DNA from: Acidobacteriota bacterium
GTDB lineage: Bacteria; Acidobacteriota; UBA890; WLXD01
NCBI GenBank assembly: GCA_965205505.1
Contig: CBDBHB010000006.1
Coordinates: 288,001 to 352,000 of the forward strand
Reading direction: 5' to 3'
DNA length: 64,000 nt
Made by a program: the position numbers and the translations under genes. The notes beneath the pieces were generated by a model, which was not told where the DNA came from, searched no databases, and was given only the letters and a program-made list of their open reading frames with translations. How positions within the stretch are numbered: the first letter of the stretch is position 1; every line of letters starts with the position of its first letter. This document shows positions 1 through 64,000 of the stretch, piece by piece.

Positions 1-1795
1 CGGGCATTAGGCTAACGAGAATCGGATCGGTATCGCCGGTCCCGAAATCACCCTCCTCGTCTTGACCTGGCCGACCTCGACCACCGCGTCCGCCGCCGCT
101 GATCGCGTCCTCGGTGCCAACGTACACCGTTGCGAGGTCGGCCTCGGTGATGTCGGCCATGCGCACGATGTACGGCGTGATCGACATCACGATGTCGGTC
201 TGCAGAACGGTCTGGGAGGTGCTGCCAAAGAGATGCTTGAGCACCGGAATCTCGGACAGGATCGGCAAGCCCGTGTACACGGTGCGCTCGTCGTCACGGA
301 GGAGCCCGGCCAGCAAGTTGGTTTCGCCCTCCATCAGGCGCAACGTCGTCGTCAACGTGCGCGCGGTGAACACAGGCTGCTCCAGGACACCGCTGCCCTC
401 CTGCACCGCCGTTACCTGGAGCACGAGCTGAAGCGTGATCGTGCCGTCGTGATGGACTCGCGGCGTCGCATCGATAACGATGCCGACGTCGCGGTACTCC
501 GTGGAGGAGATCGGAACCACATTGCCGCCGACAGTGCTCGTGGGATTGAACGTGGTGCTGATGATCGGCCGTTGCTCGCCGACCAGCAGCGACGATATCT
601 GGCCGTCGGAGGCTCGCAGCTGCGGTTGCGCGATGAGCCGGAACGAGGAGTCCTGCTTCATGAACTGATAGCGCAGCGACGGAATCGTGAGAAAGGCGTT
701 CTGAGTGGTGAGGCTCCCCAGATCGGCCAATGAGATACCGGCCTCGGTCTGGCCAATCGACGCGGTGGTTGAGTAGTCCGGCTGCAGCGACAGGCCATAG
801 TCGTCCATCACCGTTCGGTTGACCTCGAAAATCTCCACGTTGAGCAGCACTTCGCCGCCGGCCTTGTCGAGCGACTTGATCATGCGCTCGGCGACCTCGA
901 CCACGTCCGCGGAGTCGCGGATCGTGACGGCGTTGAGCGCCGGCGTGGGCATGACCTGGCGCGCTCCGAGAATGGTCTGCAACGCGCTAGCGATCTGTTC
1001 CGCGTCGCCATTCGAGAGATAGAACGTGCGCATTACCTGCGGCTCGTACTGCCGCCGCTTCTGCTGCGTGTCTTCGGCGACAAGGATCGCATTGGCCGAC
1101 ATCACCCGGTAGAAGTGGCCGTGCGCTGCGGTCAGAATCTCGAGCGCGCGCTCGTACGTGACGTCGGCGAGAAAGAACGATGTGTTGGGGTTGTCGACGT
1201 CCGGGTCGAACAGCATGTTGATACCGCCCAGACGGCCCATAGCACGGTAGATGTCTTTGATCTTGGCGCGCCGATAGTCGAATGACATCTGGCCGATGGC
1301 GTGATGCTCGAGCTCGGGTAATGGCGGCGGGGCATCCATCGACGCGTCGACCGCCCGTTCGATAGCCGTCCGTTGCTCGCCGCGACTGAGTCGCTCTGCT
1401 TCCCACGCCTCGTTCACCTTGCGCAGCTCGACAGCCGCCGCTTGGTTGGTGCGATCCAGCCGCACAGCGAGCTCGAGCTCAAGCTGTGCACGCTGCAGAT
1501 CGCCGCCCTCGGCCAGCGCCTTCCCGTGAACGCGATGGAACTGTGAGGCATTGGTCTGCGCCAGCAGCAGCTTCGATCTCGCCGTGCGATTGCCGGGATC
1601 GTCCTTGAGCACCCGCTGGTAGTAGGTGATCGCCGTGTCCCACTCGCCGACGCGGGCATGCGCATCGGCTCGATTCAGCGTGCTGCTTCCACTGGCGCAT
1701 GCTGTCGCCCCCACCAGAAGAACGAGCACGCAGATAATCGCGGCCAGATGGCGCCGCCGATCTCTGGTTGTGATCACGTGTTCTTTCAAGCTCAT
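1..1795 (-). CDS. gspD: Type II secretion/type IV pilus secretin (GspD/PilQ family) with N-terminal lipoprotein signal and TPR region; 3' end runs off the window
   Basis: Manual translation from ATG at 1795 (ATGA overlap with the upstream stop). MSLKEH...VLLVGATAC lipobox, TPR-like AITYYQRVLKDDP, N-domain RTFYLSNGDAEQIASAL, secretin core (IAQPQLRASDGQ, YRDVGIVIDATPRVH, LLAGLLRDDE, GLPILSEIPVLKHLFG, TDIVMSITPYIV). Frame stays open to base 2. Confidence 0.9.
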   Translation of the reverse strand, partial: MSLKEHVITTRDRRRHLAAIICVLVLLVGATACASGSSTLNRADAHARVGEWDTAITYYQRVLKDDPGNRTARSKLLLAQTNASQFHRVHGKALAEGGDLQRAQLELELAVRLDRTNQAAAVELRKVNEAWEAERLSRGEQRTAIERAVDASMDAPPPLPELEHHAIGQMSFDYRRAKIKDIYRAMGRLGGINMLFDPDVDNPNTSFFLADVTYERALEILTAAHGHFYRVMSANAILVAEDTQQKRRQYEPQVMRTFYLSNGDAEQIASALQTILGARQVMPTPALNAVTIRDSADVVEVAERMIKSLDKAGGEVLLNVEIFEVNRTVMDDYGLSLQPDYSTTASIGQTEAGISLADLGSLTTQNAFLTIPSLRYQFMKQDSSFRLIAQPQLRASDGQISSLLVGEQRPIISTTFNPTSTVGGNVVPISSTEYRDVGIVIDATPRVHHDGTITLQLVLQVTAVQEGSGVLEQPVFTARTLTTTLRLMEGETNLLAGLLRDDERTVYTGLPILSEIPVLKHLFGSTSQTVLQTDIVMSITPYIVRMADITEADLATVYVGTEDAISGGGRGGRGRPGQDEEGDFGTGDTDPILVSLMP

Positions 1796-2913
1796 CGGTC
1801 TTGCTCCGTTACTCCAGGGTTCTCGTCTCTTCGCAGCGATAGCCGCGTGGTCTCATTGCCGGCTTCCAGCTCTACGCTGGTGAGATCAAGGTGCGCGACG
1901 CGATAGCCATCCGGCAGCAGCTCGCCACGGCGCACTAGCAACACCAGATCGTCGCCACCGCTGAGCGTTGCCAGCAACCCATCACGGGTGCGGGTAACTC
2001 CGATGAGCTGATAAGGGGTCACCGGATCAGGGGTGAACTGGCTGGCGAGCGCCGCTAGGGCTTCCTCCGGATCGGGCTCGGCCGCCGTCACCTGTGTCGG
2101 AAACGCGAAGAGGTTCCGACGCGTCTGCGTCTTGGCGGGCAATGGCGTATCCAGTTGCTCCAATCGAAGCTCGAGCTCCTCCGCCAACAGTGGGATGGCC
2201 GGCAAGCGCTGCAGACGTGACGCCAACGAGCTTGCCAGCGCCAGCGGTTCACCTGTCTCGATCGGCGAGGTGGTGATCATCGACGGTTCCGCACTGTCAT
2301 CGGCGGCTCGCACGAATACCGAGGCTGTCGTCGACAGCAGGAGCTGGCCGGTTGGATCGTTAAACGAAGGCGTGGACGCGCCGATGCGCTCGAGCACCAC
2401 GAACATCGGGCCGGCCAATACCTCGTCGAGAAACCGCCGTAGCTGCCCGTAGCTACCGCGTAGCGGCAGGTCGATCTGCAGTTGCATCAGCCCGAGCTCT
2501 GGCACCGGCTGCACCGCATAGCCGATACGGGCCGCGCCGAGGCCGGCAGCGTCCACTGCCGCGCGTAACGTCGATACGACTTCCGACACGGCGCCGCCTC
2601 CGATGCGTTCGCGAAGCTCTGTGACTTCTGACTCCGCATCCAGCACGCGGCCGTACATGCGGCGTGCACGCTCCAGTGCCGGGCGCAGCGCTGCCTGCGC
2701 GGCAACGCCTTCGCGCGACGCCGTATCGACGGCGGCGATCGAGCTCCAGCGCGGCCAGGTAACTCCCAAGAAAATCGCCAGGTTGGCGGCCAGCAACAGA
2801 ATGACCCCGAGAAGCTGTGGCCGAACGAGGTTCCACCCCGGGCCTAGATCGATCGACAACGAACCGACCTCGGAGCCCAGGCGCAACCACCGCGATCTCC
2901 GGAGTTGGATCAT
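1792..2913 (-). CDS. PilO/GspM-like inner-membrane protein with a C-terminal PilP/GspC-like domain
   Basis: N-terminal TM helix, coiled coil, LQIDLPLRGSYGQLRRFLDEV (PilO-type). C-terminal RRNLFAF...YQLIGV...LVRRGELLPDGYRVAHLD. Sits between the PilN-like gene and the secretin, with ATGA overlaps on both sides. Confidence 0.7.
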   Translation of the reverse strand: MIQLRRSRWLRLGSEVGSLSIDLGPGWNLVRPQLLGVILLLAANLAIFLGVTWPRWSSIAAVDTASREGVAAQAALRPALERARRMYGRVLDAESEVTELRERIGGGAVSEVVSTLRAAVDAAGLGAARIGYAVQPVPELGLMQLQIDLPLRGSYGQLRRFLDEVLAGPMFVVLERIGASTPSFNDPTGQLLLSTTASVFVRAADDSAEPSMITTSPIETGEPLALASSLASRLQRLPAIPLLAEELELRLEQLDTPLPAKTQTRRNLFAFPTQVTAAEPDPEEALAALASQFTPDPVTPYQLIGVTRTRDGLLATLSGGDDLVLLVRRGELLPDGYRVAHLDLTSVELEAGNETTRLSLRRDENPGVTEQDR

Positions 2914-3569
2914 TGCGCGTCTCCGGCGATTCCGGAGGATGCCTGCCCGGTAGTTGGGGGGGGTGCCTCGGTGGGCCTCGTCTCCGCATCCGCCTCGGGC
3001 TCACCACGACGTACGTAGAGCGCCCGCAACGTCATCCGCGACGATCCGTCGGGGAGCGTCTCCTCACGGTCTGGCCAGGCCTCTTCAAAGGCAGGGTGTA
3101 ACTCGAGCTCCAGCAACAGGTCCTGCAAGGGGCCTGGGTCAGTCGCAGCGGCGGTCATCTGGATCCGCACCGCCCCGTCGCCATCGATCCCAGGTGCCAC
3201 CACCTCGAGGCGCGCGCGCTGCGGCAGTACCTGCTCAAGATCCGCGAAGATCGAGCGCCAAGGAATGGTCCTCCAGGCGATGAGCTGGTTTCCGCTTTGG
3301 ACGGCCTCGCCAGCCGCACGAGCGCGCTGCACATCGGCAACCGCGGCCAGGCGATCCACCTCCGCCTGCCACTCTGCCAACGTTGACGCGTCGATGGGGG
3401 CCTGTGAAGTCGCTTGCGACACACCTCTTCCGCCCGTTCCCCATCCCAGAAACGCCAGGTGGACCAGGCTCACGATCACCGTCGCCGCCGCTGTATACGC
3501 GACTGCTCGCCGTGCTGCGCGCACCTTCTCGATCGGCTGCGCGGCCAGGTTGATCGGAAAGCGACTCAT
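2910..3569 (-). CDS. pilN: PilN-like fimbrial assembly protein
   Basis: Start ATG 3569 (MSRFPINLAAQP, a typical PilN INL motif) overlaps the upstream stop. TM helix, then WRSIFADLEQVLPQRARL. Operon position. Confidence 0.75.
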   Translation of the reverse strand: MSRFPINLAAQPIEKVRAARRAVAYTAAATVIVSLVHLAFLGWGTGGRGVSQATSQAPIDASTLAEWQAEVDRLAAVADVQRARAAGEAVQSGNQLIAWRTIPWRSIFADLEQVLPQRARLEVVAPGIDGDGAVRIQMTAAATDPGPLQDLLLELELHPAFEEAWPDREETLPDGSSRMTLRALYVRRGEPEADAETRPTEAPPPTTGQASSGIAGDAQ

Positions 3570-4477
3570 CCGCGCAACGCTCCGGCCAGTGCTTCCTCGG
3601 GATTCACGCGACGCACCTCCAGGTCGACTGCATCGCAAGCCGCCGCGACCGTTGTCGACCAATCGGCTGTGCCACACAGGCTCACCTGTCCGATAGTCAT
3701 TTCGAGGTGGTCGTTCACGTAGCGTCGCAGCGATGGCAGCTCCTCGGCGACGCGATCGCCGTCGACTCGGGCGCGCCACGCACGGTGGAATCGCGGCACG
3801 CCGCCGGCCTCGAACAGGCAGGCAAGGGTGCCGTCAGCCTCGCACAAGATGAGCCGCCGAGGCGACTCTTCGGCGTCCGCCGATTCGCTCTCGGGTCGCG
3901 TTTTGTCGCTGTCATCGACCGAGGCGGCAGCAAGCGTCCAGGGCACGATACGTCCCACCGTCCATCCGTAAGGATCCACGAGGGCCTCGTACTCCCGCAG
4001 TAATTCTGCATCGCCCCCAACGCTCAGCATCCAGCGGTCGGGCTCGGCGTCGGCGACTCCCGGCGTGGCCATGATCGCCCAATCTACGCGGGCCGCGTCG
4101 GCCTCCACAGGCAGCAGCTCGCGTAGCACCCAGCCGGCCATGCGGTGGCCCTCGGCAGCTCCGGGTGTCTTACCCTCGATCGGTGCTGCTGCAATCTTGA
4201 CCGAGCCATCGGTAATCACCAGTGCGACGAGGTCGGGCCGGCGGCGCAGCAAACCAGCGGCGCGCGCGTCGTCCAGCAGCTCATTCAGGGCCGCCGCAAT
4301 CGCCTGTCGGTCGGCAGAGAGCGGCGCCCGCAGCCCGCCGCGAAGCGCGCCCTTTGGCAACTCGCGCGAGCCACTGTGGGCAACGCTCACGGAGCCGTTT
4401 CCGCGTGCTACCAGCAGGCGCAGTCGGTCCTTCCCGAGACCGACTGCCACCCGTTCTTTGCTCGCCCAGTACGCCAT
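3566..4477 (-). CDS. pilM: PilM/GspL-like cytoplasmic actin-fold assembly protein
   Basis: VAVGLGKDRLRLL N-terminus, RELPKGAL and LLREYEALV motifs. Lies between the ATPase and PilN. Confidence 0.65.
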   Translation of the reverse strand: MAYWASKERVAVGLGKDRLRLLVARGNGSVSVAHSGSRELPKGALRGGLRAPLSADRQAIAAALNELLDDARAAGLLRRRPDLVALVITDGSVKIAAAPIEGKTPGAAEGHRMAGWVLRELLPVEADAARVDWAIMATPGVADAEPDRWMLSVGGDAELLREYEALVDPYGWTVGRIVPWTLAAASVDDSDKTRPESESADAEESPRRLILCEADGTLACLFEAGGVPRFHRAWRARVDGDRVAEELPSLRRYVNDHLEMTIGQVSLCGTADWSTTVAAACDAVDLEVRRVNPEEALAGALRG

Positions 4478-4486
4478 ACCATCGCC

Positions 4487-6124
4487 TCAGTCGACGAACG
4501 TCACCTTGTTGATCTCTTGCAGCGTGGTGAGGCCAGCCTTCACCTTCTCGAGCGCCGAGTCGCGCAGGAACTTGATCCCCTCGCTGGCTGCTTGGCGCCT
4601 GATCTCGGAGGTCGGCCGTCGCTCCAGGATCATCTCCCGCACGGTGTCTGACAGATCCAGAAGCTCGGCAATCACCGTGCGACCGTAGTAGCCCGTATCC
4701 CGGCACTCAGCACAGCCGACACCTTCGTACAACGGCCCGTCCTCGAGATCACGAGGGCTCAGCCCGGAGTCCCGCAACAACGTGGCGCTCGGTTCTACGA
4801 TGCGCTTGCATTGTTTGCAGATCAGTCTGACCAGTCGCTGCGCCAGAACACAGTTGAGTGCCGACACGAACTGGTATTCCTCGACCTCCATGTTCATCAG
4901 GCGGCCGATGACGTCGATGGCGTTGTTCGCGTGGACGGTGGTGAAGACGAGATGACCCGTCAGCGCCGACTGCACGGCGATGTTGGCGGTCTCCGGGTCA
5001 CGGATCTCACCGACCATGATGATGTCGGGATCGTGCCGGAGCACCGATCGGAGACCGCGCGCAAACGTCAGCCCCTTCTTCTCGTTGACCGGAATCTGGG
5101 TGATGCCCGGGAGCTGGTACTCGACCGGGTCCTCGATTGTAATGAGCTTCTGTTCCTCGGTGCGAATCTCCGACAGCGCCGCGTACAGCGTCGTGGTCTT
5201 GCCGGAGCCGGTCGGACCGGTCACCAGGAACATGCCGTATGGCTCACGACTGTACTTGCGGATCTTGAGCATGTCGGCGTCGGTGAAGCCGAGCGTGTCG
5301 AGGCGAAGCTCGGAGAATTCCTCCGCGAGGTACTGCTTGTCGAGAATGCGAATGACCGCGTCCTCGCCGTGGATCGAGGGCATGATCGAAACGCGGAAGT
5401 CAACTTTCCGACCCTGCAGGCTGAGCTTGAAGCGACCGTCCTGAGGGATGCGTTTCTCGGCGATATCGAGATCCGACATGACCTTTACGCGCGAGAGGAT
5501 CGCATCGTGGTGGCGCAGTTCGATGGGGTCCATGGCCGGGTACAGAACGCCGTCAACGCGATACTTGATCCATACCGCGTCGTCGCGTGTCTCGACATGA
5601 ATGTCCGAGGCGCGGCGCTCGATAGCGTTCAACAGCGTCGTATCGACCAGCCGCACGATCGGATGCCCGGCATCTGTGGCCAGGCCCGCCAGCGTCAGGC
5701 TGCCCTCATCCTCGACGTCGGCGACGCCGCTACGCTCGAAGGTCTGCTGAACGGAAGCCAGAATGCGCTCACCAGCGCCGGCGCGGCGGAGCGCGCGCTC
5801 GACCGCATCGGGGGCGGCGGCGCGTACGGCGACTGAGGCGTCGAGAAGACCCTCGAGCGCGTCGAGCGCGGCTACGTCCGCGGGGTCGCACATCGCGATC
5901 GCTAGCGAGTCGTCGTCGGCACGGTGCAGCGGTACGAAGGCGTGCCGCACCATCAGCTCGATCGGAATCTGTGCCAAGAGCGCGCGATCGAGCTGCACAT
6001 CGTCGAGGTCAACGTAGGGAATACCGAGCTCGCTAGCGCGCCGTTCGTACGCTGATAGCAGCTCCGCGCCCCCCTCCCCGGCGAGGGGATCCCGACGCTC
6101 GTGCGGACCCTTCGGCGCGCTCAT
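4487..6124 (-). CDS. gspE: GspE/PilB family secretion ATPase
   Basis: Walker A GPTGSGKTTT, Asp box TIEDPVE, LRHDPDIIMVGEIRD, TGHLVFTTVHAN, CxxC...CxxC zinc motif, RASDIHVE. Confidence 0.95.
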   Translation of the reverse strand: MSAPKGPHERRDPLAGEGGAELLSAYERRASELGIPYVDLDDVQLDRALLAQIPIELMVRHAFVPLHRADDDSLAIAMCDPADVAALDALEGLLDASVAVRAAAPDAVERALRRAGAGERILASVQQTFERSGVADVEDEGSLTLAGLATDAGHPIVRLVDTTLLNAIERRASDIHVETRDDAVWIKYRVDGVLYPAMDPIELRHHDAILSRVKVMSDLDIAEKRIPQDGRFKLSLQGRKVDFRVSIMPSIHGEDAVIRILDKQYLAEEFSELRLDTLGFTDADMLKIRKYSREPYGMFLVTGPTGSGKTTTLYAALSEIRTEEQKLITIEDPVEYQLPGITQIPVNEKKGLTFARGLRSVLRHDPDIIMVGEIRDPETANIAVQSALTGHLVFTTVHANNAIDVIGRLMNMEVEEYQFVSALNCVLAQRLVRLICKQCKRIVEPSATLLRDSGLSPRDLEDGPLYEGVGCAECRDTGYYGRTVIAELLDLSDTVREMILERRPTSEIRRQAASEGIKFLRDSALEKVKAGLTTLQEINKVTFVD

Positions 6125-7398
6125 CCTACTACCTGCACCGTCTGGAACAATGGCACGTACAGCGACATCAGGATGCCGGCGACGAGCAGGCCCATGCCAA
6201 CGAGCATCGCTGGCTCCACGAGGCTCACAGCGGTCGTCACCTGCCGATCGAGAACCTCGTCGTACGTGGTCGCAACATGGTCGAGCATCTCTTGCAGCGC
6301 ACCCGTTGATTCGCCGACCTGCACCATCTCGAGACCGAGAGGCTCGAGAAGGCCAAGGGTCTCGAAGGCCACATGCAGGCTCGTACCCTGCGTGACCAGC
6401 TCGGACACCTGCACGATCCGGCGGCGAAAGGCACGATTGCTGGTACCGTCGGCCGTCACACGCAGCGCCGCCACGAGCGGGGCACCGCCGCCCAGCAGCG
6501 TCGATAGCGTGCGGGCCATCTCGAGGCCGAAGTAGCGACGTTGCAGCGCGCCGATCATCGGGACACGCAGTTTCATGTCGTCGAGCGACTCTCTCCCGGC
6601 CGGCGTTCGCGCCCAGCGGCGCACCGCCAAGAATCCGACCGCAACGGCACCCGCTAGCAACAGGCCGTAGCGCGAGACGACCCCCGCCAGCCCCATCAGG
6701 GCGCGCGTCGTAAACGGCAGCTCGGCTCCCGACGAGGCATAGAACTCGGCGAACTGCGGAATGACCATCACCAGCAAGATGAGCACGACGACCAGCGATA
6801 CGGCAGCCAGCACCATCGGATACACCATCGCCGCGCGAACGCGCCCGCGAAGCTTCAACGACTTGTCGAGGTGTGCCGTGTAACGCCGGATCGCGCGTGC
6901 CAGGTCGCCGCTCGCCTCCCCGACCTGTAGCGACGTGACAAACAGCTCGGGCAACCGAACCCGATCGATCTCAGGTCGAAACGCGCCGGAGATACCCTCA
7001 CCGCCGGCAAGCAGCCCTCGAACCCTATCGAGCATGCTGCCAACCACCGACCCAGCGCGACGCGCGCGAAGAATATCGACGCATCGAAGCAGCGGTAAGC
7101 CGGCGTTCACCAGCGCCGCGAGCTCCTGGTTCAGCACCAACAGTTCCGCCGGTACCAAGTGTGTCCGTCGACGCCTGAAAAACCGTCGTCCCGAGTTCGC
7201 GGATGCCCCACCCAGCTGAATGGACGCGAGCTTGCGCCACGTCGGCAGGGCGGTGGATGGGCGGCCCTCGACCACGTCGAATATCTCGAGGCCGTCCGCG
7301 GCCAGCTGCTCGCGTGCGGACGCGGCGGAGACCGCAGAGACATGGCGTTCGGTGATGGCGCCATTCGGCGCGCCGACCCGGCAGCAAAACTCAGGCAT
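6121..7398 (-). CDS. gspF: GspF/PilC family inner-membrane platform protein
   Basis: QELAALVNAGLPL, VGEASGDL, AMVYP, VGESTGAL...LVEP motifs; three TM segments. Confidence 0.95.
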   Translation of the reverse strand: MPEFCCRVGAPNGAITERHVSAVSAASAREQLAADGLEIFDVVEGRPSTALPTWRKLASIQLGGASANSGRRFFRRRRTHLVPAELLVLNQELAALVNAGLPLLRCVDILRARRAGSVVGSMLDRVRGLLAGGEGISGAFRPEIDRVRLPELFVTSLQVGEASGDLARAIRRYTAHLDKSLKLRGRVRAAMVYPMVLAAVSLVVVLILLVMVIPQFAEFYASSGAELPFTTRALMGLAGVVSRYGLLLAGAVAVGFLAVRRWARTPAGRESLDDMKLRVPMIGALQRRYFGLEMARTLSTLLGGGAPLVAALRVTADGTSNRAFRRRIVQVSELVTQGTSLHVAFETLGLLEPLGLEMVQVGESTGALQEMLDHVATTYDEVLDRQVTTAVSLVEPAMLVGMGLLVAGILMSLYVPLFQTVQVVG

Positions 7399-7413
7399 CG
7401 CGTGGAGCCCTCA

Positions 7414-8178
7414 CTACTCCTGCGGGCCGTCCGCAGGTTCAGTCGCCGGCGCCGCACGGGGGCGCACGGCGATGGCCAGAAACAAACCTCCAGTCTCGAC
7501 TTCGGCGCCGGGGCGCACGCCGACTACGTGGGGATCGCCCGGGGTCAAGGTCATCTCGGAAGCGACCTTCAAACGCTCTTCGCCTTCGAGCCAGACGTTG
7601 CGCAGCTGCAGGGCGCCGTTGTCGGCGTCGACTCCCACCAGTTCGAACGCCAGGGCTCGACTGTTGGAGAGTGGCACCTCGCCGTCGGCCTCCTGTATCT
7701 CCCCGGTCCACTCGCCCACCAGGCCGAAATCTTCGAAGCGCACGAGCGATGCGAGGTCGGCACGCAGATCCGCCAGCCGACTGGCCCCGCCGGCGCCGTC
7801 GACAACCTCCGGGCGCACGTCGGCGGGCGGGGCACCGTCGAATCCGCGAACCAACCGAACGTCGAGCTCCCACACCGATACCAAGGCATCGGCAACAGGT
7901 GCCGGCATCGCGATCAGCGGAGCAGTCTCACCAACCCGGACTGGCTGCCACCAGATCGCGATGGCCACTGCGGCGATCGCCGTGACCGCGCCTGCCAGCT
8001 GCAGCCCAGGGCATCGAGTTGCGGCCGTCAATGGTTGCAAGAGTCGGCTAGCCGTCGCCGGCGACGGTGGCTCCAGACGTGCCTCGATGCGACGCCATAG
8101 TGCTTCGGAGTCCGCCTCCGCCGCACGACTGCGTCGCAGAACACGGAATATTTTCTCGGGACGATACTCGTCGGTCAT
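7414..8178 (-). CDS. Hypothetical single-pass membrane protein (anti-sigma-factor-like N-terminus)
   Basis: Strong RBS AGGAGGAG before ATG 8178. LWRRIEARL motif followed by a TM helix (LAGAVTAIAAVAIAIWW) and an acidic periplasmic domain. First gene of the operon. Confidence 0.6.
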   Translation of the reverse strand: MTDEYRPEKIFRVLRRSRAAEADSEALWRRIEARLEPPSPATASRLLQPLTAATRCPGLQLAGAVTAIAAVAIAIWWQPVRVGETAPLIAMPAPVADALVSVWELDVRLVRGFDGAPPADVRPEVVDGAGGASRLADLRADLASLVRFEDFGLVGEWTGEIQEADGEVPLSNSRALAFELVGVDADNGALQLRNVWLEGEERLKVASEMTLTPGDPHVVGVRPGAEVETGGLFLAIAVRPRAAPATEPADGPQE

Positions 8179-8248
8179 GAAACTCCTCCTGGCATGTATA
8201 CGGAGCTCGCGGTCGGAGCGTCCAAGACAACCGGCGCTGAGGTGTTCT

Positions 8249-9028
8249 ATGCTGCGGGGGATGCAGTCCGAAGAGACCGATCGACAACCCGAATCCTCAG
8301 CAAGAGCGGCCCCTCCGCCGTACTCGACAGACGGCCATCCGTCCCTCGACCCGAGAGCCCGAACCGTCGAGAGCCGGCCGACGCAGAGTTGGCGGCGATG
8401 GCCTTTGCTGATTGCCACCGTGCTCTTCGTCCTGTTCCAAGCCGGTCCATGGTTGCTGGGTTCGCTCGGAGCTTGGCTGGTCGTCGAGGATGAGATCGGT
8501 CAAACCGACGTGATCTTCGTTCACAGTAGCGATGTGCCTTACCGCGCGATGGAAGCCGCAGAGCTCTACGGCCAAGGTCGCGCGCCCGAGGTCTGGATCG
8601 CCGCGCTCGTCCCGAGCGAGCGAAGCCGTGCCCTCGAACGGATCGGCATGAGCTTCCTCGGATCACACTACTGGGAACGTCAGATGCTGCAGCGCTTGGG
8701 CGTGCCGGCGGGCGCGATTCGGGTAATGGACACGCCGGTCCTGAATACACTCGACGAGATCGACGCCCTGCGCGCCGAGATGCTGCAACTGGGCCGCACG
8801 AGCGTGATCCTGGTGACCTCGAGGGCCCATTCGCGCCGCGTACGGCTGCTCTGGAGCAAGGCGGACGACGCCTCGATTGAAGGTGCGGTGCGCTGGGCGC
8901 GTGCCGATCCATTCGATCCGGATCGATGGTGGACAAACACCGACGACGGTAAGGAGGTCGTGCATGAGCTGCTCGGAATTCTTGACATGTGGGTCGGCAC
9001 CGGCTTGCGTCCGAAGCGCCAGGAGTAA
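8249..9028 (+). CDS. YdcF/DUF218 (ElyC/SanA-like) family protein
   Basis: TM helix then WLVVEDE..DVIFV, RAMEAAELY, GVPAGAI, NTLDE, ILVTSRAHSRR, WW...VVHE. Start could be 8249 or 8261. Confidence 0.85.
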   Translation: MLRGMQSEETDRQPESSARAAPPPYSTDGHPSLDPRARTVESRPTQSWRRWPLLIATVLFVLFQAGPWLLGSLGAWLVVEDEIGQTDVIFVHSSDVPYRAMEAAELYGQGRAPEVWIAALVPSERSRALERIGMSFLGSHYWERQMLQRLGVPAGAIRVMDTPVLNTLDEIDALRAEMLQLGRTSVILVTSRAHSRRVRLLWSKADDASIEGAVRWARADPFDPDRWWTNTDDGKEVVHELLGILDMWVGTGLRPKRQE

Positions 9029-9045
9029 CCCGTACAGGCCACTAG

Positions 9046-9999
9046 TGGCCATACGTCGGCTGGGGCGCCCGTTCCGCGACCTCGCAGCTGCAGGCGTTGG
9101 CGGAGCGCGTGGGCGCCCCGGTGGCGACCACGCTCCAGGGGCTCAGCGCGTTCCCGGCCGACCACCCTCTGCACGTCGGCATGGGCTACGGTAACTCTGC
9201 GGTTCCCGCGGCAAGGTCGGCGTTCGCCGAGTGCGATTGCTTGCTCGCTGTCGGGGTCCGTTTCGCCGAGCTCGCCACCGGCAGCTACGGCATGCGGGTG
9301 CCTGCCGATTTGATCCATGTCGATATCAACCCGGCCGTGTTCAGTCGCAACTACGAGGCGGCAGTCGCCATCGAGGCCGATGCGACGGCGGCCCTCGATG
9401 CCCTGCTGGAGCTTTTGCAGGAGACTCTGCCGGAACCGCGCGATTGGGGGGAGCGGCGGCGGTTGATTCGTTCCGAAAAGGAGGCGTTCGCTGCGTCCTG
9501 GACCGCGGAGCGTAGTAACGAACGCGTCAGCCCGGGCATTTTCTTTCGGGCGCTCCGCGGCGCCCTCGATCGCGACGCTTTTCTCGTGGTCGACGATGGC
9601 AACCACACGTTCCTGGCGGCCGAGCAGTTCCCCGTATACGCGCCCGGCCGGTTCCTGTCGCCGACCGATTTCAACTGCATGGGGTATTGCGTCCCGGCGA
9701 CGATCGGCGTGAAGCTCGCCAACCCGGACGCGCAGGTGGTGTCGGTGGTGGGCGACGGGGGCTTTCTGATGACCGGGCTGGAGATCCTGACGGCGGCTAC
9801 CTTGGGGCTCGGAGTGATCTTCTTCGTTTTTCGTGACGGGGAGCTGGCGCAGATCTCCCAGTTCCAACAGCTACCGCTCAACCGCAAGACCTACACGGTG
9901 CTCGGCGAACTTCATGTCGAGGGGGTGGCGACAGCGACGGGGGCGGCATTCGCGCGGTTGGCTACCGATGCCGACGTCGACGCCGTGATAGAGCCCTGA
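9046..9999 (+). pseudogene. Fragment of a thiamine-diphosphate enzyme (acetolactate synthase-like); N-terminal domain and extreme C-terminus missing
   Basis: Frame opens after an in-frame TAG at 9043 directly into the central domain (YVGWGA..AERVGAPVATTLQG, DCLLAVGVRF, HVDINP) and the ThDP motif GDGGFLMTGLE. No start/RBS and no Pyr domain; ends abruptly at VIEP*. Confidence 0.8.
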
Positions 10000-10088
10000 T
10001 ACGGCATACGCTGGGGTGACGGTGGGCGCCCGGTGATCGGGCGCTACCAGTGCGGCACTGCGCGCCAATTCTCGCCGGCCAGCGTTGT

Positions 10089-10418
10089 CTACTGTCCGGC
10101 GCGACCGTACTCGGCGCGGTAGTGGCGCAACCGCTCTAGCACCATTTCGTAGTTGGCTCGCTCAGCCTCCGGCACGTCGAGCGCGGTGTCGCTCAGCGAC
10201 ACGGACATCCACGAGATGTTGGCGTCGAGCAGCTCCAGCGCCAGCTGTGGGTCTGCCTGGCGAATCGATCGAGCCGCGCTGAGGGATACCTTCGCCTCGC
10301 TCATTCCCGAGACCACCGAGTGGTACTCGAAGCCTCGATACCAGCCCCAAACGTATCCGCCGTAGGCTGCGCTGCAGGAGATCGCTATGAACGCAATGAC
10401 GGCGAGGGCTCTTTTCAT
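10089..10418 (-). CDS. Hypothetical small membrane-anchored protein
   Basis: GGAG RBS before ATG 10418. MKRALAVIAFIAISCSAAYGGYVWG signal/TM segment followed by a helical domain. Confidence 0.6.
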   Translation of the reverse strand: MKRALAVIAFIAISCSAAYGGYVWGWYRGFEYHSVVSGMSEAKVSLSAARSIRQADPQLALELLDANISWMSVSLSDTALDVPEAERANYEMVLERLRHYRAEYGRAGQ

Positions 10419-10602
10419 GGGTCTCCAGCAGGAAGCACCGGCGGCTCGAAACGGGAATTCGCGATTCCGGTAGGTTGCGCAACGATAGTCCATCGCTCCC
10501 TTGCGGCCCAACCCGCATGCGCCAGAGCGGTGGACTGGCGCGGCCTCCGTGCGTCACGGCATCACGAGCGGCTAGACTGGCTGGGGGTCCCCACCAGTCG
10601 AT

Positions 10603-11611
10603 GTGACGTTGATGCCGAAGAAAAGACTCCACGTGAACGTCTCGCTGTTCGCCGCGATGCTGCTCCTGACGCCGGCTGTGGCTCGTTCGACGCCGTCGGC
10701 GCTGCGGCCGCAGGTGGAGTCCGTCTCGGAGCTCGAGGCGCTGCTCGACGTCATGAGCCGGGTAGCGGGGCTGTACCGCGACAACGCACTGAGCTTCACG
10801 TGCGTGGAGCGCATTACCGATACCCGCTATAGGGTCCGGAATCGGGTGGCACAGCGAACGACGCACCTCTTCGACTACTTCTACGTCTTCGAGAAGGTGC
10901 CTGCCACCGACATCATGCGCGTCGATGATGCTGCCACGGCGGATGTTGACGCGGCGCCGACGGCGGGCACCCCTGCTGGGCGGCTGCAAGACTACCGGAC
11001 GGCACGCGGCAGGCAGGACGACGGCGCGGCGCGGCGAATCCTGCTGGGCGACATCGGGTTGCCCGCATATCTCGAGCGCGCCTACTCGTGGGTCTTCATT
11101 TTCCAGCCTGGCCTTCGCGAGTACTTCGACTTCGCCCTGGAGGGTCGAGACGAGATCGACGGACGGCCTGCCTTCGTGGTGCGGTTCGATCCGCGGGCGC
11201 CGTACCAGGCCGGTCTGAACGACTGGTTCGGCCGCGCCTGGATAGACGCCGATCGATACCAATTGTTGCGCGTGGATGCGGTGCAGTCGCAAGAGGTGTT
11301 GGCGGTCCTGCGGGCAGCGGACGCCGTACCGGTGGCCCCATTGGGGGGGTATCTGTTCACGTGGGCGCGGTCGGACTTCGAGCAGGACACGAACGGCATG
11401 CGGTTCCCGAGCCGGGCGATGCTTATCGGCACCGGGCGTTAGCTTGGCGCAGCCGAGCGACGACAACTATCGAGCAACAGCAGCGGAAATGCTGCGTGAC
11501 GGCATCGCCCACGACCGACTCTTCCGGGTTGAGCACCGGTACAGCGACTACCGTTTCTTCCGCGTCAGGACGGCGACGGAGATCGATCTGGCGCTCGCTC
11601 GACCCCAGTAA
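10603..11611 (+). CDS. Hypothetical exported protein, split by a frameshift at about 11434-11436
   Basis: Signal peptide; SFTCVERI, F..EGRDEIDGRPAFVVRFDP, GRAWIDADRYQLLR. Removing one G from GGG at 11434-11436 joins it to the frame ending VEHRYSDYRFFRV...PQ*. Confidence 0.65.
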
Positions 11612-11667
11612 CCGGGCGCCACGCGTCGCAGGAGCTGGTCACACTCGAGCCGAGATACACCCTGACT

Positions 11668-12410
11668 TCAACGCGAGGTGAACACGTCGGCGGCGATCTC
11701 GCCTTCGATACGGGTGTTCGGGCGAATCACGTCGGCGAGCGTCGTGGCTTCGATCTCGGCCAGATGGGTGCCCTTGAAGGCTCGCTTGTAGAACAGACGG
11801 TCGGCGTCGCGCAACCCGTCGTGCCGCAGCCGTAGCAGTCGTGGCGACACCATGCTGTGGCCAAACCGGAAGGCGGCAGTCGAGAACTCGGTGCAGATCC
11901 CGGCGTCGGCGCGACGGTCCCAGCCCTGATATCGACCGACCGCTCTGCCGCCAAGCAGCCGCGGGAGAAACTCGTTGTAGGTGATCGCTTGCACGAGGCC
12001 GATCACCCTGGCGCGCGCTCGTGCGTAGATCCCGTCGCCCTCCAACCCCGGTGAAGCGTGGCGTATCAGCCGCGCCTGACGGTTGTGCTCGCGTGCCCAC
12101 AGCGTATGCATCGCCAGCAACGCGACGTTCTCGTTGGCGCGGATGTCGCCCGCCAGATAGAAGCTTCTCAGCGTGCCACCGGCGTTGGCGAGGCCGTCTT
12201 CGTTGAACGGCAGCATTCTGCCGTCGCTGGTCAGTAGCTCGCCGCTGCCGTCGTTGGTACGCAGAGCGCTGGCACGCGCCGCATCCGAGCCGTACACGTT
12301 GGAGGCGTCGATGTACGCCGTGATCTCGTTGAGTTGCTGACGCGGGTTGCCTGCGCCGCTACCCGAGGCCGGGTCGTAGATCGAGCGGTTGAAGCAGATT
12401 ACCCGCGTGC
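11668..12410 (-). pseudogene. Relic of an animal-type heme peroxidase (peroxidase-cyclooxygenase superfamily)
   Basis: RQQLNEITAYIDASNVYGS, AGDIRANEN, HTLWAREHNR, QAITYNEFLP, EFSTAAFRFGHS, then a direct jump to LRDADRLFY...TLADVIRPNT. The distal-His N-terminal region and the central NIQRGRDHG region are absent. 5' boundary approximate. Confidence 0.85.
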
Positions 12411-12773
12411 CGGTGCTGCTTCTGCCGCCAGCAGGACGTTGTCGGCCGACGGTATGCCCCGGCCGTCCACTTCTCGTTAGCCGGAGGACCGGTCGGAACG
12501 GATCAGTGGACAGGGGCGGCCACGGGCGACGCCAGGCCGTCGGCAGCGGCCAGGAATTCCTGTCGCTGTTCGCCTCGAGCGGGGACTCGCTGCGTTGCGT
12601 GCTCCGAGCCGGCGTGCCGTGCTCCTTTGAATCCGATCGCCAGGCCCGCCGCACTTTCACCACGGCCTGATAGCGGCAGGCGACATGGTACGGTGGCTTG
12701 GCTCCAAGCGCAGTTGCTGCATCCAATAAGATGAGCTCACAAAGCTAAGAACACCAGAGACAAGAGAACGACG

Positions 12774-13013
12774 ATGGGCGACGATCGACACGGCCTGGAT
12801 CGGATCGAACTACGATCACCCGGCAACGCGCCGACGATGGTCCGAGCGGGCATGGCGCTGGCGGCAGTGCTGGCAGCTGTCCTGCTGGTGGCGATGTCCG
12901 TGCTGGGCACGACCGCGACCGTCAACGCGGCGTCGCATCCGACGATCCAGGCGCAACAGGCCGGCGACGCCGCTATCGCCGAAACGGTGAGCGTCGCCGA
13001 TTCCGAGCGTTGA
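12774..13013 (+). CDS. Possible small exported hypothetical protein
   Basis: Hydrophobic signal-like stretch (MALAAVLAAVLLVAMSVLG...NAA). Stop overlaps the start of the next gene. No family recognised. Confidence 0.3.
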   Translation: MGDDRHGLDRIELRSPGNAPTMVRAGMALAAVLAAVLLVAMSVLGTTATVNAASHPTIQAQQAGDAAIAETVSVADSER

Positions 13014-14608
13014 GCGCCACCCACGACGCGATCGTTATCGGGGGCGGCCACAACGGCCTTGCCTGCGCCGCCTACTTAGCCCGTGCGGGCATGGACGTCC
13101 TCGTACTGGAACGCCGCCATGTACTCGGCGGGGCCGCCGCCACCGAGGAGCCTTGGCCCGGCTACAAGATCTCGTCGGCGGCGTACGTCACGAGCCTGGT
13201 GCCGCCGCGCATCATCTCCGAGCTCAACCTCGATCGCTTCGGCTACAAGGTCTCGATTCTCTCGCCCGACTACTGGGTGCCGTTCGACGACGGCACCGCG
13301 CTAACGCTGCATGGCGACGCCGGCCAGACCGCCGCCGAGATCGCGCGGTTCTCCAAGGCCGACGCCGCCGCCTACCTGAAGTTCGACGAGTACTTCGAGC
13401 ATATCGGCAACCTCGTGCGCGACCTGCTGTTCGTGGTGCCGCCGCGGCTGGAGTGGCGGGAGATACCCAAGTGGCTGTCGCTCGGCCGGCGGTTCCGGCA
13501 CTGGACGGCGCGCGACATCGCCGAAGTCACGCGGCTCTTCACGCTTTCGGGCGCGGACTTCCTCGACGAATGGTTCGAAGATGAGCGCGTCAAGGGCGCC
13601 ATGGCCACGCAGACCATCATCGGCGGGTGGGGTGGGCCCATGAGCCCGGGTTCCGCGTACGTGCTCATGCACCACTGGATCGGTGAGATCGACGGCCAAT
13701 CGGGTGCCTGGGGATGGGTGCACGGTGGCATGGGAGCGCTGAGTCAATCGATCGCCGACTCGGCTCGCGCCGCCGGTGCAACCGTGCGCGCCGAGGCGCC
13801 GGTCCGCCGGATCGTCATCCAGGACGGCAGGGCATCTGGCGTCGAGCTCGAGAGCGGAGAGGTGCTCCACGCGCGGCAGGTGATCTCGTGCGCCCATCCG
13901 GTAACCACCTACTTCGATTTGGTCGGCAAGGAGAACCTTCCTGACGAGGTGGTCGCGGACGTTGGCCGGTATCGCAGTCGCTCCGGCTCGGTGAAGGTCA
14001 ACCTAGCGCTCTCCGAGCTACCGAAGCCGACCGCTTGGAAAGGACCGATTCCCGGGGACCCCCATACCGGGCTGATCGCTATCTCGCCGTCGGTCGAGTA
14101 TCTCGAGCGCGCTTGGGACGACGCGAAGTACGGTCGCACGTCCGAGCATCCCTATCTCGAGGCGGTATTCCCCACGGTGCACGAGCCCGGTCTGGCCCCG
14201 GACGGCAAGCACATCGGGCTGTTCTTCACGCAGTTCGGCCCGTATCACCTCAGGGAAGGCTCGTGGGATACCGAGCGCGAGGTCTACGGCCGCCGGATCC
14301 TTCGCAAGATGGAGGAATACTGCCCCGGCTTCGAGGCTTCCGTCGAGCACATGGAGGTGCTGGCGCCGCCTGACATCGAGGAGCGCTTCGGCCTGCTAGG
14401 GGGCAACATCTTCCAGGGCGACATGGCGCCCGATCAGCTTTTCTGCTTCCGTCCCATTCCGGGCTACGGGGACTACCGGTCGCCGGTCAAGAGCCTGTAT
14501 CTGTGCGGCTCCGGCACCCATCCGGGCGGCGGCGTCATGGGTGTGCCCGGCCGCAACTGCGCTCAGGTCGTCGGTCGCGATGCCCGGCGCCGCTGGTTCG
14601 GCAGGTAG
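13010..14608 (+). CDS. NAD(P)/FAD-dependent oxidoreductase, phytoene dehydrogenase-related (COG1233/PYROXD2-like)
   Basis: GGGHNGL FAD-binding motif, LERRHVLGGAA, GGMGALS, GGNIFQG, LYLCGSGTHPGGGVMG. Confidence 0.9.
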   Translation: MSATHDAIVIGGGHNGLACAAYLARAGMDVLVLERRHVLGGAAATEEPWPGYKISSAAYVTSLVPPRIISELNLDRFGYKVSILSPDYWVPFDDGTALTLHGDAGQTAAEIARFSKADAAAYLKFDEYFEHIGNLVRDLLFVVPPRLEWREIPKWLSLGRRFRHWTARDIAEVTRLFTLSGADFLDEWFEDERVKGAMATQTIIGGWGGPMSPGSAYVLMHHWIGEIDGQSGAWGWVHGGMGALSQSIADSARAAGATVRAEAPVRRIVIQDGRASGVELESGEVLHARQVISCAHPVTTYFDLVGKENLPDEVVADVGRYRSRSGSVKVNLALSELPKPTAWKGPIPGDPHTGLIAISPSVEYLERAWDDAKYGRTSEHPYLEAVFPTVHEPGLAPDGKHIGLFFTQFGPYHLREGSWDTEREVYGRRILRKMEEYCPGFEASVEHMEVLAPPDIEERFGLLGGNIFQGDMAPDQLFCFRPIPGYGDYRSPVKSLYLCGSGTHPGGGVMGVPGRNCAQVVGRDARRRWFGR

Positions 14609-14785
14609 GCGGGCGGGCAGTGGGCGAACCCATAGTGCGCTGTCCGGTTGACGCTTGCTGCCACCTACCGCGTAGCTCCGTCCAGAGCGACCTGGGCTGC
14701 CGACGGCCGGTGCTAGACTCCGGCGCCGTTGCCGCAAGGCAACCGCGCAGGCGACGCGAATGTGCACCAGCCAAGGAGGTACCGA

Positions 14786-15883
14786 ATGGAGGTGAGAGCT
14801 GCAGTTCTCGAGGAACCGGGCGCCGAGTTCAGCGTCGGCCCCGTGGACCTGGACGAGCCACGCGGCGATGAGGTCCTCGTCAAGGTTGTTGCCACCGGCA
14901 TCTGCCACACGGATCTGTCAGTGCGCGATCAGTACTATCCGGTGCCGCTGCCGGCAGTTCTCGGCCATGAGGGTGCCGGCATCGTGGAGCGCGTCGGCTC
15001 CGACGTCATCAAGGTCAAGGAAGGCGATCACGTCGTCCTGAGCTTCCACTCATGCGGCGCCTGCGGGAACTGCAAGCAAGGCTCGCCTGGGTACTGCCTG
15101 GAGCTGTTCGGGCACAACTTCGGCGGCGCTCGGCCCGATGGGTCGCCGGTGATGCACCGCGGAGACGATGTCGTCCACGGCGCTTTCTTTGGCCAGTCGT
15201 CCTTCGCCGACTACGCGCTGGCCTTCGAGCGCAACGTCGTGAAAGTACGCGAGGACGCGCCGCTCGAGATGCTCGGCCCGCTCGGCTGTGGGATCCAGAC
15301 GGGAGCCGGAACGGTGCTGAACAACCTGCATCCCAGGGCCGGCCAGAGCATCGCGGTCTTCGGCGTCGGTACCGTCGGTCTGTCGTCGGTCATGGCAGCC
15401 AAGATCGCCGGCTGCGATCCGATTATCGCCGTCGATCTGAACGTCAAGCGACTGAGCCTCGCCGAGGAGCTCGGCGCGACGCACGCGATCAATGCCTCTG
15501 ACGCCGATCCGGTCGAGGTGATTCAGGAGCTCACCGGCGGTGGTGTCAACTACTCGGTCGAGGCGACCGGCGTCCCCGAGGTGGTGCGTCAATCGGTGGA
15601 CTCGCTCGGACTCCTGGGCGTTTGTGGCCTGCTGGGGACCTCGCCGCTAGGAACGGAGATCACCCTCGATATGAACGCCATCTTGTTCGGCCGCACCGTC
15701 CGCGGTGTGATCGAGGGTGACGCGGTGCCGGATCTGTTCATTCCGCAGATGGTCGACATGTACATGGCGGGCAAGTTCCCGATCGATCGCCTGATGGAGT
15801 TCTACAGCCTCGATCAGATCAACGAGGCGGTCGCAGCGACCGAGGGCGGAGGCACCGTGAAGCCCATCCTACGAATGGGCTGA
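14786..15883 (+). CDS. Zn-dependent NAD(P) alcohol dehydrogenase, benzyl/aryl-alcohol (geraniol dehydrogenase-like) subfamily
   Basis: AAGGAGG RBS, ATG 14786. GICHTD, GHEGAG, CGACGNC..YC, FFGQSSFA, GPLGCGIQTGAG, IEGDAVP. Confidence 0.9.
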   Translation: MEVRAAVLEEPGAEFSVGPVDLDEPRGDEVLVKVVATGICHTDLSVRDQYYPVPLPAVLGHEGAGIVERVGSDVIKVKEGDHVVLSFHSCGACGNCKQGSPGYCLELFGHNFGGARPDGSPVMHRGDDVVHGAFFGQSSFADYALAFERNVVKVREDAPLEMLGPLGCGIQTGAGTVLNNLHPRAGQSIAVFGVGTVGLSSVMAAKIAGCDPIIAVDLNVKRLSLAEELGATHAINASDADPVEVIQELTGGGVNYSVEATGVPEVVRQSVDSLGLLGVCGLLGTSPLGTEITLDMNAILFGRTVRGVIEGDAVPDLFIPQMVDMYMAGKFPIDRLMEFYSLDQINEAVAATEGGGTVKPILRMG

Positions 15884-15889
15884 GGGAGA

Positions 15890-17410
15890 TCACGGGTCGA
15901 GAGCGCTCAGCTCACGCCGCATGATCTTGCCGGTGCTGGTCTTCGGCAGATCGTCGACGAACTGCACCGTCCGCGGCACCTTGTACGCAGCCAGGTGCTC
16001 TCGGCAGTGGCTGACGATCGCCGCTTCGTCCCCGTTCGCGCCTTTCTTGAGAACCACGTAAGCCTTGGCTGTCTCGCCCTTCATTTCATCCGGCTGACGT
16101 CCTACGGCCACCATGGCGACGTCAGGATGCGCCGCGACGACGCGCTCGATCTCCGCCGGGTACACGTTGTAGCCGCCCGTGAGGATCATGTCCTTCTTGC
16201 GATCGACGATGGTGACGTAGCCATCGGCGTCCATGCTGGCCAGGTCTCCGGTGTGCAGCCAGCCATCCGGCTCGATGGTCTCGGCGGTCCCCCGCTCGTT
16301 GCCGTAGTAGCCCTGCATGACGATCGGGCCGCGCGCCATCAGCTCGCCGACCTGACCACGTGGCAGGGTCTGGTTCGCGTCGTCCACTGCCGCTATGCGC
16401 ATCTCACAGCTGGGCAGCGAAACACCGATCGAGCCGTGCTTGTTGAGCCCATACCGTAGGTTGGTGGTGCCAAGCCCGGCGAGCTCCGTCATTCCCCAGA
16501 GCTCGATGAGCGGGCAGCCGAAGCGTTCCTCGACCTCCCGCATCTTGTTGACCGCCATGGTCTGGCCGCCGACCGTGCAGCAGGTGAGCGACGACAGATC
16601 GTAGTTGACCAGCCCTGGGTGATCCAACAGGTACAGATACATCGTCGGCACACCCTCGAATATGGTGGCGCCGTGGTCTTGGATCGACTGCAAGATTTCG
16701 TCCTGCACGAACAGCGGATGTAGAACTAGCTTCATGCCAACCATGAAAGCGGCGTTGAAGATGACGTTGCCGTATACGTGCGGACACGGCAGCGCCGTGA
16801 CGATGGTGTCTTCGGCGGTGCGCACGTGCATGTTCGCCAACAAGGCGGCGTTGATGATCACGCTCCGGTGGCTTTGCATGGCGCCCTTCGGGTGCCCCGT
16901 GGTGCCCGAGGTATAGCAAATCGTCGACAACGCGTCGGCCGGTACCTCGCGGACCTCGAAGCCGGGTTCGTTGCTCTCGACGAGCTCGTTGAACGACCGC
17001 GCATCGGCGGGGACCTGGTCGCCGAAGACGATGATCTCCTCGACGTCGGAGGAGTCCTTGAGGCCGAGGATCGGTTCCCCTTTTTCTTTCGAGGCCAACA
17101 CCGCCTTTGCGCCGCAGTCGGCGGCTACGAACGCGACCTCCTCCGGGGTCAGCATCACGTTGATCGGATTGATCACCGCCCCGGTCTTGAGCGCTGCGTA
17201 GTAGCTGACGATCCACTCCCAGCGGTTGGCGGAGTACAGCGTCACGCGATCTCCGGGCGTGATTCCGAGCGTCTCCAGACCCTTTGCCAGGCGATCGGAT
17301 AGCTCATTGAGGTCGCGGAACGAGAACCTCTTGTCCCCGGACACCAGCGCGGTCTTCTCGCCGTACTTCACGGCAGCGGCGGGCAGGATCTCTCCGAGCG
17401 AGGTCAGCAT
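15890..17410 (-). CDS. Long-chain acyl-CoA ligase (AMP-forming)
   Basis: YTSGTTGHPKG, WGMTE, GWLHTGD, DRKKDMI, LAAYKVP, LPKTSTGKI. Start could extend to 17449. Confidence 0.92.
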   Translation of the reverse strand: MLTSLGEILPAAAVKYGEKTALVSGDKRFSFRDLNELSDRLAKGLETLGITPGDRVTLYSANRWEWIVSYYAALKTGAVINPINVMLTPEEVAFVAADCGAKAVLASKEKGEPILGLKDSSDVEEIIVFGDQVPADARSFNELVESNEPGFEVREVPADALSTICYTSGTTGHPKGAMQSHRSVIINAALLANMHVRTAEDTIVTALPCPHVYGNVIFNAAFMVGMKLVLHPLFVQDEILQSIQDHGATIFEGVPTMYLYLLDHPGLVNYDLSSLTCCTVGGQTMAVNKMREVEERFGCPLIELWGMTELAGLGTTNLRYGLNKHGSIGVSLPSCEMRIAAVDDANQTLPRGQVGELMARGPIVMQGYYGNERGTAETIEPDGWLHTGDLASMDADGYVTIVDRKKDMILTGGYNVYPAEIERVVAAHPDVAMVAVGRQPDEMKGETAKAYVVLKKGANGDEAAIVSHCREHLAAYKVPRTVQFVDDLPKTSTGKIMRRELSALDP

Positions 17411-17563
17411 CTCGACGTTCTGGTACAACGGGCACGGAGCGTAAGTCAAACGGAGGGTGGAGGGACCCTTGACGGTTTCGGAGGTCGGAAACTAGTCTCG
17501 ACAGACACCCTGCGTCTCAGTCTTCGGCCCATCTCGAACTGCACAGCACCCTGGAGCGGCACC

Positions 17564-19210
17564 ATGCGGCATCGCGTCCTACCAATCTCTGTTCTCTGCG
17601 CGGCGCTGGTCGGTGCGCAGCCGGTCGCGCCCCCGGCGGGCGCGGCCATCCTCGCCTCCGACTATCCCTCGCTGTCTACCGAGGAGATGGGGCACGTCCG
17701 CCACATGATCAACCTCGCCAATCAGCTCGACGGCGACTGGTCGCTGATGGGCAACACGCCGGGTGGCAACAACTTCGACGCCTACCAGTTCCAGATCGCC
17801 TTTGCCACCTACGCACTGAGCCTGGCGCAGTACCACAAGGTGCCGGCGCATCGGGACCTCTACCGAGACGCGTCGAGGCGGCTCATCGAGAAGATGATCT
17901 ACAAGGACGTCTGGCAGTACTGGGCGCGCATGAGCCAGTACGAGAAACGCGGTGCGGACCAGGACGGCAACAGCTCCGTGTATCGCGAGGATGGCTGGCA
18001 AGGATGGATCGATCCCAACATCAAGTCGAACATCATGTACAGTGGTCACCTGCTGCAGATGGTCAGCCTGCACGAGTCGCTGTTCGACGACCATCGCTAC
18101 GATGATCCCGGATCTCTGCCGTTCGTGTTCCCGGCGATCGAATACGGCGGCGAGCCGCTGCGCATGGACTACGACCACCAACGGCTGGCGACGGTGATCT
18201 ACGACCAGTTCGTTGCCAGCGACTTCCTCGGCATTGAATGCGAGCTCGGCGCCATCTACACCGAGTGCAACCAGCATCCGATCCTCGGCCTGATCCAGTA
18301 CGACCAGACGCACGGGACGGACTACTCGGCCGAGGTCGAGCAGGAGTTCGCCAAGACGATCCACGAGCGGGAATTCATCTCGCCGGAGAACCACACGACG
18401 ATGTTCTACCTCCACGTGCGCTCCGACGAGGTGATTCCGGCGTCGACCAAGTGGTCATCGACCGGCATGGCCTGGAGCGACGGCTGGAACGGACAGGCAC
18501 ACCACGTCTGGGCCCCGCAGTACGTCAAGGACCTGTATCGCGAGCAAGTGAAGCTCTACATCCCGGGCATGTTCCAGGGTGAGCCCGGCTCCGACATGGG
18601 CTGGACGTCGTCGTTCGATTTCGGCTGGTTCGCGGTGCTGGCGGCCGAGGTCGGCGACATGAAGACCGTCGCCACCATGCTCGAGTACGCCGACGAGCAC
18701 TTCGGGCCTACCTGGCGTGACGGCGGCCTCTATTACCCGCACACGCCCGATTACCGAGAGAACTTCAACCGCGACGAGAACGGTTTCATCCACAACATCA
18801 GCCCAGTCACCGGCAACGTGCTGGTGGCGATGGCGCGCCTCAACCCTGGCGACGGTCTGTGGACGCTGTACAACCAGCCGTGGGAGGAGGAGCACTTCGC
18901 GGAACCGTTCGTTAGCGGCGTGGAGTACATCGAGGCTAATGTCACGCAGGCGATCTACGATCGCGAGGAGGCGGCTCTGATCGTCACGCTGGCGCCCGGA
19001 CCGGTGGAAACGGACAGCACCACCTTCACGATCAACCAGCTCGATCCAACGATCTCGTACTCGATATACAAGGATGGCCGCCACCTCGGCGACCTGAGCA
19101 GTGGATCTACGAACAGAGTGGCGGGGATCCTGTGGAACTTCGACGGTACTCTGACGATCTCCACCGAGCTCGACGAGGCGCATAGCTTCGTGGTGGCCGC
19201 CGATCGGTGA
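17564..19210 (+). CDS. Exported linalool dehydratase/isomerase (Ldi/LinD)-like protein
   Basis: Signal peptide. FQIAFATYAL, KM..K.VW.YW, DP..KSNIMYSGHL and GIECELGAIYTECNQ...YDQTHGTDY resemble the LinD segments recalled from memory (NIMYKGH, CEPDNYFVQCNS, YDRLHGTDY). C-terminal beta-rich extension. Confidence 0.8.
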   Translation: MRHRVLPISVLCAALVGAQPVAPPAGAAILASDYPSLSTEEMGHVRHMINLANQLDGDWSLMGNTPGGNNFDAYQFQIAFATYALSLAQYHKVPAHRDLYRDASRRLIEKMIYKDVWQYWARMSQYEKRGADQDGNSSVYREDGWQGWIDPNIKSNIMYSGHLLQMVSLHESLFDDHRYDDPGSLPFVFPAIEYGGEPLRMDYDHQRLATVIYDQFVASDFLGIECELGAIYTECNQHPILGLIQYDQTHGTDYSAEVEQEFAKTIHEREFISPENHTTMFYLHVRSDEVIPASTKWSSTGMAWSDGWNGQAHHVWAPQYVKDLYREQVKLYIPGMFQGEPGSDMGWTSSFDFGWFAVLAAEVGDMKTVATMLEYADEHFGPTWRDGGLYYPHTPDYRENFNRDENGFIHNISPVTGNVLVAMARLNPGDGLWTLYNQPWEEEHFAEPFVSGVEYIEANVTQAIYDREEAALIVTLAPGPVETDSTTFTINQLDPTISYSIYKDGRHLGDLSSGSTNRVAGILWNFDGTLTISTELDEAHSFVVAADR

Positions 19211-19977
19211 TCCAACGAGCCGCCATAGATCGGTACGTCCTGCTGATCGTCTCCGTGACCTTGTTTGCGGCGTGCAACGACGCGGTCGAACGACCGGACC
19301 ACGACCCGCAGACCGAAGAGCTGGTACGTCAGTACCTGACGGACAACCCAGGGTTCCTGCTCGACAATCCCGAGCTTCTCGCAAACGTTCGGGTGGCGGG
19401 GCAGGCGCGCGATGAGCAGCGTGACGCGGAGGCGCGCCGGGCGATTCTCGACGCCCGCGCCGACATCGTCATTGACCCGGAGCTGACCCCGACGATCGGC
19501 TCGACAGGCGCATCGGTAACGATCATAGAGTTCTCCGACTACCAGTGCGCGCCGTGCAAGGCGAGCTATCCGGAGATCGCGGCGGTGGCCGCATCTGACG
19601 GTGACCTGCGTCTCGTTCATAAGCAGCTGCCGGTGTACGGGAGCCACTCGGTGCTCGCCGCTCGGGCGGCAACGGCTGCTCATCGGCAGGGAGGCTTCGT
19701 TGGGTTCCACGACGCGCTGATGACCACCATGACGCCGCTGACCGCGGAGCTTGTCTACGCTACTGCCGATGATCTGGGACTCGATGTGGACGCGCTCCGG
19801 CGAGACATGCGGGATCCGCGACTGATCGAGTATCTCGCCGCCGTCAAAGAGCTCGCCGAAGCGCTCGATATCGACAGCACACCGACCTTCATCGTTGGCG
19901 ACCATCTCGTCCGCGGCGGTCTGAACGCCGAGCTGCTGCGGGAGTTGGTGCAGAAGCAACGCGCTGTGGATGGCTGA
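19207..19977 (+). CDS. DsbA/ScsC-like thioredoxin-fold lipoprotein
   Basis: Lipobox LFAAC, LVRQYLTDNP N-terminal helix, EFSDYQCAPC active site, cis-Pro loop STPTF. GTGA overlap with the upstream gene. Confidence 0.88.
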   Translation: MIQRAAIDRYVLLIVSVTLFAACNDAVERPDHDPQTEELVRQYLTDNPGFLLDNPELLANVRVAGQARDEQRDAEARRAILDARADIVIDPELTPTIGSTGASVTIIEFSDYQCAPCKASYPEIAAVAASDGDLRLVHKQLPVYGSHSVLAARAATAAHRQGGFVGFHDALMTTMTPLTAELVYATADDLGLDVDALRRDMRDPRLIEYLAAVKELAEALDIDSTPTFIVGDHLVRGGLNAELLRELVQKQRAVDG

Positions 19978-20090
19978 TTGCGTTGCAACTGCCTGTCCCG
20001 CACATAGCTTTGCTGTTCGCCAACCCCCTCGGCGCGGTGCGCGTTCCGGCCAGCCGGTCAGTGAACTCCCGGCGTTGCCTCAAGGCCCCT

Positions 20091-20193
20091 AGCTTCGAAG
20101 AGTACCTGGTGGCCGGGCGCGATGACGACGCCGATCCTGGTTTGCACGTTGGCGTCTACCTATTACGGCCTCGACGTGCTGTTCGGTACGTGA
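20091..20193 (+). pseudogene. Short remnant of a sodium:solute symporter N-terminus
   Basis: Two frames read SFEEYLVAGR / MTTPILVCTLASTYYGLDVLFGT*, resembling the SSS motif DYxxAGR...TLxxT..G. The rest of the gene is absent. Confidence 0.5.
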
Positions 20194-20197
20194 GGCC

Positions 20198-20329
20198 ATG
20201 AACGGTTGGGACCTGTTTACCTGGATCAACGCGCTAGTGCTGGCGGCGAGCGCGGTAGTGATCTTTGCTTACTTCTTACGTGACGCCCGCGCAGTACTCG
20301 GGCGTCAGGGGCGTGACCACGATGAGTGA
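20198..20329 (+). CDS. 43-aa single-TM microprotein
   Basis: GAGG RBS, ATG 20198. MNGWDLFTWINALVLAASAVVIFAYFLRDARAVLGRQGRDHDE*. Stop overlaps the MOSC gene start. Below the ORF-track length cutoff. Confidence 0.6.
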   Translation: MNGWDLFTWINALVLAASAVVIFAYFLRDARAVLGRQGRDHDE

Positions 20330-20876
20330 GCTCGCTGGGTCGGTCGTATCCGTCCACAGTGGTGACCATGTCGACTTGCACAAAGAAGAGCAGCCGGAAG
20401 TTCAGGCGCAGCTCGATGGCTTCGTCGGCGACAAGCACCGCGGCTACTCGCGTGTGGCCTTCGCGGGCGACATCGATCCGGTGGGCACCGTGCGGCGAAA
20501 CGAGCGTCAGTGGTCAGCAGTGTCGATCGAGGAGCTCGAGGTAGTCGCGCAGCGGATGGATCTGCGGGAGCCGCTCGCCGCCTCGACGCTGGGAGCAAAC
20601 CTGTGCTTCCAGGACATCCCAGATCTGTCCGGGCTGCTGCGGGGTACACGCTTACACTTTCCTTCCGGAGCCGTCTTGCGCGTCGAGGAGTGTAATCCGC
20701 CCTGCGTCGAGATGGGGGACCAAATTGCCGCCGCCTACACCACCCACGCCGGTGGTCCGGTGGTCGCCGCCATGTTTCCCAAACACGCGCTGAACCTGCG
20801 CGGCGTGGTCGGGGTGGTCGACGTGCCCGGCCCCATCAGGGCGGGTGACCGCGTGGTAGTCAGATCGGCGCCGTAG
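20322..20876 (+). CDS. MOSC domain-containing protein
   Basis: GSVVSVH, GFVGDKH, RQWSAVSIEEL, LGANLCF, ECNPPC, RGVVGVVDVPGPIRAGD. Confidence 0.85.
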   Translation: MSELAGSVVSVHSGDHVDLHKEEQPEVQAQLDGFVGDKHRGYSRVAFAGDIDPVGTVRRNERQWSAVSIEELEVVAQRMDLREPLAASTLGANLCFQDIPDLSGLLRGTRLHFPSGAVLRVEECNPPCVEMGDQIAAAYTTHAGGPVVAAMFPKHALNLRGVVGVVDVPGPIRAGDRVVVRSAP

Positions 20877-20912
20877 CGTCGGGCGCTTTGCGCAAGTGCT
20901 ACTGCTGCACGT

Positions 20913-21646
20913 CTACTTGCGTACCAATGCGTCGAAGATAGCGTTGCGGATGCGCGGGGTCGGTCGGTCACGTAGCTCGGCGTCGTCGAGCGACTCGGCG
21001 ATCTTCATCAGCACCGTCGAGATACGCCGCGGTGCTCCACCGCCTTCGCGAGCCCGCGCACCAGTCGGGCGGGATGAAGGGCGGCAACCTCGGCAAGAAA
21101 CACGCCGCCATAGTTTCGCGCCGTACGGATGTGCGAGGCACATTCCTGCGGTTCCATCCAGCGCACTTCGTCGTCGGTGGCTCCGAGCGCCCGCCAGTCG
21201 TCGAGCTCTTCCCTGACGTGCGCGTGGAACATTTTCGAGGTGGCGATGGTGATATTGCCCCCTTTGGCCCAGTTGCAGTCGATCTCCTCCTGTACACAGA
21301 CACGCCCGACCTCATCGACGGTGTTGAACAGCGCCCGCTGCAAACGAATCGCGCCGTTGCGCTGAGCTGGATCGTGCAGCAGCTGGCCGATGCCGGCCAT
21401 GGTGCCGAGACACCATCCCCCGTTGCGGCCCGACGCCCCGAATCCGGCGATCTCGGCCTCGAGGATGGCTATACGGATGCCGGGCTGACGCTCAGCGAGG
21501 TAGTACGCGGTCCACAGCCCGGTGAACCCGGCACCGACGATAACGACATCTACTCGCTTGTCGGTGGTCAGGCCGGGGCGCGGCGCCAGCGGCTCTGGAA
21601 CCGTGTCGTGCCAGAAGCTGAGGTTGCGGTACTCGTTAGCCGACAC
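20913..21646 (-). pseudogene. FAD-dependent oxidoreductase (DAO/PuuB-like) with a large internal deletion
   Basis: GTG start with GAGGGG RBS. SFWHDT, VGAGFTGLWTAYYL, GASGRNGGW, HPARLVRGLA..VEHRGV, then the frame breaks at about 21025. A C-terminus-like tail (ISTVLMKIAESLDDAE...FDALVRK*) follows in another frame. Confidence 0.8.
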
Positions 21647-21679
21647 GCGGGCCCCCTCGGGAGCGCCCGCTGCATCCGA

Positions 21680-23374
21680 TCAAGGTCGCTGCTCCAGATC
21701 TCGCCCGAGCGCCTCGATGCGCGTCGCTTCGTCGAGACGGCCGAGGGCGCGCAGCTCCGCAGCCAGCACCGGGTAGGTCGAAAAGCGCCCGGGGTTGAGC
21801 CGCCGCGCGCGCTCCAGTGCCACCACCGAGCTCTCGTGGTTGCTGAGCGCGGCGTACGTCATACCGAGGTTGAAGGCAACGAGCCAGTCGTCCTGCGCTA
21901 GCTCGGCGGCGCTCTCGAACAGCTCGAGCGCTCGCTCGAGGTTGTCCTGGCGAAAGTAGTACAGCCCCTGGATGTTGGCGAGGCCGATCTGCGTCACGCG
22001 GTTGGTCTCCAGCTTCTCCTGTTCGTCTGCGGCGGTGAGCGTTCGGTAGCGTTCCATCAGCTGCCGGCTCTCGTCGGTCTTGCCACGATCCCGCAACACC
22101 AGCGCTAGCGTGTAGTAGCCCTCCAGTAAGTCGGGGTTAAGCTCCAGAGCCCGTCGGCAATACGTCTCGGCAGCGGCGAGGTCGCCCATTTCTCGACGCA
22201 CCCGACATAGCTCCTTGTGCGCTAACGGGCTGCGCGGCACGGCACGGATGGCGCGGGTCAACAGCTCATCGGCGACCTCCGGCTGGTTGCGCTTGACGTA
22301 GATGTCGGCCAGACGAATGTAGGCGCTGATCCCCCGGCGGCGAAGCTCGATGGTGCGCTCGTATTCGGTGATCGCCGTCTCGTATTCGGTAATCGCCGTG
22401 TCGAAATCGCCCTGGTTGTCCGACATGACGGCGAGCTCGAGGTAGGAAGGTCCGGCGGCCTGTGGTCCCTCGGCAGCGCGGAGAAAAGTGGCCCGCGCCT
22501 CGGTGTAGTTGCCCATCTGCAACTGCATCCGCCCCTTGAGCAGGTAGAGCCGCGGATCCTCGATGCCGGCTCGCTCGCAATCTCCGATCAAGCTCACAGC
22601 CTGCTCCGGGAGGTACAAGCGTCGATACGCACGGCTGAGCGCCAGGCAGCTATCGCCTTCGTGCGGGCGCTGTTCGAACACCTTCTCGAACGCCTCGGCG
22701 GCCTTCAACACCGCCTCGAGTTCAGTGCCGTGCTCGCTCAGGAGCCGCCCTAGCAGCAACCAGGCGTCGGTCGTCTGCGGCGCAACGGCCACACATTCCT
22801 CAAGCTCTATGATGGCTTGAGCGTGGTCGCCGAGCGCCGCGTAGGCGAGCGCCAGGCCGTAACGCGGCAGCGCTACCTCCGGATTCAGCCGCGAAGCGGC
22901 GCGCAACCAGTTGATCGCTTCCTCGTGCCGCCCGACCCGGAGCAGGGCGATGCCGAGGTTGAACTGGGTGACGAACAAGTCGGGCGCCAACTGGGCTGCC
23001 TGGCTCAGCAGCGGCAACGCTTCGTCGGAGTACCCGAGCTCGAGCAAGGACCGTCCAACCTGGCTGCGCGCGATGGGGTCGTCGGGCTCGAGCACCAGGG
23101 CGCCGTCGAACGCCTCCAGCGCTTCCTGGAAATCACCGTTCTGCAGCGCCGCGGCGCCGGCCAGCAGCAGAGTCTGGAACTCGTTCAGCTCCGCTGGGGG
23201 AGCTTGGTCCTGGGTGTTGGCGAGTACCCCCGACGATCCGAGGCTGCCCGTCGCCGGGGCCGGGGGGGCCGCCGGGTGCAGACCCACCAGCACGCCGAGC
23301 GCGCCCGCAACCAGGATCGACCGGTGCCAGAAGTTGATTGTCGTGAATCGAGTCAAACTGTGTTGATCCGCCAT
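21680..23374 (-). CDS. Tetratricopeptide repeat protein (exported or membrane-anchored)
   Basis: GAGAGG RBS before ATG 23374. N-terminal hydrophobic segment and many TPR units (FNLGIAL, YGLALAY, ALELNP). Confidence 0.85.
   Translation of the reverse strand: MADQHSLTRFTTINFWHRSILVAGALGVLVGLHPAAPPAPATGSLGSSGVLANTQDQAPPAELNEFQTLLLAGAAALQNGDFQEALEAFDGALVLEPDDPIARSQVGRSLLELGYSDEALPLLSQAAQLAPDLFVTQFNLGIALLRVGRHEEAINWLRAASRLNPEVALPRYGLALAYAALGDHAQAIIELEECVAVAPQTTDAWLLLGRLLSEHGTELEAVLKAAEAFEKVFEQRPHEGDSCLALSRAYRRLYLPEQAVSLIGDCERAGIEDPRLYLLKGRMQLQMGNYTEARATFLRAAEGPQAAGPSYLELAVMSDNQGDFDTAITEYETAITEYERTIELRRRGISAYIRLADIYVKRNQPEVADELLTRAIRAVPRSPLAHKELCRVRREMGDLAAAETYCRRALELNPDLLEGYYTLALVLRDRGKTDESRQLMERYRTLTAADEQEKLETNRVTQIGLANIQGLYYFRQDNLERALELFESAAELAQDDWLVAFNLGMTYAALSNHESSVVALERARRLNPGRFSTYPVLAAELRALGRLDEATRIEALGRDLEQRP
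22358..22399. repeat. 21-bp tandem duplication (2 copies, 1 mismatch) inside the TPR gene
   Basis: ctcgtattcggtgatcgccgt / ctcgtattcggtaatcgccgt; encodes TAITEYE twice. Confidence 0.85.
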
Positions 23375-23396
23375 CGGGCTGCCTCTCGACATGGTT

Positions 23397-25757
23397 TCAG
23401 CTACCGACCCTCGCCTGGGCGCGCTCGGCGAGGCGGGCATTCAGGCGGGACAGGTCGTCCCGGCCGAGTCGATTGTAGATGTCTGCCAAGAGGAAGTGCC
23501 CCAGCGCGCGATCCCGCGGCGGGATCCCGCTCACCGCCAGGGCTCCCTCGACCAACTCGATGGCCTCCTCGTAACCCTGACCGCGCACCAGGTGGATGCG
23601 TGCCATGAAGAGACGCGCGCGCGGGAACATCGGATCGATCGTTAGCGCCAGCTGGAGATAGCGCTCCTCTTGCTCCAGATCTTGCAGGTTACGGTGTATC
23701 AGGCTCAGGTTGAACGCCGACATCAGGTGCCCGGGCGAGATCTCGAGCTCGCGACGGTAGGCGGCGATCGCCTCGTTCAGTCGACCCCGGCGCTCGAACA
23801 GCTGGGCCCAGGTGAAGTGCAGCTCCGGTATCTGGTCGTTGAGCTCCTGGGCGCGATCCAGCTGCGGCTGGGCGAGCTCGATACGACCGAGTTGCATGTG
23901 CGCGCTGGCCAGCCCGACGTGCGCCCCGGCCATGTTGGGGTCGAGCTCGAGCGCTTGGTTGAACGCCGCGATCGCTTCCTCATGGCGCCCGCTGCGCTGG
24001 TAGATGCCTCCGAGGGAGAGTTGAACCCGGGCGTCTGGCTCCAGCACATCGGCGAAATCGGTCAGCACCCGCTCGGCATCATCGGTCCGCCCTGAGCGCA
24101 TCTGAGCGTTGGCGAGGAACAGCACCATGCCGATGTCGTCTGGCTTTCGGGCGATCGCCTCCTCGAAGACAGGGATAGCCTCGGGGTAACGTTCCTGATC
24201 GCTCAGCAGGTTGCCGAGCGCTTGGTAGGCATCGATCACCCCGGGGTCGGCAGCGATGATGCCACGGAACAGCGATTCCGCCTCCGCTAGCTCAGACCGC
24301 AACGTCAGCGACCGCGCCCTCAGGAGATCGTTGTAGATGTCGATCTTGCCTACGGGGCTGGCTCGGATCTCGGTGTCGTCCTCGATGGAGTCGGCGAAGT
24401 TGCCCAGATATCCGAGGGCGGCGAGCCGCCGGCGGGTTTCCTCGTCGAGCGTCACGGCCTCGGCCAGACCGCCATCCTGCTCGTAGTCCGCTACCAGGGT
24501 GTCGGCCTGCTGACGTAGCAGCTCGGTGGTGGCGGCGCGCTGCTGCGACAGGTTCACGGCCTCGTCCGGGTCCGATGCCAAGTCATAGAGCTCCGGCTCG
24601 GACGACATGATGAGCTTGTACTCGGGGCTCAGCAGGACACGTAACTCGCTCCAACCGAAGTGCAGCCGCGGGTAGTAGGTCTCGGAGTAGACCAAGCTGT
24701 CGGTGCGCTCGGGAGCGCCGGCGCCGAGCAGCGGGACCAGGCTCTGGCTCTGCACCTCGGACGGAATCGGCAGCCCGACCAGCGTGAGGATCGTGGGCAT
24801 GATGTCGACCAGCGACACGGGCTCGGATCGCCGTACGCCCTGATAGGCCGCAAACGGTGTGGAGATTACCAGGGGAACGCGGATCGTCGCTTCATAGAGA
24901 AAGAAGCCGTGCTCGATCTCGCCGTGCTCACCGAGGCTCTCGCCGTGGTCCCCCGCTACGATCACGAAGGTATCCTCACGGCGGCCGCTGCTGTCGAGCC
25001 AAGCGATCAGGCGACGGAGCTGCGTATCTGCATAGGCGATCTCGCCGACGTACGGGCGTTCCGGATATCGGTCGCGAAATTCAGGCGGTGGCTCGTACGG
25101 GGTGTGGGCGTCGAACATGTGGACCCACAGGAAGAACGGCGCCGATGGATCTTGGCGGGACCACGCCAGCGCGGCGTCGACCACGTCCGACGCCGGCCGC
25201 TGGATGCTCGCCAGCGCGATCATGCGCGTCCGGGGCACCTCGAACTCGTCGAAGTAGGTGTCGAAGCCCTGCGCCAGCCCGAAGCGCCCGTCGAGGACGA
25301 ACGACGAGACGAACGCCCCCGTCCGATAACCGGCGTCGCGGAACAACTCCCCCAGCGTATCCAGATCGTCGGGCGCCACAAAGGCGCCGTTGTCGCGCAC
25401 GCCGTGGTAGGGAGGGTACGTGCCGCTCATCAACGACGTATGCGATGGCAGCGTCAGCGGCGTCGCCGAGTAGGCGCGCAGGAAGGTAACGCCCGCAGCG
25501 GCCAGCCCATCGAATGCAGGGGTCTCGATGTCGTCGTAGCCATAGGCCCCGATGCGGTCGGCCCGTGTCGTGTCGAGCGTTACCAGCATTACGTTCATCT
25601 GTCGGTCGCCGCGCAGCGAGGCGATGTCAGGTGCAGTCGTCGGTGCCGACAACAAACGATAGCCGACATACGCGAGCGCCGTCACGACCGCCAGGCCTAC
25701 CACGGCGCGCACTGCTATGGTTTGCCAGCTTCGTGATCTGGAGGTCAGCTTGGTCAT
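23397..25757 (-). CDS. Sulfatase-like (alkaline phosphatase superfamily) hydrolase fused to C-terminal TPRs
   Basis: TM anchor, LVTLDTTRAD, TPLTLPSHTSLMSG, FLWVHMFDAH, AGDHGESLGEHGE, ELYDL, RLAALGY, then TPRs. ATG 25757. Confidence 0.9.
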   Translation of the reverse strand: MTKLTSRSRSWQTIAVRAVVGLAVVTALAYVGYRLLSAPTTAPDIASLRGDRQMNVMLVTLDTTRADRIGAYGYDDIETPAFDGLAAAGVTFLRAYSATPLTLPSHTSLMSGTYPPYHGVRDNGAFVAPDDLDTLGELFRDAGYRTGAFVSSFVLDGRFGLAQGFDTYFDEFEVPRTRMIALASIQRPASDVVDAALAWSRQDPSAPFFLWVHMFDAHTPYEPPPEFRDRYPERPYVGEIAYADTQLRRLIAWLDSSGRREDTFVIVAGDHGESLGEHGEIEHGFFLYEATIRVPLVISTPFAAYQGVRRSEPVSLVDIMPTILTLVGLPIPSEVQSQSLVPLLGAGAPERTDSLVYSETYYPRLHFGWSELRVLLSPEYKLIMSSEPELYDLASDPDEAVNLSQQRAATTELLRQQADTLVADYEQDGGLAEAVTLDEETRRRLAALGYLGNFADSIEDDTEIRASPVGKIDIYNDLLRARSLTLRSELAEAESLFRGIIAADPGVIDAYQALGNLLSDQERYPEAIPVFEEAIARKPDDIGMVLFLANAQMRSGRTDDAERVLTDFADVLEPDARVQLSLGGIYQRSGRHEEAIAAFNQALELDPNMAGAHVGLASAHMQLGRIELAQPQLDRAQELNDQIPELHFTWAQLFERRGRLNEAIAAYRRELEISPGHLMSAFNLSLIHRNLQDLEQEERYLQLALTIDPMFPRARLFMARIHLVRGQGYEEAIELVEGALAVSGIPPRDRALGHFLLADIYNRLGRDDLSRLNARLAERAQARVGS

Positions 25758-25797
25758 CAGGGCTCGTCGCTGATCAGCGGTGCGCAGGGGTCCATCG

Positions 25798-28251
25798 TCA
25801 GCGCTGTGTCCCGTCTCGGAGCTGCATCCCAAGACGGGCGTGCTGGTTGGAGAGCTCGTTTCTTCCGAGTCGATTGTAGATGTCCGCGAGCAAGAGATGG
25901 CCCAGCGCCTGGTTCTGCCTGGTGATCTCTTGCGGTACCCGACGCGCCGTCGATGATTCCATTCGCACCAACGCCTCCTCGACGAGCGACAAGGCCTCGT
26001 CGAGGCGCTCGTTCTTCACCAGGTGGATGCGAGCCAGGAACAGGCTTCCACGGGTGAACTGCGGGTTGATCTCGAGGGCCAGACGCAGGTACCGCTCCTC
26101 CCCGACGAGGTCGCGTCGGTTGCGGTAGATGACGCTGAGGTTGATCGCGGCCCTGATGTTGCGCGGCACGTTCTCGAGCTCGCGGCGGTAGGCGGCGATT
26201 GCCTCGTCCGGCTGTCCTCGGGCCTCGAACAGCAAGGCGCGATGGAAGTGCAGATCGGCGAGGGTATCGTTGAAGCCGCGCGCCAGGTTCAGGTGGTCAT
26301 CCGCCAGGCGCGGGCGGCCGGCGGCCAGGTGGACGGCGCCGAGCCCGAGGTGCGCGGCGCCCATGAGATTGTCGACCGGCTTGGGTGCGGTTCGCAGCAG
26401 CCCTGGCATGTCCGCCAGACTGCCCTCGCTGAGGCGCAACGCCTCGTTGAAGTAGGTTGCCGCCTCGTCGTAGGACCCCGTGGATCGCTTGATCTGCCCT
26501 AGGTTGATGTAGAACCGGGCATCCGGCTTCGGGACGTCGATGAAGTCCAGCAACAGAGCCTCGGCCGCGTCCATCCGACCGGCCTGCATCTGCGACTTGG
26601 TGAGATGCACTACCAGGCCTGCATCTTCGGGCCTCATAGAGAGCGCGGTCTCCAAGACTTCGATTGCCTCCTCGTAGCGGAACTGCTCCAAGAGCAGAGT
26701 GCCGAGCGACTGGTGCGCATCGACTACGCCGGCATCCTCGGCGATGACCCTCCGCAGGAGCGTCTCGGCCTCGGCTACCTGGTCGCTGAGGGTCAGGCCG
26801 CGGGCTCGGATCAGGTCGTTGTAGATCTCGATCTTGTCCCTCGGGTTGGCGCGCTCGACGTCCGGGTCGTCGGCGTCGGCGCTGTAGGTGCCGATGTAGC
26901 CGAGCGCGGCGAGCCGCTGCCGCGTCGCCTGGTCGACTGCGACGGTGTTCGCTGGGTTGCTATTCTCCTCGAGCCGCGCCACCAGCTCCTCGGCCTCCCG
27001 GCGCAGCGCCTCTGCCGTGGCGGCGCGCTGTGATACGAGGTTCTGCTGTTCTCCGGGGTCCTGCACAAGATCGTAGAGCTCCGGCTCGGGCGAGATGATG
27101 AGCTTGTAGGTTGGGTCGAGGATCGCCTGGAGCTCGCTCCAGCCGAAATGGAGGCGCGGGTAGAAAGTCTCGGCATAGACGCGCTCGTCGCGCCAGCCCT
27201 CGACCTCGGCGTGCCTGGCAAACAGCGGTACCAGGCTCCTGCCCTGCACCTCCTCGGGGGTCTCCAGCCCGGTCAACTCCAGCACGGTCGGCATGACGTC
27301 GATCAACGAGACCAGCTCGTGACGCTGGATGCCCTGCGGCTCGCCGAATGGCGCGGCGATGATCAGCGGCACCCGGATGGCCGACTCATACAGCAGCAGC
27401 CCGTGCTCGTTCTCCCCGTGCTCGCCAAGGCTCTCGCCGTGATCGGCTGCCACCACCACGTAGGTGTCGTCGGACAGACCGGAGTCGTCCAGCCACGAGG
27501 TCAGCCTGCCCACCAAGGAGTCGGTCCAGGCGATCTCACCGACGTAAGGCCGATCGGCGTATCGTGACCTGAAGGGCTCCGGCGGCTCGTATGGGGCGTG
27601 CGGATCGTACAGGTGTACCCACATGAAGAACGGGGTCGTGTCGTCCTCGCGGGCCCAGGCCAAGGCGGTGTCGATGACCTCCGATCCGGGACGCTGCACG
27701 TGGCCCAGATCGATCTGTCCTTGCTCGGGCGCCTCGAACTCGTCGAAGTAGCGGTCGAACCCCTGCGCCAGGCCCCAGCGCGAGTCGAGGACGAAGGCCC
27801 CGACGAAGGCGCCGGTGCGGTAGCCGGCCTCCTGGAAGCTCTCGGCCAGGGTCTGCAGCCCTTCCGCGGCAACGTACGCGCCGTTGTCGCGCACCCCGTG
27901 GTAGGGCGGGTGGGTGCCGGTGAACAGCGACGTGTGCGAGGGCAGCGTCAGCGGCGTTGGGGCGTAGGCGCGCATGAAGGTGACGCCGCGGGCGGCAAGC
28001 GCATCGATAACAGGTGTGTCGACGTCGTCTGATCCGTAGACTCCGATGTGATCGGCGCGCGTCGTGTCGAGCGTCACCAGCACGACGCTCATCTGCCGGT
28101 CGCCGCGCCGCGAGCCGAGGTCCGGCGCCGAGCCCGGGAGGCGCCAGAACAGATATCCGATGAGGGTCGATGAGAGCACGATCGCCAGGGTGATGCCGGC
28201 GCGAACGGCTCCGGGTCGACGACGAAACGAGCTGGCAGTGGAGTGGGTCAT
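25798..28251 (-). CDS. Second sulfatase-like hydrolase/TPR protein (paralog)
   Basis: LVTLDTTRAD, TPLTLPSHTSLFTG, WVHLYDPH, AADHGESLGEHGE, RLAALGY, TPRs. ATG 28251. Confidence 0.9.
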   Translation of the reverse strand: MTHSTASSFRRRPGAVRAGITLAIVLSSTLIGYLFWRLPGSAPDLGSRRGDRQMSVVLVTLDTTRADHIGVYGSDDVDTPVIDALAARGVTFMRAYAPTPLTLPSHTSLFTGTHPPYHGVRDNGAYVAAEGLQTLAESFQEAGYRTGAFVGAFVLDSRWGLAQGFDRYFDEFEAPEQGQIDLGHVQRPGSEVIDTALAWAREDDTTPFFMWVHLYDPHAPYEPPEPFRSRYADRPYVGEIAWTDSLVGRLTSWLDDSGLSDDTYVVVAADHGESLGEHGENEHGLLLYESAIRVPLIIAAPFGEPQGIQRHELVSLIDVMPTVLELTGLETPEEVQGRSLVPLFARHAEVEGWRDERVYAETFYPRLHFGWSELQAILDPTYKLIISPEPELYDLVQDPGEQQNLVSQRAATAEALRREAEELVARLEENSNPANTVAVDQATRQRLAALGYIGTYSADADDPDVERANPRDKIEIYNDLIRARGLTLSDQVAEAETLLRRVIAEDAGVVDAHQSLGTLLLEQFRYEEAIEVLETALSMRPEDAGLVVHLTKSQMQAGRMDAAEALLLDFIDVPKPDARFYINLGQIKRSTGSYDEAATYFNEALRLSEGSLADMPGLLRTAPKPVDNLMGAAHLGLGAVHLAAGRPRLADDHLNLARGFNDTLADLHFHRALLFEARGQPDEAIAAYRRELENVPRNIRAAINLSVIYRNRRDLVGEERYLRLALEINPQFTRGSLFLARIHLVKNERLDEALSLVEEALVRMESSTARRVPQEITRQNQALGHLLLADIYNRLGRNELSNQHARLGMQLRDGTQR

Positions 28252-28427
28252 GATGGCTTGGAGTCGGCACCGGTCGATGAGGCCGAGCGGTGCGCGGCGC
28301 GGCACTCCGACCAGGGGTTGCCCGACGGGCATCCATGTAGTTTATAGGTGTACTGGGGCGGCTCACCAGATCGCCGGCCCGTGGATGCGAGGCGATCCTG
28401 CCGGTGAGGCTCAGACTTCGGTTGAGG

Positions 28428-29954
28428 ATGGAAGACGTGCGGAATCGCGGCGGCCGGCACTGCGCCGCGACGTGCCTGCGGCCGACGGCGATCGCTCTGG
28501 CGCTGATCTCCACGCTGGCGCTCAGTGCGCCGGGCAGCGGACAGGACGAGGTCGATGTCCGGTTGCAACGCGGCATACAACTGCTCAGCGCAGCACGGTT
28601 GGAGGAGGCCATCGCGGAGCTCGAAGCCGCGGCTTTACTGGAGGCGCGTAACTGGCAGGTCCGTTATCATCTCGGGCGCGCTCTCTATGCTGGCGGCCGT
28701 GCCGAGGAGGCGGTGGCGCATCTGGTCGCTGCGCTCGAGCAGACGCCCGAACCGGGCCGTGTGCAATACCAGCTGGCGCAGGTCTGGCTTCAGCTAGAGG
28801 AATGGGAGGCGGCCGCCGAGGCGCTCGACGCGACCGAGCGCGCGATGCCAGGATTTCCGCCGGCGACGTTTTATCGGGGCGAGCTCTGCTACCGGCTCGG
28901 ACGCCTCGAGGTGGCACGCCGCTACGTTGAGAAAGCCGCCGAGGCCGCTCCTGACTGGGACAGGCCGCTTCTCAGCGCTGCCGTACTGGCCGAGGAGGAC
29001 GAAGATCCGGAGGCCGCGGCCCGCTGGTTGCGGGCGGCCGTTGAGCTGCGACCCGACGATGCCATGTTGCGGGTGCGGTTGGGCAGCGCCCTGGCGGCGG
29101 CGCAACAGCCGCGCGAATCACTCGTGGCGTTTCGGCGCGCCTTGGAGATCGCCCCTGATTTGGAGGCGGCGCGCGTGCGGCTCCTGGTGCAGCTCGATGC
29201 GCTCGGCGACCGCGGCGCGCTGGTTCGGGAGATCGACGCGATCCTTGCGCGCGAGCCCGGTAACGGCGCCGCCCGATCCCAGCGAGCGCGGCTGCTCAAC
29301 CGTGAGGGGCGCACGCAAGATGCTCTGGCGGAGATCGATGAAGCGATTGTCAGGCTGGCCGAGGCCACCCCGGCGCCGGGACAGAACCTCGGGACCGTGG
29401 AGCGCAACGCCAGAGGGTTTCGGGCACGACTTCTGATGCAGCTTGGTCGCAACGCCGATGCCGCCGCCGAGGCGCGGGCCTTGGTACAGGAGCATCCATG
29501 GTACCCGGAGCCATTTTTCGTGCTCGGCACGATCCTGATGCGGCAGGGAGATTCCGAGGGACGGTCGTTGCTCGAGCGCTTCAAGGCTCTGTCGGATGCT
29601 CGGGAGCATCGTCGGACTGCAGGCGGCCTCCTGCTCCGAGGAGATCTGGAGCGGGCGAGCGGCGAGTACCGGGCGGCGCTCCGGCGGACGCCGGGGGAGC
29701 AGCGGGCGAGTCTCGGTCTGGCGATCGTGTTGCGTCGCCAGGGCGATCACGCTGGTGCGCTGGCGCTCCTTACGCCGCTCACGGAAGATGTGTCGTTGCT
29801 GGCCGAATGGTATCGCGAGCTCGTGCTGGCGCTGCACGGCAGCGGTCGCGGCGACGAGGCGCACGAGCTCTGGGAGCAGCTGCACGAGCGCGGCTTCGTG
29901 CTCGGCACAGAGGTTCTGCGTGCCATGTACGCGGCCGTTTCCGCCTGTCGCTAG
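28428..29954 (+). CDS. Tetratricopeptide repeat protein with signal peptide
   Basis: TAIALALISTLALSA signal and repeated TPR units (YHLGRAL, YQLAQV, FRRALEIAP). Confidence 0.8.
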   Translation: MEDVRNRGGRHCAATCLRPTAIALALISTLALSAPGSGQDEVDVRLQRGIQLLSAARLEEAIAELEAAALLEARNWQVRYHLGRALYAGGRAEEAVAHLVAALEQTPEPGRVQYQLAQVWLQLEEWEAAAEALDATERAMPGFPPATFYRGELCYRLGRLEVARRYVEKAAEAAPDWDRPLLSAAVLAEEDEDPEAAARWLRAAVELRPDDAMLRVRLGSALAAAQQPRESLVAFRRALEIAPDLEAARVRLLVQLDALGDRGALVREIDAILAREPGNGAARSQRARLLNREGRTQDALAEIDEAIVRLAEATPAPGQNLGTVERNARGFRARLLMQLGRNADAAAEARALVQEHPWYPEPFFVLGTILMRQGDSEGRSLLERFKALSDAREHRRTAGGLLLRGDLERASGEYRAALRRTPGEQRASLGLAIVLRRQGDHAGALALLTPLTEDVSLLAEWYRELVLALHGSGRGDEAHELWEQLHERGFVLGTEVLRAMYAAVSACR

Positions 29955-30044
29955 CCGGCCACCGCGTCCGAGCGCTCGGTAGACAACGCTTCGACGACGG
30001 AAACAGTGCGTGCACGAGCAAGTGTGCGCAGCCAGCCTCAGATC

Positions 30045-30089
30045 AAAAAGAGAAGGCCGGCTGCCCGGATCGGACAGCCGGCCTGTCTC
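30045..30089 (-). terminator. Rho-independent terminator downstream of the TonB receptor gene
   Basis: Stem aggccggctg (30054-30063) / cagccggcct (30075-30084), followed on the minus strand by TCTCTTTTT. Confidence 0.75.
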
Positions 30090-30127
30090 CTACTTCTACG
30101 CGGGTTCAGCCCGCGGCGTGTGTTCGT

Positions 30128-33067
30128 CTACCAGACGAAGCGCACACCTAGGCGGAGCTCGCGGGGCTTCGACGGCCAACGTATCTTCCCGAAGGAGGAT
30201 CCCCCCTCGAGGTTGTACGTCGACTCGTACGAGGTGTCGACCTCGCCGCTGCCGTAACCGCGGCGCCAAGGGTTGGCGCGGTTGGTCAGGTTGAACACGT
30301 CGCCGATGAGCTCGATGCGGTTGTTGCCCACATCGAAGCTCTTCTGCAGCCGCAGGTCGACGTTGAACTGCCTCGGTGCGCGACGGTTACCCCTCGGCTC
30401 CAAGCGTATGCTGCGGATGCGCGTGTCGTTGAAGGAGATGCCCGTTGCCCGCACCCGGAGGTTCGGTTGCCACGGACGTCCCGACAGGGACTGTATGTAG
30501 GTGCTGGCGAGGATCCCGCCCGGCAGGCGGTAGTTCGTCAGCAGCTTGTACTGCCAGGTGCGGTCGAAGTTCAGCGGACCGTCCGTGAACGGATGGCCGT
30601 TGAACATGGGCTTCTGGGCCTCACCGAAGGCAGCGAAGCCCCAGTTCGTCTGCACCGTGTTGCCGATGTTCCCCGTCGTGCGCTGATAGGTAACCGACGC
30701 ATCGAAGTTGAACCCGGCGCTCGGGCGCTTGCGGAAGGACAAGATGGCCAAGTGATGCTTACGTTGATAGTAATCATCGTTGTTCATGAACAGGTCTTCC
30801 GGATTGTCATCCGTCCTCACATACACCGTCTGCGTCGTACCGATCACAGGGTTGGTGTACTCCACGGGGTCGTACGTGTGTGAGTTGATGTCAGTCTGGA
30901 TCAGGAAGTCCTTGTCTCTCTTGTAGATGTAGTCCGCGGTCAGCGCGTAGTCACGGCCGACTGCGACCTCCAGCCCGACGTTGAAGGCGTCGGTGCGCGG
31001 CATCCTCAAGCTGTTGGGGATGTCGCGAGGCTCGCTGACCCAGCGGTTAACGAACGAATCCGCGTTGATGATCGAAGCTACGAGCGCATCGGCCTGCTCC
31101 GGAGAGAGACCGTCGAGGGTGTCGTAGTCGACCGCTGGCAACAAGGTGAAGTAGTCGTCCGCCGCCTCGAAGGCGTTGCCGCCCTGCGCGATCGGACCGT
31201 AGGTCAACGCCTTCTCGAAGTAGCGTCCCCAACCGACGTGGGCAACCCACTTACCTTCACCCGTTACGTCCCAGTTCAGGCCGATACGGGGGGCATAGTT
31301 CTGGTAGCTGGTGAGCTGTCCCCCATTGAAGTTGGGGTCTCCGGCAGGAGTGCCAATGGGATTGCCCTGGCGCGGACGCCGTGCGTCGGTGCGCGTGCAG
31401 CAATTGTCGTGGATCTGCGGGTTGTCGAAGCGGAAGCCCACGTTCGCCGTGATGTTGTCGCTGAACGTGATGTCATCCTGCACGAAGGCAGCATAGCGGT
31501 TCACGCCGACATCCAGATGGGCATCGTACGTATAGCCATACGCGTACGTATAGCCATAGTAGTCACCGAGGGAGAGCCAGGCTCCGCCGTAATCGCTGAG
31601 GAACAGCGACCACGTGTTTTCGTACTCCGCACCGATCTTGAGGGTGTGGGAGCCGCCCAGGAAGTCGTCGACATACTGCGTCACGCTGGTGTTGATCTCG
31701 TGACGACCGTTGGTCTCATCCCAGTTGTAGGCGCTGGATGAGTAGGTAACACCGGTCTGCCAGGCATTGATGATCGGCAGGCTACATCCAGGCGGCTTGA
31801 TGCGGTCATTCTGCGAATTGCACGAGTTGGCGAAGCGGAAGTTGTCGCCAAGATAGCCGCCATAGCGGAAGTCCAGGAACGTGTCGTCGCCGAGCTCCGA
31901 CTGCCAGGTGGCAAGCCAGGTCTGCGAACCGAAGGTGAACCCGTAGCCGATCGAGTCGCTGTCACCAGCGCTGCGGCCGAGGTTCTCGTCGGTGCCCGGA
32001 TCCGAGCTGAGCATGATGCCGAACGTGTTCTTGTCGTTGGCGAGGAAGTCCAACCGGCCATGGAACCGCTGACGCTTCGTGTTCTCGAAGATGTCAGAGC
32101 CGAAGGCCGCTTCGTTGTGGCGCTGCAGGCCGTAGTTACCGAAGCCCATCAGCTTGTTGCGGATGATGGGTCCGCCGAACGTGACCGAGAAGTCGTGGTC
32201 GTACTTGAACTCGCCACGCTTCCAGTCGAGGAAGCCACCGGAGTTGTCGCCCCGGAGCCCGCCGCCGGTGTAGTACCAGTTGGCCGAGCCAGCGAACTCG
32301 TTGGTGCCACCCTTGGTCACGATGTTGATCGTGGCGCCGGTGAAGTTGCCGTACTCAGCGGAGGCACCAATACCGACCACCTGAATCTCGGCGACGGTGT
32401 CGATGCTCGGGTTGATCCACGTGGCGCCCCAGTCGGGCTCGGTCACGTCGACACCGTTGAGCTTGTAGGCGTTGGCCGACGAGCCACGACGATACCGGCC
32501 GGTACCATCAGACTCGACGTTGGCGCCAGCGCCGTACGCGCCCCGGTCGGTGAACCCGGCCGTCAGATCGCCAACCGCGACGAACTCACGCGCGATCGGG
32601 ATGTTCTGGATGAGCTCCTCGCCGTAGTTGGCATTGATCGACGCCGCGGTCACATCGATCAGCGGTGTCTCACCGCTGACGGTGACGGTCTCGGACACAC
32701 CCTCGAGCTCGAGGCTGAAATCGACGTTTGCGGTGATGCCCGTCTGGACCGAGGCGGTGAATATTTGCCCACCGAAGCCAGGCATCGTCACCGTGACGGT
32801 GTAGGAGCCTGGTCGCAGCGCGCGGAACACGTAGTCACCGTTGGGGCCAGTAACCTTGGTCAACGAGGCCTGGATCAAGTTCTGACCCTCGACCGTGACC
32901 GTTGCTCCCGGCAAGCCGGCACCGTCCGGATCTTGGACGGTTCCCTCGATATCACCCGTGGCCATCGCGCCCTGCGCGAAAGCCTGAGTGGTAACGAGGG
33001 GAGCGATGAGCATAAACGTCGCCGCCACGGCGACGCTTAAGAGCGTGGCGAAATGCCGGACTGTCAT
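30128..33067 (-). CDS. TonB-dependent receptor (Oar-like, N-terminal carboxypeptidase-regulatory-like domain)
   Basis: GGGAG RBS and signal peptide. GDIEGTVQDPDGAGLPGATVTV, SAEYGNFTGATINIVTKGGTNEFAGS, GGPIIRNKL, FVQDD, APRIG, aromatic C-terminus RLGVRFVW. Confidence 0.93.
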   Translation of the reverse strand: MTVRHFATLLSVAVAATFMLIAPLVTTQAFAQGAMATGDIEGTVQDPDGAGLPGATVTVEGQNLIQASLTKVTGPNGDYVFRALRPGSYTVTVTMPGFGGQIFTASVQTGITANVDFSLELEGVSETVTVSGETPLIDVTAASINANYGEELIQNIPIAREFVAVGDLTAGFTDRGAYGAGANVESDGTGRYRRGSSANAYKLNGVDVTEPDWGATWINPSIDTVAEIQVVGIGASAEYGNFTGATINIVTKGGTNEFAGSANWYYTGGGLRGDNSGGFLDWKRGEFKYDHDFSVTFGGPIIRNKLMGFGNYGLQRHNEAAFGSDIFENTKRQRFHGRLDFLANDKNTFGIMLSSDPGTDENLGRSAGDSDSIGYGFTFGSQTWLATWQSELGDDTFLDFRYGGYLGDNFRFANSCNSQNDRIKPPGCSLPIINAWQTGVTYSSSAYNWDETNGRHEINTSVTQYVDDFLGGSHTLKIGAEYENTWSLFLSDYGGAWLSLGDYYGYTYAYGYTYDAHLDVGVNRYAAFVQDDITFSDNITANVGFRFDNPQIHDNCCTRTDARRPRQGNPIGTPAGDPNFNGGQLTSYQNYAPRIGLNWDVTGEGKWVAHVGWGRYFEKALTYGPIAQGGNAFEAADDYFTLLPAVDYDTLDGLSPEQADALVASIINADSFVNRWVSEPRDIPNSLRMPRTDAFNVGLEVAVGRDYALTADYIYKRDKDFLIQTDINSHTYDPVEYTNPVIGTTQTVYVRTDDNPEDLFMNNDDYYQRKHHLAILSFRKRPSAGFNFDASVTYQRTTGNIGNTVQTNWGFAAFGEAQKPMFNGHPFTDGPLNFDRTWQYKLLTNYRLPGGILASTYIQSLSGRPWQPNLRVRATGISFNDTRIRSIRLEPRGNRRAPRQFNVDLRLQKSFDVGNNRIELIGDVFNLTNRANPWRRGYGSGEVDTSYESTYNLEGGSSFGKIRWPSKPRELRLGVRFVW

Positions 33068-33116
33068 CGCGTTTCTCCCTGTGTTGGGGGTTGGGGACAC
33101 AGATCAACCAGCTTTT

Positions 33117-33133
33117 ATGCAATTTCTATTCCG
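33117..33133 (-). promoter_or_regulatory. Candidate sigma-54 (-24/-12) promoter for the TonB receptor
   Basis: Minus strand CGGAATAGAAATTGCAT has GG-N10-GC spacing with TTGCA, about 50 bp upstream of the ATG in an AT-rich intergenic region. The -24 box deviates from TGGCAC. Confidence 0.45.
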
Positions 33134-33392
33134 ATTTTTCCGGGATTTCTCCAAGCCCTCGATGCACAGGCGTACCGTGGGCGCCCAAGTCAGGTGCGTC
33201 TAGCCGGAATCCGGGGCGCCGCGGTCCTGTCCTAGGGTGAGTTCCGGCGTCAGAGGCCAGAATTCATGGCTCGTAGCAACTTTCTATCCAAGTGGTTGGA
33301 GGCTCGCTCCAACTATTTGAATTTCTGGTCCTGCTTTCGTCGGGCGGAGGAGCGTTGGGACGGGGCAGATTGGCACCAGCCCGCCTGCTCGA

Positions 33393-34550
33393 CTAGCCGA
33401 TGAGGCCGCTGCCACGCTTGAGCAACTGTGCCGCGATGATCAGCCGCTGGATCTCCGACGTGCCCTCCCATATACGATCCACCCGCAGCTCGCGGAAGAA
33501 GCGCTCGGCGACGTTCTCGCGCATGTAACCGCGCCCGCCGAAGATCTGCACGGCTCGATCGGCCACTCGATTGGCCATCTCAGAGGCATAGAGCTTGGCC
33601 ATCGAGCACTGGGAGTGTTGCAGCTTGACGTCGACGTCGGCATCGATCTCTCGCGCCGTCTCATAGGTCATCAGGCGTGCTGCCCACAGCTCGGTGATCG
33701 AGTCGGCGAGCATGAACTGAATAGCCTGGTACTCGGAGATCGGGTGGCCGTAGGCGATGCGCTTCTTCGCGAAGGCCGAGGCTTCATCGATCAATCGCTC
33801 GGCGGCGCCGCAGCAGCGGGCGGCGATCATCAGCCGCTCGTAGCGGAACCAGGCATGAGCGTACTGCATGCCGCCATCCTCATCGCCGACGAGATTGGCC
33901 GCCGGCACGCGAACGTCGGCGAAGCTGATGATCGGGTGATGGTGTGAGTACGTGTGGGTGTAGGCCGGCGTGCGGTCGACGCTGATGCCCGGGGTGTCGA
34001 TGTCGACGAAGAACAGCGCGTGGTTGCCTTCCGGCAGCTTCGCCTGGAAGAAGAGGTAGTCGGCGTGGTTGTACGACGTGACATGCCACTTGACGCCGTT
34101 GAGCACGTAGTCGTCGCCGTCCCGCACCGCCGTCGACTCGATGGCGTCGACATCGGATCCGGCTCCCTCTTCGGTGATCGCGTAGCATTCGCTCCGCCTG
34201 CCCTCGACCGTCGGAACGATCCAGATGTCCAGCTGATGCCGGGTCGCGATGTCGATGATCCAGTTGGGCGGCGTCCAGACGACCCACCCCAGACCGTTGG
34301 TTACAGCCCCGATCTGTTCGGAGATCAGCGTCTGCTGTAGGTGGGTGAAGCCGGGGCCCCCGAGGCTCTCGGGCATGCTCATCGCCCCGAGGCCGAGCTC
34401 CAGGACACGCGCCTGCAGCGTCTCCCGCATTCCCGGAGGCAGCTCGCCTTCGTGGGCCTCTGCATACTCCTCGTGCGGAATCAGCTCCTCCCGCACGAAG
34501 GCTCGCGCCCGGGTCTGGATCTCGCGGTCTTCTTCGCTCAGTCTGTACAT
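33393..34550 (-). CDS. Acyl-CoA dehydrogenase
   Basis: AITEEGAGSD, LNGVKWHVT, YQAIQFMLAD, AVQIFGGRGY, RIWEGTSEIQR. Confidence 0.95.
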   Translation of the reverse strand: MYRLSEEDREIQTRARAFVREELIPHEEYAEAHEGELPPGMRETLQARVLELGLGAMSMPESLGGPGFTHLQQTLISEQIGAVTNGLGWVVWTPPNWIIDIATRHQLDIWIVPTVEGRRSECYAITEEGAGSDVDAIESTAVRDGDDYVLNGVKWHVTSYNHADYLFFQAKLPEGNHALFFVDIDTPGISVDRTPAYTHTYSHHHPIISFADVRVPAANLVGDEDGGMQYAHAWFRYERLMIAARCCGAAERLIDEASAFAKKRIAYGHPISEYQAIQFMLADSITELWAARLMTYETAREIDADVDVKLQHSQCSMAKLYASEMANRVADRAVQIFGGRGYMRENVAERFFRELRVDRIWEGTSEIQRLIIAAQLLKRGSGLIG

Positions 34551-34590
34551 TCAGCCACCGCTCCGAATGCCGCTCCGGCGTGCCGCTACC

Positions 34591-36177
34591 TCACGGGCGT
34601 CCTGACAGGATCTGTCGCGCGGCGTTACGTCCCGGCAATCCGGTCAACACGCCCCCCGGATGGGACCCCGAGCCACACAGGTAGACGTTTTCCACCGGCG
34701 CACGGTAACGCGCAGCGCCCGGGATCGGTCGCATGAACAGCAGCTGATCGAGGGTCATCTCGCCATGGTGCAGGTTGCCCTCCGGTAGATCGAAAAGCGC
34801 TTCCAGGTCGGTCGGCGTCAGTACCTGCGAGTCGACGATCGTGTCGCCGGCGCCGGGCGCATACTCGCCCAGCGTCGCCAGCACCGTCTCCAACAGCCTG
34901 GCTCGATGGTCTTCGTTCCAGCCTCCGTCGATGTGATACGGCGCGTATTGCACGGCGATCGACATGGTGTGGTAGCCGGGGGGTGCCAGGGTGTCGTCGG
35001 CCCCCGACGGTACGGAGATATCCAGATAGGGTCGTTCCGACATGTCGCCGTACTTGACGTGATCGTAGGCGCGCTGCAGATAGTCCATCGTCGGGGCGAT
35101 CTGGACGTGCCCGCTGGTGCGTAGCTCGCTCTCCGTGATGCCCGTGAACTCCGGCAGTGCGCTCAGTGCCAGGTGCACCCGGGCGCTGGATCCCCGGTAT
35201 TTGATGTTGCGCACATGTTGCACGGTCGCGGCCGACATGCGCGTCGGGTCGAGCAGGTTCAGGAACGTCGTGCGGGGCGAGGCACCAGAGACCACGATAT
35301 CGGCCGGAATCGACGCGCCGCTCTGCAGCGTGACTCCGGTGGCCGCTCCGGCAACGTGGTCGATGGCGGCGACGGGCTCGCCCGTTCGTATCTCGACGCC
35401 GGCGCTGCGTGCCGCCTCGGCGAGCGCCTCGGTCAGCTTGCCGGCGCCGCCACGTAATAGCGATCCGGACCGGAACAATCCGGTGTCGCTGCACGCCCAG
35501 CGGTGCAGAAGCAGATAGGCGGTGCCCGCCTCCCGCGGGCCCCAGGTCATCGCACGCACGCCGCTGGCGGCGATGGCGCCTTTCACGACCCCCGACTCGA
35601 ACCACTCGTTGAGGAGGTCGGCAGCTGGCATCGGCAGTACGCGGGCGAGCTCCGGGATGTTCTTGCGGCCCATCTTGCGCAGCGGCCCGAGTAGGCCCAG
35701 CATGCCGATCAGATCGCGCCCCGTCACGTCCGGGATGTCGGGAGGGGTTACTGCCAGCAGACCGCGAAGCATGCCCGTGAGCCGCTGCATGAGATCGACG
35801 AACTGCGGATAGTGCGCCGCATCGGCAGCACTGTAACGCTCGATCTCGGAGGCGGTGCGCGAGGCGTCGCGCCAGATCCGCAGGCAGCTACCGTCCGGTT
35901 GGGGCGACAGCAGCACCGGGTCGACCTCGATGGTCTCGAGGCCGCATCCCGACAGACCGAGATCCCCGGCGATCTCGGGCGCCAGGTACGACGAGGCGGC
36001 GTCGGCGCAGGTGGAGAATCGGTAGCCGGGAATCAATTCCTCGGTGACCGCGATCCCGCCGACCGCATCACGCCGCTCGAGCACGAGAACGCGCCGTCCC
36101 GCCCTCGCCAGGTAGGCTGCCGCGACCAGACCGTTGTGGCCGGCGCCGATCACGACAACGTCGAATCGATCGGCCAT
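34591..36177 (-). CDS. Phytoene dehydrogenase-related FAD oxidoreductase (COG1233), putative second subunit
   Basis: ATG 36177 overlaps the upstream stop (TGATG). GAGHNGL, GNLHHGE, YLCGSGSHPGG. Confidence 0.88.
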   Translation of the reverse strand: MADRFDVVVIGAGHNGLVAAAYLARAGRRVLVLERRDAVGGIAVTEELIPGYRFSTCADAASSYLAPEIAGDLGLSGCGLETIEVDPVLLSPQPDGSCLRIWRDASRTASEIERYSAADAAHYPQFVDLMQRLTGMLRGLLAVTPPDIPDVTGRDLIGMLGLLGPLRKMGRKNIPELARVLPMPAADLLNEWFESGVVKGAIAASGVRAMTWGPREAGTAYLLLHRWACSDTGLFRSGSLLRGGAGKLTEALAEAARSAGVEIRTGEPVAAIDHVAGAATGVTLQSGASIPADIVVSGASPRTTFLNLLDPTRMSAATVQHVRNIKYRGSSARVHLALSALPEFTGITESELRTSGHVQIAPTMDYLQRAYDHVKYGDMSERPYLDISVPSGADDTLAPPGYHTMSIAVQYAPYHIDGGWNEDHRARLLETVLATLGEYAPGAGDTIVDSQVLTPTDLEALFDLPEGNLHHGEMTLDQLLFMRPIPGAARYRAPVENVYLCGSGSHPGGVLTGLPGRNAARQILSGRP

Positions 36178-37787
36178 CAACTTGTCCCCCTGAGAATCTC
36201 GAGAGCGGCGAGGCGGCCGGGGCCGCCGGTGATCCCGCCGCCCGGATGCGTGCCCGATCCGCACTGGTAGTAGTTGCGGATCGGTGTTCGGTGCTGCGCC
36301 CAGCCGGCCGCAGGCCGCAGGAAGAACAGCTGATCGAGGGTGAGCTCACCTTGGAAGATGTTGCCGGTAGTGAGGGCGAACTCTTGCTCGATATCCCAGG
36401 GTGAGAGCACCTGACGGTGCAGGATCAGGTCCTTGAGATTGGGTGCGAACTCGGCGAGCGTGTCGACGACCGCGTCGCCGAAGTTCTCGCGCTCGTCCTC
36501 CCAGGTGCTGTCTGCGAGCTCGTAGTTAGCGTACTGCACGAAGATCGACATGACGTGCTTGCCCGGTGGTGCCATCGACGGGTCGACGACGGTGGGAACC
36601 ACGAGGTCCATGTACGGCCGGCTGGAAAAGCCACCGTACTTGGCCTCGTCGTACGCCCGCTCCATGTAGGCGAGGCTCGGCGCGATCTCGACCATGCCGA
36701 CGCCGTGCAGGTAGGTCGGGTCCGGTGCGGCGGTGAAGTCCGGAAGCCCGTCGAGCGCCAGATTGACCTTTCCGGAGGAGCCGCGGAACTTGAACTTCTC
36801 GATCGACTCGACCAGCTCGCCGGGCAGATCCTTGCGATCGAGCAGCTTCAGGAACGTCACCTTCGGATCGCATCCGGAGACCACGACGTCGGCGTGGATC
36901 TCCTCGCCGCTCTGCAGCGCCACGCCAACGGCTCGTCCGTTCTTGACGATCACCTGCTCCACCGCTGTATTGCAGCGTGTTTCCGCCCCGTGGCTGCGTG
37001 CGGCGCTCGCCAGTGCCTCGCTGACACCGCCGGTGCCGCCTTTCTGTGATCCCCAGGCGGTGAAGGCGCCGTCGAGCTCACCCATGTAGTGGTGCAGGAG
37101 CACGTAGGCGGTGCCCGGCGAGCACGGGCCAAGCATGGTGCCGATGATGCCGCTGATCGACATCGCCGCCTTCATCACATCGGTCTCGAAGAACTCGGCG
37201 AGAAAGTCCGCTGCGCTCATCGTCATGATCTTGTGCAGGTAATGGAACTTGCGCTTGCCGAGTCCTTGCATGTGGCGCGACAGCTCGCGCAGCGTGCCGA
37301 GGTCGCGCAGGCTCGGCGACACCAGGTCTGGCGGTACCATGCCGAGGATCGGCTTCACCGCGTACGCCATCTCGAACATGAGCTGGTGGAATTCCTCGTA
37401 GCGGTCGGCGTCACGCACCGAATGGCGCTTGATCTCCTCGCGCGTGCTGGCGGCGTCGGGCCAGAAGGCGATGTAGTCGCCGTCCTCCATCGGTGTGAAC
37501 GCGCCGGTCAACGGGACGATCTGGAGCCCGTGTTTGGCCAGCTCGAGCTCGCGAATGACCTCGGGACGAAGCAGGCTGACGACATAGGAGCACACGGTGT
37601 ACGTGAACCCCGGGTAGACCTCCTCGCTGACCGCCGCACCGCCCACGATGTGCCGGCGCTCGAGCACCAGCACCTTGCGCCCCGCCTTGGCGAGGTAGGC
37701 GGCGGTCGTCAATCCGTTGTGGCCACCCCCGACGACGATGGCGTCGTACTTGGTGGTGATCCCAGTGGGGCTACCGGTGGCGCTCAC
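36177..37787 (-). CDS. Phytoene dehydrogenase-related FAD oxidoreductase (COG1233/PYROXD2-like)
   Basis: GTG 37787 (GTGA overlap). YDAIVVGGGHNGL, SYVVSLLRP, GTAYVLLHH, GNIFQGE, CGSGTHPGGG. Confidence 0.9.
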   Translation of the reverse strand: MSATGSPTGITTKYDAIVVGGGHNGLTTAAYLAKAGRKVLVLERRHIVGGAAVSEEVYPGFTYTVCSYVVSLLRPEVIRELELAKHGLQIVPLTGAFTPMEDGDYIAFWPDAASTREEIKRHSVRDADRYEEFHQLMFEMAYAVKPILGMVPPDLVSPSLRDLGTLRELSRHMQGLGKRKFHYLHKIMTMSAADFLAEFFETDVMKAAMSISGIIGTMLGPCSPGTAYVLLHHYMGELDGAFTAWGSQKGGTGGVSEALASAARSHGAETRCNTAVEQVIVKNGRAVGVALQSGEEIHADVVVSGCDPKVTFLKLLDRKDLPGELVESIEKFKFRGSSGKVNLALDGLPDFTAAPDPTYLHGVGMVEIAPSLAYMERAYDEAKYGGFSSRPYMDLVVPTVVDPSMAPPGKHVMSIFVQYANYELADSTWEDERENFGDAVVDTLAEFAPNLKDLILHRQVLSPWDIEQEFALTTGNIFQGELTLDQLFFLRPAAGWAQHRTPIRNYYQCGSGTHPGGGITGGPGRLAALEILRGTS

Positions 37788-38968
37788 GACTTCTTCCTCG
37801 CGGGATCGAAGAACGGTGTCTTGACAACCTTCGCGGGAACCGTGCGACGTATCGCCTCGACCGTCATCTCGATGTCGAGCGTGCCGCCCAGCGCCGCGTG
37901 CTGGGGCTTGACCCGGGCGAGCGCGATGTACTTCTTGAGCGTCGGCGACCAGGTGCCGCTGGTGGCCTTGCCCACCTGCCGGCCGCCCACGTACACCGGC
38001 ACGGCCGTGCTCCACGCTTCCCAGGGAAGCTGCAGCGGCATACCGAACTCGGCGTAGATTGCCTCCAGTGCGAGGACGTCGATTTCCACCCCGACCGTCT
38101 TCCACGCTGGCCCCCGAGCCCTCTCCTCGCTGAGCGCCTGCTGGCCGACGAAGAACGGCTTGTCGAGGTGCACCATCCAACCCAGGCCGAGCTCCAGCGG
38201 GGTCGACTTCTGGACGTCGAACATCGTCTTCCGGCAGGAGATGAAGTCGACCTCAGACAACAGCAAACCGGCCTCGACGCGCACCATCTCGAGCGCCAGC
38301 GTGCCGGCCGGCTTGATCGCGTAGCTGCGGCCCCGATCCATCAACACGTCCCACACGTGTTCGGCATCGTCGGGGTCGATCCAGACCTCGTAGCCGAGGT
38401 CGCCGGTGTAGCCGGTGCGCGTCACCGTCACCCGGGCGTTGCCGATGCCGGTCTGGGTGGCGCGGAAGTACCCGAGTCGCGATAGGTCCGTGCTTGCGGC
38501 AGCCTGCAGGAGGTCGCGTGACGTCGGGCCCTGCAGCGCCAGCGCCGCGAGCGACTCGGACACGTCTTCCACCTGGACATCCATGCCGTAGCCGTTGTCT
38601 TGTAGCCACGCCAAGCTCGGGTCGGCAGTGGTCAGCCGATAGAAGTTGTCTCCCAGTCGCGCCAGCGCACCGTCGTCGATGATGTGGCCGGCGTCATCGC
38701 ACCAGGCCGCGTACATCACCTGCCCGACCACGCACCGGGTCACATCGCGCGTCAGCACCCTGTCGAGCAGCCGGATGGCGTCGGGTCCGTGAATATGGAA
38801 CTTGTACAGCGGCGAGACGTCGAAGAGCCCCGTCGCCATGCGCACGGCGTGGTACTCGTGGGTGTGCTCGAGCTCGTACATGGCGGCCGACTGGTAGCCC
38901 GCCCACTCGACCCAGCTGTTGCTGACGCACAACGGCGCGGTCCTCGAATGAAAGGGTGTCGGTAGCAT
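37784..38968 (-). CDS. Aminomethyltransferase (GcvT/folate-binding family)
   Basis: TPFHSR, GLFDVSPL, ALQGP, TRTGYTGDLGYE, RVEAGL, TSGTWSPTLKK, PFFDP. GGAG RBS. Confidence 0.92.
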   Translation of the reverse strand: MLPTPFHSRTAPLCVSNSWVEWAGYQSAAMYELEHTHEYHAVRMATGLFDVSPLYKFHIHGPDAIRLLDRVLTRDVTRCVVGQVMYAAWCDDAGHIIDDGALARLGDNFYRLTTADPSLAWLQDNGYGMDVQVEDVSESLAALALQGPTSRDLLQAAASTDLSRLGYFRATQTGIGNARVTVTRTGYTGDLGYEVWIDPDDAEHVWDVLMDRGRSYAIKPAGTLALEMVRVEAGLLLSEVDFISCRKTMFDVQKSTPLELGLGWMVHLDKPFFVGQQALSEERARGPAWKTVGVEIDVLALEAIYAEFGMPLQLPWEAWSTAVPVYVGGRQVGKATSGTWSPTLKKYIALARVKPQHAALGGTLDIEMTVEAIRRTVPAKVVKTPFFDPARKKS

Positions 38969-38997
38969 TGTTTGCTCCTGTTTCTCTCGACGAGCGT

Positions 38998-39276
38998 CTA
39001 GCAGGCCGTGGTGAAAGTGTGGTGGGTCTGGTTACGGCGAGTTGGGGCCAGATGCAAGGCGGCCTGACACTGGCGATGCCCTAGCCATCGTCGAGGAAGG
39101 CCAACGCCGCAGATGGCCCCAAATCGCCGTAACCCTTCGGGCGACAGGGGGTTGCGCGCGTGTGCTGCGTCGTTCCTCGTCAACGATGGGGGTACCATCG
39201 CCTCCTCCTCTCTCCTTGCCTCCACCTCGCAAGACCTTGTCGCCAGACCCACCACACTTTCACCACGGCCTGCTAG
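38998..39276. mobile_element. Non-autonomous MITE-like element A (279 bp) with 34-bp perfect terminal inverted repeats ending in CTAG
   Basis: Left ctagcaggccgtggtgaaagtgtggtgggtctgg (38998-39031) is the exact reverse complement of 39243-39276. Two long internal hairpins. Intergenic within an operon. Confidence 0.85.
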
Positions 39277-39302
39277 TCCGATCGACGCCCTGCGGCGTCG
39301 CG

Positions 39303-41432
39303 TCAGGTGTCCCGTTCAGTCAGGCTCGCGCGCGCTCGGGGAACGACGAGAGCGTCCACTGCTACGCAGCCGCCAGGGCCGGCGATCAACGGGTTGATGT
39401 CGAGTCCGTCGATGAGATCACCCAGATCCACGGCGAGCACCGAGAGTCGCACGAGGGCGTCGACGACCGCGCGGGTATCGGCGGGCGACGCTCCGCGGAC
39501 GCCAGACAGCAGCCGTCGGGCAGCTAGGCCGTTCAGCAGCCGCTCGGCACGTGGCGCGTCTAGTGGCGGGAGTGCGAACGAGCGGTCACAGACGATCTCC
39601 ACCAGCACCCCGCCGGTGGCCGCCATCACCAGTGGGCCAAACTGAGCGTCGCGCACGATCCCCAGCGCCAACTCCACGCCGGCGGGAGCCATCTTCTGCA
39701 CCAACACCGGAGGGCCGAGCCGCTCGATGAGCCCGTTGCACGCGCTTTCGAAAGCCGCCGGGTTGTCGAGCCCTAAGATGACACCGCCTACGTCCGACTT
39801 GTGCGCCACTCCGGGCGCCGCGGTCTTGAGCGCTATTGGCCATCCGAAGCGCTCCGCCGCCGCGGCGGCGTCCGCGGTGCTGTCGGCCGTTTCTCCCTCG
39901 ATGGTCGGGAGACCGTAGTCGCTCAACAGCGCCAGCCCTTCCCGCTCACTCCAGCGAGCGCTATCGCTCAGTCGTCGGCGCCAGCGGTCGCGCACTTCCG
40001 CCGCGACCGGCGCCGGGGATGTGAAGCTCGGCAGCGCTGCGAAGTCGCGGCGATCGAACAACGCCCGGAAGGCTCGCAGCCCGGTAGCCGTACCCTCGAG
40101 CAACGGGACGCCGGCGTTGCGTATCAGCTCGGCCGACACCGCCGGTATCGCCGCTGGCAGGTTGCTCAAGACAGCCACCGGCTTGTCCGTCTCGGCGAAG
40201 ATCTCCGCCGCCATCCGATCGTAGAATTGCCCCGCGTCGTGGATGTAGTCTGCGAGGTCAATGACGAAGCCGAGGGCAGCGGTGTCAGGATCGGCAAGCA
40301 ACGCGCGCATGCACTCCATGAAGATCGTCTCGTAATTGGCTCCGGTGCCCCAGGCGTCGACCGGGTTCACGGCGGGCAGGCCGGGGTCCAGCACTGCCGC
40401 CAGCCGGCCCACGGTCTCGTCCGAGATCTGTGCCAGCGGCAGGCCCACGTCGGCGGCCACGTCGATGAGGTGGGCGCGTTCGCCTCCCGAGTCATGAACT
40501 GCCGCCAGCCCTCCCGGCGCCGCGCCACGGCCGCCGCTCAACAGCTCCAGCGTGTCGACCATTTCGTCGAGGTTGGCGACACGAATTACGCCGTACTCGC
40601 GGAACACGGCCTCGTAGGCTCCGTCCTCGCCGGCGAGCCCACCCGAATGCGCCACCACCAGCTCCTGCGCGAGCGGCTCGCGGCCGGTTTTCAGCACCAC
40701 TACCGGGATATCTTTCGCGTTCGCTAGCTGCAGCGCTTGGCGGAATCCCTGCGGATCACGGACCGTCTCCAGGAACATCGCGATCATGCCGGTCGATTCG
40801 AGCTCGAGCGCGTATTTCATGTAGTCGGCCACGGTCGTGGCCAGCTCCATACCAGTGGAAACCGCGAGGTTGAACTTCAACCCGCGCTGGTTGTGGGTCA
40901 TGGCGGTATAGGCCGAGCCCGAGTGGCTGAGCCAGGTGATCGGCCCGGCCTCCAGATCGGCGAGCTCCGGGTAGGCCAACGCCCGGAGCCCGTTCTCGAG
41001 GTTGAAGAAGCCCATCCCGTTGCCGCCGCAGACCGGCATTGCGTGCGCGCGTGCGATCTCGGACAGTCGCTGGGATAGCAGCGGCGCGCCCTCCTGCGGC
41101 TCTTCGTAACAACTGGCGAAGATCACCGCCGCGCCCGCGCCGCAGTCCGCGGCCAGTTGTAACTGGCCTTCGAGCAGCGAGTTCTTGACCCCGAGGATCA
41201 CCAGGTCGACCGCTTCCGGCAGGTGGTCGAGCGACGCGTAGCAGCGGAGTCCCTGCACCTCTTCGTAGCCCGGGTTGATCGGGTAGATGGGGCCCGTGAA
41301 GCCGCCGATCTTGAGCTCGGACACCATGGTGTAGCCGGCGGACCCGGGACGCTCGCTCGCTCCCACGATCGCCACGGATCGAGCGGTGAGCATGGGTGCA
41401 AGGTGCGGTTGAAGGGTGACGGTGTCCGACAT
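39303..41432 (-). CDS. Acetate-CoA ligase (ADP-forming)-family acyl-CoA synthetase, fused alpha/beta
   Basis: RSVAIVGAS, YPINP, AHSGGLAG, NPVD, HKSDVGGV, FGPLVM, LDINPL. Confidence 0.9.
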   Translation of the reverse strand: MSDTVTLQPHLAPMLTARSVAIVGASERPGSAGYTMVSELKIGGFTGPIYPINPGYEEVQGLRCYASLDHLPEAVDLVILGVKNSLLEGQLQLAADCGAGAAVIFASCYEEPQEGAPLLSQRLSEIARAHAMPVCGGNGMGFFNLENGLRALAYPELADLEAGPITWLSHSGSAYTAMTHNQRGLKFNLAVSTGMELATTVADYMKYALELESTGMIAMFLETVRDPQGFRQALQLANAKDIPVVVLKTGREPLAQELVVAHSGGLAGEDGAYEAVFREYGVIRVANLDEMVDTLELLSGGRGAAPGGLAAVHDSGGERAHLIDVAADVGLPLAQISDETVGRLAAVLDPGLPAVNPVDAWGTGANYETIFMECMRALLADPDTAALGFVIDLADYIHDAGQFYDRMAAEIFAETDKPVAVLSNLPAAIPAVSAELIRNAGVPLLEGTATGLRAFRALFDRRDFAALPSFTSPAPVAAEVRDRWRRRLSDSARWSEREGLALLSDYGLPTIEGETADSTADAAAAAERFGWPIALKTAAPGVAHKSDVGGVILGLDNPAAFESACNGLIERLGPPVLVQKMAPAGVELALGIVRDAQFGPLVMAATGGVLVEIVCDRSFALPPLDAPRAERLLNGLAARRLLSGVRGASPADTRAVVDALVRLSVLAVDLGDLIDGLDINPLIAGPGGCVAVDALVVPRARASLTERDT

Positions 41433-41509
41433 CACTCGAGCCGCCGTGAACCCGGCGCGCGATCGCAGCGATCGCGACGGTTCCTAGCGGCGGGTGTTGG
41501 AGTCTAAAA

Positions 41510-41525
41510 CTGACTGGTCATTCAG
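41510..41525. promoter_or_regulatory. Candidate TetR operator 1 (TGA(A/C)-N6-TTCA)
   Basis: cTGACtggtcaTTCAg upstream of the acyl-CoA synthetase operon. The same motif recurs at 41610, 48070 and 48179. Confidence 0.55.
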
Positions 41526-41608
41526 CCGCCGCAGACGATATCTCGCAGAACCCGGGAAGGAAAGACGTGCATGGTCTAGAATCACGGCATCGTTAGTTGA
41601 TCAACATC

Positions 41609-41624
41609 TTGAATAGGTGTTCAG
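41609..41624. promoter_or_regulatory. Candidate TetR operator 2
   Basis: tTGAAtaggtgTTCAg just upstream of the TetR start (autoregulation position). Confidence 0.6.
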
Positions 41625-41641
41625 TAACCTCCTGTGTAGGT

Positions 41642-42277
41642 ATGGCTCCACGACTCAAGATCAGCCGCAAGCGGCGCCAGGAGATCCTCGAGGCCGCGGT
41701 GGAGACGATTGTCGAGCGCGGCGTTTGCAAGGCGCGAATTGCCGACATCGCCGACCGCACGGGAACGAGCCCCGCTCTGGTGCTCTACTACTTCGAGTCG
41801 AAGGACCGACTGCTCACCGAGGCGTTGGCCCATGCGGAGGACCGCTTCTATCTGGCGATCTTTGCCGAGCTGACCACGCTGGAGAGCGCCAGCGAGAAGC
41901 TCGTGCGGCTCATCGAGCTCAGCTGCGGTCACGAAACCATGGCACCAGTGCTGCGCGACGACTTCGCCCTTTGGATCGAGCTGTGGTCGCGGGCGCTGCG
42001 CGACGACGCCGCCGCCAAGAAGCGGGCCGCGGGCGATCGTCGCTGGCGCGCCACGATTGCCGATATCGTCCGTGAGGGCGAGTCGGCTGGCGAGTTCGAT
42101 GCTGTCGACGTGGAGGACTTTGCCATGCACCTCGCCTGCCTCCTCGATGGCATCGCAGTGCAGCACGTGCTGGGGGACCCGGAGGCCGACTACGAGCGCG
42201 CCCGCCGGATCTGCGTCCGCATGGCGTCGGAGTCCCTTGGTTTCGGGGTCCCGGCGTTGGTGACGGCGGACGCCTGA
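41642..42277 (+). CDS. TetR family regulator, BetI-like
   Basis: RRQEILEAAVETI...IADIADRTGTSPALVLYYFESKDRLL HTH, LWIELWSRA, LACLLDGIAVQ. Confidence 0.92.
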   Translation: MAPRLKISRKRRQEILEAAVETIVERGVCKARIADIADRTGTSPALVLYYFESKDRLLTEALAHAEDRFYLAIFAELTTLESASEKLVRLIELSCGHETMAPVLRDDFALWIELWSRALRDDAAAKKRAAGDRRWRATIADIVREGESAGEFDAVDVEDFAMHLACLLDGIAVQHVLGDPEADYERARRICVRMASESLGFGVPALVTADA

Positions 42278-42371
42278 AGCCGTCGCGATCAAGGAGCTCC
42301 GGCGAGCGGGCGCGCACGATATTTGCCCTGCTCACTTGCGTCCGATGGGCGCAGTCGGCGAGGCTCCCGCG

Positions 42372-43633
42372 ATGGTCTTCCACCCTCGCGATCCTGCTTG
42401 GCGCCGCGGTGCTCTCAACCGCCGTGAACTGCTGCGCATCGTCGGTGGCGCTGGACTCAGTGCCAGCCTTGCCGGTTGCGGCTGCAGCGCCGGCGCTGCA
42501 GCCGACCGCCGGCGCGTCCTGATCGGGACACCGGAACACCCGGTTCGGCATCCGATATTCGATGACAACCCTCCGATCGACGGCGGCCTGGATATCGAGC
42601 CCGGCCCGTTGCGGATCTTCAACTGGGCCGACTACGTCCACATCCCGGTCTTGAACGCGTTTTCGGAGCGTTACGGCGTCGACTGGGAGTACACGACCTT
42701 CTACAACAACGAAGAAGCGATCCGTAAGCTGCGTACCAAAGCGGGCCGCTTCGACGTCTTTTTCCCGCCGGTCGAGCAGATACCCAAGTGCATAGCCGGT
42801 CAGCTGTTGCAGCCGCTCAACCACGCCTACCTGCCCAACCTCGCCAACGTGTGGCCGAGCCTAGTGAGCCCCTTCTACGATCAGGGAGCACGCTACACGG
42901 CTCCGTACTCGGTGTACCAAACAGGTATCGCCTGGCGGGCCGACATGGTCTCCCCTGACCTCGAGGCGTTGACCATCCGTGGCAGGTCTTCTGGGATCCT
43001 CAGTATTACGGGATCGCCGGCATGTACGACGACTACAAGGAGACCGTCGGGGTCGGCCTGTACGCCACCGGAACCAACGAAATCAACACCGCGGACCCGG
43101 CGCTGCTCGAGAAGGCCCGCCGCAAGCTGCTCGAGCTCATCGATCTGATCAACGTCCGCTTCACGATCGACGGTGTCTACGCCAAGATGCCGGAGCGTGG
43201 GTTCGCGCTGCATCATGCCTGGTCGGGCGATGTCGTTCAGTCGCGAGGCTACTTTCCCCGGGGTGAAGATCCGTCCGTGATGCGCTACTTCTGGCCGCCG
43301 CGGTCCGATCAGTCGAGCGCCGGCGGTATGGTTTCGGTGGAGTCCTTCGCCATCCCTCGCAACGCCGAGCATCCCGTGTTGGCGCATCACTTCATCAACT
43401 TCATGCTCGAGACCGCGAACGCCCTGAGCAACTTCGGATGGATCGGCAACCCACCGCCGCTGACGACGCTCAATCCGGAGACATTCGTGTCCGAGGGGCA
43501 CATACCACCGAACCTCGCTACTACGATCACCATCGAAGACGACTTTTCGATTGGCCAGCTGCCCCTTCAGCTGTCGCCTGAAGTCGAGATGGAATGGATG
43601 AAAGTTTGGGCGTCGGTTCAGTCAGGTGGCTAG
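42372..43633 (+). CDS. potD: Spermidine/putrescine ABC substrate-binding lipoprotein (Tat signal), split by a 1-bp frameshift at about 42975
   Basis: LNRRELL...LAGC Tat/lipobox, LRIFNWADY, LPNLANV, YTAPY, WSGD, AIPRNAEHPVLAHHFINFML. Inserting one A (acc a[a]t ccg) restores ...LTNPWQVFWDP... Confidence 0.85.
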
Positions 43634-44537
43634 CGCCGCTGACTTCTCGCGCAATCGAACGTGGTTGTGGCGAGCGCTTGCAGCTCCCGGGATCGCATGG
43701 TTGCTGCTCTTCTTCGTCACACCGTTCTACGCGTTGCTATCGGTGGCGATGGGACGCCTCGACCCGATCTTCAGCAGCGCCGAGCCGGTCTGGAACCCGA
43801 TCCACTGGAACCCCGCGATCTTCCCCGAGATACTGGGCGAGCTGTTCGGCGGCCGCCTGGGGGCGATCTTCATTCGCACGCTCGTCTATGTCGGCACAGC
43901 GTCCACGCTCTGTCTGCTGATCGGTTATCCGGTCGCGTACTACCTCGCGCGCCACGCGGGTCGCTGGCGAGGACTGCTACTCGGTCTGATCGTCGCCCCC
44001 TTCTGGATCAACTACCTGATGCGGATGATGGCCTGGCAGAACCTGTTGGCGGTCGATGGTTACGTGAACCGATTTCTGATGTTCATCAACGCGCTCGATG
44101 CCCCGCGCGCCTGGCTGGTGGGTCACCACGAGACGGTGATTCTGGGGCTCGTGTACGGCTATGTACCGTTCCTGATCCTGCCACTGTACGCCGCTCTCGA
44201 CCAGATCGACAGCAGCGTGTTCGAAGCGGCACGCGATCTCGGCGCCGGCCCGGTGCGCACCTTCCTGCACGTAACGTTGCCGCTGTCCAAACAGGGAGTG
44301 CTGGCCGGCGTCGTGATCATCATGCTGCCGCTGTTCGGCGACTACTACACGCCGAATCTCCTCTCGGGGTCACCGCGCACGCGAATGATCGGCAATGAGA
44401 TCGATCTGTTCATCAACAGCGGCGTCGGCGGTGCCACCGGAGCCGCGCTGACGGTGGTCTTGATGGCGTTCATTGCGCTGTTGATGGCCTACTATCTATT
44501 TACCGTCATGGGCGCGGCGCGCGACAGCCAACAGTGA
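43626..44537 (+). CDS. potB: Polyamine ABC transporter permease
   Basis: IGYPVAYYL, PFWINYLMR, YVPFLILPLY, EAARDLGA loop. Confidence 0.9.
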   Translation: MASAADFSRNRTWLWRALAAPGIAWLLLFFVTPFYALLSVAMGRLDPIFSSAEPVWNPIHWNPAIFPEILGELFGGRLGAIFIRTLVYVGTASTLCLLIGYPVAYYLARHAGRWRGLLLGLIVAPFWINYLMRMMAWQNLLAVDGYVNRFLMFINALDAPRAWLVGHHETVILGLVYGYVPFLILPLYAALDQIDSSVFEAARDLGAGPVRTFLHVTLPLSKQGVLAGVVIIMLPLFGDYYTPNLLSGSPRTRMIGNEIDLFINSGVGGATGAALTVVLMAFIALLMAYYLFTVMGAARDSQQ

Positions 44538-45403
44538 TCGGCCGGGTCATTCGCTGGTGGCGTGACCCGTGGGGTCAACCACGACTGTTGCAGCTGTTTG
44601 TCTGGGTCTACATTGCATGGTCGTTGTTGCCGGTGCTTATTGCCGTGCAATTCGGGTTCAATGCCGGCCGGTCGCGCAGCATCTGGCAGGGGTTATCGCT
44701 GCGCTGGTACTTCACCGATCCGACCCTGTCCGTCTGGAACGATGGGTCGCTGATAGCAGCGTTGACGCAAAGCCTCAAGCTCGCCGGGCTGACGATGCTG
44801 GTTGCCACGCCGCTCGGTGTGGCGCTGGCGCTCGGCCTTGCAAGGTGGAGGGGTCGCGGCTCGAAGCCCGCCAACTTCCTGCTGCTGCTGCCGATGGCGA
44901 CCCCCGAGCTGGTCATGGGCGTGTCGCTGCTCATGGTCTTCATCTACCTGTTTCCGTTCATTCAGCTCGGCACGTGGGCGCAGCTCATCGGCCATGTCAC
45001 ATTCACGATCTCGTACGTCGTCATAGTGGTACGCGGCCGCCTCTTCGCGATCGGCCGCGACTATGAAGAGGCGGCGATGGACCTCGGCGCGACCCCGGCG
45101 CAGGCAGTGCGCATGGTGCTGCTGCCGCTCATGGCGCCGGCGATCTTCGCCAGCCTGATGATCGCCTTCGCGGTGTCGATCGACGACTTCGTGATCAGCG
45201 CGTTCCTCTCCGGAGGCGCGGATTCGGCGACGATTCCTGTGCGTCTCTACAGCGCTGCGCGCCTGGCGCCGACGCCGGCGCTCAACGCGCTGGCCAGCAT
45301 CCTGCTGTTCCTGACCCTTCTCGCGGTGGCCGGCGCGGTGCTGGTCATGCGACGGTCGGGAGGCAGCGGATCGGCCGTCGACGAGTTCGCGCGGCTCAGC
45401 TGA
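44534..45403 (+). CDS. potC: Polyamine ABC transporter permease
   Basis: SLRWY, TPELVMG, EEAAMDLGA, FAVSIDDFVIS. Confidence 0.9.
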   Translation: MIGRVIRWWRDPWGQPRLLQLFVWVYIAWSLLPVLIAVQFGFNAGRSRSIWQGLSLRWYFTDPTLSVWNDGSLIAALTQSLKLAGLTMLVATPLGVALALGLARWRGRGSKPANFLLLLPMATPELVMGVSLLMVFIYLFPFIQLGTWAQLIGHVTFTISYVVIVVRGRLFAIGRDYEEAAMDLGATPAQAVRMVLLPLMAPAIFASLMIAFAVSIDDFVISAFLSGGADSATIPVRLYSAARLAPTPALNALASILLFLTLLAVAGAVLVMRRSGGSGSAVDEFARLS

Positions 45404-45500
45404 TATGTGCGGTGGTCCTCTGTGCGGCGGTGCCGGGCTCTCGATGCCCTGACTCCGGATGCTGCAGCAGCCGGGGCTACCGGGTCTGGTCGGGCGTCCT

Positions 45501-46600
45501 TCAGTCACTTCCCAGCACGCGCAGCGCTGACGATGCCAGGACTACCGACACGCGGCTGCCCCTCGAGTAGGCCATCGTGTCGCCATGATTGGTGATCATG
45601 GCTTGCACCGTCTGGCCGCCGTCGAGCTGAATGAACATCTGCGTGATCGAGCCCATGTAGACTAGGCGCTCGACCTCGCCGAGCAGCCGGTTCGGTCCCG
45701 GCCGGTCGGGGTTGCCGACCTCCAGCCGCTCCGGTCGAAGCATGATCTTCACTCGACCGCGGGCGTCGAGGTCGCCGCTCCCGGCAACCAGCTCGCTGTC
45801 GCCGATCGCCACCCGACAGCCGCCGTCTGGGTGGTCGCCCAGGGCCTCGCCGTCGATGACGTTCGATACCCCCAGGAAATCGGCCACGAAAGCGCTGGCC
45901 GGCTCTTCGTACACCTCGCGCGGCGGGCCCAGCTGGCGGATCGTGCCCTCGTGCATGACGCACATGCGGTCAGACAGTGCCAGCGCTTCCTCCTGATCGT
46001 GGGTGACGTAGACAAAGGTGATCCCGACGCGCTCCTGGATTCGCTTCAGCTCCACCCGCAGCGTTCTCTTGAGCTGGGCGTCGAGCGCGCCGAGCGGCTC
46101 GTCGAGCAACAGCACCGCGGGATCGAGCACCAACGCGCGGGCCAGGGCGACGCGTTGTTGCTGGCCGCCGGAAAGGCGCGTCGGCCGCCGATCGATCATG
46201 CCCTCCATCTGCACCAGCTCGAGCGCGTGCCGCACTCGCTCGCCGATCTCCGCTCTGGGGAGGCTTCGAAAGCGCAGCCCGAAGCCGACGTTTTCGCCCA
46301 CGTCGAGGTGGGGAAAGAGCGCATAGCTTTGAAAGACGGTGTTGACGTTGCGCTTGTGCGGCGGCGTCTCTGATAGATCTTCTCCGTCGAGGTAGATCTG
46401 GCCGGCGGTCGGTCGCTCGAAGCCGGCGACCAAGCGTAGCAAAGTGGTCTTCCCACACCCGGACGGTCCGAGGAGAGAAAGAACTCGCCCGGCGCCACCT
46501 CCAGGTCGACGTCGCGCACAGCGGTGAGGTCACCGTAGCGTTTGACTAGCCCGCTGAGACGCAGGTGGCCACCGTGTTCGCTGTCCTGCCCGACTGTCAA
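45501..46600 (-). CDS. potA: Polyamine ABC transporter ATP-binding protein, split by a 1-bp frameshift at about 46478
   Basis: Adding one T to the TTT run restores GEFFSLLGPSGCGKTTLLR. VFQSYALFPH, LSGGQQQRVALARAL, LLLDEP, TOBE-like C-terminus. Confidence 0.88.
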
Positions 46601-46664
46601 ACAGGCACCCTTGTGCCGGCTCGCCGTGCGGCCACCGGTGACCCCCGGCAGCTGCTTGTCGGAC

Positions 46665-48044
46665 TCAATGCCGCAGTGCCTGCGCTAATGTCCTGAAGTT
46701 GTCGACGAACCGCTGCGCGTCTTCCGGCTGGTGCTGTATCGACAGTGTCCACTGCTCGGCTTTGCCCCACGGTGGCAGGAAAACGCCGCCGTTGTGCTGC
46801 ACCAAGCAATGGAGGTGGCTAAGATCGCCGTCGATCTCGAGGAAGCCGCGGTAGTTGTCGAGGCGCGTCGACGAGAACGTCACACAGCCCTTGGCTCCGA
46901 AAGCCATCACGTGCGCGTCCATCCCGTACTCTTCGATGATCGCCTCCACGCCGCGTTGCATGTGCTCTCGGAGCGACTCGACGTGCGCGTGGGCGTCGTC
47001 GTCGAGGATCTCGGTAAGTACCGCTCGGCACGCCGCCATGGTCAGTGCATTCCCGTTGAACGTGCCGATCTGCTCGTACTCGTGCTCGACGATCAGACCC
47101 ATGATCGCTTCGCTGCCGCCGACCGCGCCACACGGCACGCCGCCACCGATCGCCTTGGCAAGGGTGACCAGATCCGGGGTCACGCCGAGTCGCCGGGTGG
47201 CTCCTCCGGTTCCTACGGTGAGGCCCGTTTTGACCTCGTCGAAGGTCAACAACGCGCCGTGACGATGGAGCAGATCCTTCAAACCCGCCAGGTAGCCATC
47301 CTGGGGGCCGATGACGCCGGCATTCATCATGATCGGCTCGAGGATCATCCCGGCGATTCGACCGGGGTTCTCCACCAGGAGGCTCTCCACCAGCTCCAGA
47401 TCGTTGTAGTGAACGATCCAGGTCAGATCGGTAATCGCGGCGGGCAAGCCGCTACCGGCTTGCGGGCTATGCGGTCGCTCGACCGGCCCGATCTCGTCGG
47501 CCTCGCTGGCCACCGAGACCATCGCCGAATCGTGGTGGCCGTGGTAACAGCCCTCCACCTTGAGAACGATGTCCCGACCCGTGGCGCAGCGCATGAGGTG
47601 GAATGCATCGAGCGTCGACTCGGTCCCGGAGTTCGTAAAGCGCCAAAGCGGTTGATCGAATCGTCGTGTCAGCTCCTCGGCGACGACGATCGCGTCCTCG
47701 TTCGGCTGAGCAAAGTGGGTGCCGAGCAGAGCCCGCTCGCTCAAGGCGCGCACCAGCACCGGGTGCCCGTGGCCGACAAGGCCGACGCCGTAGCCGCCGT
47801 GAAGGTCGATGTACTCGTTGCCGTCGACGTCGTAGACCTTCGAGCCGCTCCCGTGGCTGATCCACACGGTTTGTGGTCGCGCCATCTGCCAACTCGAAGT
47901 GGCTCCTCCGGCCAGCGATCGAAGCGCCCGCGCCGACAGCTCCGCCGACCTCGGCTGGCGCTCGACGAAGATGCGCTCCTGCGCCTCGATGAGCTCGGCG
48001 AGAGGTGCTTTGCTGCCGACACTTGCTTCCGTGGTCTCAGACAT
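46665..48044 (-). CDS. Class III PLP-dependent aminotransferase (glutamate-1-semialdehyde aminomutase-like)
   Basis: DVDGNEYID, TNSGTE, EGCYHG, FDEVKTG, PDLVTLAKAIGGG, GTFNGN. Confidence 0.9.
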   Translation of the reverse strand: MSETTEASVGSKAPLAELIEAQERIFVERQPRSAELSARALRSLAGGATSSWQMARPQTVWISHGSGSKVYDVDGNEYIDLHGGYGVGLVGHGHPVLVRALSERALLGTHFAQPNEDAIVVAEELTRRFDQPLWRFTNSGTESTLDAFHLMRCATGRDIVLKVEGCYHGHHDSAMVSVASEADEIGPVERPHSPQAGSGLPAAITDLTWIVHYNDLELVESLLVENPGRIAGMILEPIMMNAGVIGPQDGYLAGLKDLLHRHGALLTFDEVKTGLTVGTGGATRRLGVTPDLVTLAKAIGGGVPCGAVGGSEAIMGLIVEHEYEQIGTFNGNALTMAACRAVLTEILDDDAHAHVESLREHMQRGVEAIIEEYGMDAHVMAFGAKGCVTFSSTRLDNYRGFLEIDGDLSHLHCLVQHNGGVFLPPWGKAEQWTLSIQHQPEDAQRFVDNFRTLAQALRH

Positions 48045-48068
48045 CGCAGCCTACTCCGTGGATATTCT

Positions 48069-48084
48069 TTGAACCGCCGTTCAT
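48069..48084. promoter_or_regulatory. Candidate TetR operator 3
   Basis: tTGAAccgccgTTCAt just upstream of the aminotransferase start. Confidence 0.6.
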
Positions 48085-48147
48085 CATGATACCGGTAGCC
48101 GATCGACCAAGTCTATATAACCGGCGCACATGTGCGGCGGGTCGATC

Positions 48148-48193
48148 TTGACGCCCCGAGAAAGGGATCGCTACACTTTGAATGGCGGTTCAA
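48148..48193 (+). promoter_or_regulatory. Sigma-70-type promoter with adjacent candidate TetR operator 4
   Basis: -35 TTGACG (48148-48153), 18-bp spacer, -10 TACACT (48172-48177), immediately followed by TTGAAtggcggTTCAA (48178-48193). RBS AGGAGGT at 48199. Confidence 0.65.
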
Positions 48194-48222
48194 GAAGAGA
48201 TGGTTCATAGGAGGTACCGGTG

Positions 48223-49479
48223 ATGTCCGCACCGATTCCCGCGCCGGCGCTGCAGGCCGTGCTCGAGCCCTTCGGGCGCAGCCGCATGCTTCCCGGTGAG
48301 GCGTACACCTCGCTCGAGGTTTATGCGTGGGAGCTGGAGCGCATCTACGCCGACACCTGGGTGTGCGTCGGCCGCGTCCAGGACCTGCCCCAGGTCGGCT
48401 CGCAGCTAGGCCTTTCGGTCGCCGACAAGCAATTGCTTTTGACGCGCGCCGAAGACCAGTCGATTCGGGGGTTCTTCAACGTTTGCAGCCACCGTGGCCA
48501 CGAGCTCATCGCCTGCGGCGCCGCACGCACCGGCGGCCGGGTGAAGTGTCCGTATCATGGCTGGAGCTACGACCTCGACGGAACGATCGCCAGTACCCGG
48601 CACTGCGAGGACGCGAGCTTCGACCCGGCCGATTTCAGCCTGGTGCCGGTGTCGGTCGGTGAATGGGGTGGCTGGCTGTTCGTGAATATCTCCGGGTCGG
48701 CAGCGGACCTTGGCACCTACACGGGTGATCGCCTCAGCACGGCCATGGCAGCGTACGGCGCCGACGAGCTCGTGGAGGGCGCACGCGACGACTACGTGGT
48801 GAACGCCAACTGGAAGCTGATCATCGAGAACTACCATGAGTGCTACCACTGCCCGCTGATCCATCCGGAGCTGTGCCGGGTCAGCCCGGCCGACAGCGGC
48901 TACCTGTTGCAGCCAGACGGCGCGTGGGTTGGCGGCTCGATGGACATCGTGCCCGGTGCCGAGACACTCTCGTTGACCGGCGAGAGCGGCGCCGAGCCGC
49001 TGCCGGGGCTCAGCGGTGCGCGGCTGCGACAGGTCCTCTATCTGGAGCTGTTCCCGAACTTGCTAATCAGCGCTCACCCCGACTACATCCTGACGCATAC
49101 CTTCGAGCCGGTGGCCGCCGACCGCACCCGGGTCGAGTGCCGCTGGCTGTTCGCTCCCGAGGTCGTCTCGCGGGAGGATTTCGACCCGGCCTATGCGCGC
49201 GACTTCTGGCATATCACCAATCAGCAGGACTGGGCGGTGTGCGAGGGCGCGCAGCGCGGCATGAACACGGGCGCCTACCGCGCCGGCCCGCTGTCGGACA
49301 ACGAGGAAGCCCTCTATCATCACCTGGCGATGGTCGCCCATACGTATCGTCGCGGCGCCTTTGATCCGCGTTGGGCCGAGGAGCTGGCCCTCCCGGAATC
49401 GCGTACCCCACCCCCATCACATACTCAGTTTCTAGCAGCGAGCTGCATCGGCGTCCGCCGGCAGCAAAGGAGAGGTGTC
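48223..49479 (+). CDS. Rieske non-heme iron oxygenase alpha subunit (choline monooxygenase/GbcA-like); no in-frame stop before the ALDH
   Basis: CSHRGH...CPYHGW Rieske motif, NWKLIIENYHECYHCPLIHP, QQDWAVCE. End coordinate approximate. Confidence 0.85.
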
Positions 49480-50997
49480 GTGGCCCTCAGCACACTCGAG
49501 ACGTACGATCACGCCCAGTGGCGCACTGTTGCCGACGCCGTGACCCCCGAGGTGCGGCTGTTCATCGACGGCGAGCATGTTGACGCCATCCGCGGAGGTC
49601 GCTTCGAGAGCGTCAACCCGACCACCGGCGAAGTGTTTGCCGAGGTCGCCGCGGGCACCGAAGAAGACATCGACGCTGCCGTAGCCTCGGCGCTGCGCGC
49701 CTACCGCTCGGGCTCCTGGGCGCGCATGGCGCCACGCCAGCGCATGCAGGTGCTGTACGACTTCGCGGCGCTGATCGACGAGCACTCCGAGGAGCTCGCG
49801 GTACTCGAGACGCTGGATATGGGCAAGCCCATCGCCGACGTGATCTCCGTCGACCTGCCGGCCTGCGTCGAGACGTTCCAGTATTTCGGGGAGTGCATCG
49901 ACAAGATCGAGAGCACGGTGACCGCTACCGAGTTCGACGTGCTCCACTACACGTTGCGCCAGCCGCTTGGCGTGGTAGGCGCGATCTCGCCGTGGAACTA
50001 TCCGCTGTTGATGGCCACCTGGAAGGTGGCGCCGGCACTGGCGGCCGGCAACTCGGTCGTGCTCAAGCCGGCGGAGCAGTCACCGCTGAGCTGCATCCGG
50101 CTCGCCGAGCTGTTCGTCGAGGCTGGCGGCCCGCCGGGGGTGTTCAACGTCGTCAACGGCATGGGCGAGGTTGCCGGCAAGGCGCTGGCGCTGCATGGCG
50201 ACGTCGCCAAGATCACCTTCACGGGGTCGACCGAGGTCGGCAAGCTGATCCTGACGTACGCCGGGCAGTCGAACATGAAGCGCGTCTCGCTGGAATGCGG
50301 TGGCAAGACGCCACAGATCTTCATGGGTGACCTGCCTGACATGGAGCAAGCGGTGTCGGCAGCGTTCAACGGCGTTTTCGCCAACATGGGTGAAGTATGT
50401 AACGCCGGCTCGCGGCTGCTTGTGGACCGCTCCATCCACGACGAGTTCGTCGAGCAGTTCGTTGCCACCGGCCGCGACGCCTATAAGCCCGGCGACCCGC
50501 TCGACCCCGCTACCAACATGGGTCCGCTGGTGACGGCGGAAGCGCAGCAGCGCGTGCTCGGCTACATCGAGGCCGGCAAGAACGAGGGCGCCAAGGTGGA
50601 GTTCGGCGGCGATGTGCCGGATGGCGACTTAGCTGCCGGTGCGTTCGTCAACCCGACCCTGTTCACGGGCGTCAACAACGACATGAAGATCGCCCGCGAG
50701 GAGATCTTCGGCCCGGTCACCGGGGTGATTCCGGTCGACGGCGTCGAGGAGGCGTTGGCGGTGGCCAACGACACCGTCTACGGGCTGGCAGCCGGCATCT
50801 GGACGCGCGACCTGAACACCGCGCATCGGCTCATCCGCGACGTCGAGGCCGGGGTCATCTGGGTCAACTGCTTCGACGAGGGTGACATGACGCAGCCGTT
50901 CGGGGGCATGAAGCAGTCCGGCAACGCCAAGGACAAGTGCTTCGAGAGCCTGCTGAACTACACGGACACGAAATCGGCCTGGATCCGTCACGGATAG
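49480..50997 (+). CDS. Aldehyde dehydrogenase (PuuC/aminoaldehyde dehydrogenase-like)
   Basis: Own RBS AAAGGAGAGG before in-frame GTG 49480. PWNYP, KPAEQSP, FTGSTEVG, LECGGK, catalytic GEVCNAG, EEIFGP. Confidence 0.9.
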   Translation: MALSTLETYDHAQWRTVADAVTPEVRLFIDGEHVDAIRGGRFESVNPTTGEVFAEVAAGTEEDIDAAVASALRAYRSGSWARMAPRQRMQVLYDFAALIDEHSEELAVLETLDMGKPIADVISVDLPACVETFQYFGECIDKIESTVTATEFDVLHYTLRQPLGVVGAISPWNYPLLMATWKVAPALAAGNSVVLKPAEQSPLSCIRLAELFVEAGGPPGVFNVVNGMGEVAGKALALHGDVAKITFTGSTEVGKLILTYAGQSNMKRVSLECGGKTPQIFMGDLPDMEQAVSAAFNGVFANMGEVCNAGSRLLVDRSIHDEFVEQFVATGRDAYKPGDPLDPATNMGPLVTAEAQQRVLGYIEAGKNEGAKVEFGGDVPDGDLAAGAFVNPTLFTGVNNDMKIAREEIFGPVTGVIPVDGVEEALAVANDTVYGLAAGIWTRDLNTAHRLIRDVEAGVIWVNCFDEGDMTQPFGGMKQSGNAKDKCFESLLNYTDTKSAWIRHG

Positions 50998-51075
50998 CGC
51001 CGCGCGCCCGATCATCCATCGCGGTTGACGCGCGTCGCGCGCCTGCAGACCGCACACATGAACAGGACGAGCCCA

Positions 51076-51894
51076 ATGGCCTTCGAGACCATCGATTACG
51101 ATCGCCGCGGACCGATTGGCGTCATCACCTTGAATCGGCCGCAGGTGCTCAACGCCATGAACAAGCAGCTACTCGACGACCTCGACGCGGCGCTCGACCA
51201 GATCGAAAAAGACGACGACGTGCGTGTGGTCGTTCTGCACGGCGCCGGGCGCTCCTTCTGCTCCGGCTTCGACTTGAAGGACGAGGCCGAGTCGGAGAGC
51301 GCCAACGTTGTCGATCTGGCGCCGGCGCTGCAGCGCGACTTCGACACGATCATGCGACTCTGGAACTTCCCCAAGCCGACCATCTCGGCGGTGCACGGCT
51401 ACGCCATCGCCGGTGGCTGTGAGCTCGCCCTCGCCTGCGACATGACGGTTGCCGACGAGACCTTCAAGCTCGGCGAGCCCGACCTGCGCTTCGGCGCCGG
51501 CGTGGTGGTGATGCTGCTGCCCTGGCTCACCGGCCCCAAGCAGGCCAAGGAGCTGTATTTCACCGGCGACGATCGCGTGCCAGCGCAGCGTTGCCTGGAG
51601 ATGGGGCTCATCAACAAGGTGGTTCCCGAGGGCGAGCACCTCGAGGCGGCGCTGCAGATGGCACGCAAGATCGCGGTCATCGATCCCTTCTCGATGACCA
51701 CCACCAAGAAGGCGATCAACCGTACCTACGACATCATGGGTATGCGCGAGGCGCTCGGCGACTCCCACGACATGGGTGTGCTCATCGAGGCCGCGGTGGT
51801 GCCGGAGCGCCAGGAGTTCATGGCCATCGCCCGCAAGGATGGTCTGAAGGCGGCGATCGCTTGGCGTGACGCACGATTCGCGGACTTCGACTGA
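51076..51894 (+). CDS. Enoyl-CoA hydratase/isomerase family protein
   Basis: ITLNRPQVLNA, FCSGFDL, AVHGYAIAGGCELALACD. Confidence 0.9.
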   Translation: MAFETIDYDRRGPIGVITLNRPQVLNAMNKQLLDDLDAALDQIEKDDDVRVVVLHGAGRSFCSGFDLKDEAESESANVVDLAPALQRDFDTIMRLWNFPKPTISAVHGYAIAGGCELALACDMTVADETFKLGEPDLRFGAGVVVMLLPWLTGPKQAKELYFTGDDRVPAQRCLEMGLINKVVPEGEHLEAALQMARKIAVIDPFSMTTTKKAINRTYDIMGMREALGDSHDMGVLIEAAVVPERQEFMAIARKDGLKAAIAWRDARFADFD

Positions 51895-52058
51895 AGCGCG
51901 TTTGTAAGTAACCCCGTGATCGGTCTCTTCCGATCGTGAGGCCCGCCACGCCCCGGCGAGGGCGGATAGTACGCAAGCACCCCTCCAACCTCGACTCGGA
52001 ACGTGGTACAGATCCCCATCCAATCGTGCGCTCGACCCACTCGACTCCGGAGGCACCC

Positions 52059-54002
52059 GTGCCTGGAAAGAAGGCAAGCTGGTCCCTGATCGTAATCGCC
52101 GCGCTCGCCATCGCGTTGGCCACTCCCGGCGGCGCCGCGGGATGGTCGGCTGCCCCGGCTTCCGGACAGGAGGGTCACGAACGCGGCTACGACGTGCGCA
52201 AGGACCGCAGCAACATGGTGCCGATGCGCGACGGTGCGCTCCTGTCGACCGACATCTACTTTCCGGACGGCGCCGAGGGGCCGCTTTCCACGATCCTGAT
52301 CCGCACTCCCTACAACAAGGAGAACACCTACCCTTATCGCCGCACTCGGTCGGCCGATGATCCCGGCTGGATCCCGACGTTCGTTTCCGAGGGATACGTC
52401 GTCGTGGTGCAGGACATCCGCGGCCGCTTCGAGTCGGAGGGTCGATACCGGGTGCGCTACTCGGACCGCGACGACGGCTACGACACGGTCGAGTGGCTGA
52501 TCAACCAGCCGTGGTCGGACCAGAAGGTCGCCACCTTCGGTTGCTCATATCTGGGCGAGACGCAGCTGGCGCTCTCGGCTGCCAAGCATCCGAACCACAT
52601 CGCGGCAATGCCGCAGGCGCCGTCGGCCGCGTACTACGCTCCGGGGCGCCCGTGGTCGTCGTTCGACGGGGGCGTGTTCGAGCTCGCCCAGACCGCCGGC
52701 TGGTTCCTCAACAGCGGCACGACGGTGTTCATGCAGCCACCTGACCACGTCGATCGCGAGGAGTGGTTCAAGGGCGATATGGCGCGCAAGTTCATGGTCT
52801 ATCCGGACGCCGGTCGCGAGAATGCCTTCCAGGCGTACCAGCATCTGCCGATCGTCGACATCGTCAAGAACCGGCGCATGACCCACACGGACTACGAGGA
52901 ATACGCCTCCAACCCGCCGGAGTCGGACTACTTCTACGACAACGACTTCGTACGCTCCAACGACACCTTCGACGTGCCGGCGCTCTACATCGACTCCTGG
53001 TACGACTTCGGCGTCGACGACACGCTGACGATGTTCAACCAGATGCGCGACAAGGCGGTGAGCGAGCGGGCGCGCAGAAACCAGTTCGTTATCGTTGCCC
53101 CCTCGACCCACTGCGGCTGGGAGCGCGCCACGGAGAACACCATCGTCGGCGAGCGTGAGTTGGGCGATGCGCGCAAGGACTTCCAGGACATCTACATGCG
53201 TTGGATGGCCCACTGGCTCAAGGGCGACGACAACGGCATCACCGACATGCCGCGGGTGCAATACTACCTGATGGGCGCCAACGAGTGGCGCAGCGACGAC
53301 TACTGGCCGCCTTCGGGCACGACGAGCGAGAAGATCTACCTGCAGTCGGGGGGTCGCGCCAACAGCCGCTTCGGCGACGGCACGCTGTCGTGGTCAGTGC
53401 CCTCCGGCGATCAGCCGGCCGATCGCTTCACCTACGATCCGGCGACGCCCGTCCCCACCCGGGGCGGCAACACCTGCTGCACCGGGTTTCCCGAGGGCTC
53501 CGGCGGCTACGATCAGTCGACCAACGAGATGCGTGCCGACATCTTGGTCTACACCTCCGAGCCGCTCGAGGAGGGCATCGAGGTCACCGGTGATCTCGGC
53601 GCGGTGCTGTACGTAGGCTCCGATGCGAAGGACACCGACTTCACACTGAAGCTGGTAGACGTGTATCCGGATGGTCGTGCCTTCAACATCCAGGAGGGCG
53701 CGCGGCGGATGCGCTACCGCGACAATCTTTCCGTCCCGGTGTGGATGGAAGCGGGCGAGGTGTACGAGATTCAGCTGGACCTGCATGCCGCGTCCAACTA
53801 TTTCGCCAAGGGCCACCGCATCCGTGTCGAGGTATCGAGCTCCAATTTTCCGCGCTGGAGCCGCAACCTGAACACCGGTGGCAACAACTACGACGAGACC
53901 GAATGGGTGGTAGCAAACCAGATCGTGCACCACTCCGCCGAATACCCGTCGCATGTGATCTTGCCGATCGTGAAGTCGGGAACGGTGGCCGACGACGAGT
54001 AG
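52059..54002 (+). CDS. Exported CocE/NonD family serine hydrolase (paralog 1)
   Basis: GGAGG RBS plus GTG and signal peptide. VPMRDG, IRTPY, QDIRGRFESEG, GCSY nucleophile, SWYD, GHRIRVEVSSSNFP. Confidence 0.92.
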   Translation: MPGKKASWSLIVIAALAIALATPGGAAGWSAAPASGQEGHERGYDVRKDRSNMVPMRDGALLSTDIYFPDGAEGPLSTILIRTPYNKENTYPYRRTRSADDPGWIPTFVSEGYVVVVQDIRGRFESEGRYRVRYSDRDDGYDTVEWLINQPWSDQKVATFGCSYLGETQLALSAAKHPNHIAAMPQAPSAAYYAPGRPWSSFDGGVFELAQTAGWFLNSGTTVFMQPPDHVDREEWFKGDMARKFMVYPDAGRENAFQAYQHLPIVDIVKNRRMTHTDYEEYASNPPESDYFYDNDFVRSNDTFDVPALYIDSWYDFGVDDTLTMFNQMRDKAVSERARRNQFVIVAPSTHCGWERATENTIVGERELGDARKDFQDIYMRWMAHWLKGDDNGITDMPRVQYYLMGANEWRSDDYWPPSGTTSEKIYLQSGGRANSRFGDGTLSWSVPSGDQPADRFTYDPATPVPTRGGNTCCTGFPEGSGGYDQSTNEMRADILVYTSEPLEEGIEVTGDLGAVLYVGSDAKDTDFTLKLVDVYPDGRAFNIQEGARRMRYRDNLSVPVWMEAGEVYEIQLDLHAASNYFAKGHRIRVEVSSSNFPRWSRNLNTGGNNYDETEWVVANQIVHHSAEYPSHVILPIVKSGTVADDE

Positions 54003-54184
54003 CCGGAGGGTGCGACAATTCGCCTGACAGCCGGCCGCGCAATCGCTTGGCGCCGACGGCGCGGTAGCCGTGACCCCTACGAGTCTCGCGGTCCGTCGCG
54101 GACCCTCCATCCGCGCGGCCGAACGTGATACAGATTCGCCAGCTGAACTTCACTTCTCGTTACGCGTCGACTCCGGAGGCACCC

Positions 54185-56098
54185 GTGCCTGGAAAGAGAG
54201 CAAGCTGGTCCCTGATCGCGATCGCAGCGCTGGTCACTGCAATTCTGGTATCCGGCGGTGCCGCGAGCCAGGCTTCCCAGGACGGCTACGAGGTACGCCG
54301 CGACCGCAGCAACATGGTGCCGATGCGGGACGGCGTGCGGCTGTCGACCGATCTGTACTTCCCCGAAGGCACCGAGGGGCCCCACTCCACCGTCCTCATC
54401 CGGACGCCCTACAACAAGGAGAACAGTGGCCGCGGCACCACCGTTTCGATGTTCGTCGACAAGGGCTACGTGGTGGCGGTGCAGGACATCCGTGGCCGCT
54501 ACGAGTCTGAAGGCAACTACCGGTTGCGCTATTCCGACCGCGAGGACGGCTACGACACAGTGGAGTGGATGATCAACCAGTCGTGGTCCAACCAGAAGGT
54601 GGCCAGCTTCGGCTGCTCGTACCTAGGCGAGACGCAGCTGGCGCTGGCGGCTTCCAAGCACCCCAATCACATCGCGGCGATGCCCGCGGCGCCCTCGTCG
54701 GCCTACTACCCACCGGGGCGGCCCTGGGCGTCCTACGACGGCGGCGTGTTCGAGCTGGCGCAGACGGCCGGCTGGTTCATGGGCGCCGGTAGCAAAGTGT
54801 TCCTGCAGCCACCGGATTGGGTCGACCGCGAGGAGTGGTTCAAGGGCGAGATGGCGCGCAAGTTCGAGAACTACGCCGACCCTCGTCGTGGCACCGAGGG
54901 TGGCGGCCGCCGAAGCCGCGTCGGCGCCTTCGACGCTCTACCGGTGATCGACCTCGTCAAGAACACCGGCATGACGCACACCGACTACGAGGAATACCTC
55001 ACCAATCCGCCGGAGTCTGATTACTTCTACGACAACGACTTCATCCGCTCCGACGACACCTTCGACGTGCCGGCGCTGTACATCGACTCCTGGTACGACT
55101 TCGGCGTCGACGAGACGCTGACGATGTTCAACCAGATGCGCGACAACGCGGTCAGCGAGCACGCCCGCAGCAACCAGTTCGTCATCGTCGCCCCGTCGAC
55201 CCATTGCGGTTGGACGCGCGCCACCGAGAACACCATCATCGGCGAGCGTGAGCTCGGCGACGCGCGCAAGGACTTCCTCGACATCTACATGCGCTGGATG
55301 TCGCACTGGCTCGACGGCGAGGACAACGGCATCACCGACATGCCGCGGGTGCAGTACTACCTGATGGGCGCCAACGAGTGGCGCGAGTCGGAGGTATGGC
55401 CGCCGGAGGGCACCACCGACACGAAGCTTTACCTGAACTCCGGCGGCCGCGCCAACAGCCGCTTCGGCGACGGCACGCTGTCGTGGAGCGCCCCGAGCGG
55501 CGATCAACCGGCCGATCGCTACACCTACGATCCAGGTACTCCGGTGCCGACGCGCGGCGGCAACACCTGCTGCACGGGTCTGCCTGACGGCTCAGGTAGC
55601 TATGACCAGTCGAACAACGAGATGCGCGCCGACGTCCTCGTCTATACGTCCGAGCCGCTGGAGGAAGGCATCGAGATGAGCGGCGACATCAGCGCGGTGC
55701 TCTACGTCGGCTCCGACGCGAAGGACACCGACTTCATGCTCAAGCTCGTCGACGTCTACCCAGATGGACGCGCCTTCAACATCCAGGAAGGCGCGCGCCG
55801 CGTGCGCTACCGCGACAACGACTCGGTACCCGTTTGGATGGAGGAAGGCGAGGTCTACGAGATCCGACTCGACCTGCACTCGTCGTCCAACTACTTCGGC
55901 AAGGGGCACCGGATCCGCGTCGACGTGACGAGCAGCGACTTCCCGCGCTTCGACCGCAACCTCAACACCGGCGGCAACAACTACGACGAGACCGAGTGGG
56001 TGGTGGCCCAGCAGATCGTGGAGCACTCGGCGCAGTACCCGTCGCACGTGATCCTGCCGATCGTGAAGTCGGGTGCGGTCGCCGACGACGAGGAGTAG
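54185..56098 (+). CDS. Exported CocE/NonD family serine hydrolase (paralog 2, tandem duplicate)
   Basis: Same RBS/start context and motifs as paralog 1, with long near-identical stretches. Confidence 0.92.
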   Translation: MPGKRASWSLIAIAALVTAILVSGGAASQASQDGYEVRRDRSNMVPMRDGVRLSTDLYFPEGTEGPHSTVLIRTPYNKENSGRGTTVSMFVDKGYVVAVQDIRGRYESEGNYRLRYSDREDGYDTVEWMINQSWSNQKVASFGCSYLGETQLALAASKHPNHIAAMPAAPSSAYYPPGRPWASYDGGVFELAQTAGWFMGAGSKVFLQPPDWVDREEWFKGEMARKFENYADPRRGTEGGGRRSRVGAFDALPVIDLVKNTGMTHTDYEEYLTNPPESDYFYDNDFIRSDDTFDVPALYIDSWYDFGVDETLTMFNQMRDNAVSEHARSNQFVIVAPSTHCGWTRATENTIIGERELGDARKDFLDIYMRWMSHWLDGEDNGITDMPRVQYYLMGANEWRESEVWPPEGTTDTKLYLNSGGRANSRFGDGTLSWSAPSGDQPADRYTYDPGTPVPTRGGNTCCTGLPDGSGSYDQSNNEMRADVLVYTSEPLEEGIEMSGDISAVLYVGSDAKDTDFMLKLVDVYPDGRAFNIQEGARRVRYRDNDSVPVWMEEGEVYEIRLDLHSSSNYFGKGHRIRVDVTSSDFPRFDRNLNTGGNNYDETEWVVAQQIVEHSAQYPSHVILPIVKSGAVADDEE

Positions 56099-56108
56099 GC
56101 GAACGCCG

Positions 56109-58433
56109 TCAGCCCGTCGTGAGCATTCCGGCCGCGATGCCGGTGACGGTTTCGCGGAAGAGGCTTTGCTCAGCGCGGCTCCAGCGCGGCTTCGAGAGCA
56201 GCTCGATCTGCAGCAAGTTGAGCGGGTGGATCATCGGCGCCCGGTAGTGGATCGATTCCTCGAGCCAAGGTCGATCGGGCAGCAGGGTGCCTTCGGAGGT
56301 GGCTGAGCAGGCGAGCTCGACGGCGGCGGCATAGCTGCCATCGAGCTTGCGCGCCAGCTTGCGTACCGCCCGCGGCGCCAGCGCCCGGCGATAGGCGAGC
56401 CAGAGCTCGGGCTCGGTCTTGGCGAGGGTGAACGACAGCAGGCGCAGGTAGCTGCGCAGCAGCGGGTCGCGGCGCCGCGCCGAGGTCAGGCGCTTGACGG
56501 CGTCGCGCGATTCGGCCAGCCGGCTCCACGCTTCGCCGATTCCGAGCCAGGCGTGGAGCAGAAGCCGCGTCTGAGTCCAGCACAGCACCCACGGAATGGC
56601 GCGCAGCTTCTCGAGACCCGCCTTCTCGGCGGCGCCTGCGCGCCGCGTGGGACGTGAGCCGATCGTCAGCGCTTGGAGCCGCGCGTAGGGCGTCGCGTCG
56701 CGGAGCAGGTCGTGGAACGTCTCGGAGCCGACGAGCTCGGCGAAGACGCGCTCCGAGCTTTCCGCCAGCTCGGCGGCGAGCTTGCCGACGCCGCGATAGG
56801 CGGGCGGGTCGGTCTGGATCGAAGCCACCTTGTGCACGAGACTGCGGAGAATTTCCGGTGTCGCCAGGGTGCGCTCGATCATCTCCCCCTGGAGCGTGTG
56901 CTTGTACAGCGAAAGCGCGGCGGGCGGCCAGGTCGCCGCCAGGTCGTCGATCGTGCCCCCGCCCCGCCCGACGCTGCCGCCGGAGCCATGGAAGAAAACC
57001 ATCCGCACGTCCTGCCGCTCGGCCCAGGCCCCCAGCTCGCGCATTGCTCGATGGACCCCGACTCGGCTGGCCAGCATGCCCATGCGCTTGGCCGTGTCGG
57101 AGTAGCCAAGCATCACCTCGACCTGGCCCCGCCGACGTGCGCAGGAGCGGAACTCGCGATCCGTCCAGGCATCGCTGAGAATCCCGCGAGCCCGCGCGAT
57201 CACCTCGGGCAACTCGAAGAGCGGGATCACCGGGATGAGCGGCCGGCCAAGCATCCGCGTCACGAGGCGCTGCGCCTGAATCAGGTCAGATCCCTCGGAC
57301 GTCATGCTCACCACGCAGCCGCGCGCGTACCAGTCGACCTGCCCGCCGTCGGCGATTCGACCCAGAGTGCGCAGCATGGCGGCGATCGGGGTGCCGCGCT
57401 CGAACCGGCCGCGCTCCTCGCGCAGCTCCAGCGGCACGACGAGCGCGGGGAAGACGTCGAGCAGCGTGGCCAGGCTCGTCACCTGCGGCTGCTCGGCCGA
57501 CAGACGGCGCCGGTAGGCCGACTGGAAGCGCTGGACGCTTCGCTGGAGCTTCAGGATGCGGCCGCCGTCGCCGGCCCTCACCCTGCGGACCGCTGCGAGC
57601 GCCTCTTCGAGGCCCGCCTGCGCCCGATCGACCGGCAGGCTGCCGAGCAACGCGGCGTCCTCGCGAACCGCCGCCATCAGGCCGGTCTCCACGAACTCGA
57701 GAAATCGCTGCCGAGCGAGCTGCAGCGACGCCCGGCTCTGGGCTGCTCCCACGCCCGGATGCCCGTCCTTGTCGCCCCCGACCCAGGTGCGCAGCAGCAA
57801 CCGGTGGCCCGAGGCGTTGAGCGCGACGATCTCGTCGAGGATCGGGTCGGTGAGTAGCGAGTACAGGTGCGCCGCCTCGTCCTCGACCGTCGGCTTGTGC
57901 GGCGGGTGCGTGCCGACGCGCCAGGCGAGCTGGAGAAGGTTGCCGAGCTGCGATCGGTCGATGGGTCGACCCGCCTCCAGCGATTCCACCAGCAGATCCT
58001 GGACGCGGCGCAGCAGCCGGATGTTCTCCGGCGAGCGCGACTCGGTGGGATGCGCCGTCAGCACGAAGGTCATGCACGCCCGCGCCTCCGACGGCGCGCG
58101 GCGGCGTTCGCGCAGCCGATGGGTCCGGAAGGCGTTCTCGCACACGTTCACCAGCTCCAGGTAAAGGGTGTAGGCGCGAGCCACCAGCAGCTGGCGTTTT
58201 ACCGGGAGGGCGACAAGCCGTCGCCTGCCGCGCGCGAGCGCACCGGCACGCCCGCGTCGACTCGAAGCTTCGCGGAACGCGACCATGTCGCGCCGCACCC
58301 GCTCGATGATCTCGTAGAGCTCGGCGCCCTCGGCCACGGCCACGACCTCGCCGAGGATCGCCTGGACATCGCCCACCAGCGTTCGCAGCGCCGGCGGCAG
58401 ATATTGCGGTTCTTTCATTCGGTTACTGGCCAA
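56109..58433 (-). CDS. ppc: Phosphoenolpyruvate carboxylase, short divergent form
   Basis: LTAHPTE, WVGGDKDGHP, IPLFE, VMLGYSD, FHGSGGSVGRGG, TLQGE, IGSRP, LRAIPWV, C-terminal GIAAGMLTTG. Start could be ATG 58418. Confidence 0.85.
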   Translation of the reverse strand: MASNRMKEPQYLPPALRTLVGDVQAILGEVVAVAEGAELYEIIERVRRDMVAFREASSRRGRAGALARGRRRLVALPVKRQLLVARAYTLYLELVNVCENAFRTHRLRERRRAPSEARACMTFVLTAHPTESRSPENIRLLRRVQDLLVESLEAGRPIDRSQLGNLLQLAWRVGTHPPHKPTVEDEAAHLYSLLTDPILDEIVALNASGHRLLLRTWVGGDKDGHPGVGAAQSRASLQLARQRFLEFVETGLMAAVREDAALLGSLPVDRAQAGLEEALAAVRRVRAGDGGRILKLQRSVQRFQSAYRRRLSAEQPQVTSLATLLDVFPALVVPLELREERGRFERGTPIAAMLRTLGRIADGGQVDWYARGCVVSMTSEGSDLIQAQRLVTRMLGRPLIPVIPLFELPEVIARARGILSDAWTDREFRSCARRRGQVEVMLGYSDTAKRMGMLASRVGVHRAMRELGAWAERQDVRMVFFHGSGGSVGRGGGTIDDLAATWPPAALSLYKHTLQGEMIERTLATPEILRSLVHKVASIQTDPPAYRGVGKLAAELAESSERVFAELVGSETFHDLLRDATPYARLQALTIGSRPTRRAGAAEKAGLEKLRAIPWVLCWTQTRLLLHAWLGIGEAWSRLAESRDAVKRLTSARRRDPLLRSYLRLLSFTLAKTEPELWLAYRRALAPRAVRKLARKLDGSYAAAVELACSATSEGTLLPDRPWLEESIHYRAPMIHPLNLLQIELLSKPRWSRAEQSLFRETVTGIAAGMLTTG

Positions 58434-58561
58434 TGCCTCCCCCCGTTCCGCGGCTCGACTTGATCATAAGAGGCTGGCCGACGGTGTGGAGAATCGAAGT
58501 CAGTTGACGTAGGTCGGCGCCGCGATAGTTGCCGGGCGTCGTTTCGGCAGGCGCTCTCCGC

Positions 58562-59488
58562 TCAGACAGGATCGCGCCGCAACGGCTGCGCCATGCAGTG
58601 CACGCCACCACCGCCCTTGGCGAACATCGACACGTCGGGGTCGTAGACCTCGAATCCCATGGCGCGCAGGCGCGCGTTCAGGTCGGTGCTTTCGGCGGTA
58701 GAGAGGATGCGATCGTTGCCCAGCGACATGACGTTGCAGCCGAGCGTCATGGTGTCCTGAAAGCTCACCGGCACGATCTCGATGCCCTTGGCCTCGAGCC
58801 AGTTGACGATCGACGGTTCGGTGGTCTCCAGGCACACGGCGCAGGCCTTCTCGGCGAGCATGCAGACCATCAGGTCGATGTGCACGTAGAACGGGTCGAT
58901 CGGGGCGTAGCGAACCTCCCAGCCCTCGGCCTCCATCCAGCCGCCGATCTGTTTTGCGGCGACCTCCTCGCAGCGAAATCCGGTATAGCCGATGAGCACG
59001 CAGTCGGGGCCGATGATGTTGAAGTCGCCGCCCTCGAAATTGCCCGCCGACACCAGGTCGTAGAGCGGGATCCCAGCGCTGGCATAGAACCGCAGGACCG
59101 AGGCGTACTCACCGCGCCTTCGCGGGTTGGCGAGCTGGCAGACGACGGCGCCGTAGGGCGTCATGAAGCTGGAGTCGCGCGCGTATACCTGGTACGGGGT
59201 GGACTCGTCGACCTCGAGCAGGTGCACGGTCACTCCCGCGGATCGATACGCATCCACCATCTCGACGTGCTGCCGCGTCGCCAGCTCGTGGTCGAATTTC
59301 TCGCCTGACTCCAGCGTGGCGCGCGAGATCGAGCTGAACTGAGCGTTGTCCGCCATCCAGTAGAAGCTGTCCGGCGGCCCCAGCAGCACGTCGCGCAGAG
59401 CGCCGTGCTCGGAGCTGATACCCCAGTCGTCGAGGGCCGGCGTGTTGCCGCCCGGGTGTCGTGTTCTGAAAGATGTGTCGCTCATCAT
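58562..59488 (-). CDS. Amidinotransferase/dimethylarginine dimethylaminohydrolase (pentein) family protein
   Basis: SEHGALRDVLL, YARD, RRGE, EGGD, HID, C-terminal KGGGGVHCM catalytic Cys. Confidence 0.88.
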   Translation of the reverse strand: MMSDTSFRTRHPGGNTPALDDWGISSEHGALRDVLLGPPDSFYWMADNAQFSSISRATLESGEKFDHELATRQHVEMVDAYRSAGVTVHLLEVDESTPYQVYARDSSFMTPYGAVVCQLANPRRRGEYASVLRFYASAGIPLYDLVSAGNFEGGDFNIIGPDCVLIGYTGFRCEEVAAKQIGGWMEAEGWEVRYAPIDPFYVHIDLMVCMLAEKACAVCLETTEPSIVNWLEAKGIEIVPVSFQDTMTLGCNVMSLGNDRILSTAESTDLNARLRAMGFEVYDPDVSMFAKGGGGVHCMAQPLRRDPV

Positions 59489-59686
59489 TTGCTCGCGATC
59501 GGATCGGAGCTCGATCTGGAAGCGCCATGCGCCTCCCGGGAATTCTGGCTCTAGGCGCTCCGTATACTCGCACGGTTCGCGTCGGCGGTGGGGGGCCGGT
59601 ACCATCCGCGCACCGTGGAATCTCCCCCCGTGCGCGCGAGAGGATGACGGACAACGTCCATCAAAGGCTGAAGGAAGCGTGACGCC

Positions 59687-60859
59687 ATGGAATTCCAGCT
59701 ATCCGATGAGCAGGAGATGGTCGTCGAGACCGTCCGCGCCTTCGTCGAAAAAGAGCTCGTTCCGCACGAGGAGGAAGTCGAACGCACCTGCGAGCTATCG
59801 GACGAGCTGCGCCAGCAAATACGAAAGGCGGCGATGGACGCCGGGCTTTGGGCCGCCAACATGCCCGAGGAGTTGGGCGGCGGTGGACTCGATACCGTGA
59901 CCCACATGCTCCTGGAGCGGGAGCTCGGTCGCACCAACCTGGCGCTGCACTGGGAAGTCTACCGACCAAGCAACATCCTACAGGGCGGCACGCCCGAGCA
60001 GATCGAGGAATACCTCATGCCGTGCATTCGCGGCGAGCGCTTCGACTGCGTCTCGATGAGCGAGCCCGACGCCGGCTCCGATGTTCGCGGTATCACCACG
60101 CGTGCCGTCCAGGACGGCGATGACTGGGTGATCAACGGCTCCAAGCACTTCGCGTCCTATGCCGACGTGGCCGACTTCATCATCCTGTTCGTCTCCACCG
60201 GGGTCGACGAGACGCCGCGCGGCCCGAAGGCCCGCATTACGACGTTCTTGGTCGACAAGGGCACCCCGGGGTTCACCTGGCACCGCGGCTCCCAGGCCGT
60301 AGGGCTTCGCGGTTTCCACCACTGCGAGCTCTTCTTCGACGACTGCCGCGTTCCGGCCTCGAAGGTGCTCGGTGAGGAGGGCAAGGGATTCGATCTGGCC
60401 AATACCTGGCTGTCGGCGGCGCGCATCGGCACCTCGGCGAACTCCATTGGCAAAGCACGGCGTGCTCTGGAGATAGCCACCGAGTGGGCCGCCACGCGCA
60501 AGCAGTTCGGCCAATCCATTGGCCGCTTCCAGGGCGTGTCGTTCAAGCTCGCCGACATGGCCACCGAGCTCGAGGCGGCCGAGCTGCTGACGTTTCGAGC
60601 CGCTTGGAAGCACGACCAGGGAACGATGACCGAGCAGGACGCCGCCATGGCAAAGCTCTACACCAGCGAGATGCTCGGGCGTGTGACCGACGAGGCGTTG
60701 CAGATCTTCGGCGGCATGGGTTTGGTGTCGGAGCTGCCGCTGGAGCGCATGTGGCGCGACGCTCGCGTCGAGCGGATCTGGGAGGGGACCAGCGAGATCC
60801 AGCGCCATATCATCGGGCGCATGCTGTTGCGTCCGCACGAACAGCGGGCCGGATCGTAG
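59687..60859 (+). CDS. Acyl-CoA dehydrogenase
   Basis: SMSEPDAGSD, NGSKHF, RKQFGQSIGRFQGVSFKLADM, LQIFGGMG, RIWEGTSEIQR. Confidence 0.95.
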   Translation: MEFQLSDEQEMVVETVRAFVEKELVPHEEEVERTCELSDELRQQIRKAAMDAGLWAANMPEELGGGGLDTVTHMLLERELGRTNLALHWEVYRPSNILQGGTPEQIEEYLMPCIRGERFDCVSMSEPDAGSDVRGITTRAVQDGDDWVINGSKHFASYADVADFIILFVSTGVDETPRGPKARITTFLVDKGTPGFTWHRGSQAVGLRGFHHCELFFDDCRVPASKVLGEEGKGFDLANTWLSAARIGTSANSIGKARRALEIATEWAATRKQFGQSIGRFQGVSFKLADMATELEAAELLTFRAAWKHDQGTMTEQDAAMAKLYTSEMLGRVTDEALQIFGGMGLVSELPLERMWRDARVERIWEGTSEIQRHIIGRMLLRPHEQRAGS

Positions 60860-60922
60860 TCGCGTGTTCTCGGTTCTGGCGATCTCGGCGCTGCTGCCGC
60901 TGCAATCGGGTCCGGGGTCGCC

Positions 60923-62170
60923 TTGAGCGTGGCGGACGACCTGCGCGTCGACGGTGGGCGCCTGCTGTCGAGCCTGATGGAGATGGCGTCGATCGGAGCC
61001 ACCCCGAAGGGCGGCGTCGACCGTCAGGCGCTGACGGACGGCGACCGAGAAGCGCGAGATTTGTTTGCCCGCTGGTGCGCAGATGCCGGCTGCAGCTTGA
61101 CCGTGGACGCGATGGGAAACATGTTCGCCCGTCGTCCAGGCGCCGACGACACCCTGCCGCCGGTGGCCATGGCCAGCCATCTCGACAGCCAGCCAACCGG
61201 TGGAAAGTACGACGGCGCCTACGGCGTGCTCGCTGGCCTGGAGGCAGTACGCACGCTCAACGACGACGGCGTGCAGACCGAGGCGGCGCTCGAGGTGATC
61301 AACTGGACCAACGAGGAAGGCGCCCGCTTTCCTCCAGCGATGATCTCATCGGGAGCGTTCGCCGGCGTGTTCGACCTCGAATATGCCTGGAGCCGCGCCG
61401 ATCACCAAGGGTTGACCATCGGCCAGGAGCTGGATCGGATCGGCTACCGCGGCGACGAGACGGTCGGCGACCACCCCCTGGGGGCGTGTTTCGAGCTGCA
61501 CATCGAGCAGGGTCCGATTCTTGAGCGCGCTGCTACCCCGGTCGGCATCGTCACCGGCGTGCAGGGCATGCGCTGGTACGACGTCGCGCTGACCGGTGAC
61601 CAGGCGCACGCTGGGCCCACCCCGATGGAGATGCGTCGCGATGCGCTCGCCGGAGCCGCGTCGCTGCTATCGAAGATCTACGCGCTGGCAACCGATCGGG
61701 CGCCGTCGGGACGGGCAACGGTCGGCGAGCTGCACACCGGCAGGGGGTCGCGAAACACGGTTCCGGCGAGTGTGAAGTTCACCGTCGATATTCGACATCC
61801 CGAGGAAGCCGAGCTCGAGGCGATGGATGCAGGTCTCCGCGCGGCTGCCGCTGAAGTGGCCGCCGCTGCTCGGCTGGAGTATTCGATCGACCACATCTGG
61901 TCCGCCGCTCCGGTGGCGTTCGACTCCGGTTGTATCGCCGCGGTGCGCCAAGCTGCCGAGACCGTCGGCTGCGCGGCGATGGAGATCGTCAGCGGTGCCG
62001 GACACGATGCGGTTTACGTCTCCCGGGTCGCACCCACGAGCATGATCTTCGTGCCCTGTGAGGGCGGGATCAGCCACAACGAAGCCGAGCACGCCGAGCC
62101 TGACGATCTCGAGGCCGGCGCCAATGTCCTGCTGCACGCGGCGCTAGCTCGTGCTGGAATAGCAGGCTAG
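60923..62170 (+). CDS. Zn-dependent N-carbamoyl-amino acid amidohydrolase/beta-ureidopropionase (peptidase M20)
   Basis: SHLDSQPTGGKYDG, WTNEEGARF, ELHIEQGP, HAGPTPM, SGAGHDA, GISHNEAE. Confidence 0.92.
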   Translation: MSVADDLRVDGGRLLSSLMEMASIGATPKGGVDRQALTDGDREARDLFARWCADAGCSLTVDAMGNMFARRPGADDTLPPVAMASHLDSQPTGGKYDGAYGVLAGLEAVRTLNDDGVQTEAALEVINWTNEEGARFPPAMISSGAFAGVFDLEYAWSRADHQGLTIGQELDRIGYRGDETVGDHPLGACFELHIEQGPILERAATPVGIVTGVQGMRWYDVALTGDQAHAGPTPMEMRRDALAGAASLLSKIYALATDRAPSGRATVGELHTGRGSRNTVPASVKFTVDIRHPEEAELEAMDAGLRAAAAEVAAAARLEYSIDHIWSAAPVAFDSGCIAAVRQAAETVGCAAMEIVSGAGHDAVYVSRVAPTSMIFVPCEGGISHNEAEHAEPDDLEAGANVLLHAALARAGIAG

Positions 62171-62191
62171 TCCTACTGATCATGAGTACGG
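62167..62191 (+). repeat. Degenerate copy of the element B terminal repeat
   Basis: ctagtcctactgatcatgagtacgg versus TIR ctagtgctcctgatcataagtacgg (3 mismatches in 25 bp). Begins at the CTAG containing the amidohydrolase stop codon. Confidence 0.75.
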
Positions 62192-62193
62192 CA

Positions 62194-62470
62194 CTAGTGC
62201 TCCTGATCATAAGTACGGTGACGTTTGTGGCGCGCGACCGGGGCGAATTGTAGGAGCGGCGACGAGGGCGATGCTGGGTGTATCGTCGAGGCGCCGCGAC
62301 GCCCAAGGTGGCCGGTCCCGCGGCCACCCGGAGGGCAGGAGCGATATGCGGGCGATCTCGGCGTCAAGGCTCGTCGAGGATGGCTAAGGCATCGCCTTCC
62401 TCACCCTTCCTTGATCTCGCCCGCATCTCGCTCCTGCAAACGTCACCGTACTTATGATCAGGAGCACTAG
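62194..62470. mobile_element. Non-autonomous MITE-like element B (277 bp) with perfect terminal inverted repeats ending in CTAG
   Basis: actagtgctcctgatcataagtacggtgacgtttg (62193-62227) is the exact reverse complement of 62437-62471. Internal hairpins. The right CTAG contains the stop codon of the methyltransferase gene. Confidence 0.85.
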
Positions 62471-63258
62471 TCTTCGGGTTTCACCGCGCGCAGGTGGGTC
62501 GGGCGTAGCTCGCCGCTATCCAGCACCACGGTCATCGCGCGCCATACCTCGATCTCTCGCCGCGCGTTCTCATCACCCAGTAGCTCGTGCACGCGCTCGT
62601 TCAGATCGCCGCCTGCCGCAATTCGGGCATGCTCGATGCGGGCGACTTCACGATACCAGCGGTTCCGGTCAGTCAGTGATCCGGTACCGAAGCCGCTCGC
62701 CGCGAACGCCTCCTCGTAGTCTTTGGGCGAGGCGGGAAAAAATCCGAGTCCCTCGCTTTCGATCCAGTGGCGCATGGCGGGCGTCGGGGGCTCGTCGTCG
62801 CGACGCAGCCAATCGCTGGCAACGAAGCGCCCACCGGGTCGCAGCACTCGGAACACATCGTCGATGAATGGTGCTTTGTCGGGAATATGAAGGACAGCGT
62901 CCTTGCTGAAGACGACGTCGATCGATTCGTCAGCAACCAACAGGGGCCCTGGCTCCACCGTCCGAAAGTCGAGCTGATGCGTCAAGCGCTCGCGCTCGGC
63001 CCGGGCGATGGCGCGTTCGATCAAGGCCGGGTCGACGTCGACGCCCAGAACCCTGGCAGCGCCGTGGTTGCGAACGAGCTCGACGTCGATGCCACCGGTG
63101 CCGCAGCCCACGTCGAGGACCTCGAGTCGCGTCAGATCGATGCCCACCAAGAGGAGCGCGACCTCCACCGGCCCGCCGGGCGACATGTACCCCTCACCCC
63201 AGACCAGCTCCAACAGGCCGAGGATGTCGTTGTAGTCCATTGTCCCGTCGTGGCTCAT
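62467..63258 (-). CDS. Class I SAM-dependent methyltransferase (phosphoethanolamine/amine N-methyltransferase-like)
   Basis: LELVWGEGYMSPGG, VLDVGCGTGG, DVVFSKDAVLHIPDK, LRPGGRFVASDW. Confidence 0.85.
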   Translation of the reverse strand: MSHDGTMDYNDILGLLELVWGEGYMSPGGPVEVALLLVGIDLTRLEVLDVGCGTGGIDVELVRNHGAARVLGVDVDPALIERAIARAERERLTHQLDFRTVEPGPLLVADESIDVVFSKDAVLHIPDKAPFIDDVFRVLRPGGRFVASDWLRRDDEPPTPAMRHWIESEGLGFFPASPKDYEEAFAASGFGTGSLTDRNRWYREVARIEHARIAAGGDLNERVHELLGDENARREIEVWRAMTVVLDSGELRPTHLRAVKPED

Positions 63259-63336
63259 GGCCACCCAGCATATCGGCCCGCCAGAGCCATCGGAGTAGAC
63301 TCCCTGGATTCATTTCAATTCGCATAAGGTGAGCCG

Positions 63337-64000
63337 ATGCGTTTCGATGATCTGGTCTGGATCCGTGACACGGTTGCCCTCACGACGGGTCGAGCCCGCA
63401 CAAGGCCGACGAGCGCAGTGGGCCTCCGCAGCGTATTCCGCTATGGGTCTCTGTTACTTGCCGCCGTCGTCCTCGCGGCCTGTGGTACGCCAGCCGAGCC
63501 GGCGAGCGACGACGTTACCGGGGGCTCCGGAGGCCCACCGAGCGCGCCGGGAGGCTCCGAGGGTTCCGGAGGCTCCGGGGGCCCGCTGAGCGGGCCCGGG
63601 GGCGACCTCAAAGGCCCCTACATGGAGCGCACCCTTCCTGCTTCGGATGGCACCGAGCGCCTCTGGTTGCTCCGGCTGCCCGCTGGCTACGAGGAAGGGA
63701 CGCTCGCCGACGTCGTCTTCAGCTTCCACGGCGCCGGCTCGAACGCCCTCTCCCAGTTCACCTACAGCGACTTCATGGAGCAAGCGGACCGAGATGGAGT
63801 CATCCTCGTGATGCCCAACGCCAACAACAGGACCTATCCCGACGAGACGCATCGGCTCGCTGGCTACTGGAGCAGGGCATGGGAGGCGAATCTGCGGGAG
63901 AGGGATTTCGACATCGACTTCATCCTCGAGCTGGTCGACCTCCTGCGCAGCGAGTACACCACCGGCGATTTCTTCGCCACCGGGATGTCAGCCGGCGGCG
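63337..64000 (+). CDS. LpqP/PHB-depolymerase-like alpha/beta esterase lipoprotein (partial, runs off the window)
   Basis: Manual translation: LLAAVVLAAC lipobox, Gly/Ser/Pro linker, RLWLLRLPAGY, FSFHGAGS, DIDFILELVD, FATGMSAGG nucleophile elbow at the window end. Start uncertain. Confidence 0.8.
   Translation, partial: MRFDDLVWIRDTVALTTGRARTRPTSAVGLRSVFRYGSLLLAAVVLAACGTPAEPASDDVTGGSGGPPSAPGGSEGSGGSGGPLSGPGGDLKGPYMERTLPASDGTERLWLLRLPAGYEEGTLADVVFSFHGAGSNALSQFTYSDFMEQADRDGVILVMPNANNRTYPDETHRLAGYWSRAWEANLRERDFDIDFILELVDLLRSEYTTGDFFATGMSAGG

Follow-up and report, generated by a model that had tools for sequence, protein, structure and literature searches.

A long-form Ldi-like gene and an adjoining thioredoxin-fold gene form a module conserved across bacterial phyla: a putative dedicated redox partner for an exported thiol enzyme

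Introduction

In the window, which is the whole 64,000-nucleotide stretch of Acidobacteriota DNA analysed here, the gene of a long-form Ldi-family protein of 548 aa (17564..19210, + strand) is followed immediately by the gene of an ScsC-like, DsbA-fold lipoprotein of 256 aa (19207..19977, + strand), and this gene pair is kept across several bacterial phyla. The module consists of a long Ldi-like enzyme together with a periplasmic thioredoxin-fold protein and is thus wider than Ldi-DsbA alone. We suggest, with a probability of about 55%, that the second protein works as a dedicated periplasmic reductant or isomerase which keeps the two active-site thiols of the first one reduced, and such a redox partner would probably allow an enzyme that relies on free thiols to function beyond the cytoplasm in the presence of air. 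The redox direction of the partner, its client, its electron source and the chemistry of the enzyme are what we infer here, whereas the pairing itself is observed.

Cells that live in air face a difficulty with exported enzymes dependent on free thiols, and the solutions known to us are either general reductants, such as DsbG/DsbC with DsbD, or reductants serving the assembly of cytochromes or copper sites. In the present case, the reductant gene appears to travel across phyla together with the enzyme family, having been swapped among three thioredoxin-fold families, and the Ldi-like protein with its partner would therefore offer a clean, testable pair of client and reductant in which to study redox control in the periplasm. 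The homopentameric LinD, a myrcene/linalool/geraniol hydratase-isomerase, has been studied as a biocatalyst for its alkene and alcohol chemistry, and natural partners taken from aerobic bacteria might permit LinD-type catalysis in air. Uncharacterised long-form Ldi proteins number several hundred or more and occur in marine and soil bacteria and in those associated with sponges. The original prediction knew of no described module of this kind, and a literature search linking linalool dehydratase with DsbA indeed found nothing; the search with thioredoxin returned only unrelated work, the one with PF18566 returned nothing, and we found no description of the pairing in print.

The Ldi-like enzyme and its cysteine pair

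The first gene of the pair belongs to the Ldi family by profile and, as far as the structure prediction goes, by fold, both of which bear out the earlier assignment made from motifs. Pfam PF18566 (Ldi) matches the protein with 263.9 bits (E 3.2e-78; curated cut-off 26.1 bits) over profile positions 1-315 of 318, a sequence search of the PDB returned LinD chains only, and NCBIfam assigned no family to it. The AF2 monomer model (pLDDT 86) has the LinD-like (alpha/alpha)6 barrel, and the 12 best-listed Foldseek matches are all LinD chains (E ~1e-11, TM 0.72-0.78 on the target). The match is restricted to the helical part of the protein, with TM 0.53 on the query vs 0.77 on the target. LinD of Castellaniella defragrans (5g1u, 5hss, 5i3t) is thus of the same Pfam family and barrel fold, but the present protein has only ~22% identity to it and is ~150 residues longer, owing to a predicted C-terminal beta domain of eight strands (residues 449-546; 18908..19201, + strand; pLDDT mostly >90 in the AF2 model) that has no counterpart in the 364-aa LinD chains.

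Like LinD, the protein carries an N-terminal leader for export, the NIMYxGH motif and the CE-x7-C pair, as had been noted originally, and in both cases an allyl/benzyl-type alcohol dehydrogenase is encoded nearby (GeoA in C. defragrans, according to the gene data given in PMC4109377). The leader, read from the sequence as Sec-type and without a twin-arginine motif, covers about residues 1-29 (17564..17650, + strand), with a pLDDT <50 in the model at residues 1-5 and 16-24. Since this hydrophobic segment aligns with equivalent leaders of relatives, which end ahead of a conserved YPSLS motif, the protein is predicted to be exported. NIMYSGH (residues 156-162; 18029..18049, + strand) corresponds to NIMYKGH of LinD, with its Met125 and His129, in the HMMER alignment to 7ad2; N156 and M158 are invariant in the alignment of 18 relatives, and the histidine is replaced by tyrosine in 6 aligned locus rows. 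The CELGAIYTEC stretch (C226-E227-x7-C235, residues 226-235; 18239..18268, + strand) is aligned by HMMER with CEPDNYFVQC in 7ad2 and other LinD chains, which makes C226 and C235 the equivalents of the LinD catalytic pair, named C171/C180 in PDB numbering and C170/C179 in PMC6600392. All 61 aligned locus rows spanning this position have both cysteines.

The protein has cysteines at residues 12, 226 and 235 only, and with Cys12 lying within the leader, C226 and C235 are the sole cysteines of the mature form, just as first proposed. The C48-C101 disulfide, which caps the active site of LinD (PMC6600392), is hence absent from this sequence. LinD itself is described as oxygen-sensitive and in need of DTT (PMC6600392, PMC4791888), and its C170 and C179 have to be reduced for all of its reactions, as stated in PMC6600392. 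Taken together, the product of 17564..19210 is best regarded as a putative exported, cysteine-pair-dependent hydratase/isomerase, whose long form may, as was first proposed, have a different substrate.

Gene junction and catabolic neighbours

In the junction DNA, GATCGGTGATCC, the GTG start of the partner at 19207 overlaps the TGA stop of the Ldi-like gene at 19208-19210 (19207..19210, + strand), so that the GTGA overlap reported before is present in the DNA. The same 4-nt overlap occurs in 7 other loci and a 1-nt overlap in 2 more, as counted from the first in-frame start and hence depending on the choice of start, and most close-clade loci have either an overlap or a gap of at most 47 nt. 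Scanning 17300-20400 for promoters and terminators brought out no signal stronger than in shuffled sequences. A search for fused forms of the partner in longer proteins yielded two, a weak kind of evidence; neither has an Ldi domain, and a fusion of Ldi with DsbA was not encountered. In metatranscriptome run X20 there is a 261-nt contig identical to 18763-19022, which does not span the junction, for which DNA carry-over is possible, and which is not counted as a sign of expression.

Upstream of the pair lie a Zn-dependent alcohol dehydrogenase of the benzyl/allyl-alcohol type (14729..15883, + strand; assigned by Pfam, with 5tnx and the benzyl alcohol dehydrogenase 1f8f as best PDB matches) and an AMP-binding acyl-CoA synthetase (15890..17449, - strand; by Pfam, and placed by NCBIfam in a long-chain-fatty-acid-CoA ligase subfamily). 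Besides the window, the first of these families is found in 20 of the 60 related loci and the second in 12, and long-form Ldi genes sit in alcohol-to-acyl-CoA catabolic clusters, where regulators (TetR, GntR, LysR), an esterase, dehydrogenases and transporters also recur. An FAD-dependent oxidoreductase of the CrtI/CrtO (phytoene desaturase) family by Pfam and NCBIfam (13010..14608, + strand), with 285 bits to the CrtO-like model, below its 1000-bit cut-off, and a match to crtI_fam as well, is syntenic with locus L003 and may be part of the same cluster. If the alcohol dehydrogenase, the CoA ligase and the FAD enzyme are cytoplasmic, as members of their families usually are, the Ldi-like protein would be the only possible client of the partner in this operon.

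The ScsC-like partner lipoprotein

The partner matches Thioredoxin_4 with 66 bits and DSBA with 54 bits in Pfam, and its PDB sequence matches are 3gyk, 7rgv, 4xvw and 4gxz, its closest solved relatives being ScsC proteins. Its AF2 model (pLDDT 92) finds the Caulobacter ScsC 7rgv, the Proteus ScsC 5id4 and 4xvw as top Foldseek matches; NCBIfam yielded only a sub-threshold hit to Rcas_1661 (65.6 bits vs a cut-off of 190). Its signal peptide (19207..19275, + strand) ends in a lipobox read from the sequence as LFAAC with Cys23, and since the lipobox cysteine stands at the same aligned place in most close-clade partners, the protein is predicted to be exported and lipidated; the only other cysteines are 114 and 117. 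Before the DsbA-like domain, the model has helices at residues 34-46, 49-53 and 55-83, within an N-terminal stalk (residues 34-88; 19306..19470, + strand) that bears the conserved VRxYLxxxPExxLDxPE motif. The phmmer alignment with 7rgv begins at residue 34 and therefore covers this helical part; the stalk is a homologue of that of trimeric ScsC, and in the Caulobacter protein the corresponding region serves oligomerisation. The active-site CAPC (residues 114-117; 19546..19557, + strand) has C114, P116 and C117 invariant among 20 partners, and CxPC is found in 36 of 36. Thr225-Pro226 (19879..19884, + strand), with P226 invariant and T225 nearly so, is presumed to be the cis-proline loop, the cis conformation of Pro226 being expected from the thioredoxin fold. 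With its DsbA/thioredoxin fold, CxxC and conserved T225-P226, the partner is of the ScsC type, and the original description of a CAPC lipoprotein with an ScsC-type N-terminal helix stands.

The likeness to the ScsC proteins of Caulobacter crescentus and Proteus mirabilis (7rgv, 4xvw, 5id4) lies in the DsbA-like domain placed behind an N-terminal helical stalk. Known ScsC proteins are described as reductases or isomerases that are held reduced by ScsB or DsbD and whose oligomerisation blocks oxidation (PMC3322552, PMC11634996). In contrast to them, the partner has CAPC in place of CGYC (7rgv) or CPYC (3gyk) in the alignments, is a lipoprotein, and lies outside any scsABD context and without a nearby ScsB-type gene, only CcdA being found elsewhere in the genome; it is also tied to one enzyme gene, while ScsC is tied to copper stress. 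The proline of its CxPC takes the second variable position, as in the CVPC motif of TlpA (PMC6669012), whereas the other DsbA-like protein of the genome has CPFC.

That other DsbA-like protein is a separate lipoprotein, and the genome also has VKOR genes, a single DsbD_TM match, namely a CcdA of 242 aa, all of them on other contigs in the case of VKOR and CcdA, and no DsbB in a search of the whole genome. Encoding both CcdA and VKOR, the genome has a reductive conduit as well as an oxidative system. Neither CcdA, DsbD, ScsB, DsbB nor VKOR is among the recurrent neighbour families in the 4-kb flanks of the 60 loci. A classical DsbA has CPxC and a DsbB or VKOR partner; the present protein has CAPC, with VKOR on other contigs. 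We considered whether it could be the housekeeping DsbA and rejected this, in view of the separate CPFC lipoprotein with VKOR and of the way in which the partner tracks the Ldi-like gene within the genus.

The DsbA fold of the partner would also fit the opposite redox direction, in which C226 and C235 would form a structural or regulatory disulfide introduced by a dedicated oxidase, as DsbL does for arylsulfate sulfotransferase, although we think this improbable. DsbL/DsbI with AssT offers a precedent, in that a DsbA paralog devoted to one periplasmic enzyme shares an operon with this client, but it is an oxidative pair with its own membrane partner, whereas no DsbB, DsbI or VKOR gene lies beside the present pair, and both the motif, CxPC and not CPxC, and the replacement partners point to reduction, the TlpA-like and SCO1 proteins of the sister clades being reductants or copper carriers and not oxidases. 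Furthermore, a simple consecutive pair of cysteines should be oxidised by the housekeeping CPFC protein with VKOR, with no need of a special enzyme. ScsC proteins do show oxidase in addition to reductase activity in E. coli, where homologues can complement the loss of the disulfide oxidase (PMC11634996), and this counts against the partner being a reductant; against an oxidase stands the requirement of LinD for its equivalent cysteines in the reduced state (PMC6600392).

Conservation of the pairing and the possible role of copper

The pairing reaches well beyond this genome, as the original prediction required. All 22 close-clade loci that extend for 900 bp or more past the Ldi-like gene have the partner as the next gene downstream in the same orientation, as do 35 of the 60 related loci overall, and some periplasmic thioredoxin-fold gene adjoins the Ldi-like gene in 46 of the 60. 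The kind of partner is where the first proposal of a two-gene Ldi plus ScsC/DsbA module proved too narrow, given that 35 of these 46 loci have an ScsC/DsbA-like partner and the other 11 have SCO1/SenC and/or TlpA-like proteins instead. Among the 14 loci without a partner, 7 are truncated or fragments; the remaining 7 have full flanks with no thioredoxin-fold neighbour, and their proteins retain the cysteine pair together with a leader or membrane anchor, which counts against the proposed role of the partner. The idea that partner-less homologues would lack the cysteine pair or the export signal was accordingly rejected, both features being kept and no clean correlation being found.

The replacement of the ScsC-like partner by SCO1/SenC and TlpA-like proteins takes place in sister clades, with TlpA-like and SCO1 genes flanking the Ldi-like genes in sphingomonad clades. 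The TlpA-like neighbours carry a WC[AG]PC motif, and the SCO1-like ones keep the full copper-binding set of CxxxCP plus histidine. Moreover, two loci (L042 and L043) encode DsbA-SCO1 fusions, and a third (L056) has the order Ldi-like, DsbA-like, SCO1.

These neighbours bring in copper, since ScsC-like, SCO1 and TlpA-like proteins all belong to copper-linked families and the CxxxCP and histidine set of the SCO1-like proteins also fits a copper role, which weighs against a reductant. The Cys/Cys/Met158/His162 site could carry copper or be poisoned by it, with the neighbouring proteins inserting or stripping the metal, that is, acting in metallation or copper protection as TlpA, ScoI and PcuC do for the CuA site of CoxB. 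Two cysteines, a methionine and a histidine are typical soft-metal ligands, and TonB-dependent receptors are found in 20 loci. Reduced ScsC is reported to sequester copper (PMC11634996), and ScoI to bind it through CX3CP and histidine, with TlpA readying ScoI and CoxB for metallation (PMC6669012). We nevertheless hold the copper explanation to be unlikely: the chemistry of LinD is described as cysteine acid/base catalysis, with no metal mentioned in the passages of PMC6600392 considered here; DsbA-like partners are retained in 6 rows where His162 has become tyrosine; PCuAC or other copper genes are not recurrent among the neighbours of the 60 loci; the operon in the window has no SCO1, the nearest SCO1-like matches being on other contigs; and the catabolic neighbours suit a hydratase/isomerase. 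Still a little less likely is the stronger form, in which the long Ldi-like proteins would be a hitherto unrecognised class of copper-dependent or copper-gated periplasmic enzymes whose Cys226/Cys235/Met158/His162 copper site is loaded or cleared by the adjoining thioredoxin-fold copper handler; if true, it would give the CuA-type assembly machinery a second client system, outside respiration.

The TlpA/ScoI/CoxB system of Bradyrhizobium also speaks for reduction, in that a periplasmic CVPC reductant keeps the client cysteines in the dithiol state, TlpA and SCO1 proteins being described as keeping client cysteine pairs reduced (PMC6669012). The client there is the copper site of cytochrome oxidase, whereas here it would be a putative hydratase with no known metal, and the window has an ScsC-like form, neither TlpA nor SCO1.

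Proposed mechanism

A dedicated reductant or isomerase is the function we favour for the partner from its sequence features, namely the invariant CxPC and the ScsC-type stalk, and from its replacement by reductant families in sister clades. The first gene would provide a Sec-exported long-form Ldi enzyme with an active site made of the free thiols of C226 and C235 and of the Met and His of NIMYSGH, acting on some alkene or allylic/tertiary alcohol, and the alcohol dehydrogenase and acyl-CoA ligase encoded nearby would then act on its product. The protein passes through the membrane in an unfolded state, and its two cysteines follow one another in the chain; the oxidative folding machinery of the cell, or air, would hence tend to link them in a disulfide or to over-oxidise them, leaving an inactive enzyme. 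The second gene, presumably co-transcribed, would supply an ScsC-like oxidoreductase that is anchored to the membrane and has a CxPC of the thioredoxin type; it would reduce or unscramble the two cysteines of the monomer just after export and hold the thiols free, being recharged by a membrane electron conduit, for which the CcdA of this genome is our guess.

Reducing power exported to hold functional periplasmic thiols reduced is likewise the principle of DsbG/DsbC with DsbD, and DsbG protects the catalytic cysteines of periplasmic enzymes, the L,D-transpeptidases. Those are, however, general reductants that are not encoded with their clients, whereas here the paralog would be client-linked and inherited together with the enzyme gene. 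The reduction of sulfenic acid is named in PMC3322552.

A dedicated reductant has to be reconciled with LinD of C. defragrans, which, in contrast to the present protein, has no thioredoxin-fold neighbour in its published gene table (PMC4109377) and is reported as active in the periplasm of E. coli with no dedicated partner (PMC6600392), and therefore the partner would not be a general requirement of the Ldi family. In addition, the active site of LinD is buried at the subunit interface (PMC6600392), which implies that the cysteines would be accessible to a protein reductant only while the subunits are still unassembled.

Co-inheritance of the two genes

The last alternative is that the partner has another client or protects the envelope in general, being merely co-regulated with the pathway, for instance in the repair of thiol damage by reactive pathway products, or in the service of an outer-membrane receptor or of a PQQ dehydrogenase. 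PQQ alcohol dehydrogenases have an unusual disulfide, and TonB-dependent receptors and PQQ-cytochrome c dehydrogenases (the latter in 11 of the 60 loci) are frequent exported neighbours. We find this very unlikely, however, since both the receptor and the PQQ enzyme are missing from the cluster of the window and from loci L002 and L003, while the Ldi-like gene is the constant one, immediately upstream of the partner and at the short spacing given above. Within the genus, moreover, the Ldi-like gene and the partner come and go as a pair: the genome of the window and three others (G069, G130 and G204) have the two genes side by side, with partners of 66-67% identity to that of the window (100% in its own genome), and a further one (G118) has neither of them. 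In the 16 remaining genomes sampled from the order, there is nothing closer than a paralog with no more than 34% identity.

The Ldi-like enzyme and its lipoprotein partner

The ORF at 17564..19210 (+; 548 aa) scores 263.9 bits with the Pfam Ldi profile (PF18566; cut-off 26.1), the match spanning positions 1-315 of its 318, no NCBIfam model being found for the protein in the NCBIfam profile search. Its only solved-structure relatives in the PDB sequence search were chains of LinD, the linalool dehydratase/isomerase of Castellaniella defragrans, in alignments that pair NIMYSGH with NIMYKGH and CELGAIYTEC with CEPDNYFVQC. The AlphaFold2 model, for which 18 relatives served as input (pLDDT 86, pTM 0.88), has a helical barrel to about residue 446 and an eight-stranded beta domain at residues 449-546; the leading Foldseek hits were LinD chains (E about 1e-11, TM 0.72-0.78 on target, 22% identity), and beyond them came weak matches only, to other enzymes that combine a barrel with a sandwich, such as GH127. 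Both the profile match and the fold thus bear out the family named in the original prediction, which had also given both motifs and the cysteine pair (here C226/C235) as the only cysteines of the mature protein; this agrees with our analysis, because the one further cysteine, Cys12, sits in the hydrophobic N-terminal leader, which is poorly modelled and has no twin-arginine motif. The catalytic pair is kept in all 61 aligned rows covering the site, and the motif His is replaced by Tyr in 6 rows.

The partner ORF (19207..19977, +, 256 aa) begins at a GTG that overlaps the TGA stop of the Ldi-like gene as GTGA, and it matches the Pfam families Thioredoxin_4 and DSBA, with a predicted lipobox, LFAAC, at Cys23 and a putative active-site motif CAPC. 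Its best solved relatives are 3gyk and the ScsC proteins of Caulobacter (7rgv, aligned from residue 34), Proteus (4xvw) and Salmonella (4gxz), and its model (pLDDT 92), whose leading fold matches are 7rgv and 5id4, sets helices 34-46, 49-53 and 55-83 before the DsbA-like domain. Overlap, lipoprotein, CAPC and ScsC-type N-terminal helix had all been anticipated, every checkable detail being right. The CxPC motif recurs in 36/36 partners, its variable residue being A, V, S, T, I, M, P, R or E, and an alignment of 20 sequences shows C114, P116, C117 and P226 to be invariant.

A metatranscriptome contig of 261 nt (X20) is identical to window 18763-19022 inside the Ldi-like gene, and DNA runs of several studies cover most of the 2.7-kb stretch.

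Conservation and co-inheritance of the gene pair

A protein search yielded 414 relatives of the enzyme at E <= 0.001; PF18566 was present in all of the best 120, which are mostly 520-570 aa long. Scanning one genome per prokaryote species gave 60 loci with 4-kb flanks, of which 35 have tblastn matches to the partner, so that the pairing, whose count across genomes had been proposed as a check, is not peculiar to the window's genome. Within the close clade (26 loci, 54-90% identical to the window's enzyme), the partner lies directly downstream on the same strand in 22, which are not all independent, L015/L016 being identical copies on one contig and L017/L018 near-identical; their record labels span Acidobacteriota, Woeseia, Porticoccaceae, Halieaceae, Luminiphilus, Myxococcota and Planctomycetota. 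As for the other four, L009, L010 and L054 end 0-46 bp past the gene, and L058 is a 58-residue fragment. Counted from the first in-frame start, and hence dependent on start choice, the overlap is 4 nt in the window and 7 other loci and 1 nt in 2, and the gap is <=47 nt in most close-clade loci. Two Ldi-like paralogs near one another, both with a thioredoxin-fold gene of their own alongside, occur in several genomes: L029 and L036 lie some 15 kb apart on one chromosome, L050 and L055 share a contig, and L038 and L053 are present in two copies each.

Acidobacteriota MAGs are the window's closest relatives, and in the phylum sample an Ldi match was found in 5/201 genomes, the window's own included. 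Within the genus, the Ldi-like gene and an adjacent partner occur together in the window's genome (partner identity 100%) and in G069, G130 and G204 (66-67%), neither gene was found in G118, and nothing closer than a paralog of <=34% identity was found in the 16 further genomes of the order sample. The window's genome also encodes a 370-aa lipoprotein paralog with the motif CPFC, VKOR and one CcdA, and no DsbB was found in it. We therefore read the partner as a specialised paralog inherited with the enzyme gene, and a housekeeping DsbA was rejected on the same grounds. That it serves another client, or protects the envelope in general, seems very unlikely to us. VKOR gave two matches of identical score (C7:404333-404719 and C9:4181-4567 in the window's genome), one of them close to the end of its contig; this is probably a repeat or a segment assembled twice.

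Alternative partner types

Clustering and Pfam annotation of all locus ORFs showed that at 32-42% identity, in clades further removed from the window's enzyme, Ldi-like genes adjoin genes for SCO1/SenC and/or TlpA-like Redoxin proteins. Local profiles for the three classes detected at least one thioredoxin-fold partner gene in 46/60 loci, DsbA-like in 35 and SCO1 and/or TlpA-like only in 11. Among the 14 others, 7 are truncated or fragments (L009, L010, L031, L040, L045, L054, L058), and in 7 (L026, L035, L044, L057, L059, L060, L061) no partner-class gene was found within full 4-kb flanks. In the Ldi-like tree (56 rows, 7 rows under 480 aa being left out), partner type tracks clades, with 6 changes needed for the DsbA-like label, and the four Verrucomicrobia/Kiritimatiellia rows lie outside as a long-branched group that has no partner, many Cys and N-terminal membrane anchors. 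At L056 the genes run Ldi-like, DsbA-like, SCO1; the single ORFs L042:3883-5106 and L043:7104-8855, situated downstream of genes for an Ldi-like protein and a Zn alcohol dehydrogenase, fuse a DsbA/ScsC-like with a SCO1/SenC domain, joining two partner types in one polypeptide.

The TlpA-like neighbours carry WC[AG]PC, and the SCO1-like ones keep CxxxCP and a distal His. Copper handling as the partner's role, prompted by this intact copper-ligand set of the SCO1-like proteins, by the soft ligands at the Ldi-like site and by links to copper in each of the three partner families, is an explanation that we consider unlikely on the whole.

The partnerless Ldi-like protein at L044:3968-5593 has a leader resembling a twin-arginine (Tat) signal (KRRAVLAGSGALALG); in this single case, folded export as read from the leader might remove the need for a partner.

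A proposed dedicated reductant for the enzyme thiols

LinD is described as Sec-exported, oxygen-sensitive and DTT-requiring, with a capping disulfide, C48-C101, and with a C170/C179 pair whose reduced state is required for all reactions (PMC6600392), and its oxygen sensitivity and reductant need are likewise reported in PMC4791888. The enzyme described here differs in having no capping pair, while the catalytic one is kept. We propose that it would be exported unfolded into a compartment with an oxidative folding system, and that the partner would act there on the newly exported monomer as a putative dedicated reductant/isomerase of C226/C235, to which we assign a probability of roughly 55%, because the CxPC motif, the ScsC-type stalk and the TlpA-like and SCO1 substitutions in sister clades all point this way. 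The partner's motif has Pro at its second variable position, as does that of thioredoxin, the housekeeping paralog having CPFC. The same holds for CVPC of TlpA, and the TlpA-like and SCO1 proteins that occupy the partner's place in sister clades are of families described as holding client Cys pairs as dithiol (PMC6669012). ScsC proteins, whose type of stalk is present in the partner, are held reduced by ScsB or DsbD, and their oligomerisation is reported to block DsbB oxidation (PMC3322552, PMC11634996).

Against a reductant speak the seven full-flank loci that have no thioredoxin-fold neighbour, and also that no membrane electron donor gene was found among the recurrent neighbour families in the locus flanks. 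LinD itself stands without such a neighbour in its published gene table (PMC4109377), functions in the periplasm of E. coli with no dedicated partner, and has its active site buried at a subunit interface (PMC6600392). ScsC proteins, moreover, act both ways in E. coli (PMC11634996); that the partner is a dedicated oxidase is nevertheless quite improbable in our estimation, the LinD pair being required in the reduced state.

A search of one literature library found no publication pairing linalool dehydratase with DsbA or naming PF18566, and work naming linalool dehydratase and thioredoxin together was unrelated. Precedents exist for reducing power exported to protect functional thiols and for a DsbA paralog that serves a single enzyme; new here is a putative reductant that is tied to its client, passed on together with a hydratase family and exchangeable between ScsC-like, SCO1 and TlpA-like proteins.

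Gene neighbourhood and pathway

The genes preceding the pair encode a flavoprotein of the CrtI/CrtO family, a benzyl/allyl-alcohol-type Zn alcohol dehydrogenase (best matches 5tnx and 1f8f) and, divergently oriented, an acyl-CoA ligase. The same dehydrogenase family recurs in 20 loci besides the window and CoA ligases in 12 besides the window, together with TonB-dependent receptors (20 loci), PQQ-cytochrome c alcohol dehydrogenases (11), aldehyde dehydrogenases (8) and regulators. This set mirrors the LinD, GeoA and GeoB route of C. defragrans from alcohol to acid (PMC4109377), and the context is compatible with a putative catabolic hydratase/isomerase.

Just 3' of the pair, a MOSC-domain protein (20265-20876, +) is not among the recurrent neighbours elsewhere. 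The 212-aa ORF at 21008-21646 (-), whose match to the DAO FAD-oxidoreductase profile is confined to that profile's N-terminal half, may be truncated or frameshifted, its same-position relatives having 483 aa (e.g. L002:6504-7955). The ORF at 11668-12726 (-; 352 aa) aligns with a central part of the animal haem peroxidase profile (positions 123-328 of 530), an unusual match for a bacterium in this phylum, and the gene may continue in another ORF. Two tandem proteins, 23397-25832 (-) and 25798-28332 (-), each of >800 aa, combine a sulfatase domain with C-terminal TPR repeats, and further TPR proteins adjoin them.

Follow-up and report, generated by a model that had tools for sequence, protein, structure and literature searches.

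Two CTAG-bounded elements lie in the 64,000-nucleotide stretch of an uncultured Acidobacteriota genome analysed here (the window), and an earlier note on this DNA had pointed out that they combine different terminal repeats with one internal architecture. This raises the question of what kind of elements these are, how they move, and what the shared interior is kept for.

Two elements and their superfamily

Element A (38998..39276, 279 bp) is an intact two-module miniature inverted-repeat transposable element (MITE) of family A, with the architecture a> M> M< a<. Its left terminal inverted repeat (TIR) is a perfect one of 34 bp (38998..39031, +), where, by flank analysis, the CTAG comprises a C, the duplicated TA and the first element base, G; the right TIR occupies 39243..39276 (-). 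The left hairpin module, of class m1 with its sense on the plus strand (39032..39137), corresponds to a match of model R1 (G000:C6:327032-327137 +, E 6.9e-25; G000 being the genome of the window) and holds the apex hairpin core at 39072..39094 (+). The right module is of class m0 with its sense on the minus strand (39138..39242, limits by symmetry), and a central CCC-N3-GGG junction (CCCTTCGGG) lies at 39133..39141. Element B (62194..62470, 277 bp) is likewise an intact two-module MITE, of family B (b> M> M< b<), with perfect 34-bp TIRs at 62194..62227 (+) and 62437..62470 (-), a left module of class m4 (62228..62330, +, limits approximate), a central CCC-N3-GGG junction (CCCGGAGGG) at 62327..62335 and a right module of class m5 (62331..62436, -; R1 match G000:C6:350331-350436 -, E 1.9e-24). 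Every feature that the earlier note had described in A and B was found where it was placed, including the starts of the strict core GGCGATG-N7-YATCSTYGA at 39072 (+), 39202 (-), 62267 (+) and 62396 (-). The TIRs do differ beyond CTAG, sharing 18 of 30 aligned positions, close to the 13-17 given by unrelated ends. The description as head-to-head dimers is right for the architecture but does not imply that a module was duplicated recently: within one element the left module is only 56-57% identical to the right one, and the two are of different classes. Both elements fold far better than shuffled sequences (z -12.85 for A and -12.94 for B; none of 200 shuffles as good).

Element A is flanked by two minus-strand ORFs, one with its ATG 29 nt from the left end (37784..38968) and one ending 26 nt to the right (39303..41435). 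Element B lies between a plus-strand ORF (60923..62170), the TAG stop of which sits in a CTAG at 62167-62170, and a minus-strand ORF (62467..63264) that stops at a TAG complementary to the CTA of B's terminal CTAG. The first of these CTAGs opens a 27-bp B-like TIR remnant directly left of B (62167..62193, +). Phage records, plasmid records and viral contigs gave no match to element A. Contigs from RNA-labelled libraries (X16-X18 and X20), in which DNA may be present, span 38998-39276 and have loose ends at both borders of A; as contigs reveal neither transcription nor its strand or ends, they speak neither for nor against a transcript here.

All 40 scored candidates (of 325) match element A over its full length at 93-100% identity, and element B has 23 further full-length matches at 97-99%. 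The superfamily to which they belong comprises 399 loci with 373 modules in at least seven terminal-repeat families, amounting to 0.92% of the bases of the genome. The strict core occurs 197 times, always within modules, against approximately 0.02 occurrences expected from base composition. Both dimeric and monomeric forms exist, as the earlier note had asked: two-module copies number 44, 16, 16, 7 and 2 in families a, b, c, e and f, and one-module copies 12, 3, 4, 1 and 3, respectively. One-module forms are internal-deletion derivatives, and their existence means that two modules are not strictly needed. Among the 84 two-module copies with complete ends, 56 carry the central CCC-N3-GGG; of their 168 halves, 97 have a strict core beginning at position 75 and 53 carry a variant core. 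A composite of 552 bp, formed by an A element lying inside a C element, exists in about four copies.

The hairpin module and its range

The module is an imperfect hairpin of ~105 nt, and an element consists of a TIR, one module, an inverted second module of another class, and a TIR. In the own-genome alignment 88.2% of cells are paired, compared with 66.9% in shuffles, and both sides have changed in 25 of 34 pairs, a level reached by none of 500 shuffles (slid controls, 33-49%). A separate set of 38 modules, drawn from other genomes, has compensatory changes in 30 of 32 pairs. Pairing is kept while stem sequence is free, as the earlier note proposed. Its proposal had been made to depend on further copies and covariation and, since further copies and strong covariation were found, it is not refuted on that count; the recognition in trans that it suggested for the folded module is putative. 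We also considered a peptide reading of the AAGGAG...ATG in the core and abandoned it, since a peptide would not survive the compensatory pair changes of the stems.

Certain features are conserved within the variable stems. The module retains a GA-N-GA/GA-N'-GA internal loop, the middle pair of which covaries (CG 9 and GC 4 in the own genome; CG 26, GC 9 and AU 2 in other genomes), and the apex GGCGAUG-loop-CAUCGUC, in which one G.U is conserved. The GACGA-opposite-GAGGA purine loops, CAAGG and RACGCC persist throughout 14 module types and in some 20 other genomes while stems vary freely. One alignment shows a strong mismatch bias toward G.U (35 to 7, 11 coming from one conserved pair), the other-genomes alignment a modest one (38 to 22).

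By family, the module classes are A=(m1,m0), B=(m4,m5), C=(m2,m3) and E/F=(m2,m6). With identities of 75% between m5 and m2, 80% between m4 and m6, and 68% between m1 and m3, there are about four classes, reassorted among terminal-repeat families. The module is found in 25 of 41 relatives and, phylum-wide, in 46 of the 151 genomes sampled, which represent 34 of 105 genera (a count that includes the unpublished G071). Distant families retain a TAGCAGGCYGT...GAAAG...TGGGYC end and a length of 278-284 bp. When contigs from all phyla were scanned for the bare core, which specifies 16 bases, 118 single matches resulted; model R1 found a module in two of the first 80 loci scored (L109 from Acidobacteriota, and L069, labelled a proteobacterium), and the rest were chance matches. 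The module is real and old. No Rfam family matches the window at gathering score, nor do six element loci match any at E values of 1 or below. Full-text searches turned up no description of the module; the supplementary lists of conserved MITEs in PMC11602168 might include these elements. The kind of element is a familiar one, a MITE, and it is the shared, structured ~105-base hairpin module that is new.

Insertion, the probable transposase and the possible use of the fold

CTAG is present on both sides of 70 of 108 complete copies. Deviants mostly differ in the outermost base on one side only (TTAG...CTAG, ATAG...CTAG, CTAG...CTAA), which fits x-TA-y targets. The search for empty sites suggested by the earlier note succeeded for B, the site being empty in G001 with a single CTAG, and the 27-bp remnant is part of the insertion relative to that genome; at the A site of G004 just the last 56 bp of A remain. 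Perfect 34-bp TIRs, TA duplication, small size with many copies, absence of an internal transposase and insertion polymorphism make A and B MITEs, and the TA duplication in CTAG is the signature of IS630/Tc1-mariner elements, which supplies the placement that the earlier note could not give. IS630-family elements insert at TA and duplicate it according to PMC2170065, the reference list of which names the CTAG preference of IS630.

The genome of the window has six DDE_3 genes in two types of insertion sequence (IS). The ends of type 1 (CTAGTGTCCTGAGTCAG...) share 23 of 30 positions with family F, 20 with E, 18-19 with B and 13 with A. An autonomous partner, as sought by the earlier note, is suggested for B-F, the ends of which appear to resemble those of IS630-family (DDE_3) elements in the same genome; none with A-type ends was found in this genome, in the IS630 copies of relatives or in 62 loci of other Acidobacteriota. 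Pairs of A-type ends 1.4-1.5 kb apart in this genome enclose host genes (by eye, a RidA-like tandem and a TonB-like gene) and not a transposase. In the IS903 group the target duplication is 9 bp. Derivation from that IS5-family group was rejected, as the sole DDE_Tnp_1/DDE_Tnp_1_5 element of the genome has no TA or CTAG flanks and the family does not fit; the likeness is confined to its ends, which partly resemble A-type ends (CAGGCGTTGGTG against CAGGCCGTGGTG). HUH/REP-type mobilisation, which the earlier note had listed among possible recognisers, is unlikely given the 34-bp TIRs, the TA duplication and the absence of Y1_Tnp from all five genomes searched. The module is missing from the IS630-family insertion sequences of this genome and its relatives, so A and B are not decayed copies of one IS, as the earlier note had held.

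We consider it probable that A and B belong to an old, phylum-wide Acidobacteriota superfamily of MITEs, mobilised in trans by an IS630-type enzyme, with a fold that is kept in lineages and may serve the element. Under this explanation the elements would insert at TA, preferably in CTAG, duplicating TA, and IS630/Tc1-mariner transposases would provide the enzyme, as end similarity suggests for B-F and as we infer for A. The module would not derive from present insertion sequences, and its classes would have been reassorted among terminal-repeat families. Compensatory change in multiplying lineages would have kept the fold, namely the outer stems, the GA loop with its covarying middle pair and the G.U apex, and inserted copies would afterwards decay almost neutrally. 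The fold of the strand with its 5' end at the element end may serve the element, through mobilisation or by making insertions tolerable; it would probably work via a binding protein and have no host function at each locus. Roughly half of the copies lie against a stop codon, and under this explanation these would be transcribed along with the gene into long RNA hairpins, in the manner of ERIC and Correia elements. To our knowledge, no cis role of the interior in transposition is known for IS630 elements.

Single copies decay almost neutrally, with changes at 5.6% of paired and 7.1% of unpaired positions and with 132 G.U versus 103 A.C in decayed copies. This bears on an alternative that we regard as unlikely, in which the module is a host-useful RNA element behind genes (a 3'-end stabiliser, processing site or read-through insulator) and the symmetric two-module design shows the same sense hairpin to transcripts from either side. 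The genomic context fits such a role: the TAG of a long high-GC3 ORF adjoins 49 of 104 elements compared with 932 of 5334 free CTAG sites, and 45 of 130 intergenic copies lie in convergent regions (background ~20%) and 16 in divergent ones. There is a precedent in ERIC and Correia elements, transcripts of which are cleaved by RNase E or RNase III according to PMC10969869. The sense strand, the better folder in 13 of 14 module types, is also the one read on entry from outside. However, the same stop-codon and convergent enrichment is expected from purifying selection against harmful insertions, and neither A nor B has a sigma-70-like or intrinsic-terminator-like site inside or alongside. One-module copies have no preference for the sense orientation toward the incoming gene (6 sense only, 11 antisense only, 6 both and 2 neither; n=25, crude gene calls). 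Near-neutral decay and the lack of an orientation preference together indicate that selection seems to act on proliferating lineages rather than on each locus.

It is also doubtful that the module is a functional folded RNA or single-stranded DNA (with tandem G.A pairs and a G.U apex), bound by a protein that Acidobacteriota conserve, that truly determines mobilisation or persistence, moving between TIR families and multiplying without an IS630 transposase. Recognition of the folded module, instead of the TIR, by a putative structure-specific mobilising enzyme is improbable; it would explain one module on unrelated TIRs and many copies in genomes free of DDE_3, and the conserved unpaired purines and G.U speak for it. 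Only 8 of 26 related genomes were found to have DDE_3, and the module-rich G002, G003, G011, G012, G129 and G155 lack it; all of these but G155 are described as near-complete, G003 being in two contigs with 106 A-type ends and G129 in a single contig. This pattern, like the failure to find an autonomous element with A-type ends, counts against the IS630-type explanation. Furthermore, G003 has its own family consensus, differing from that of the genome of the window in 11 of 284 columns while orthologous flanking DNA is 76-84% identical. Against this, the youngest copies are still two (own genome) and four (G003) positions off their consensus, no Y1/HUH transposase was found in the five genomes, and the perfect TIRs, TA duplication and B-F end likeness to DDE_3 elements fit an ordinary transposase. 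It is common for MITEs to lose their transposase once a burst is over. The least probable reading, that the hairpins are functionless palindromes paired by intrastrand templated repair or conversion with a core shared by common descent, agrees with near-neutral decay and with the generally palindromic nature of MITEs, but homogenising repair would yield complementary arms instead of persistent asymmetric GACGA/GAGGA loops, CAAGG and RACGCC, a length of 276-281 bp is held in 82 of 84 two-module copies with complete ends across families, and model scores at the same places are 85-110 bits for sense and 31-37 bits for antisense.

Significance and comparison with known systems

These elements concern a phylum that is abundant and poorly studied, and in which mobile DNA has hardly been described. 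In roughly one in three of the genomes sampled, the superfamily adds structured repeats by the hundred; because it adjoins the stop codons of many genes and is a marker of recent change in the genome, it matters for annotation, assembly and strain typing. One internal fold, kept in end families that would each call for a different transposase, raises the question of whether the interior of a MITE aids mobilisation or tolerance, and the covariance model could become a new family in repeat and RNA libraries.

The ERIC/IRU elements of enterobacteria, about 127 bp long, are like those described here in being small intergenic imperfect palindromes tied to the IS630 group. PMC11602168 quotes an ISfinder comparison that lists them as MITEEc1_IS630, and PMC10969869 describes ERIC as often located at gene 3' ends and co-transcribed, its long RNA hairpin altering mRNA decay. 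In contrast to the present elements, ERIC is one palindrome from another phylum, with no two-module build and no reassorted classes.

The Correia elements (NEMIS/CREE) of Neisseria resemble ours in being TIR-bounded and present in many copies, and they too have a TA duplication. They are ~100-200 bp, AT-richer and promoter-carrying with one end family, whereas the elements here have several unrelated end families, a covarying internal hairpin and no promoter-like site found. According to PMC10969869, Correia transcripts form hairpins that RNase III cleaves, and the elements contain an internal binding site for the protein IHF. IS630 and ISY100 share the TA target and its duplication, with a CTAG preference for IS630 (PMC2170065), and the DDE_3 elements of this genome have TAGTG... 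ends; in contrast, the elements here encode nothing, their internal sequence bears no relation to that of the insertion sequences, and A-type ends match no IS found.

REPIN/RAYT systems and the PATEs of IS200-IS605 likewise have inverted pairs of structured repeats, with recognition of folded single strands, but they lack long TIRs and target duplication and require a Y1 (HUH) transposase. The mosaic repeats BOX (pneumococcal) and BIME (enterobacterial) combine a few modules in various ways. BOX is mentioned in PMC10969869. Unlike these mosaics, which have no TIR and TA-duplication structure and the modules of which are not homologous hairpins, the elements described here join TIRs and TA duplication to homologous hairpins with one conserved core.

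Elements A and B and their copies in the genome

The window contains two elements, A (38998-39276, 279 bp) and B (62194-62470, 277 bp), both of which are bounded by perfect terminal inverted repeats of 34 bp. The sequence features ascribed to them in the earlier note are all present as described, including the coordinates, the strict cores (GGCGATG-N7-YATCSTYGA, starting at 39072+ and 39202- in A, and at 62267+ and 62396- in B) and the centres (CCCTTCGGG at 39133-39141 and CCCGGAGGG at 62327-62335, respectively). Both fold far better than their shuffles (z = -12.85 for A and -12.94 for B). Beyond the terminal CTAG, the repeats of A and B have 18 of 30 aligned positions in common, little more than the 13-17 of unrelated ends. 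Immediately to the left of B, at 62167-62193, is a 27-bp remnant of a terminal repeat resembling those of B (CTAGTCCTACTGATCATGAGTACGG..), and an 18-nt piece at 12652-12669, lacking a module, matches the A-type terminal repeat.

The genome (5.98 Mb, 64% G+C, nine contigs) contains many further copies, which the earlier note had proposed to seek by a genome scan. Searching with a profile built on the ~105-nt unit of the interior, an imperfect hairpin hereafter called the module, identified 373 modules, and chaining these with matches to six typed terminal-repeat sequences (families A to F, types a to f) produced 399 loci that together span 55,011 bases (0.92% of the genome). Strict cores number 197, where ~0.02 would be expected, and every one is within a module. 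Full-length matches to A numbered 40 (93-100% identity) among 40 scored of 325 candidates, with 23 additional full-length matches to B (97-99% identity). Two-module copies carry ends of type a (44), b (16), c (16), e (7) and f (2), and one-module copies those of type a (12), c (4), b (3), f (3) and e (1); 82 of the 84 two-module copies with complete ends are 276-281 bp long. Other arrangements comprise ~12 hybrids, none of them found more than twice, several nested forms, and numerous ends that stand alone or are truncated (97 of type a); a seventh end type, TAGCAGGGTGCTGAAAAACTC..., borders copies tabulated without ends. Many further copies are broken off at variable inner points, and in very short derivatives of ~40-90 bp (e.g. 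C9:1392410, C9:1710867, C8:508525 and C6:92737) an internal deletion between short repeats has brought an A-type end up against ..GGCCTGCTAG.

Within a family the module pair is constant and made up of two different modules, namely m1 and m0 in A, m4 and m5 in B, m2 and m3 in C, and m2 and m6 in E and F. The two modules within one element are 56-57% identical, and identities across families are 75% (m5/m2), 80% (m4/m6) and 68% (m1/m3). The same module class therefore stands next to unrelated ends, which explains the earlier description of A and B as having unrelated repeats and the same architecture.

Insertion site and genomic setting

CTAG is found on both sides of 70 of 108 complete copies. 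Deviant flanks are mostly one-sided and affect the outermost base (TTAG...CTAG 4, ATAG...CTAG 3, CTAG...CTAA 2 and CTAG...CTAC 2), a pattern that agrees with duplication of a TA within an x-TA-y target, the element ends being G...C, and disagrees with a 4-bp duplication. Insertion into TA with duplication of the TA is a property of the IS630 family (PMC2170065, the reference list of which names the IS630 preference for TA in CTAG). CTAG is strongly depleted both in the genome (5853 sites versus ~19,700 expected by base composition) and in the window (50 versus 211). An empty site in a relative, a check proposed at the outset, was seen for B in the same-genus genome G001, where a single CTAG stands at that position; relative to this site, the insertion comprises the 27-bp remnant and B together. 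In the closest relative (G004), B is absent at the B site and only the last 56 bp of A are left at the A site. A composite of 552-557 bp, in which an A element lies within the apex loop of a C-element module, is present in ~4 copies (C9:1325510-1326066, C9:2938806-2939357, C8:236954-237505 and C9:2856772-2857322), indicating that C-type ends moved a larger cargo, the composite, as one unit.

Based on gene calls from a crude in-house ORF caller (3865 genes, 74.5% coding), intergenic positions account for 130 of the 134 bounded elements, with 45 of these copies between convergent and 16 between divergent genes (background ~20% each). A TAG ending a long high-GC3 ORF adjoins 49 of 104 elements (eight on both sides), compared to 932 of 5334 free CTAG sites. 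B lies between two convergent ORFs, 60923-62170 (+) and 62467-63264 (-), the stops of which are in the flanking CTAGs at 62167-62170 and 62467-62470; on insertion in a CTAG common to two stop codons, the TA duplication restores both stops. A lies between two minus-strand ORFs; in their reading direction, the stop of 39303-41435 (-) comes 26 nt before the element and the ATG of 37784-38968 (-) 29 nt after it.

Fold of the module and probable level of selection

RNAalifold analysis of one real copy for each of 14 module types predicts a single extended hairpin with 34 pairs, of which 25 show both-sided changes. Paired cells amount to 88.2%, compared to 66.9% in shuffles and 33-49% with partners slid, and none of five pairing measures was reached by any of 500 shuffles, although these counts are somewhat favoured because the structure came from the same alignment. 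A separate MAFFT alignment of 38 modules from ~20 other genomes yields this fold too, and 30 of its 32 pairs are compensated; covariation, which the earlier note had proposed to examine, is seen within and beyond this genome. CAAGG, RACGCC and the arms GA-N-GA and GA-N'-GA next to the apex are conserved and for the most part unpaired. The middle bases of these arms pair and covary (CG 9 and GC 4 in the 14 types; CG 26, GC 9 and AU 2 in the 38-module set), and the other arm bases would form tandem G.A pairs. In the apex, GGCGATG/CATCGTC, a G.T(U) pair is kept in 11 of 14 types.

The sense strand, with its 5' end at the element end, is purine-rich and scores 85-110 bits versus 31-37 bits for the antisense of the same places. 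In 13 of 14 types it forms a better fold than the complementary strand under RNA parameters (mean difference -8.2 kcal/mol), and in 11 of 14 under DNA parameters. We infer that the folded sense strand serves the element, in mobilisation or by making insertions tolerable, and that it would do so through a putative factor binding it. Less likely alternatives are a structure-specific mobilising enzyme, as yet hypothetical, a host RNA function of the module and, least likely, the functionless upkeep of a palindrome. For the HUH nuclease, one of the recognisers suggested previously, no counterpart was found, Y1 (HUH) transposases being absent from all five genomes searched (this genome, G002, G003, G004 and G011).

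G.U exceeds A.C by 35 to 7 in the RNAalifold alignment, 11 of these being a single conserved pair, and by 38 to 22 in the 38-module alignment. No Rfam family matches the window (gathering score) or six element loci (E up to 1), one-module copies have no sense preference towards the incoming gene (sense only 6, antisense only 11, both 6, neither 2), and a search in and beside A and B gave neither promoter-like nor terminator-like sites. Among distinct sequences, departures from the family consensus affect 5.6% of the paired positions and 7.1% of the unpaired ones, and single changes within families give 132 G.U and 103 A.C, counts that come from copies related by descent and carry no statistical test. 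The fold is thus kept between families and hardly within them, which points to selection on multiplying lineages rather than on individual insertions. Consistent with this, the consensus of family A differs between this genome (43 copies) and G003 (20 of the listed copies) in 11 of 284 columns; mean pairwise identity of A copies is 94.6% and 93.0% within the two genomes, respectively, and 92.1% between them, compared to only 76-84% for orthologous flanking DNA, reflecting either slowly evolving master copies or transfer between lineages.

Range in the Acidobacteriota and probable relation to IS630

R1, a model of the module, has matches in 25 of 41 relatives (9 of 10 in family f1 and 11 of 15 in family f2). 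For genomes sampled from the phylum, a cutoff of E up to 1e-6 gives matches in 46 out of 151, and in 34 of the 105 genera, counting the unpublished G071. Exact-pattern matches of the A-type end occur in records titled uncultured Acidobacteriota. Elements of other genera and families have TA-flanked ends and two-module copies of 274-287 bp (341 bp in G035), and A-type ends of distant families are recognisable as TAGCAGGCYGT...GAAAG...TGGGYC. Phage records, plasmid records and viral contigs gave no match. One module match (L069:5503-5609, 45.7 bits, E 4e-9), with no clear terminal repeat, is in a MAG labelled 'uncultured proteobacterium', the label or binning of which may be wrong. A and B can safely be regarded as TA-duplicating MITEs of an undescribed, phylum-wide superfamily; full-text literature searches turned up no description of them, nor did passages from two prokaryotic MITE papers, PMC10969869 and PMC11602168.

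No transposase-bearing element with A-type ends was found in the genome, nor an autonomous partner with such ends in 62 loci from other Acidobacteriota; the IS630 copies of relatives include none with A-type ends, and all their ends start TAGT.... The IS630-family transposase domain DDE_3 was found in 8 of 26 related genomes. G003 (two contigs, 96% complete) has 106 A-type ends and no DDE_3 found, and the domain was likewise not found in G002, G011, G012, G129 (one contig) and G155. Insertion sequences contain no module, module matches in their loci being adjoining MITEs. In G007, eight of nine IS630-family copies examined directly abut A-type terminal repeats (L293, L300, L303, L306, L308, L310, L312 and L313), as do, by eye, three of six in the present genome (C9:264247, C9:1373242 and C8:138173), which could reflect a target preference for ..CTCC-TA-GGAG.. 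or attraction to A-type ends. A single IS5-family element (DDE_Tnp_1_5 and DDE_Tnp_1, 297-aa ORF; L345:1009-2094, equivalent to C8:559608-560693) is bounded by inverted ends of 21 bp, ACAGGCGTTGGTGCATGGCTC, and shows no clear duplication.

Six DDE_3 genes in the genome belong to two insertion sequence types of 1190 bp (two copies) and ~1145 bp (four copies), with 99.7-100% identity between copies. Of 30 positions, the ends of type 1 (CTAGTGTCCTGAGTCAG... and CTAGTGTCCTGAGTTATAAATTC...) have 23 in common with family F, 20 with E, 18-19 with B and 13 with A. Judged by terminal sequence, the ends of families B to F probably link the superfamily to IS630-family elements.
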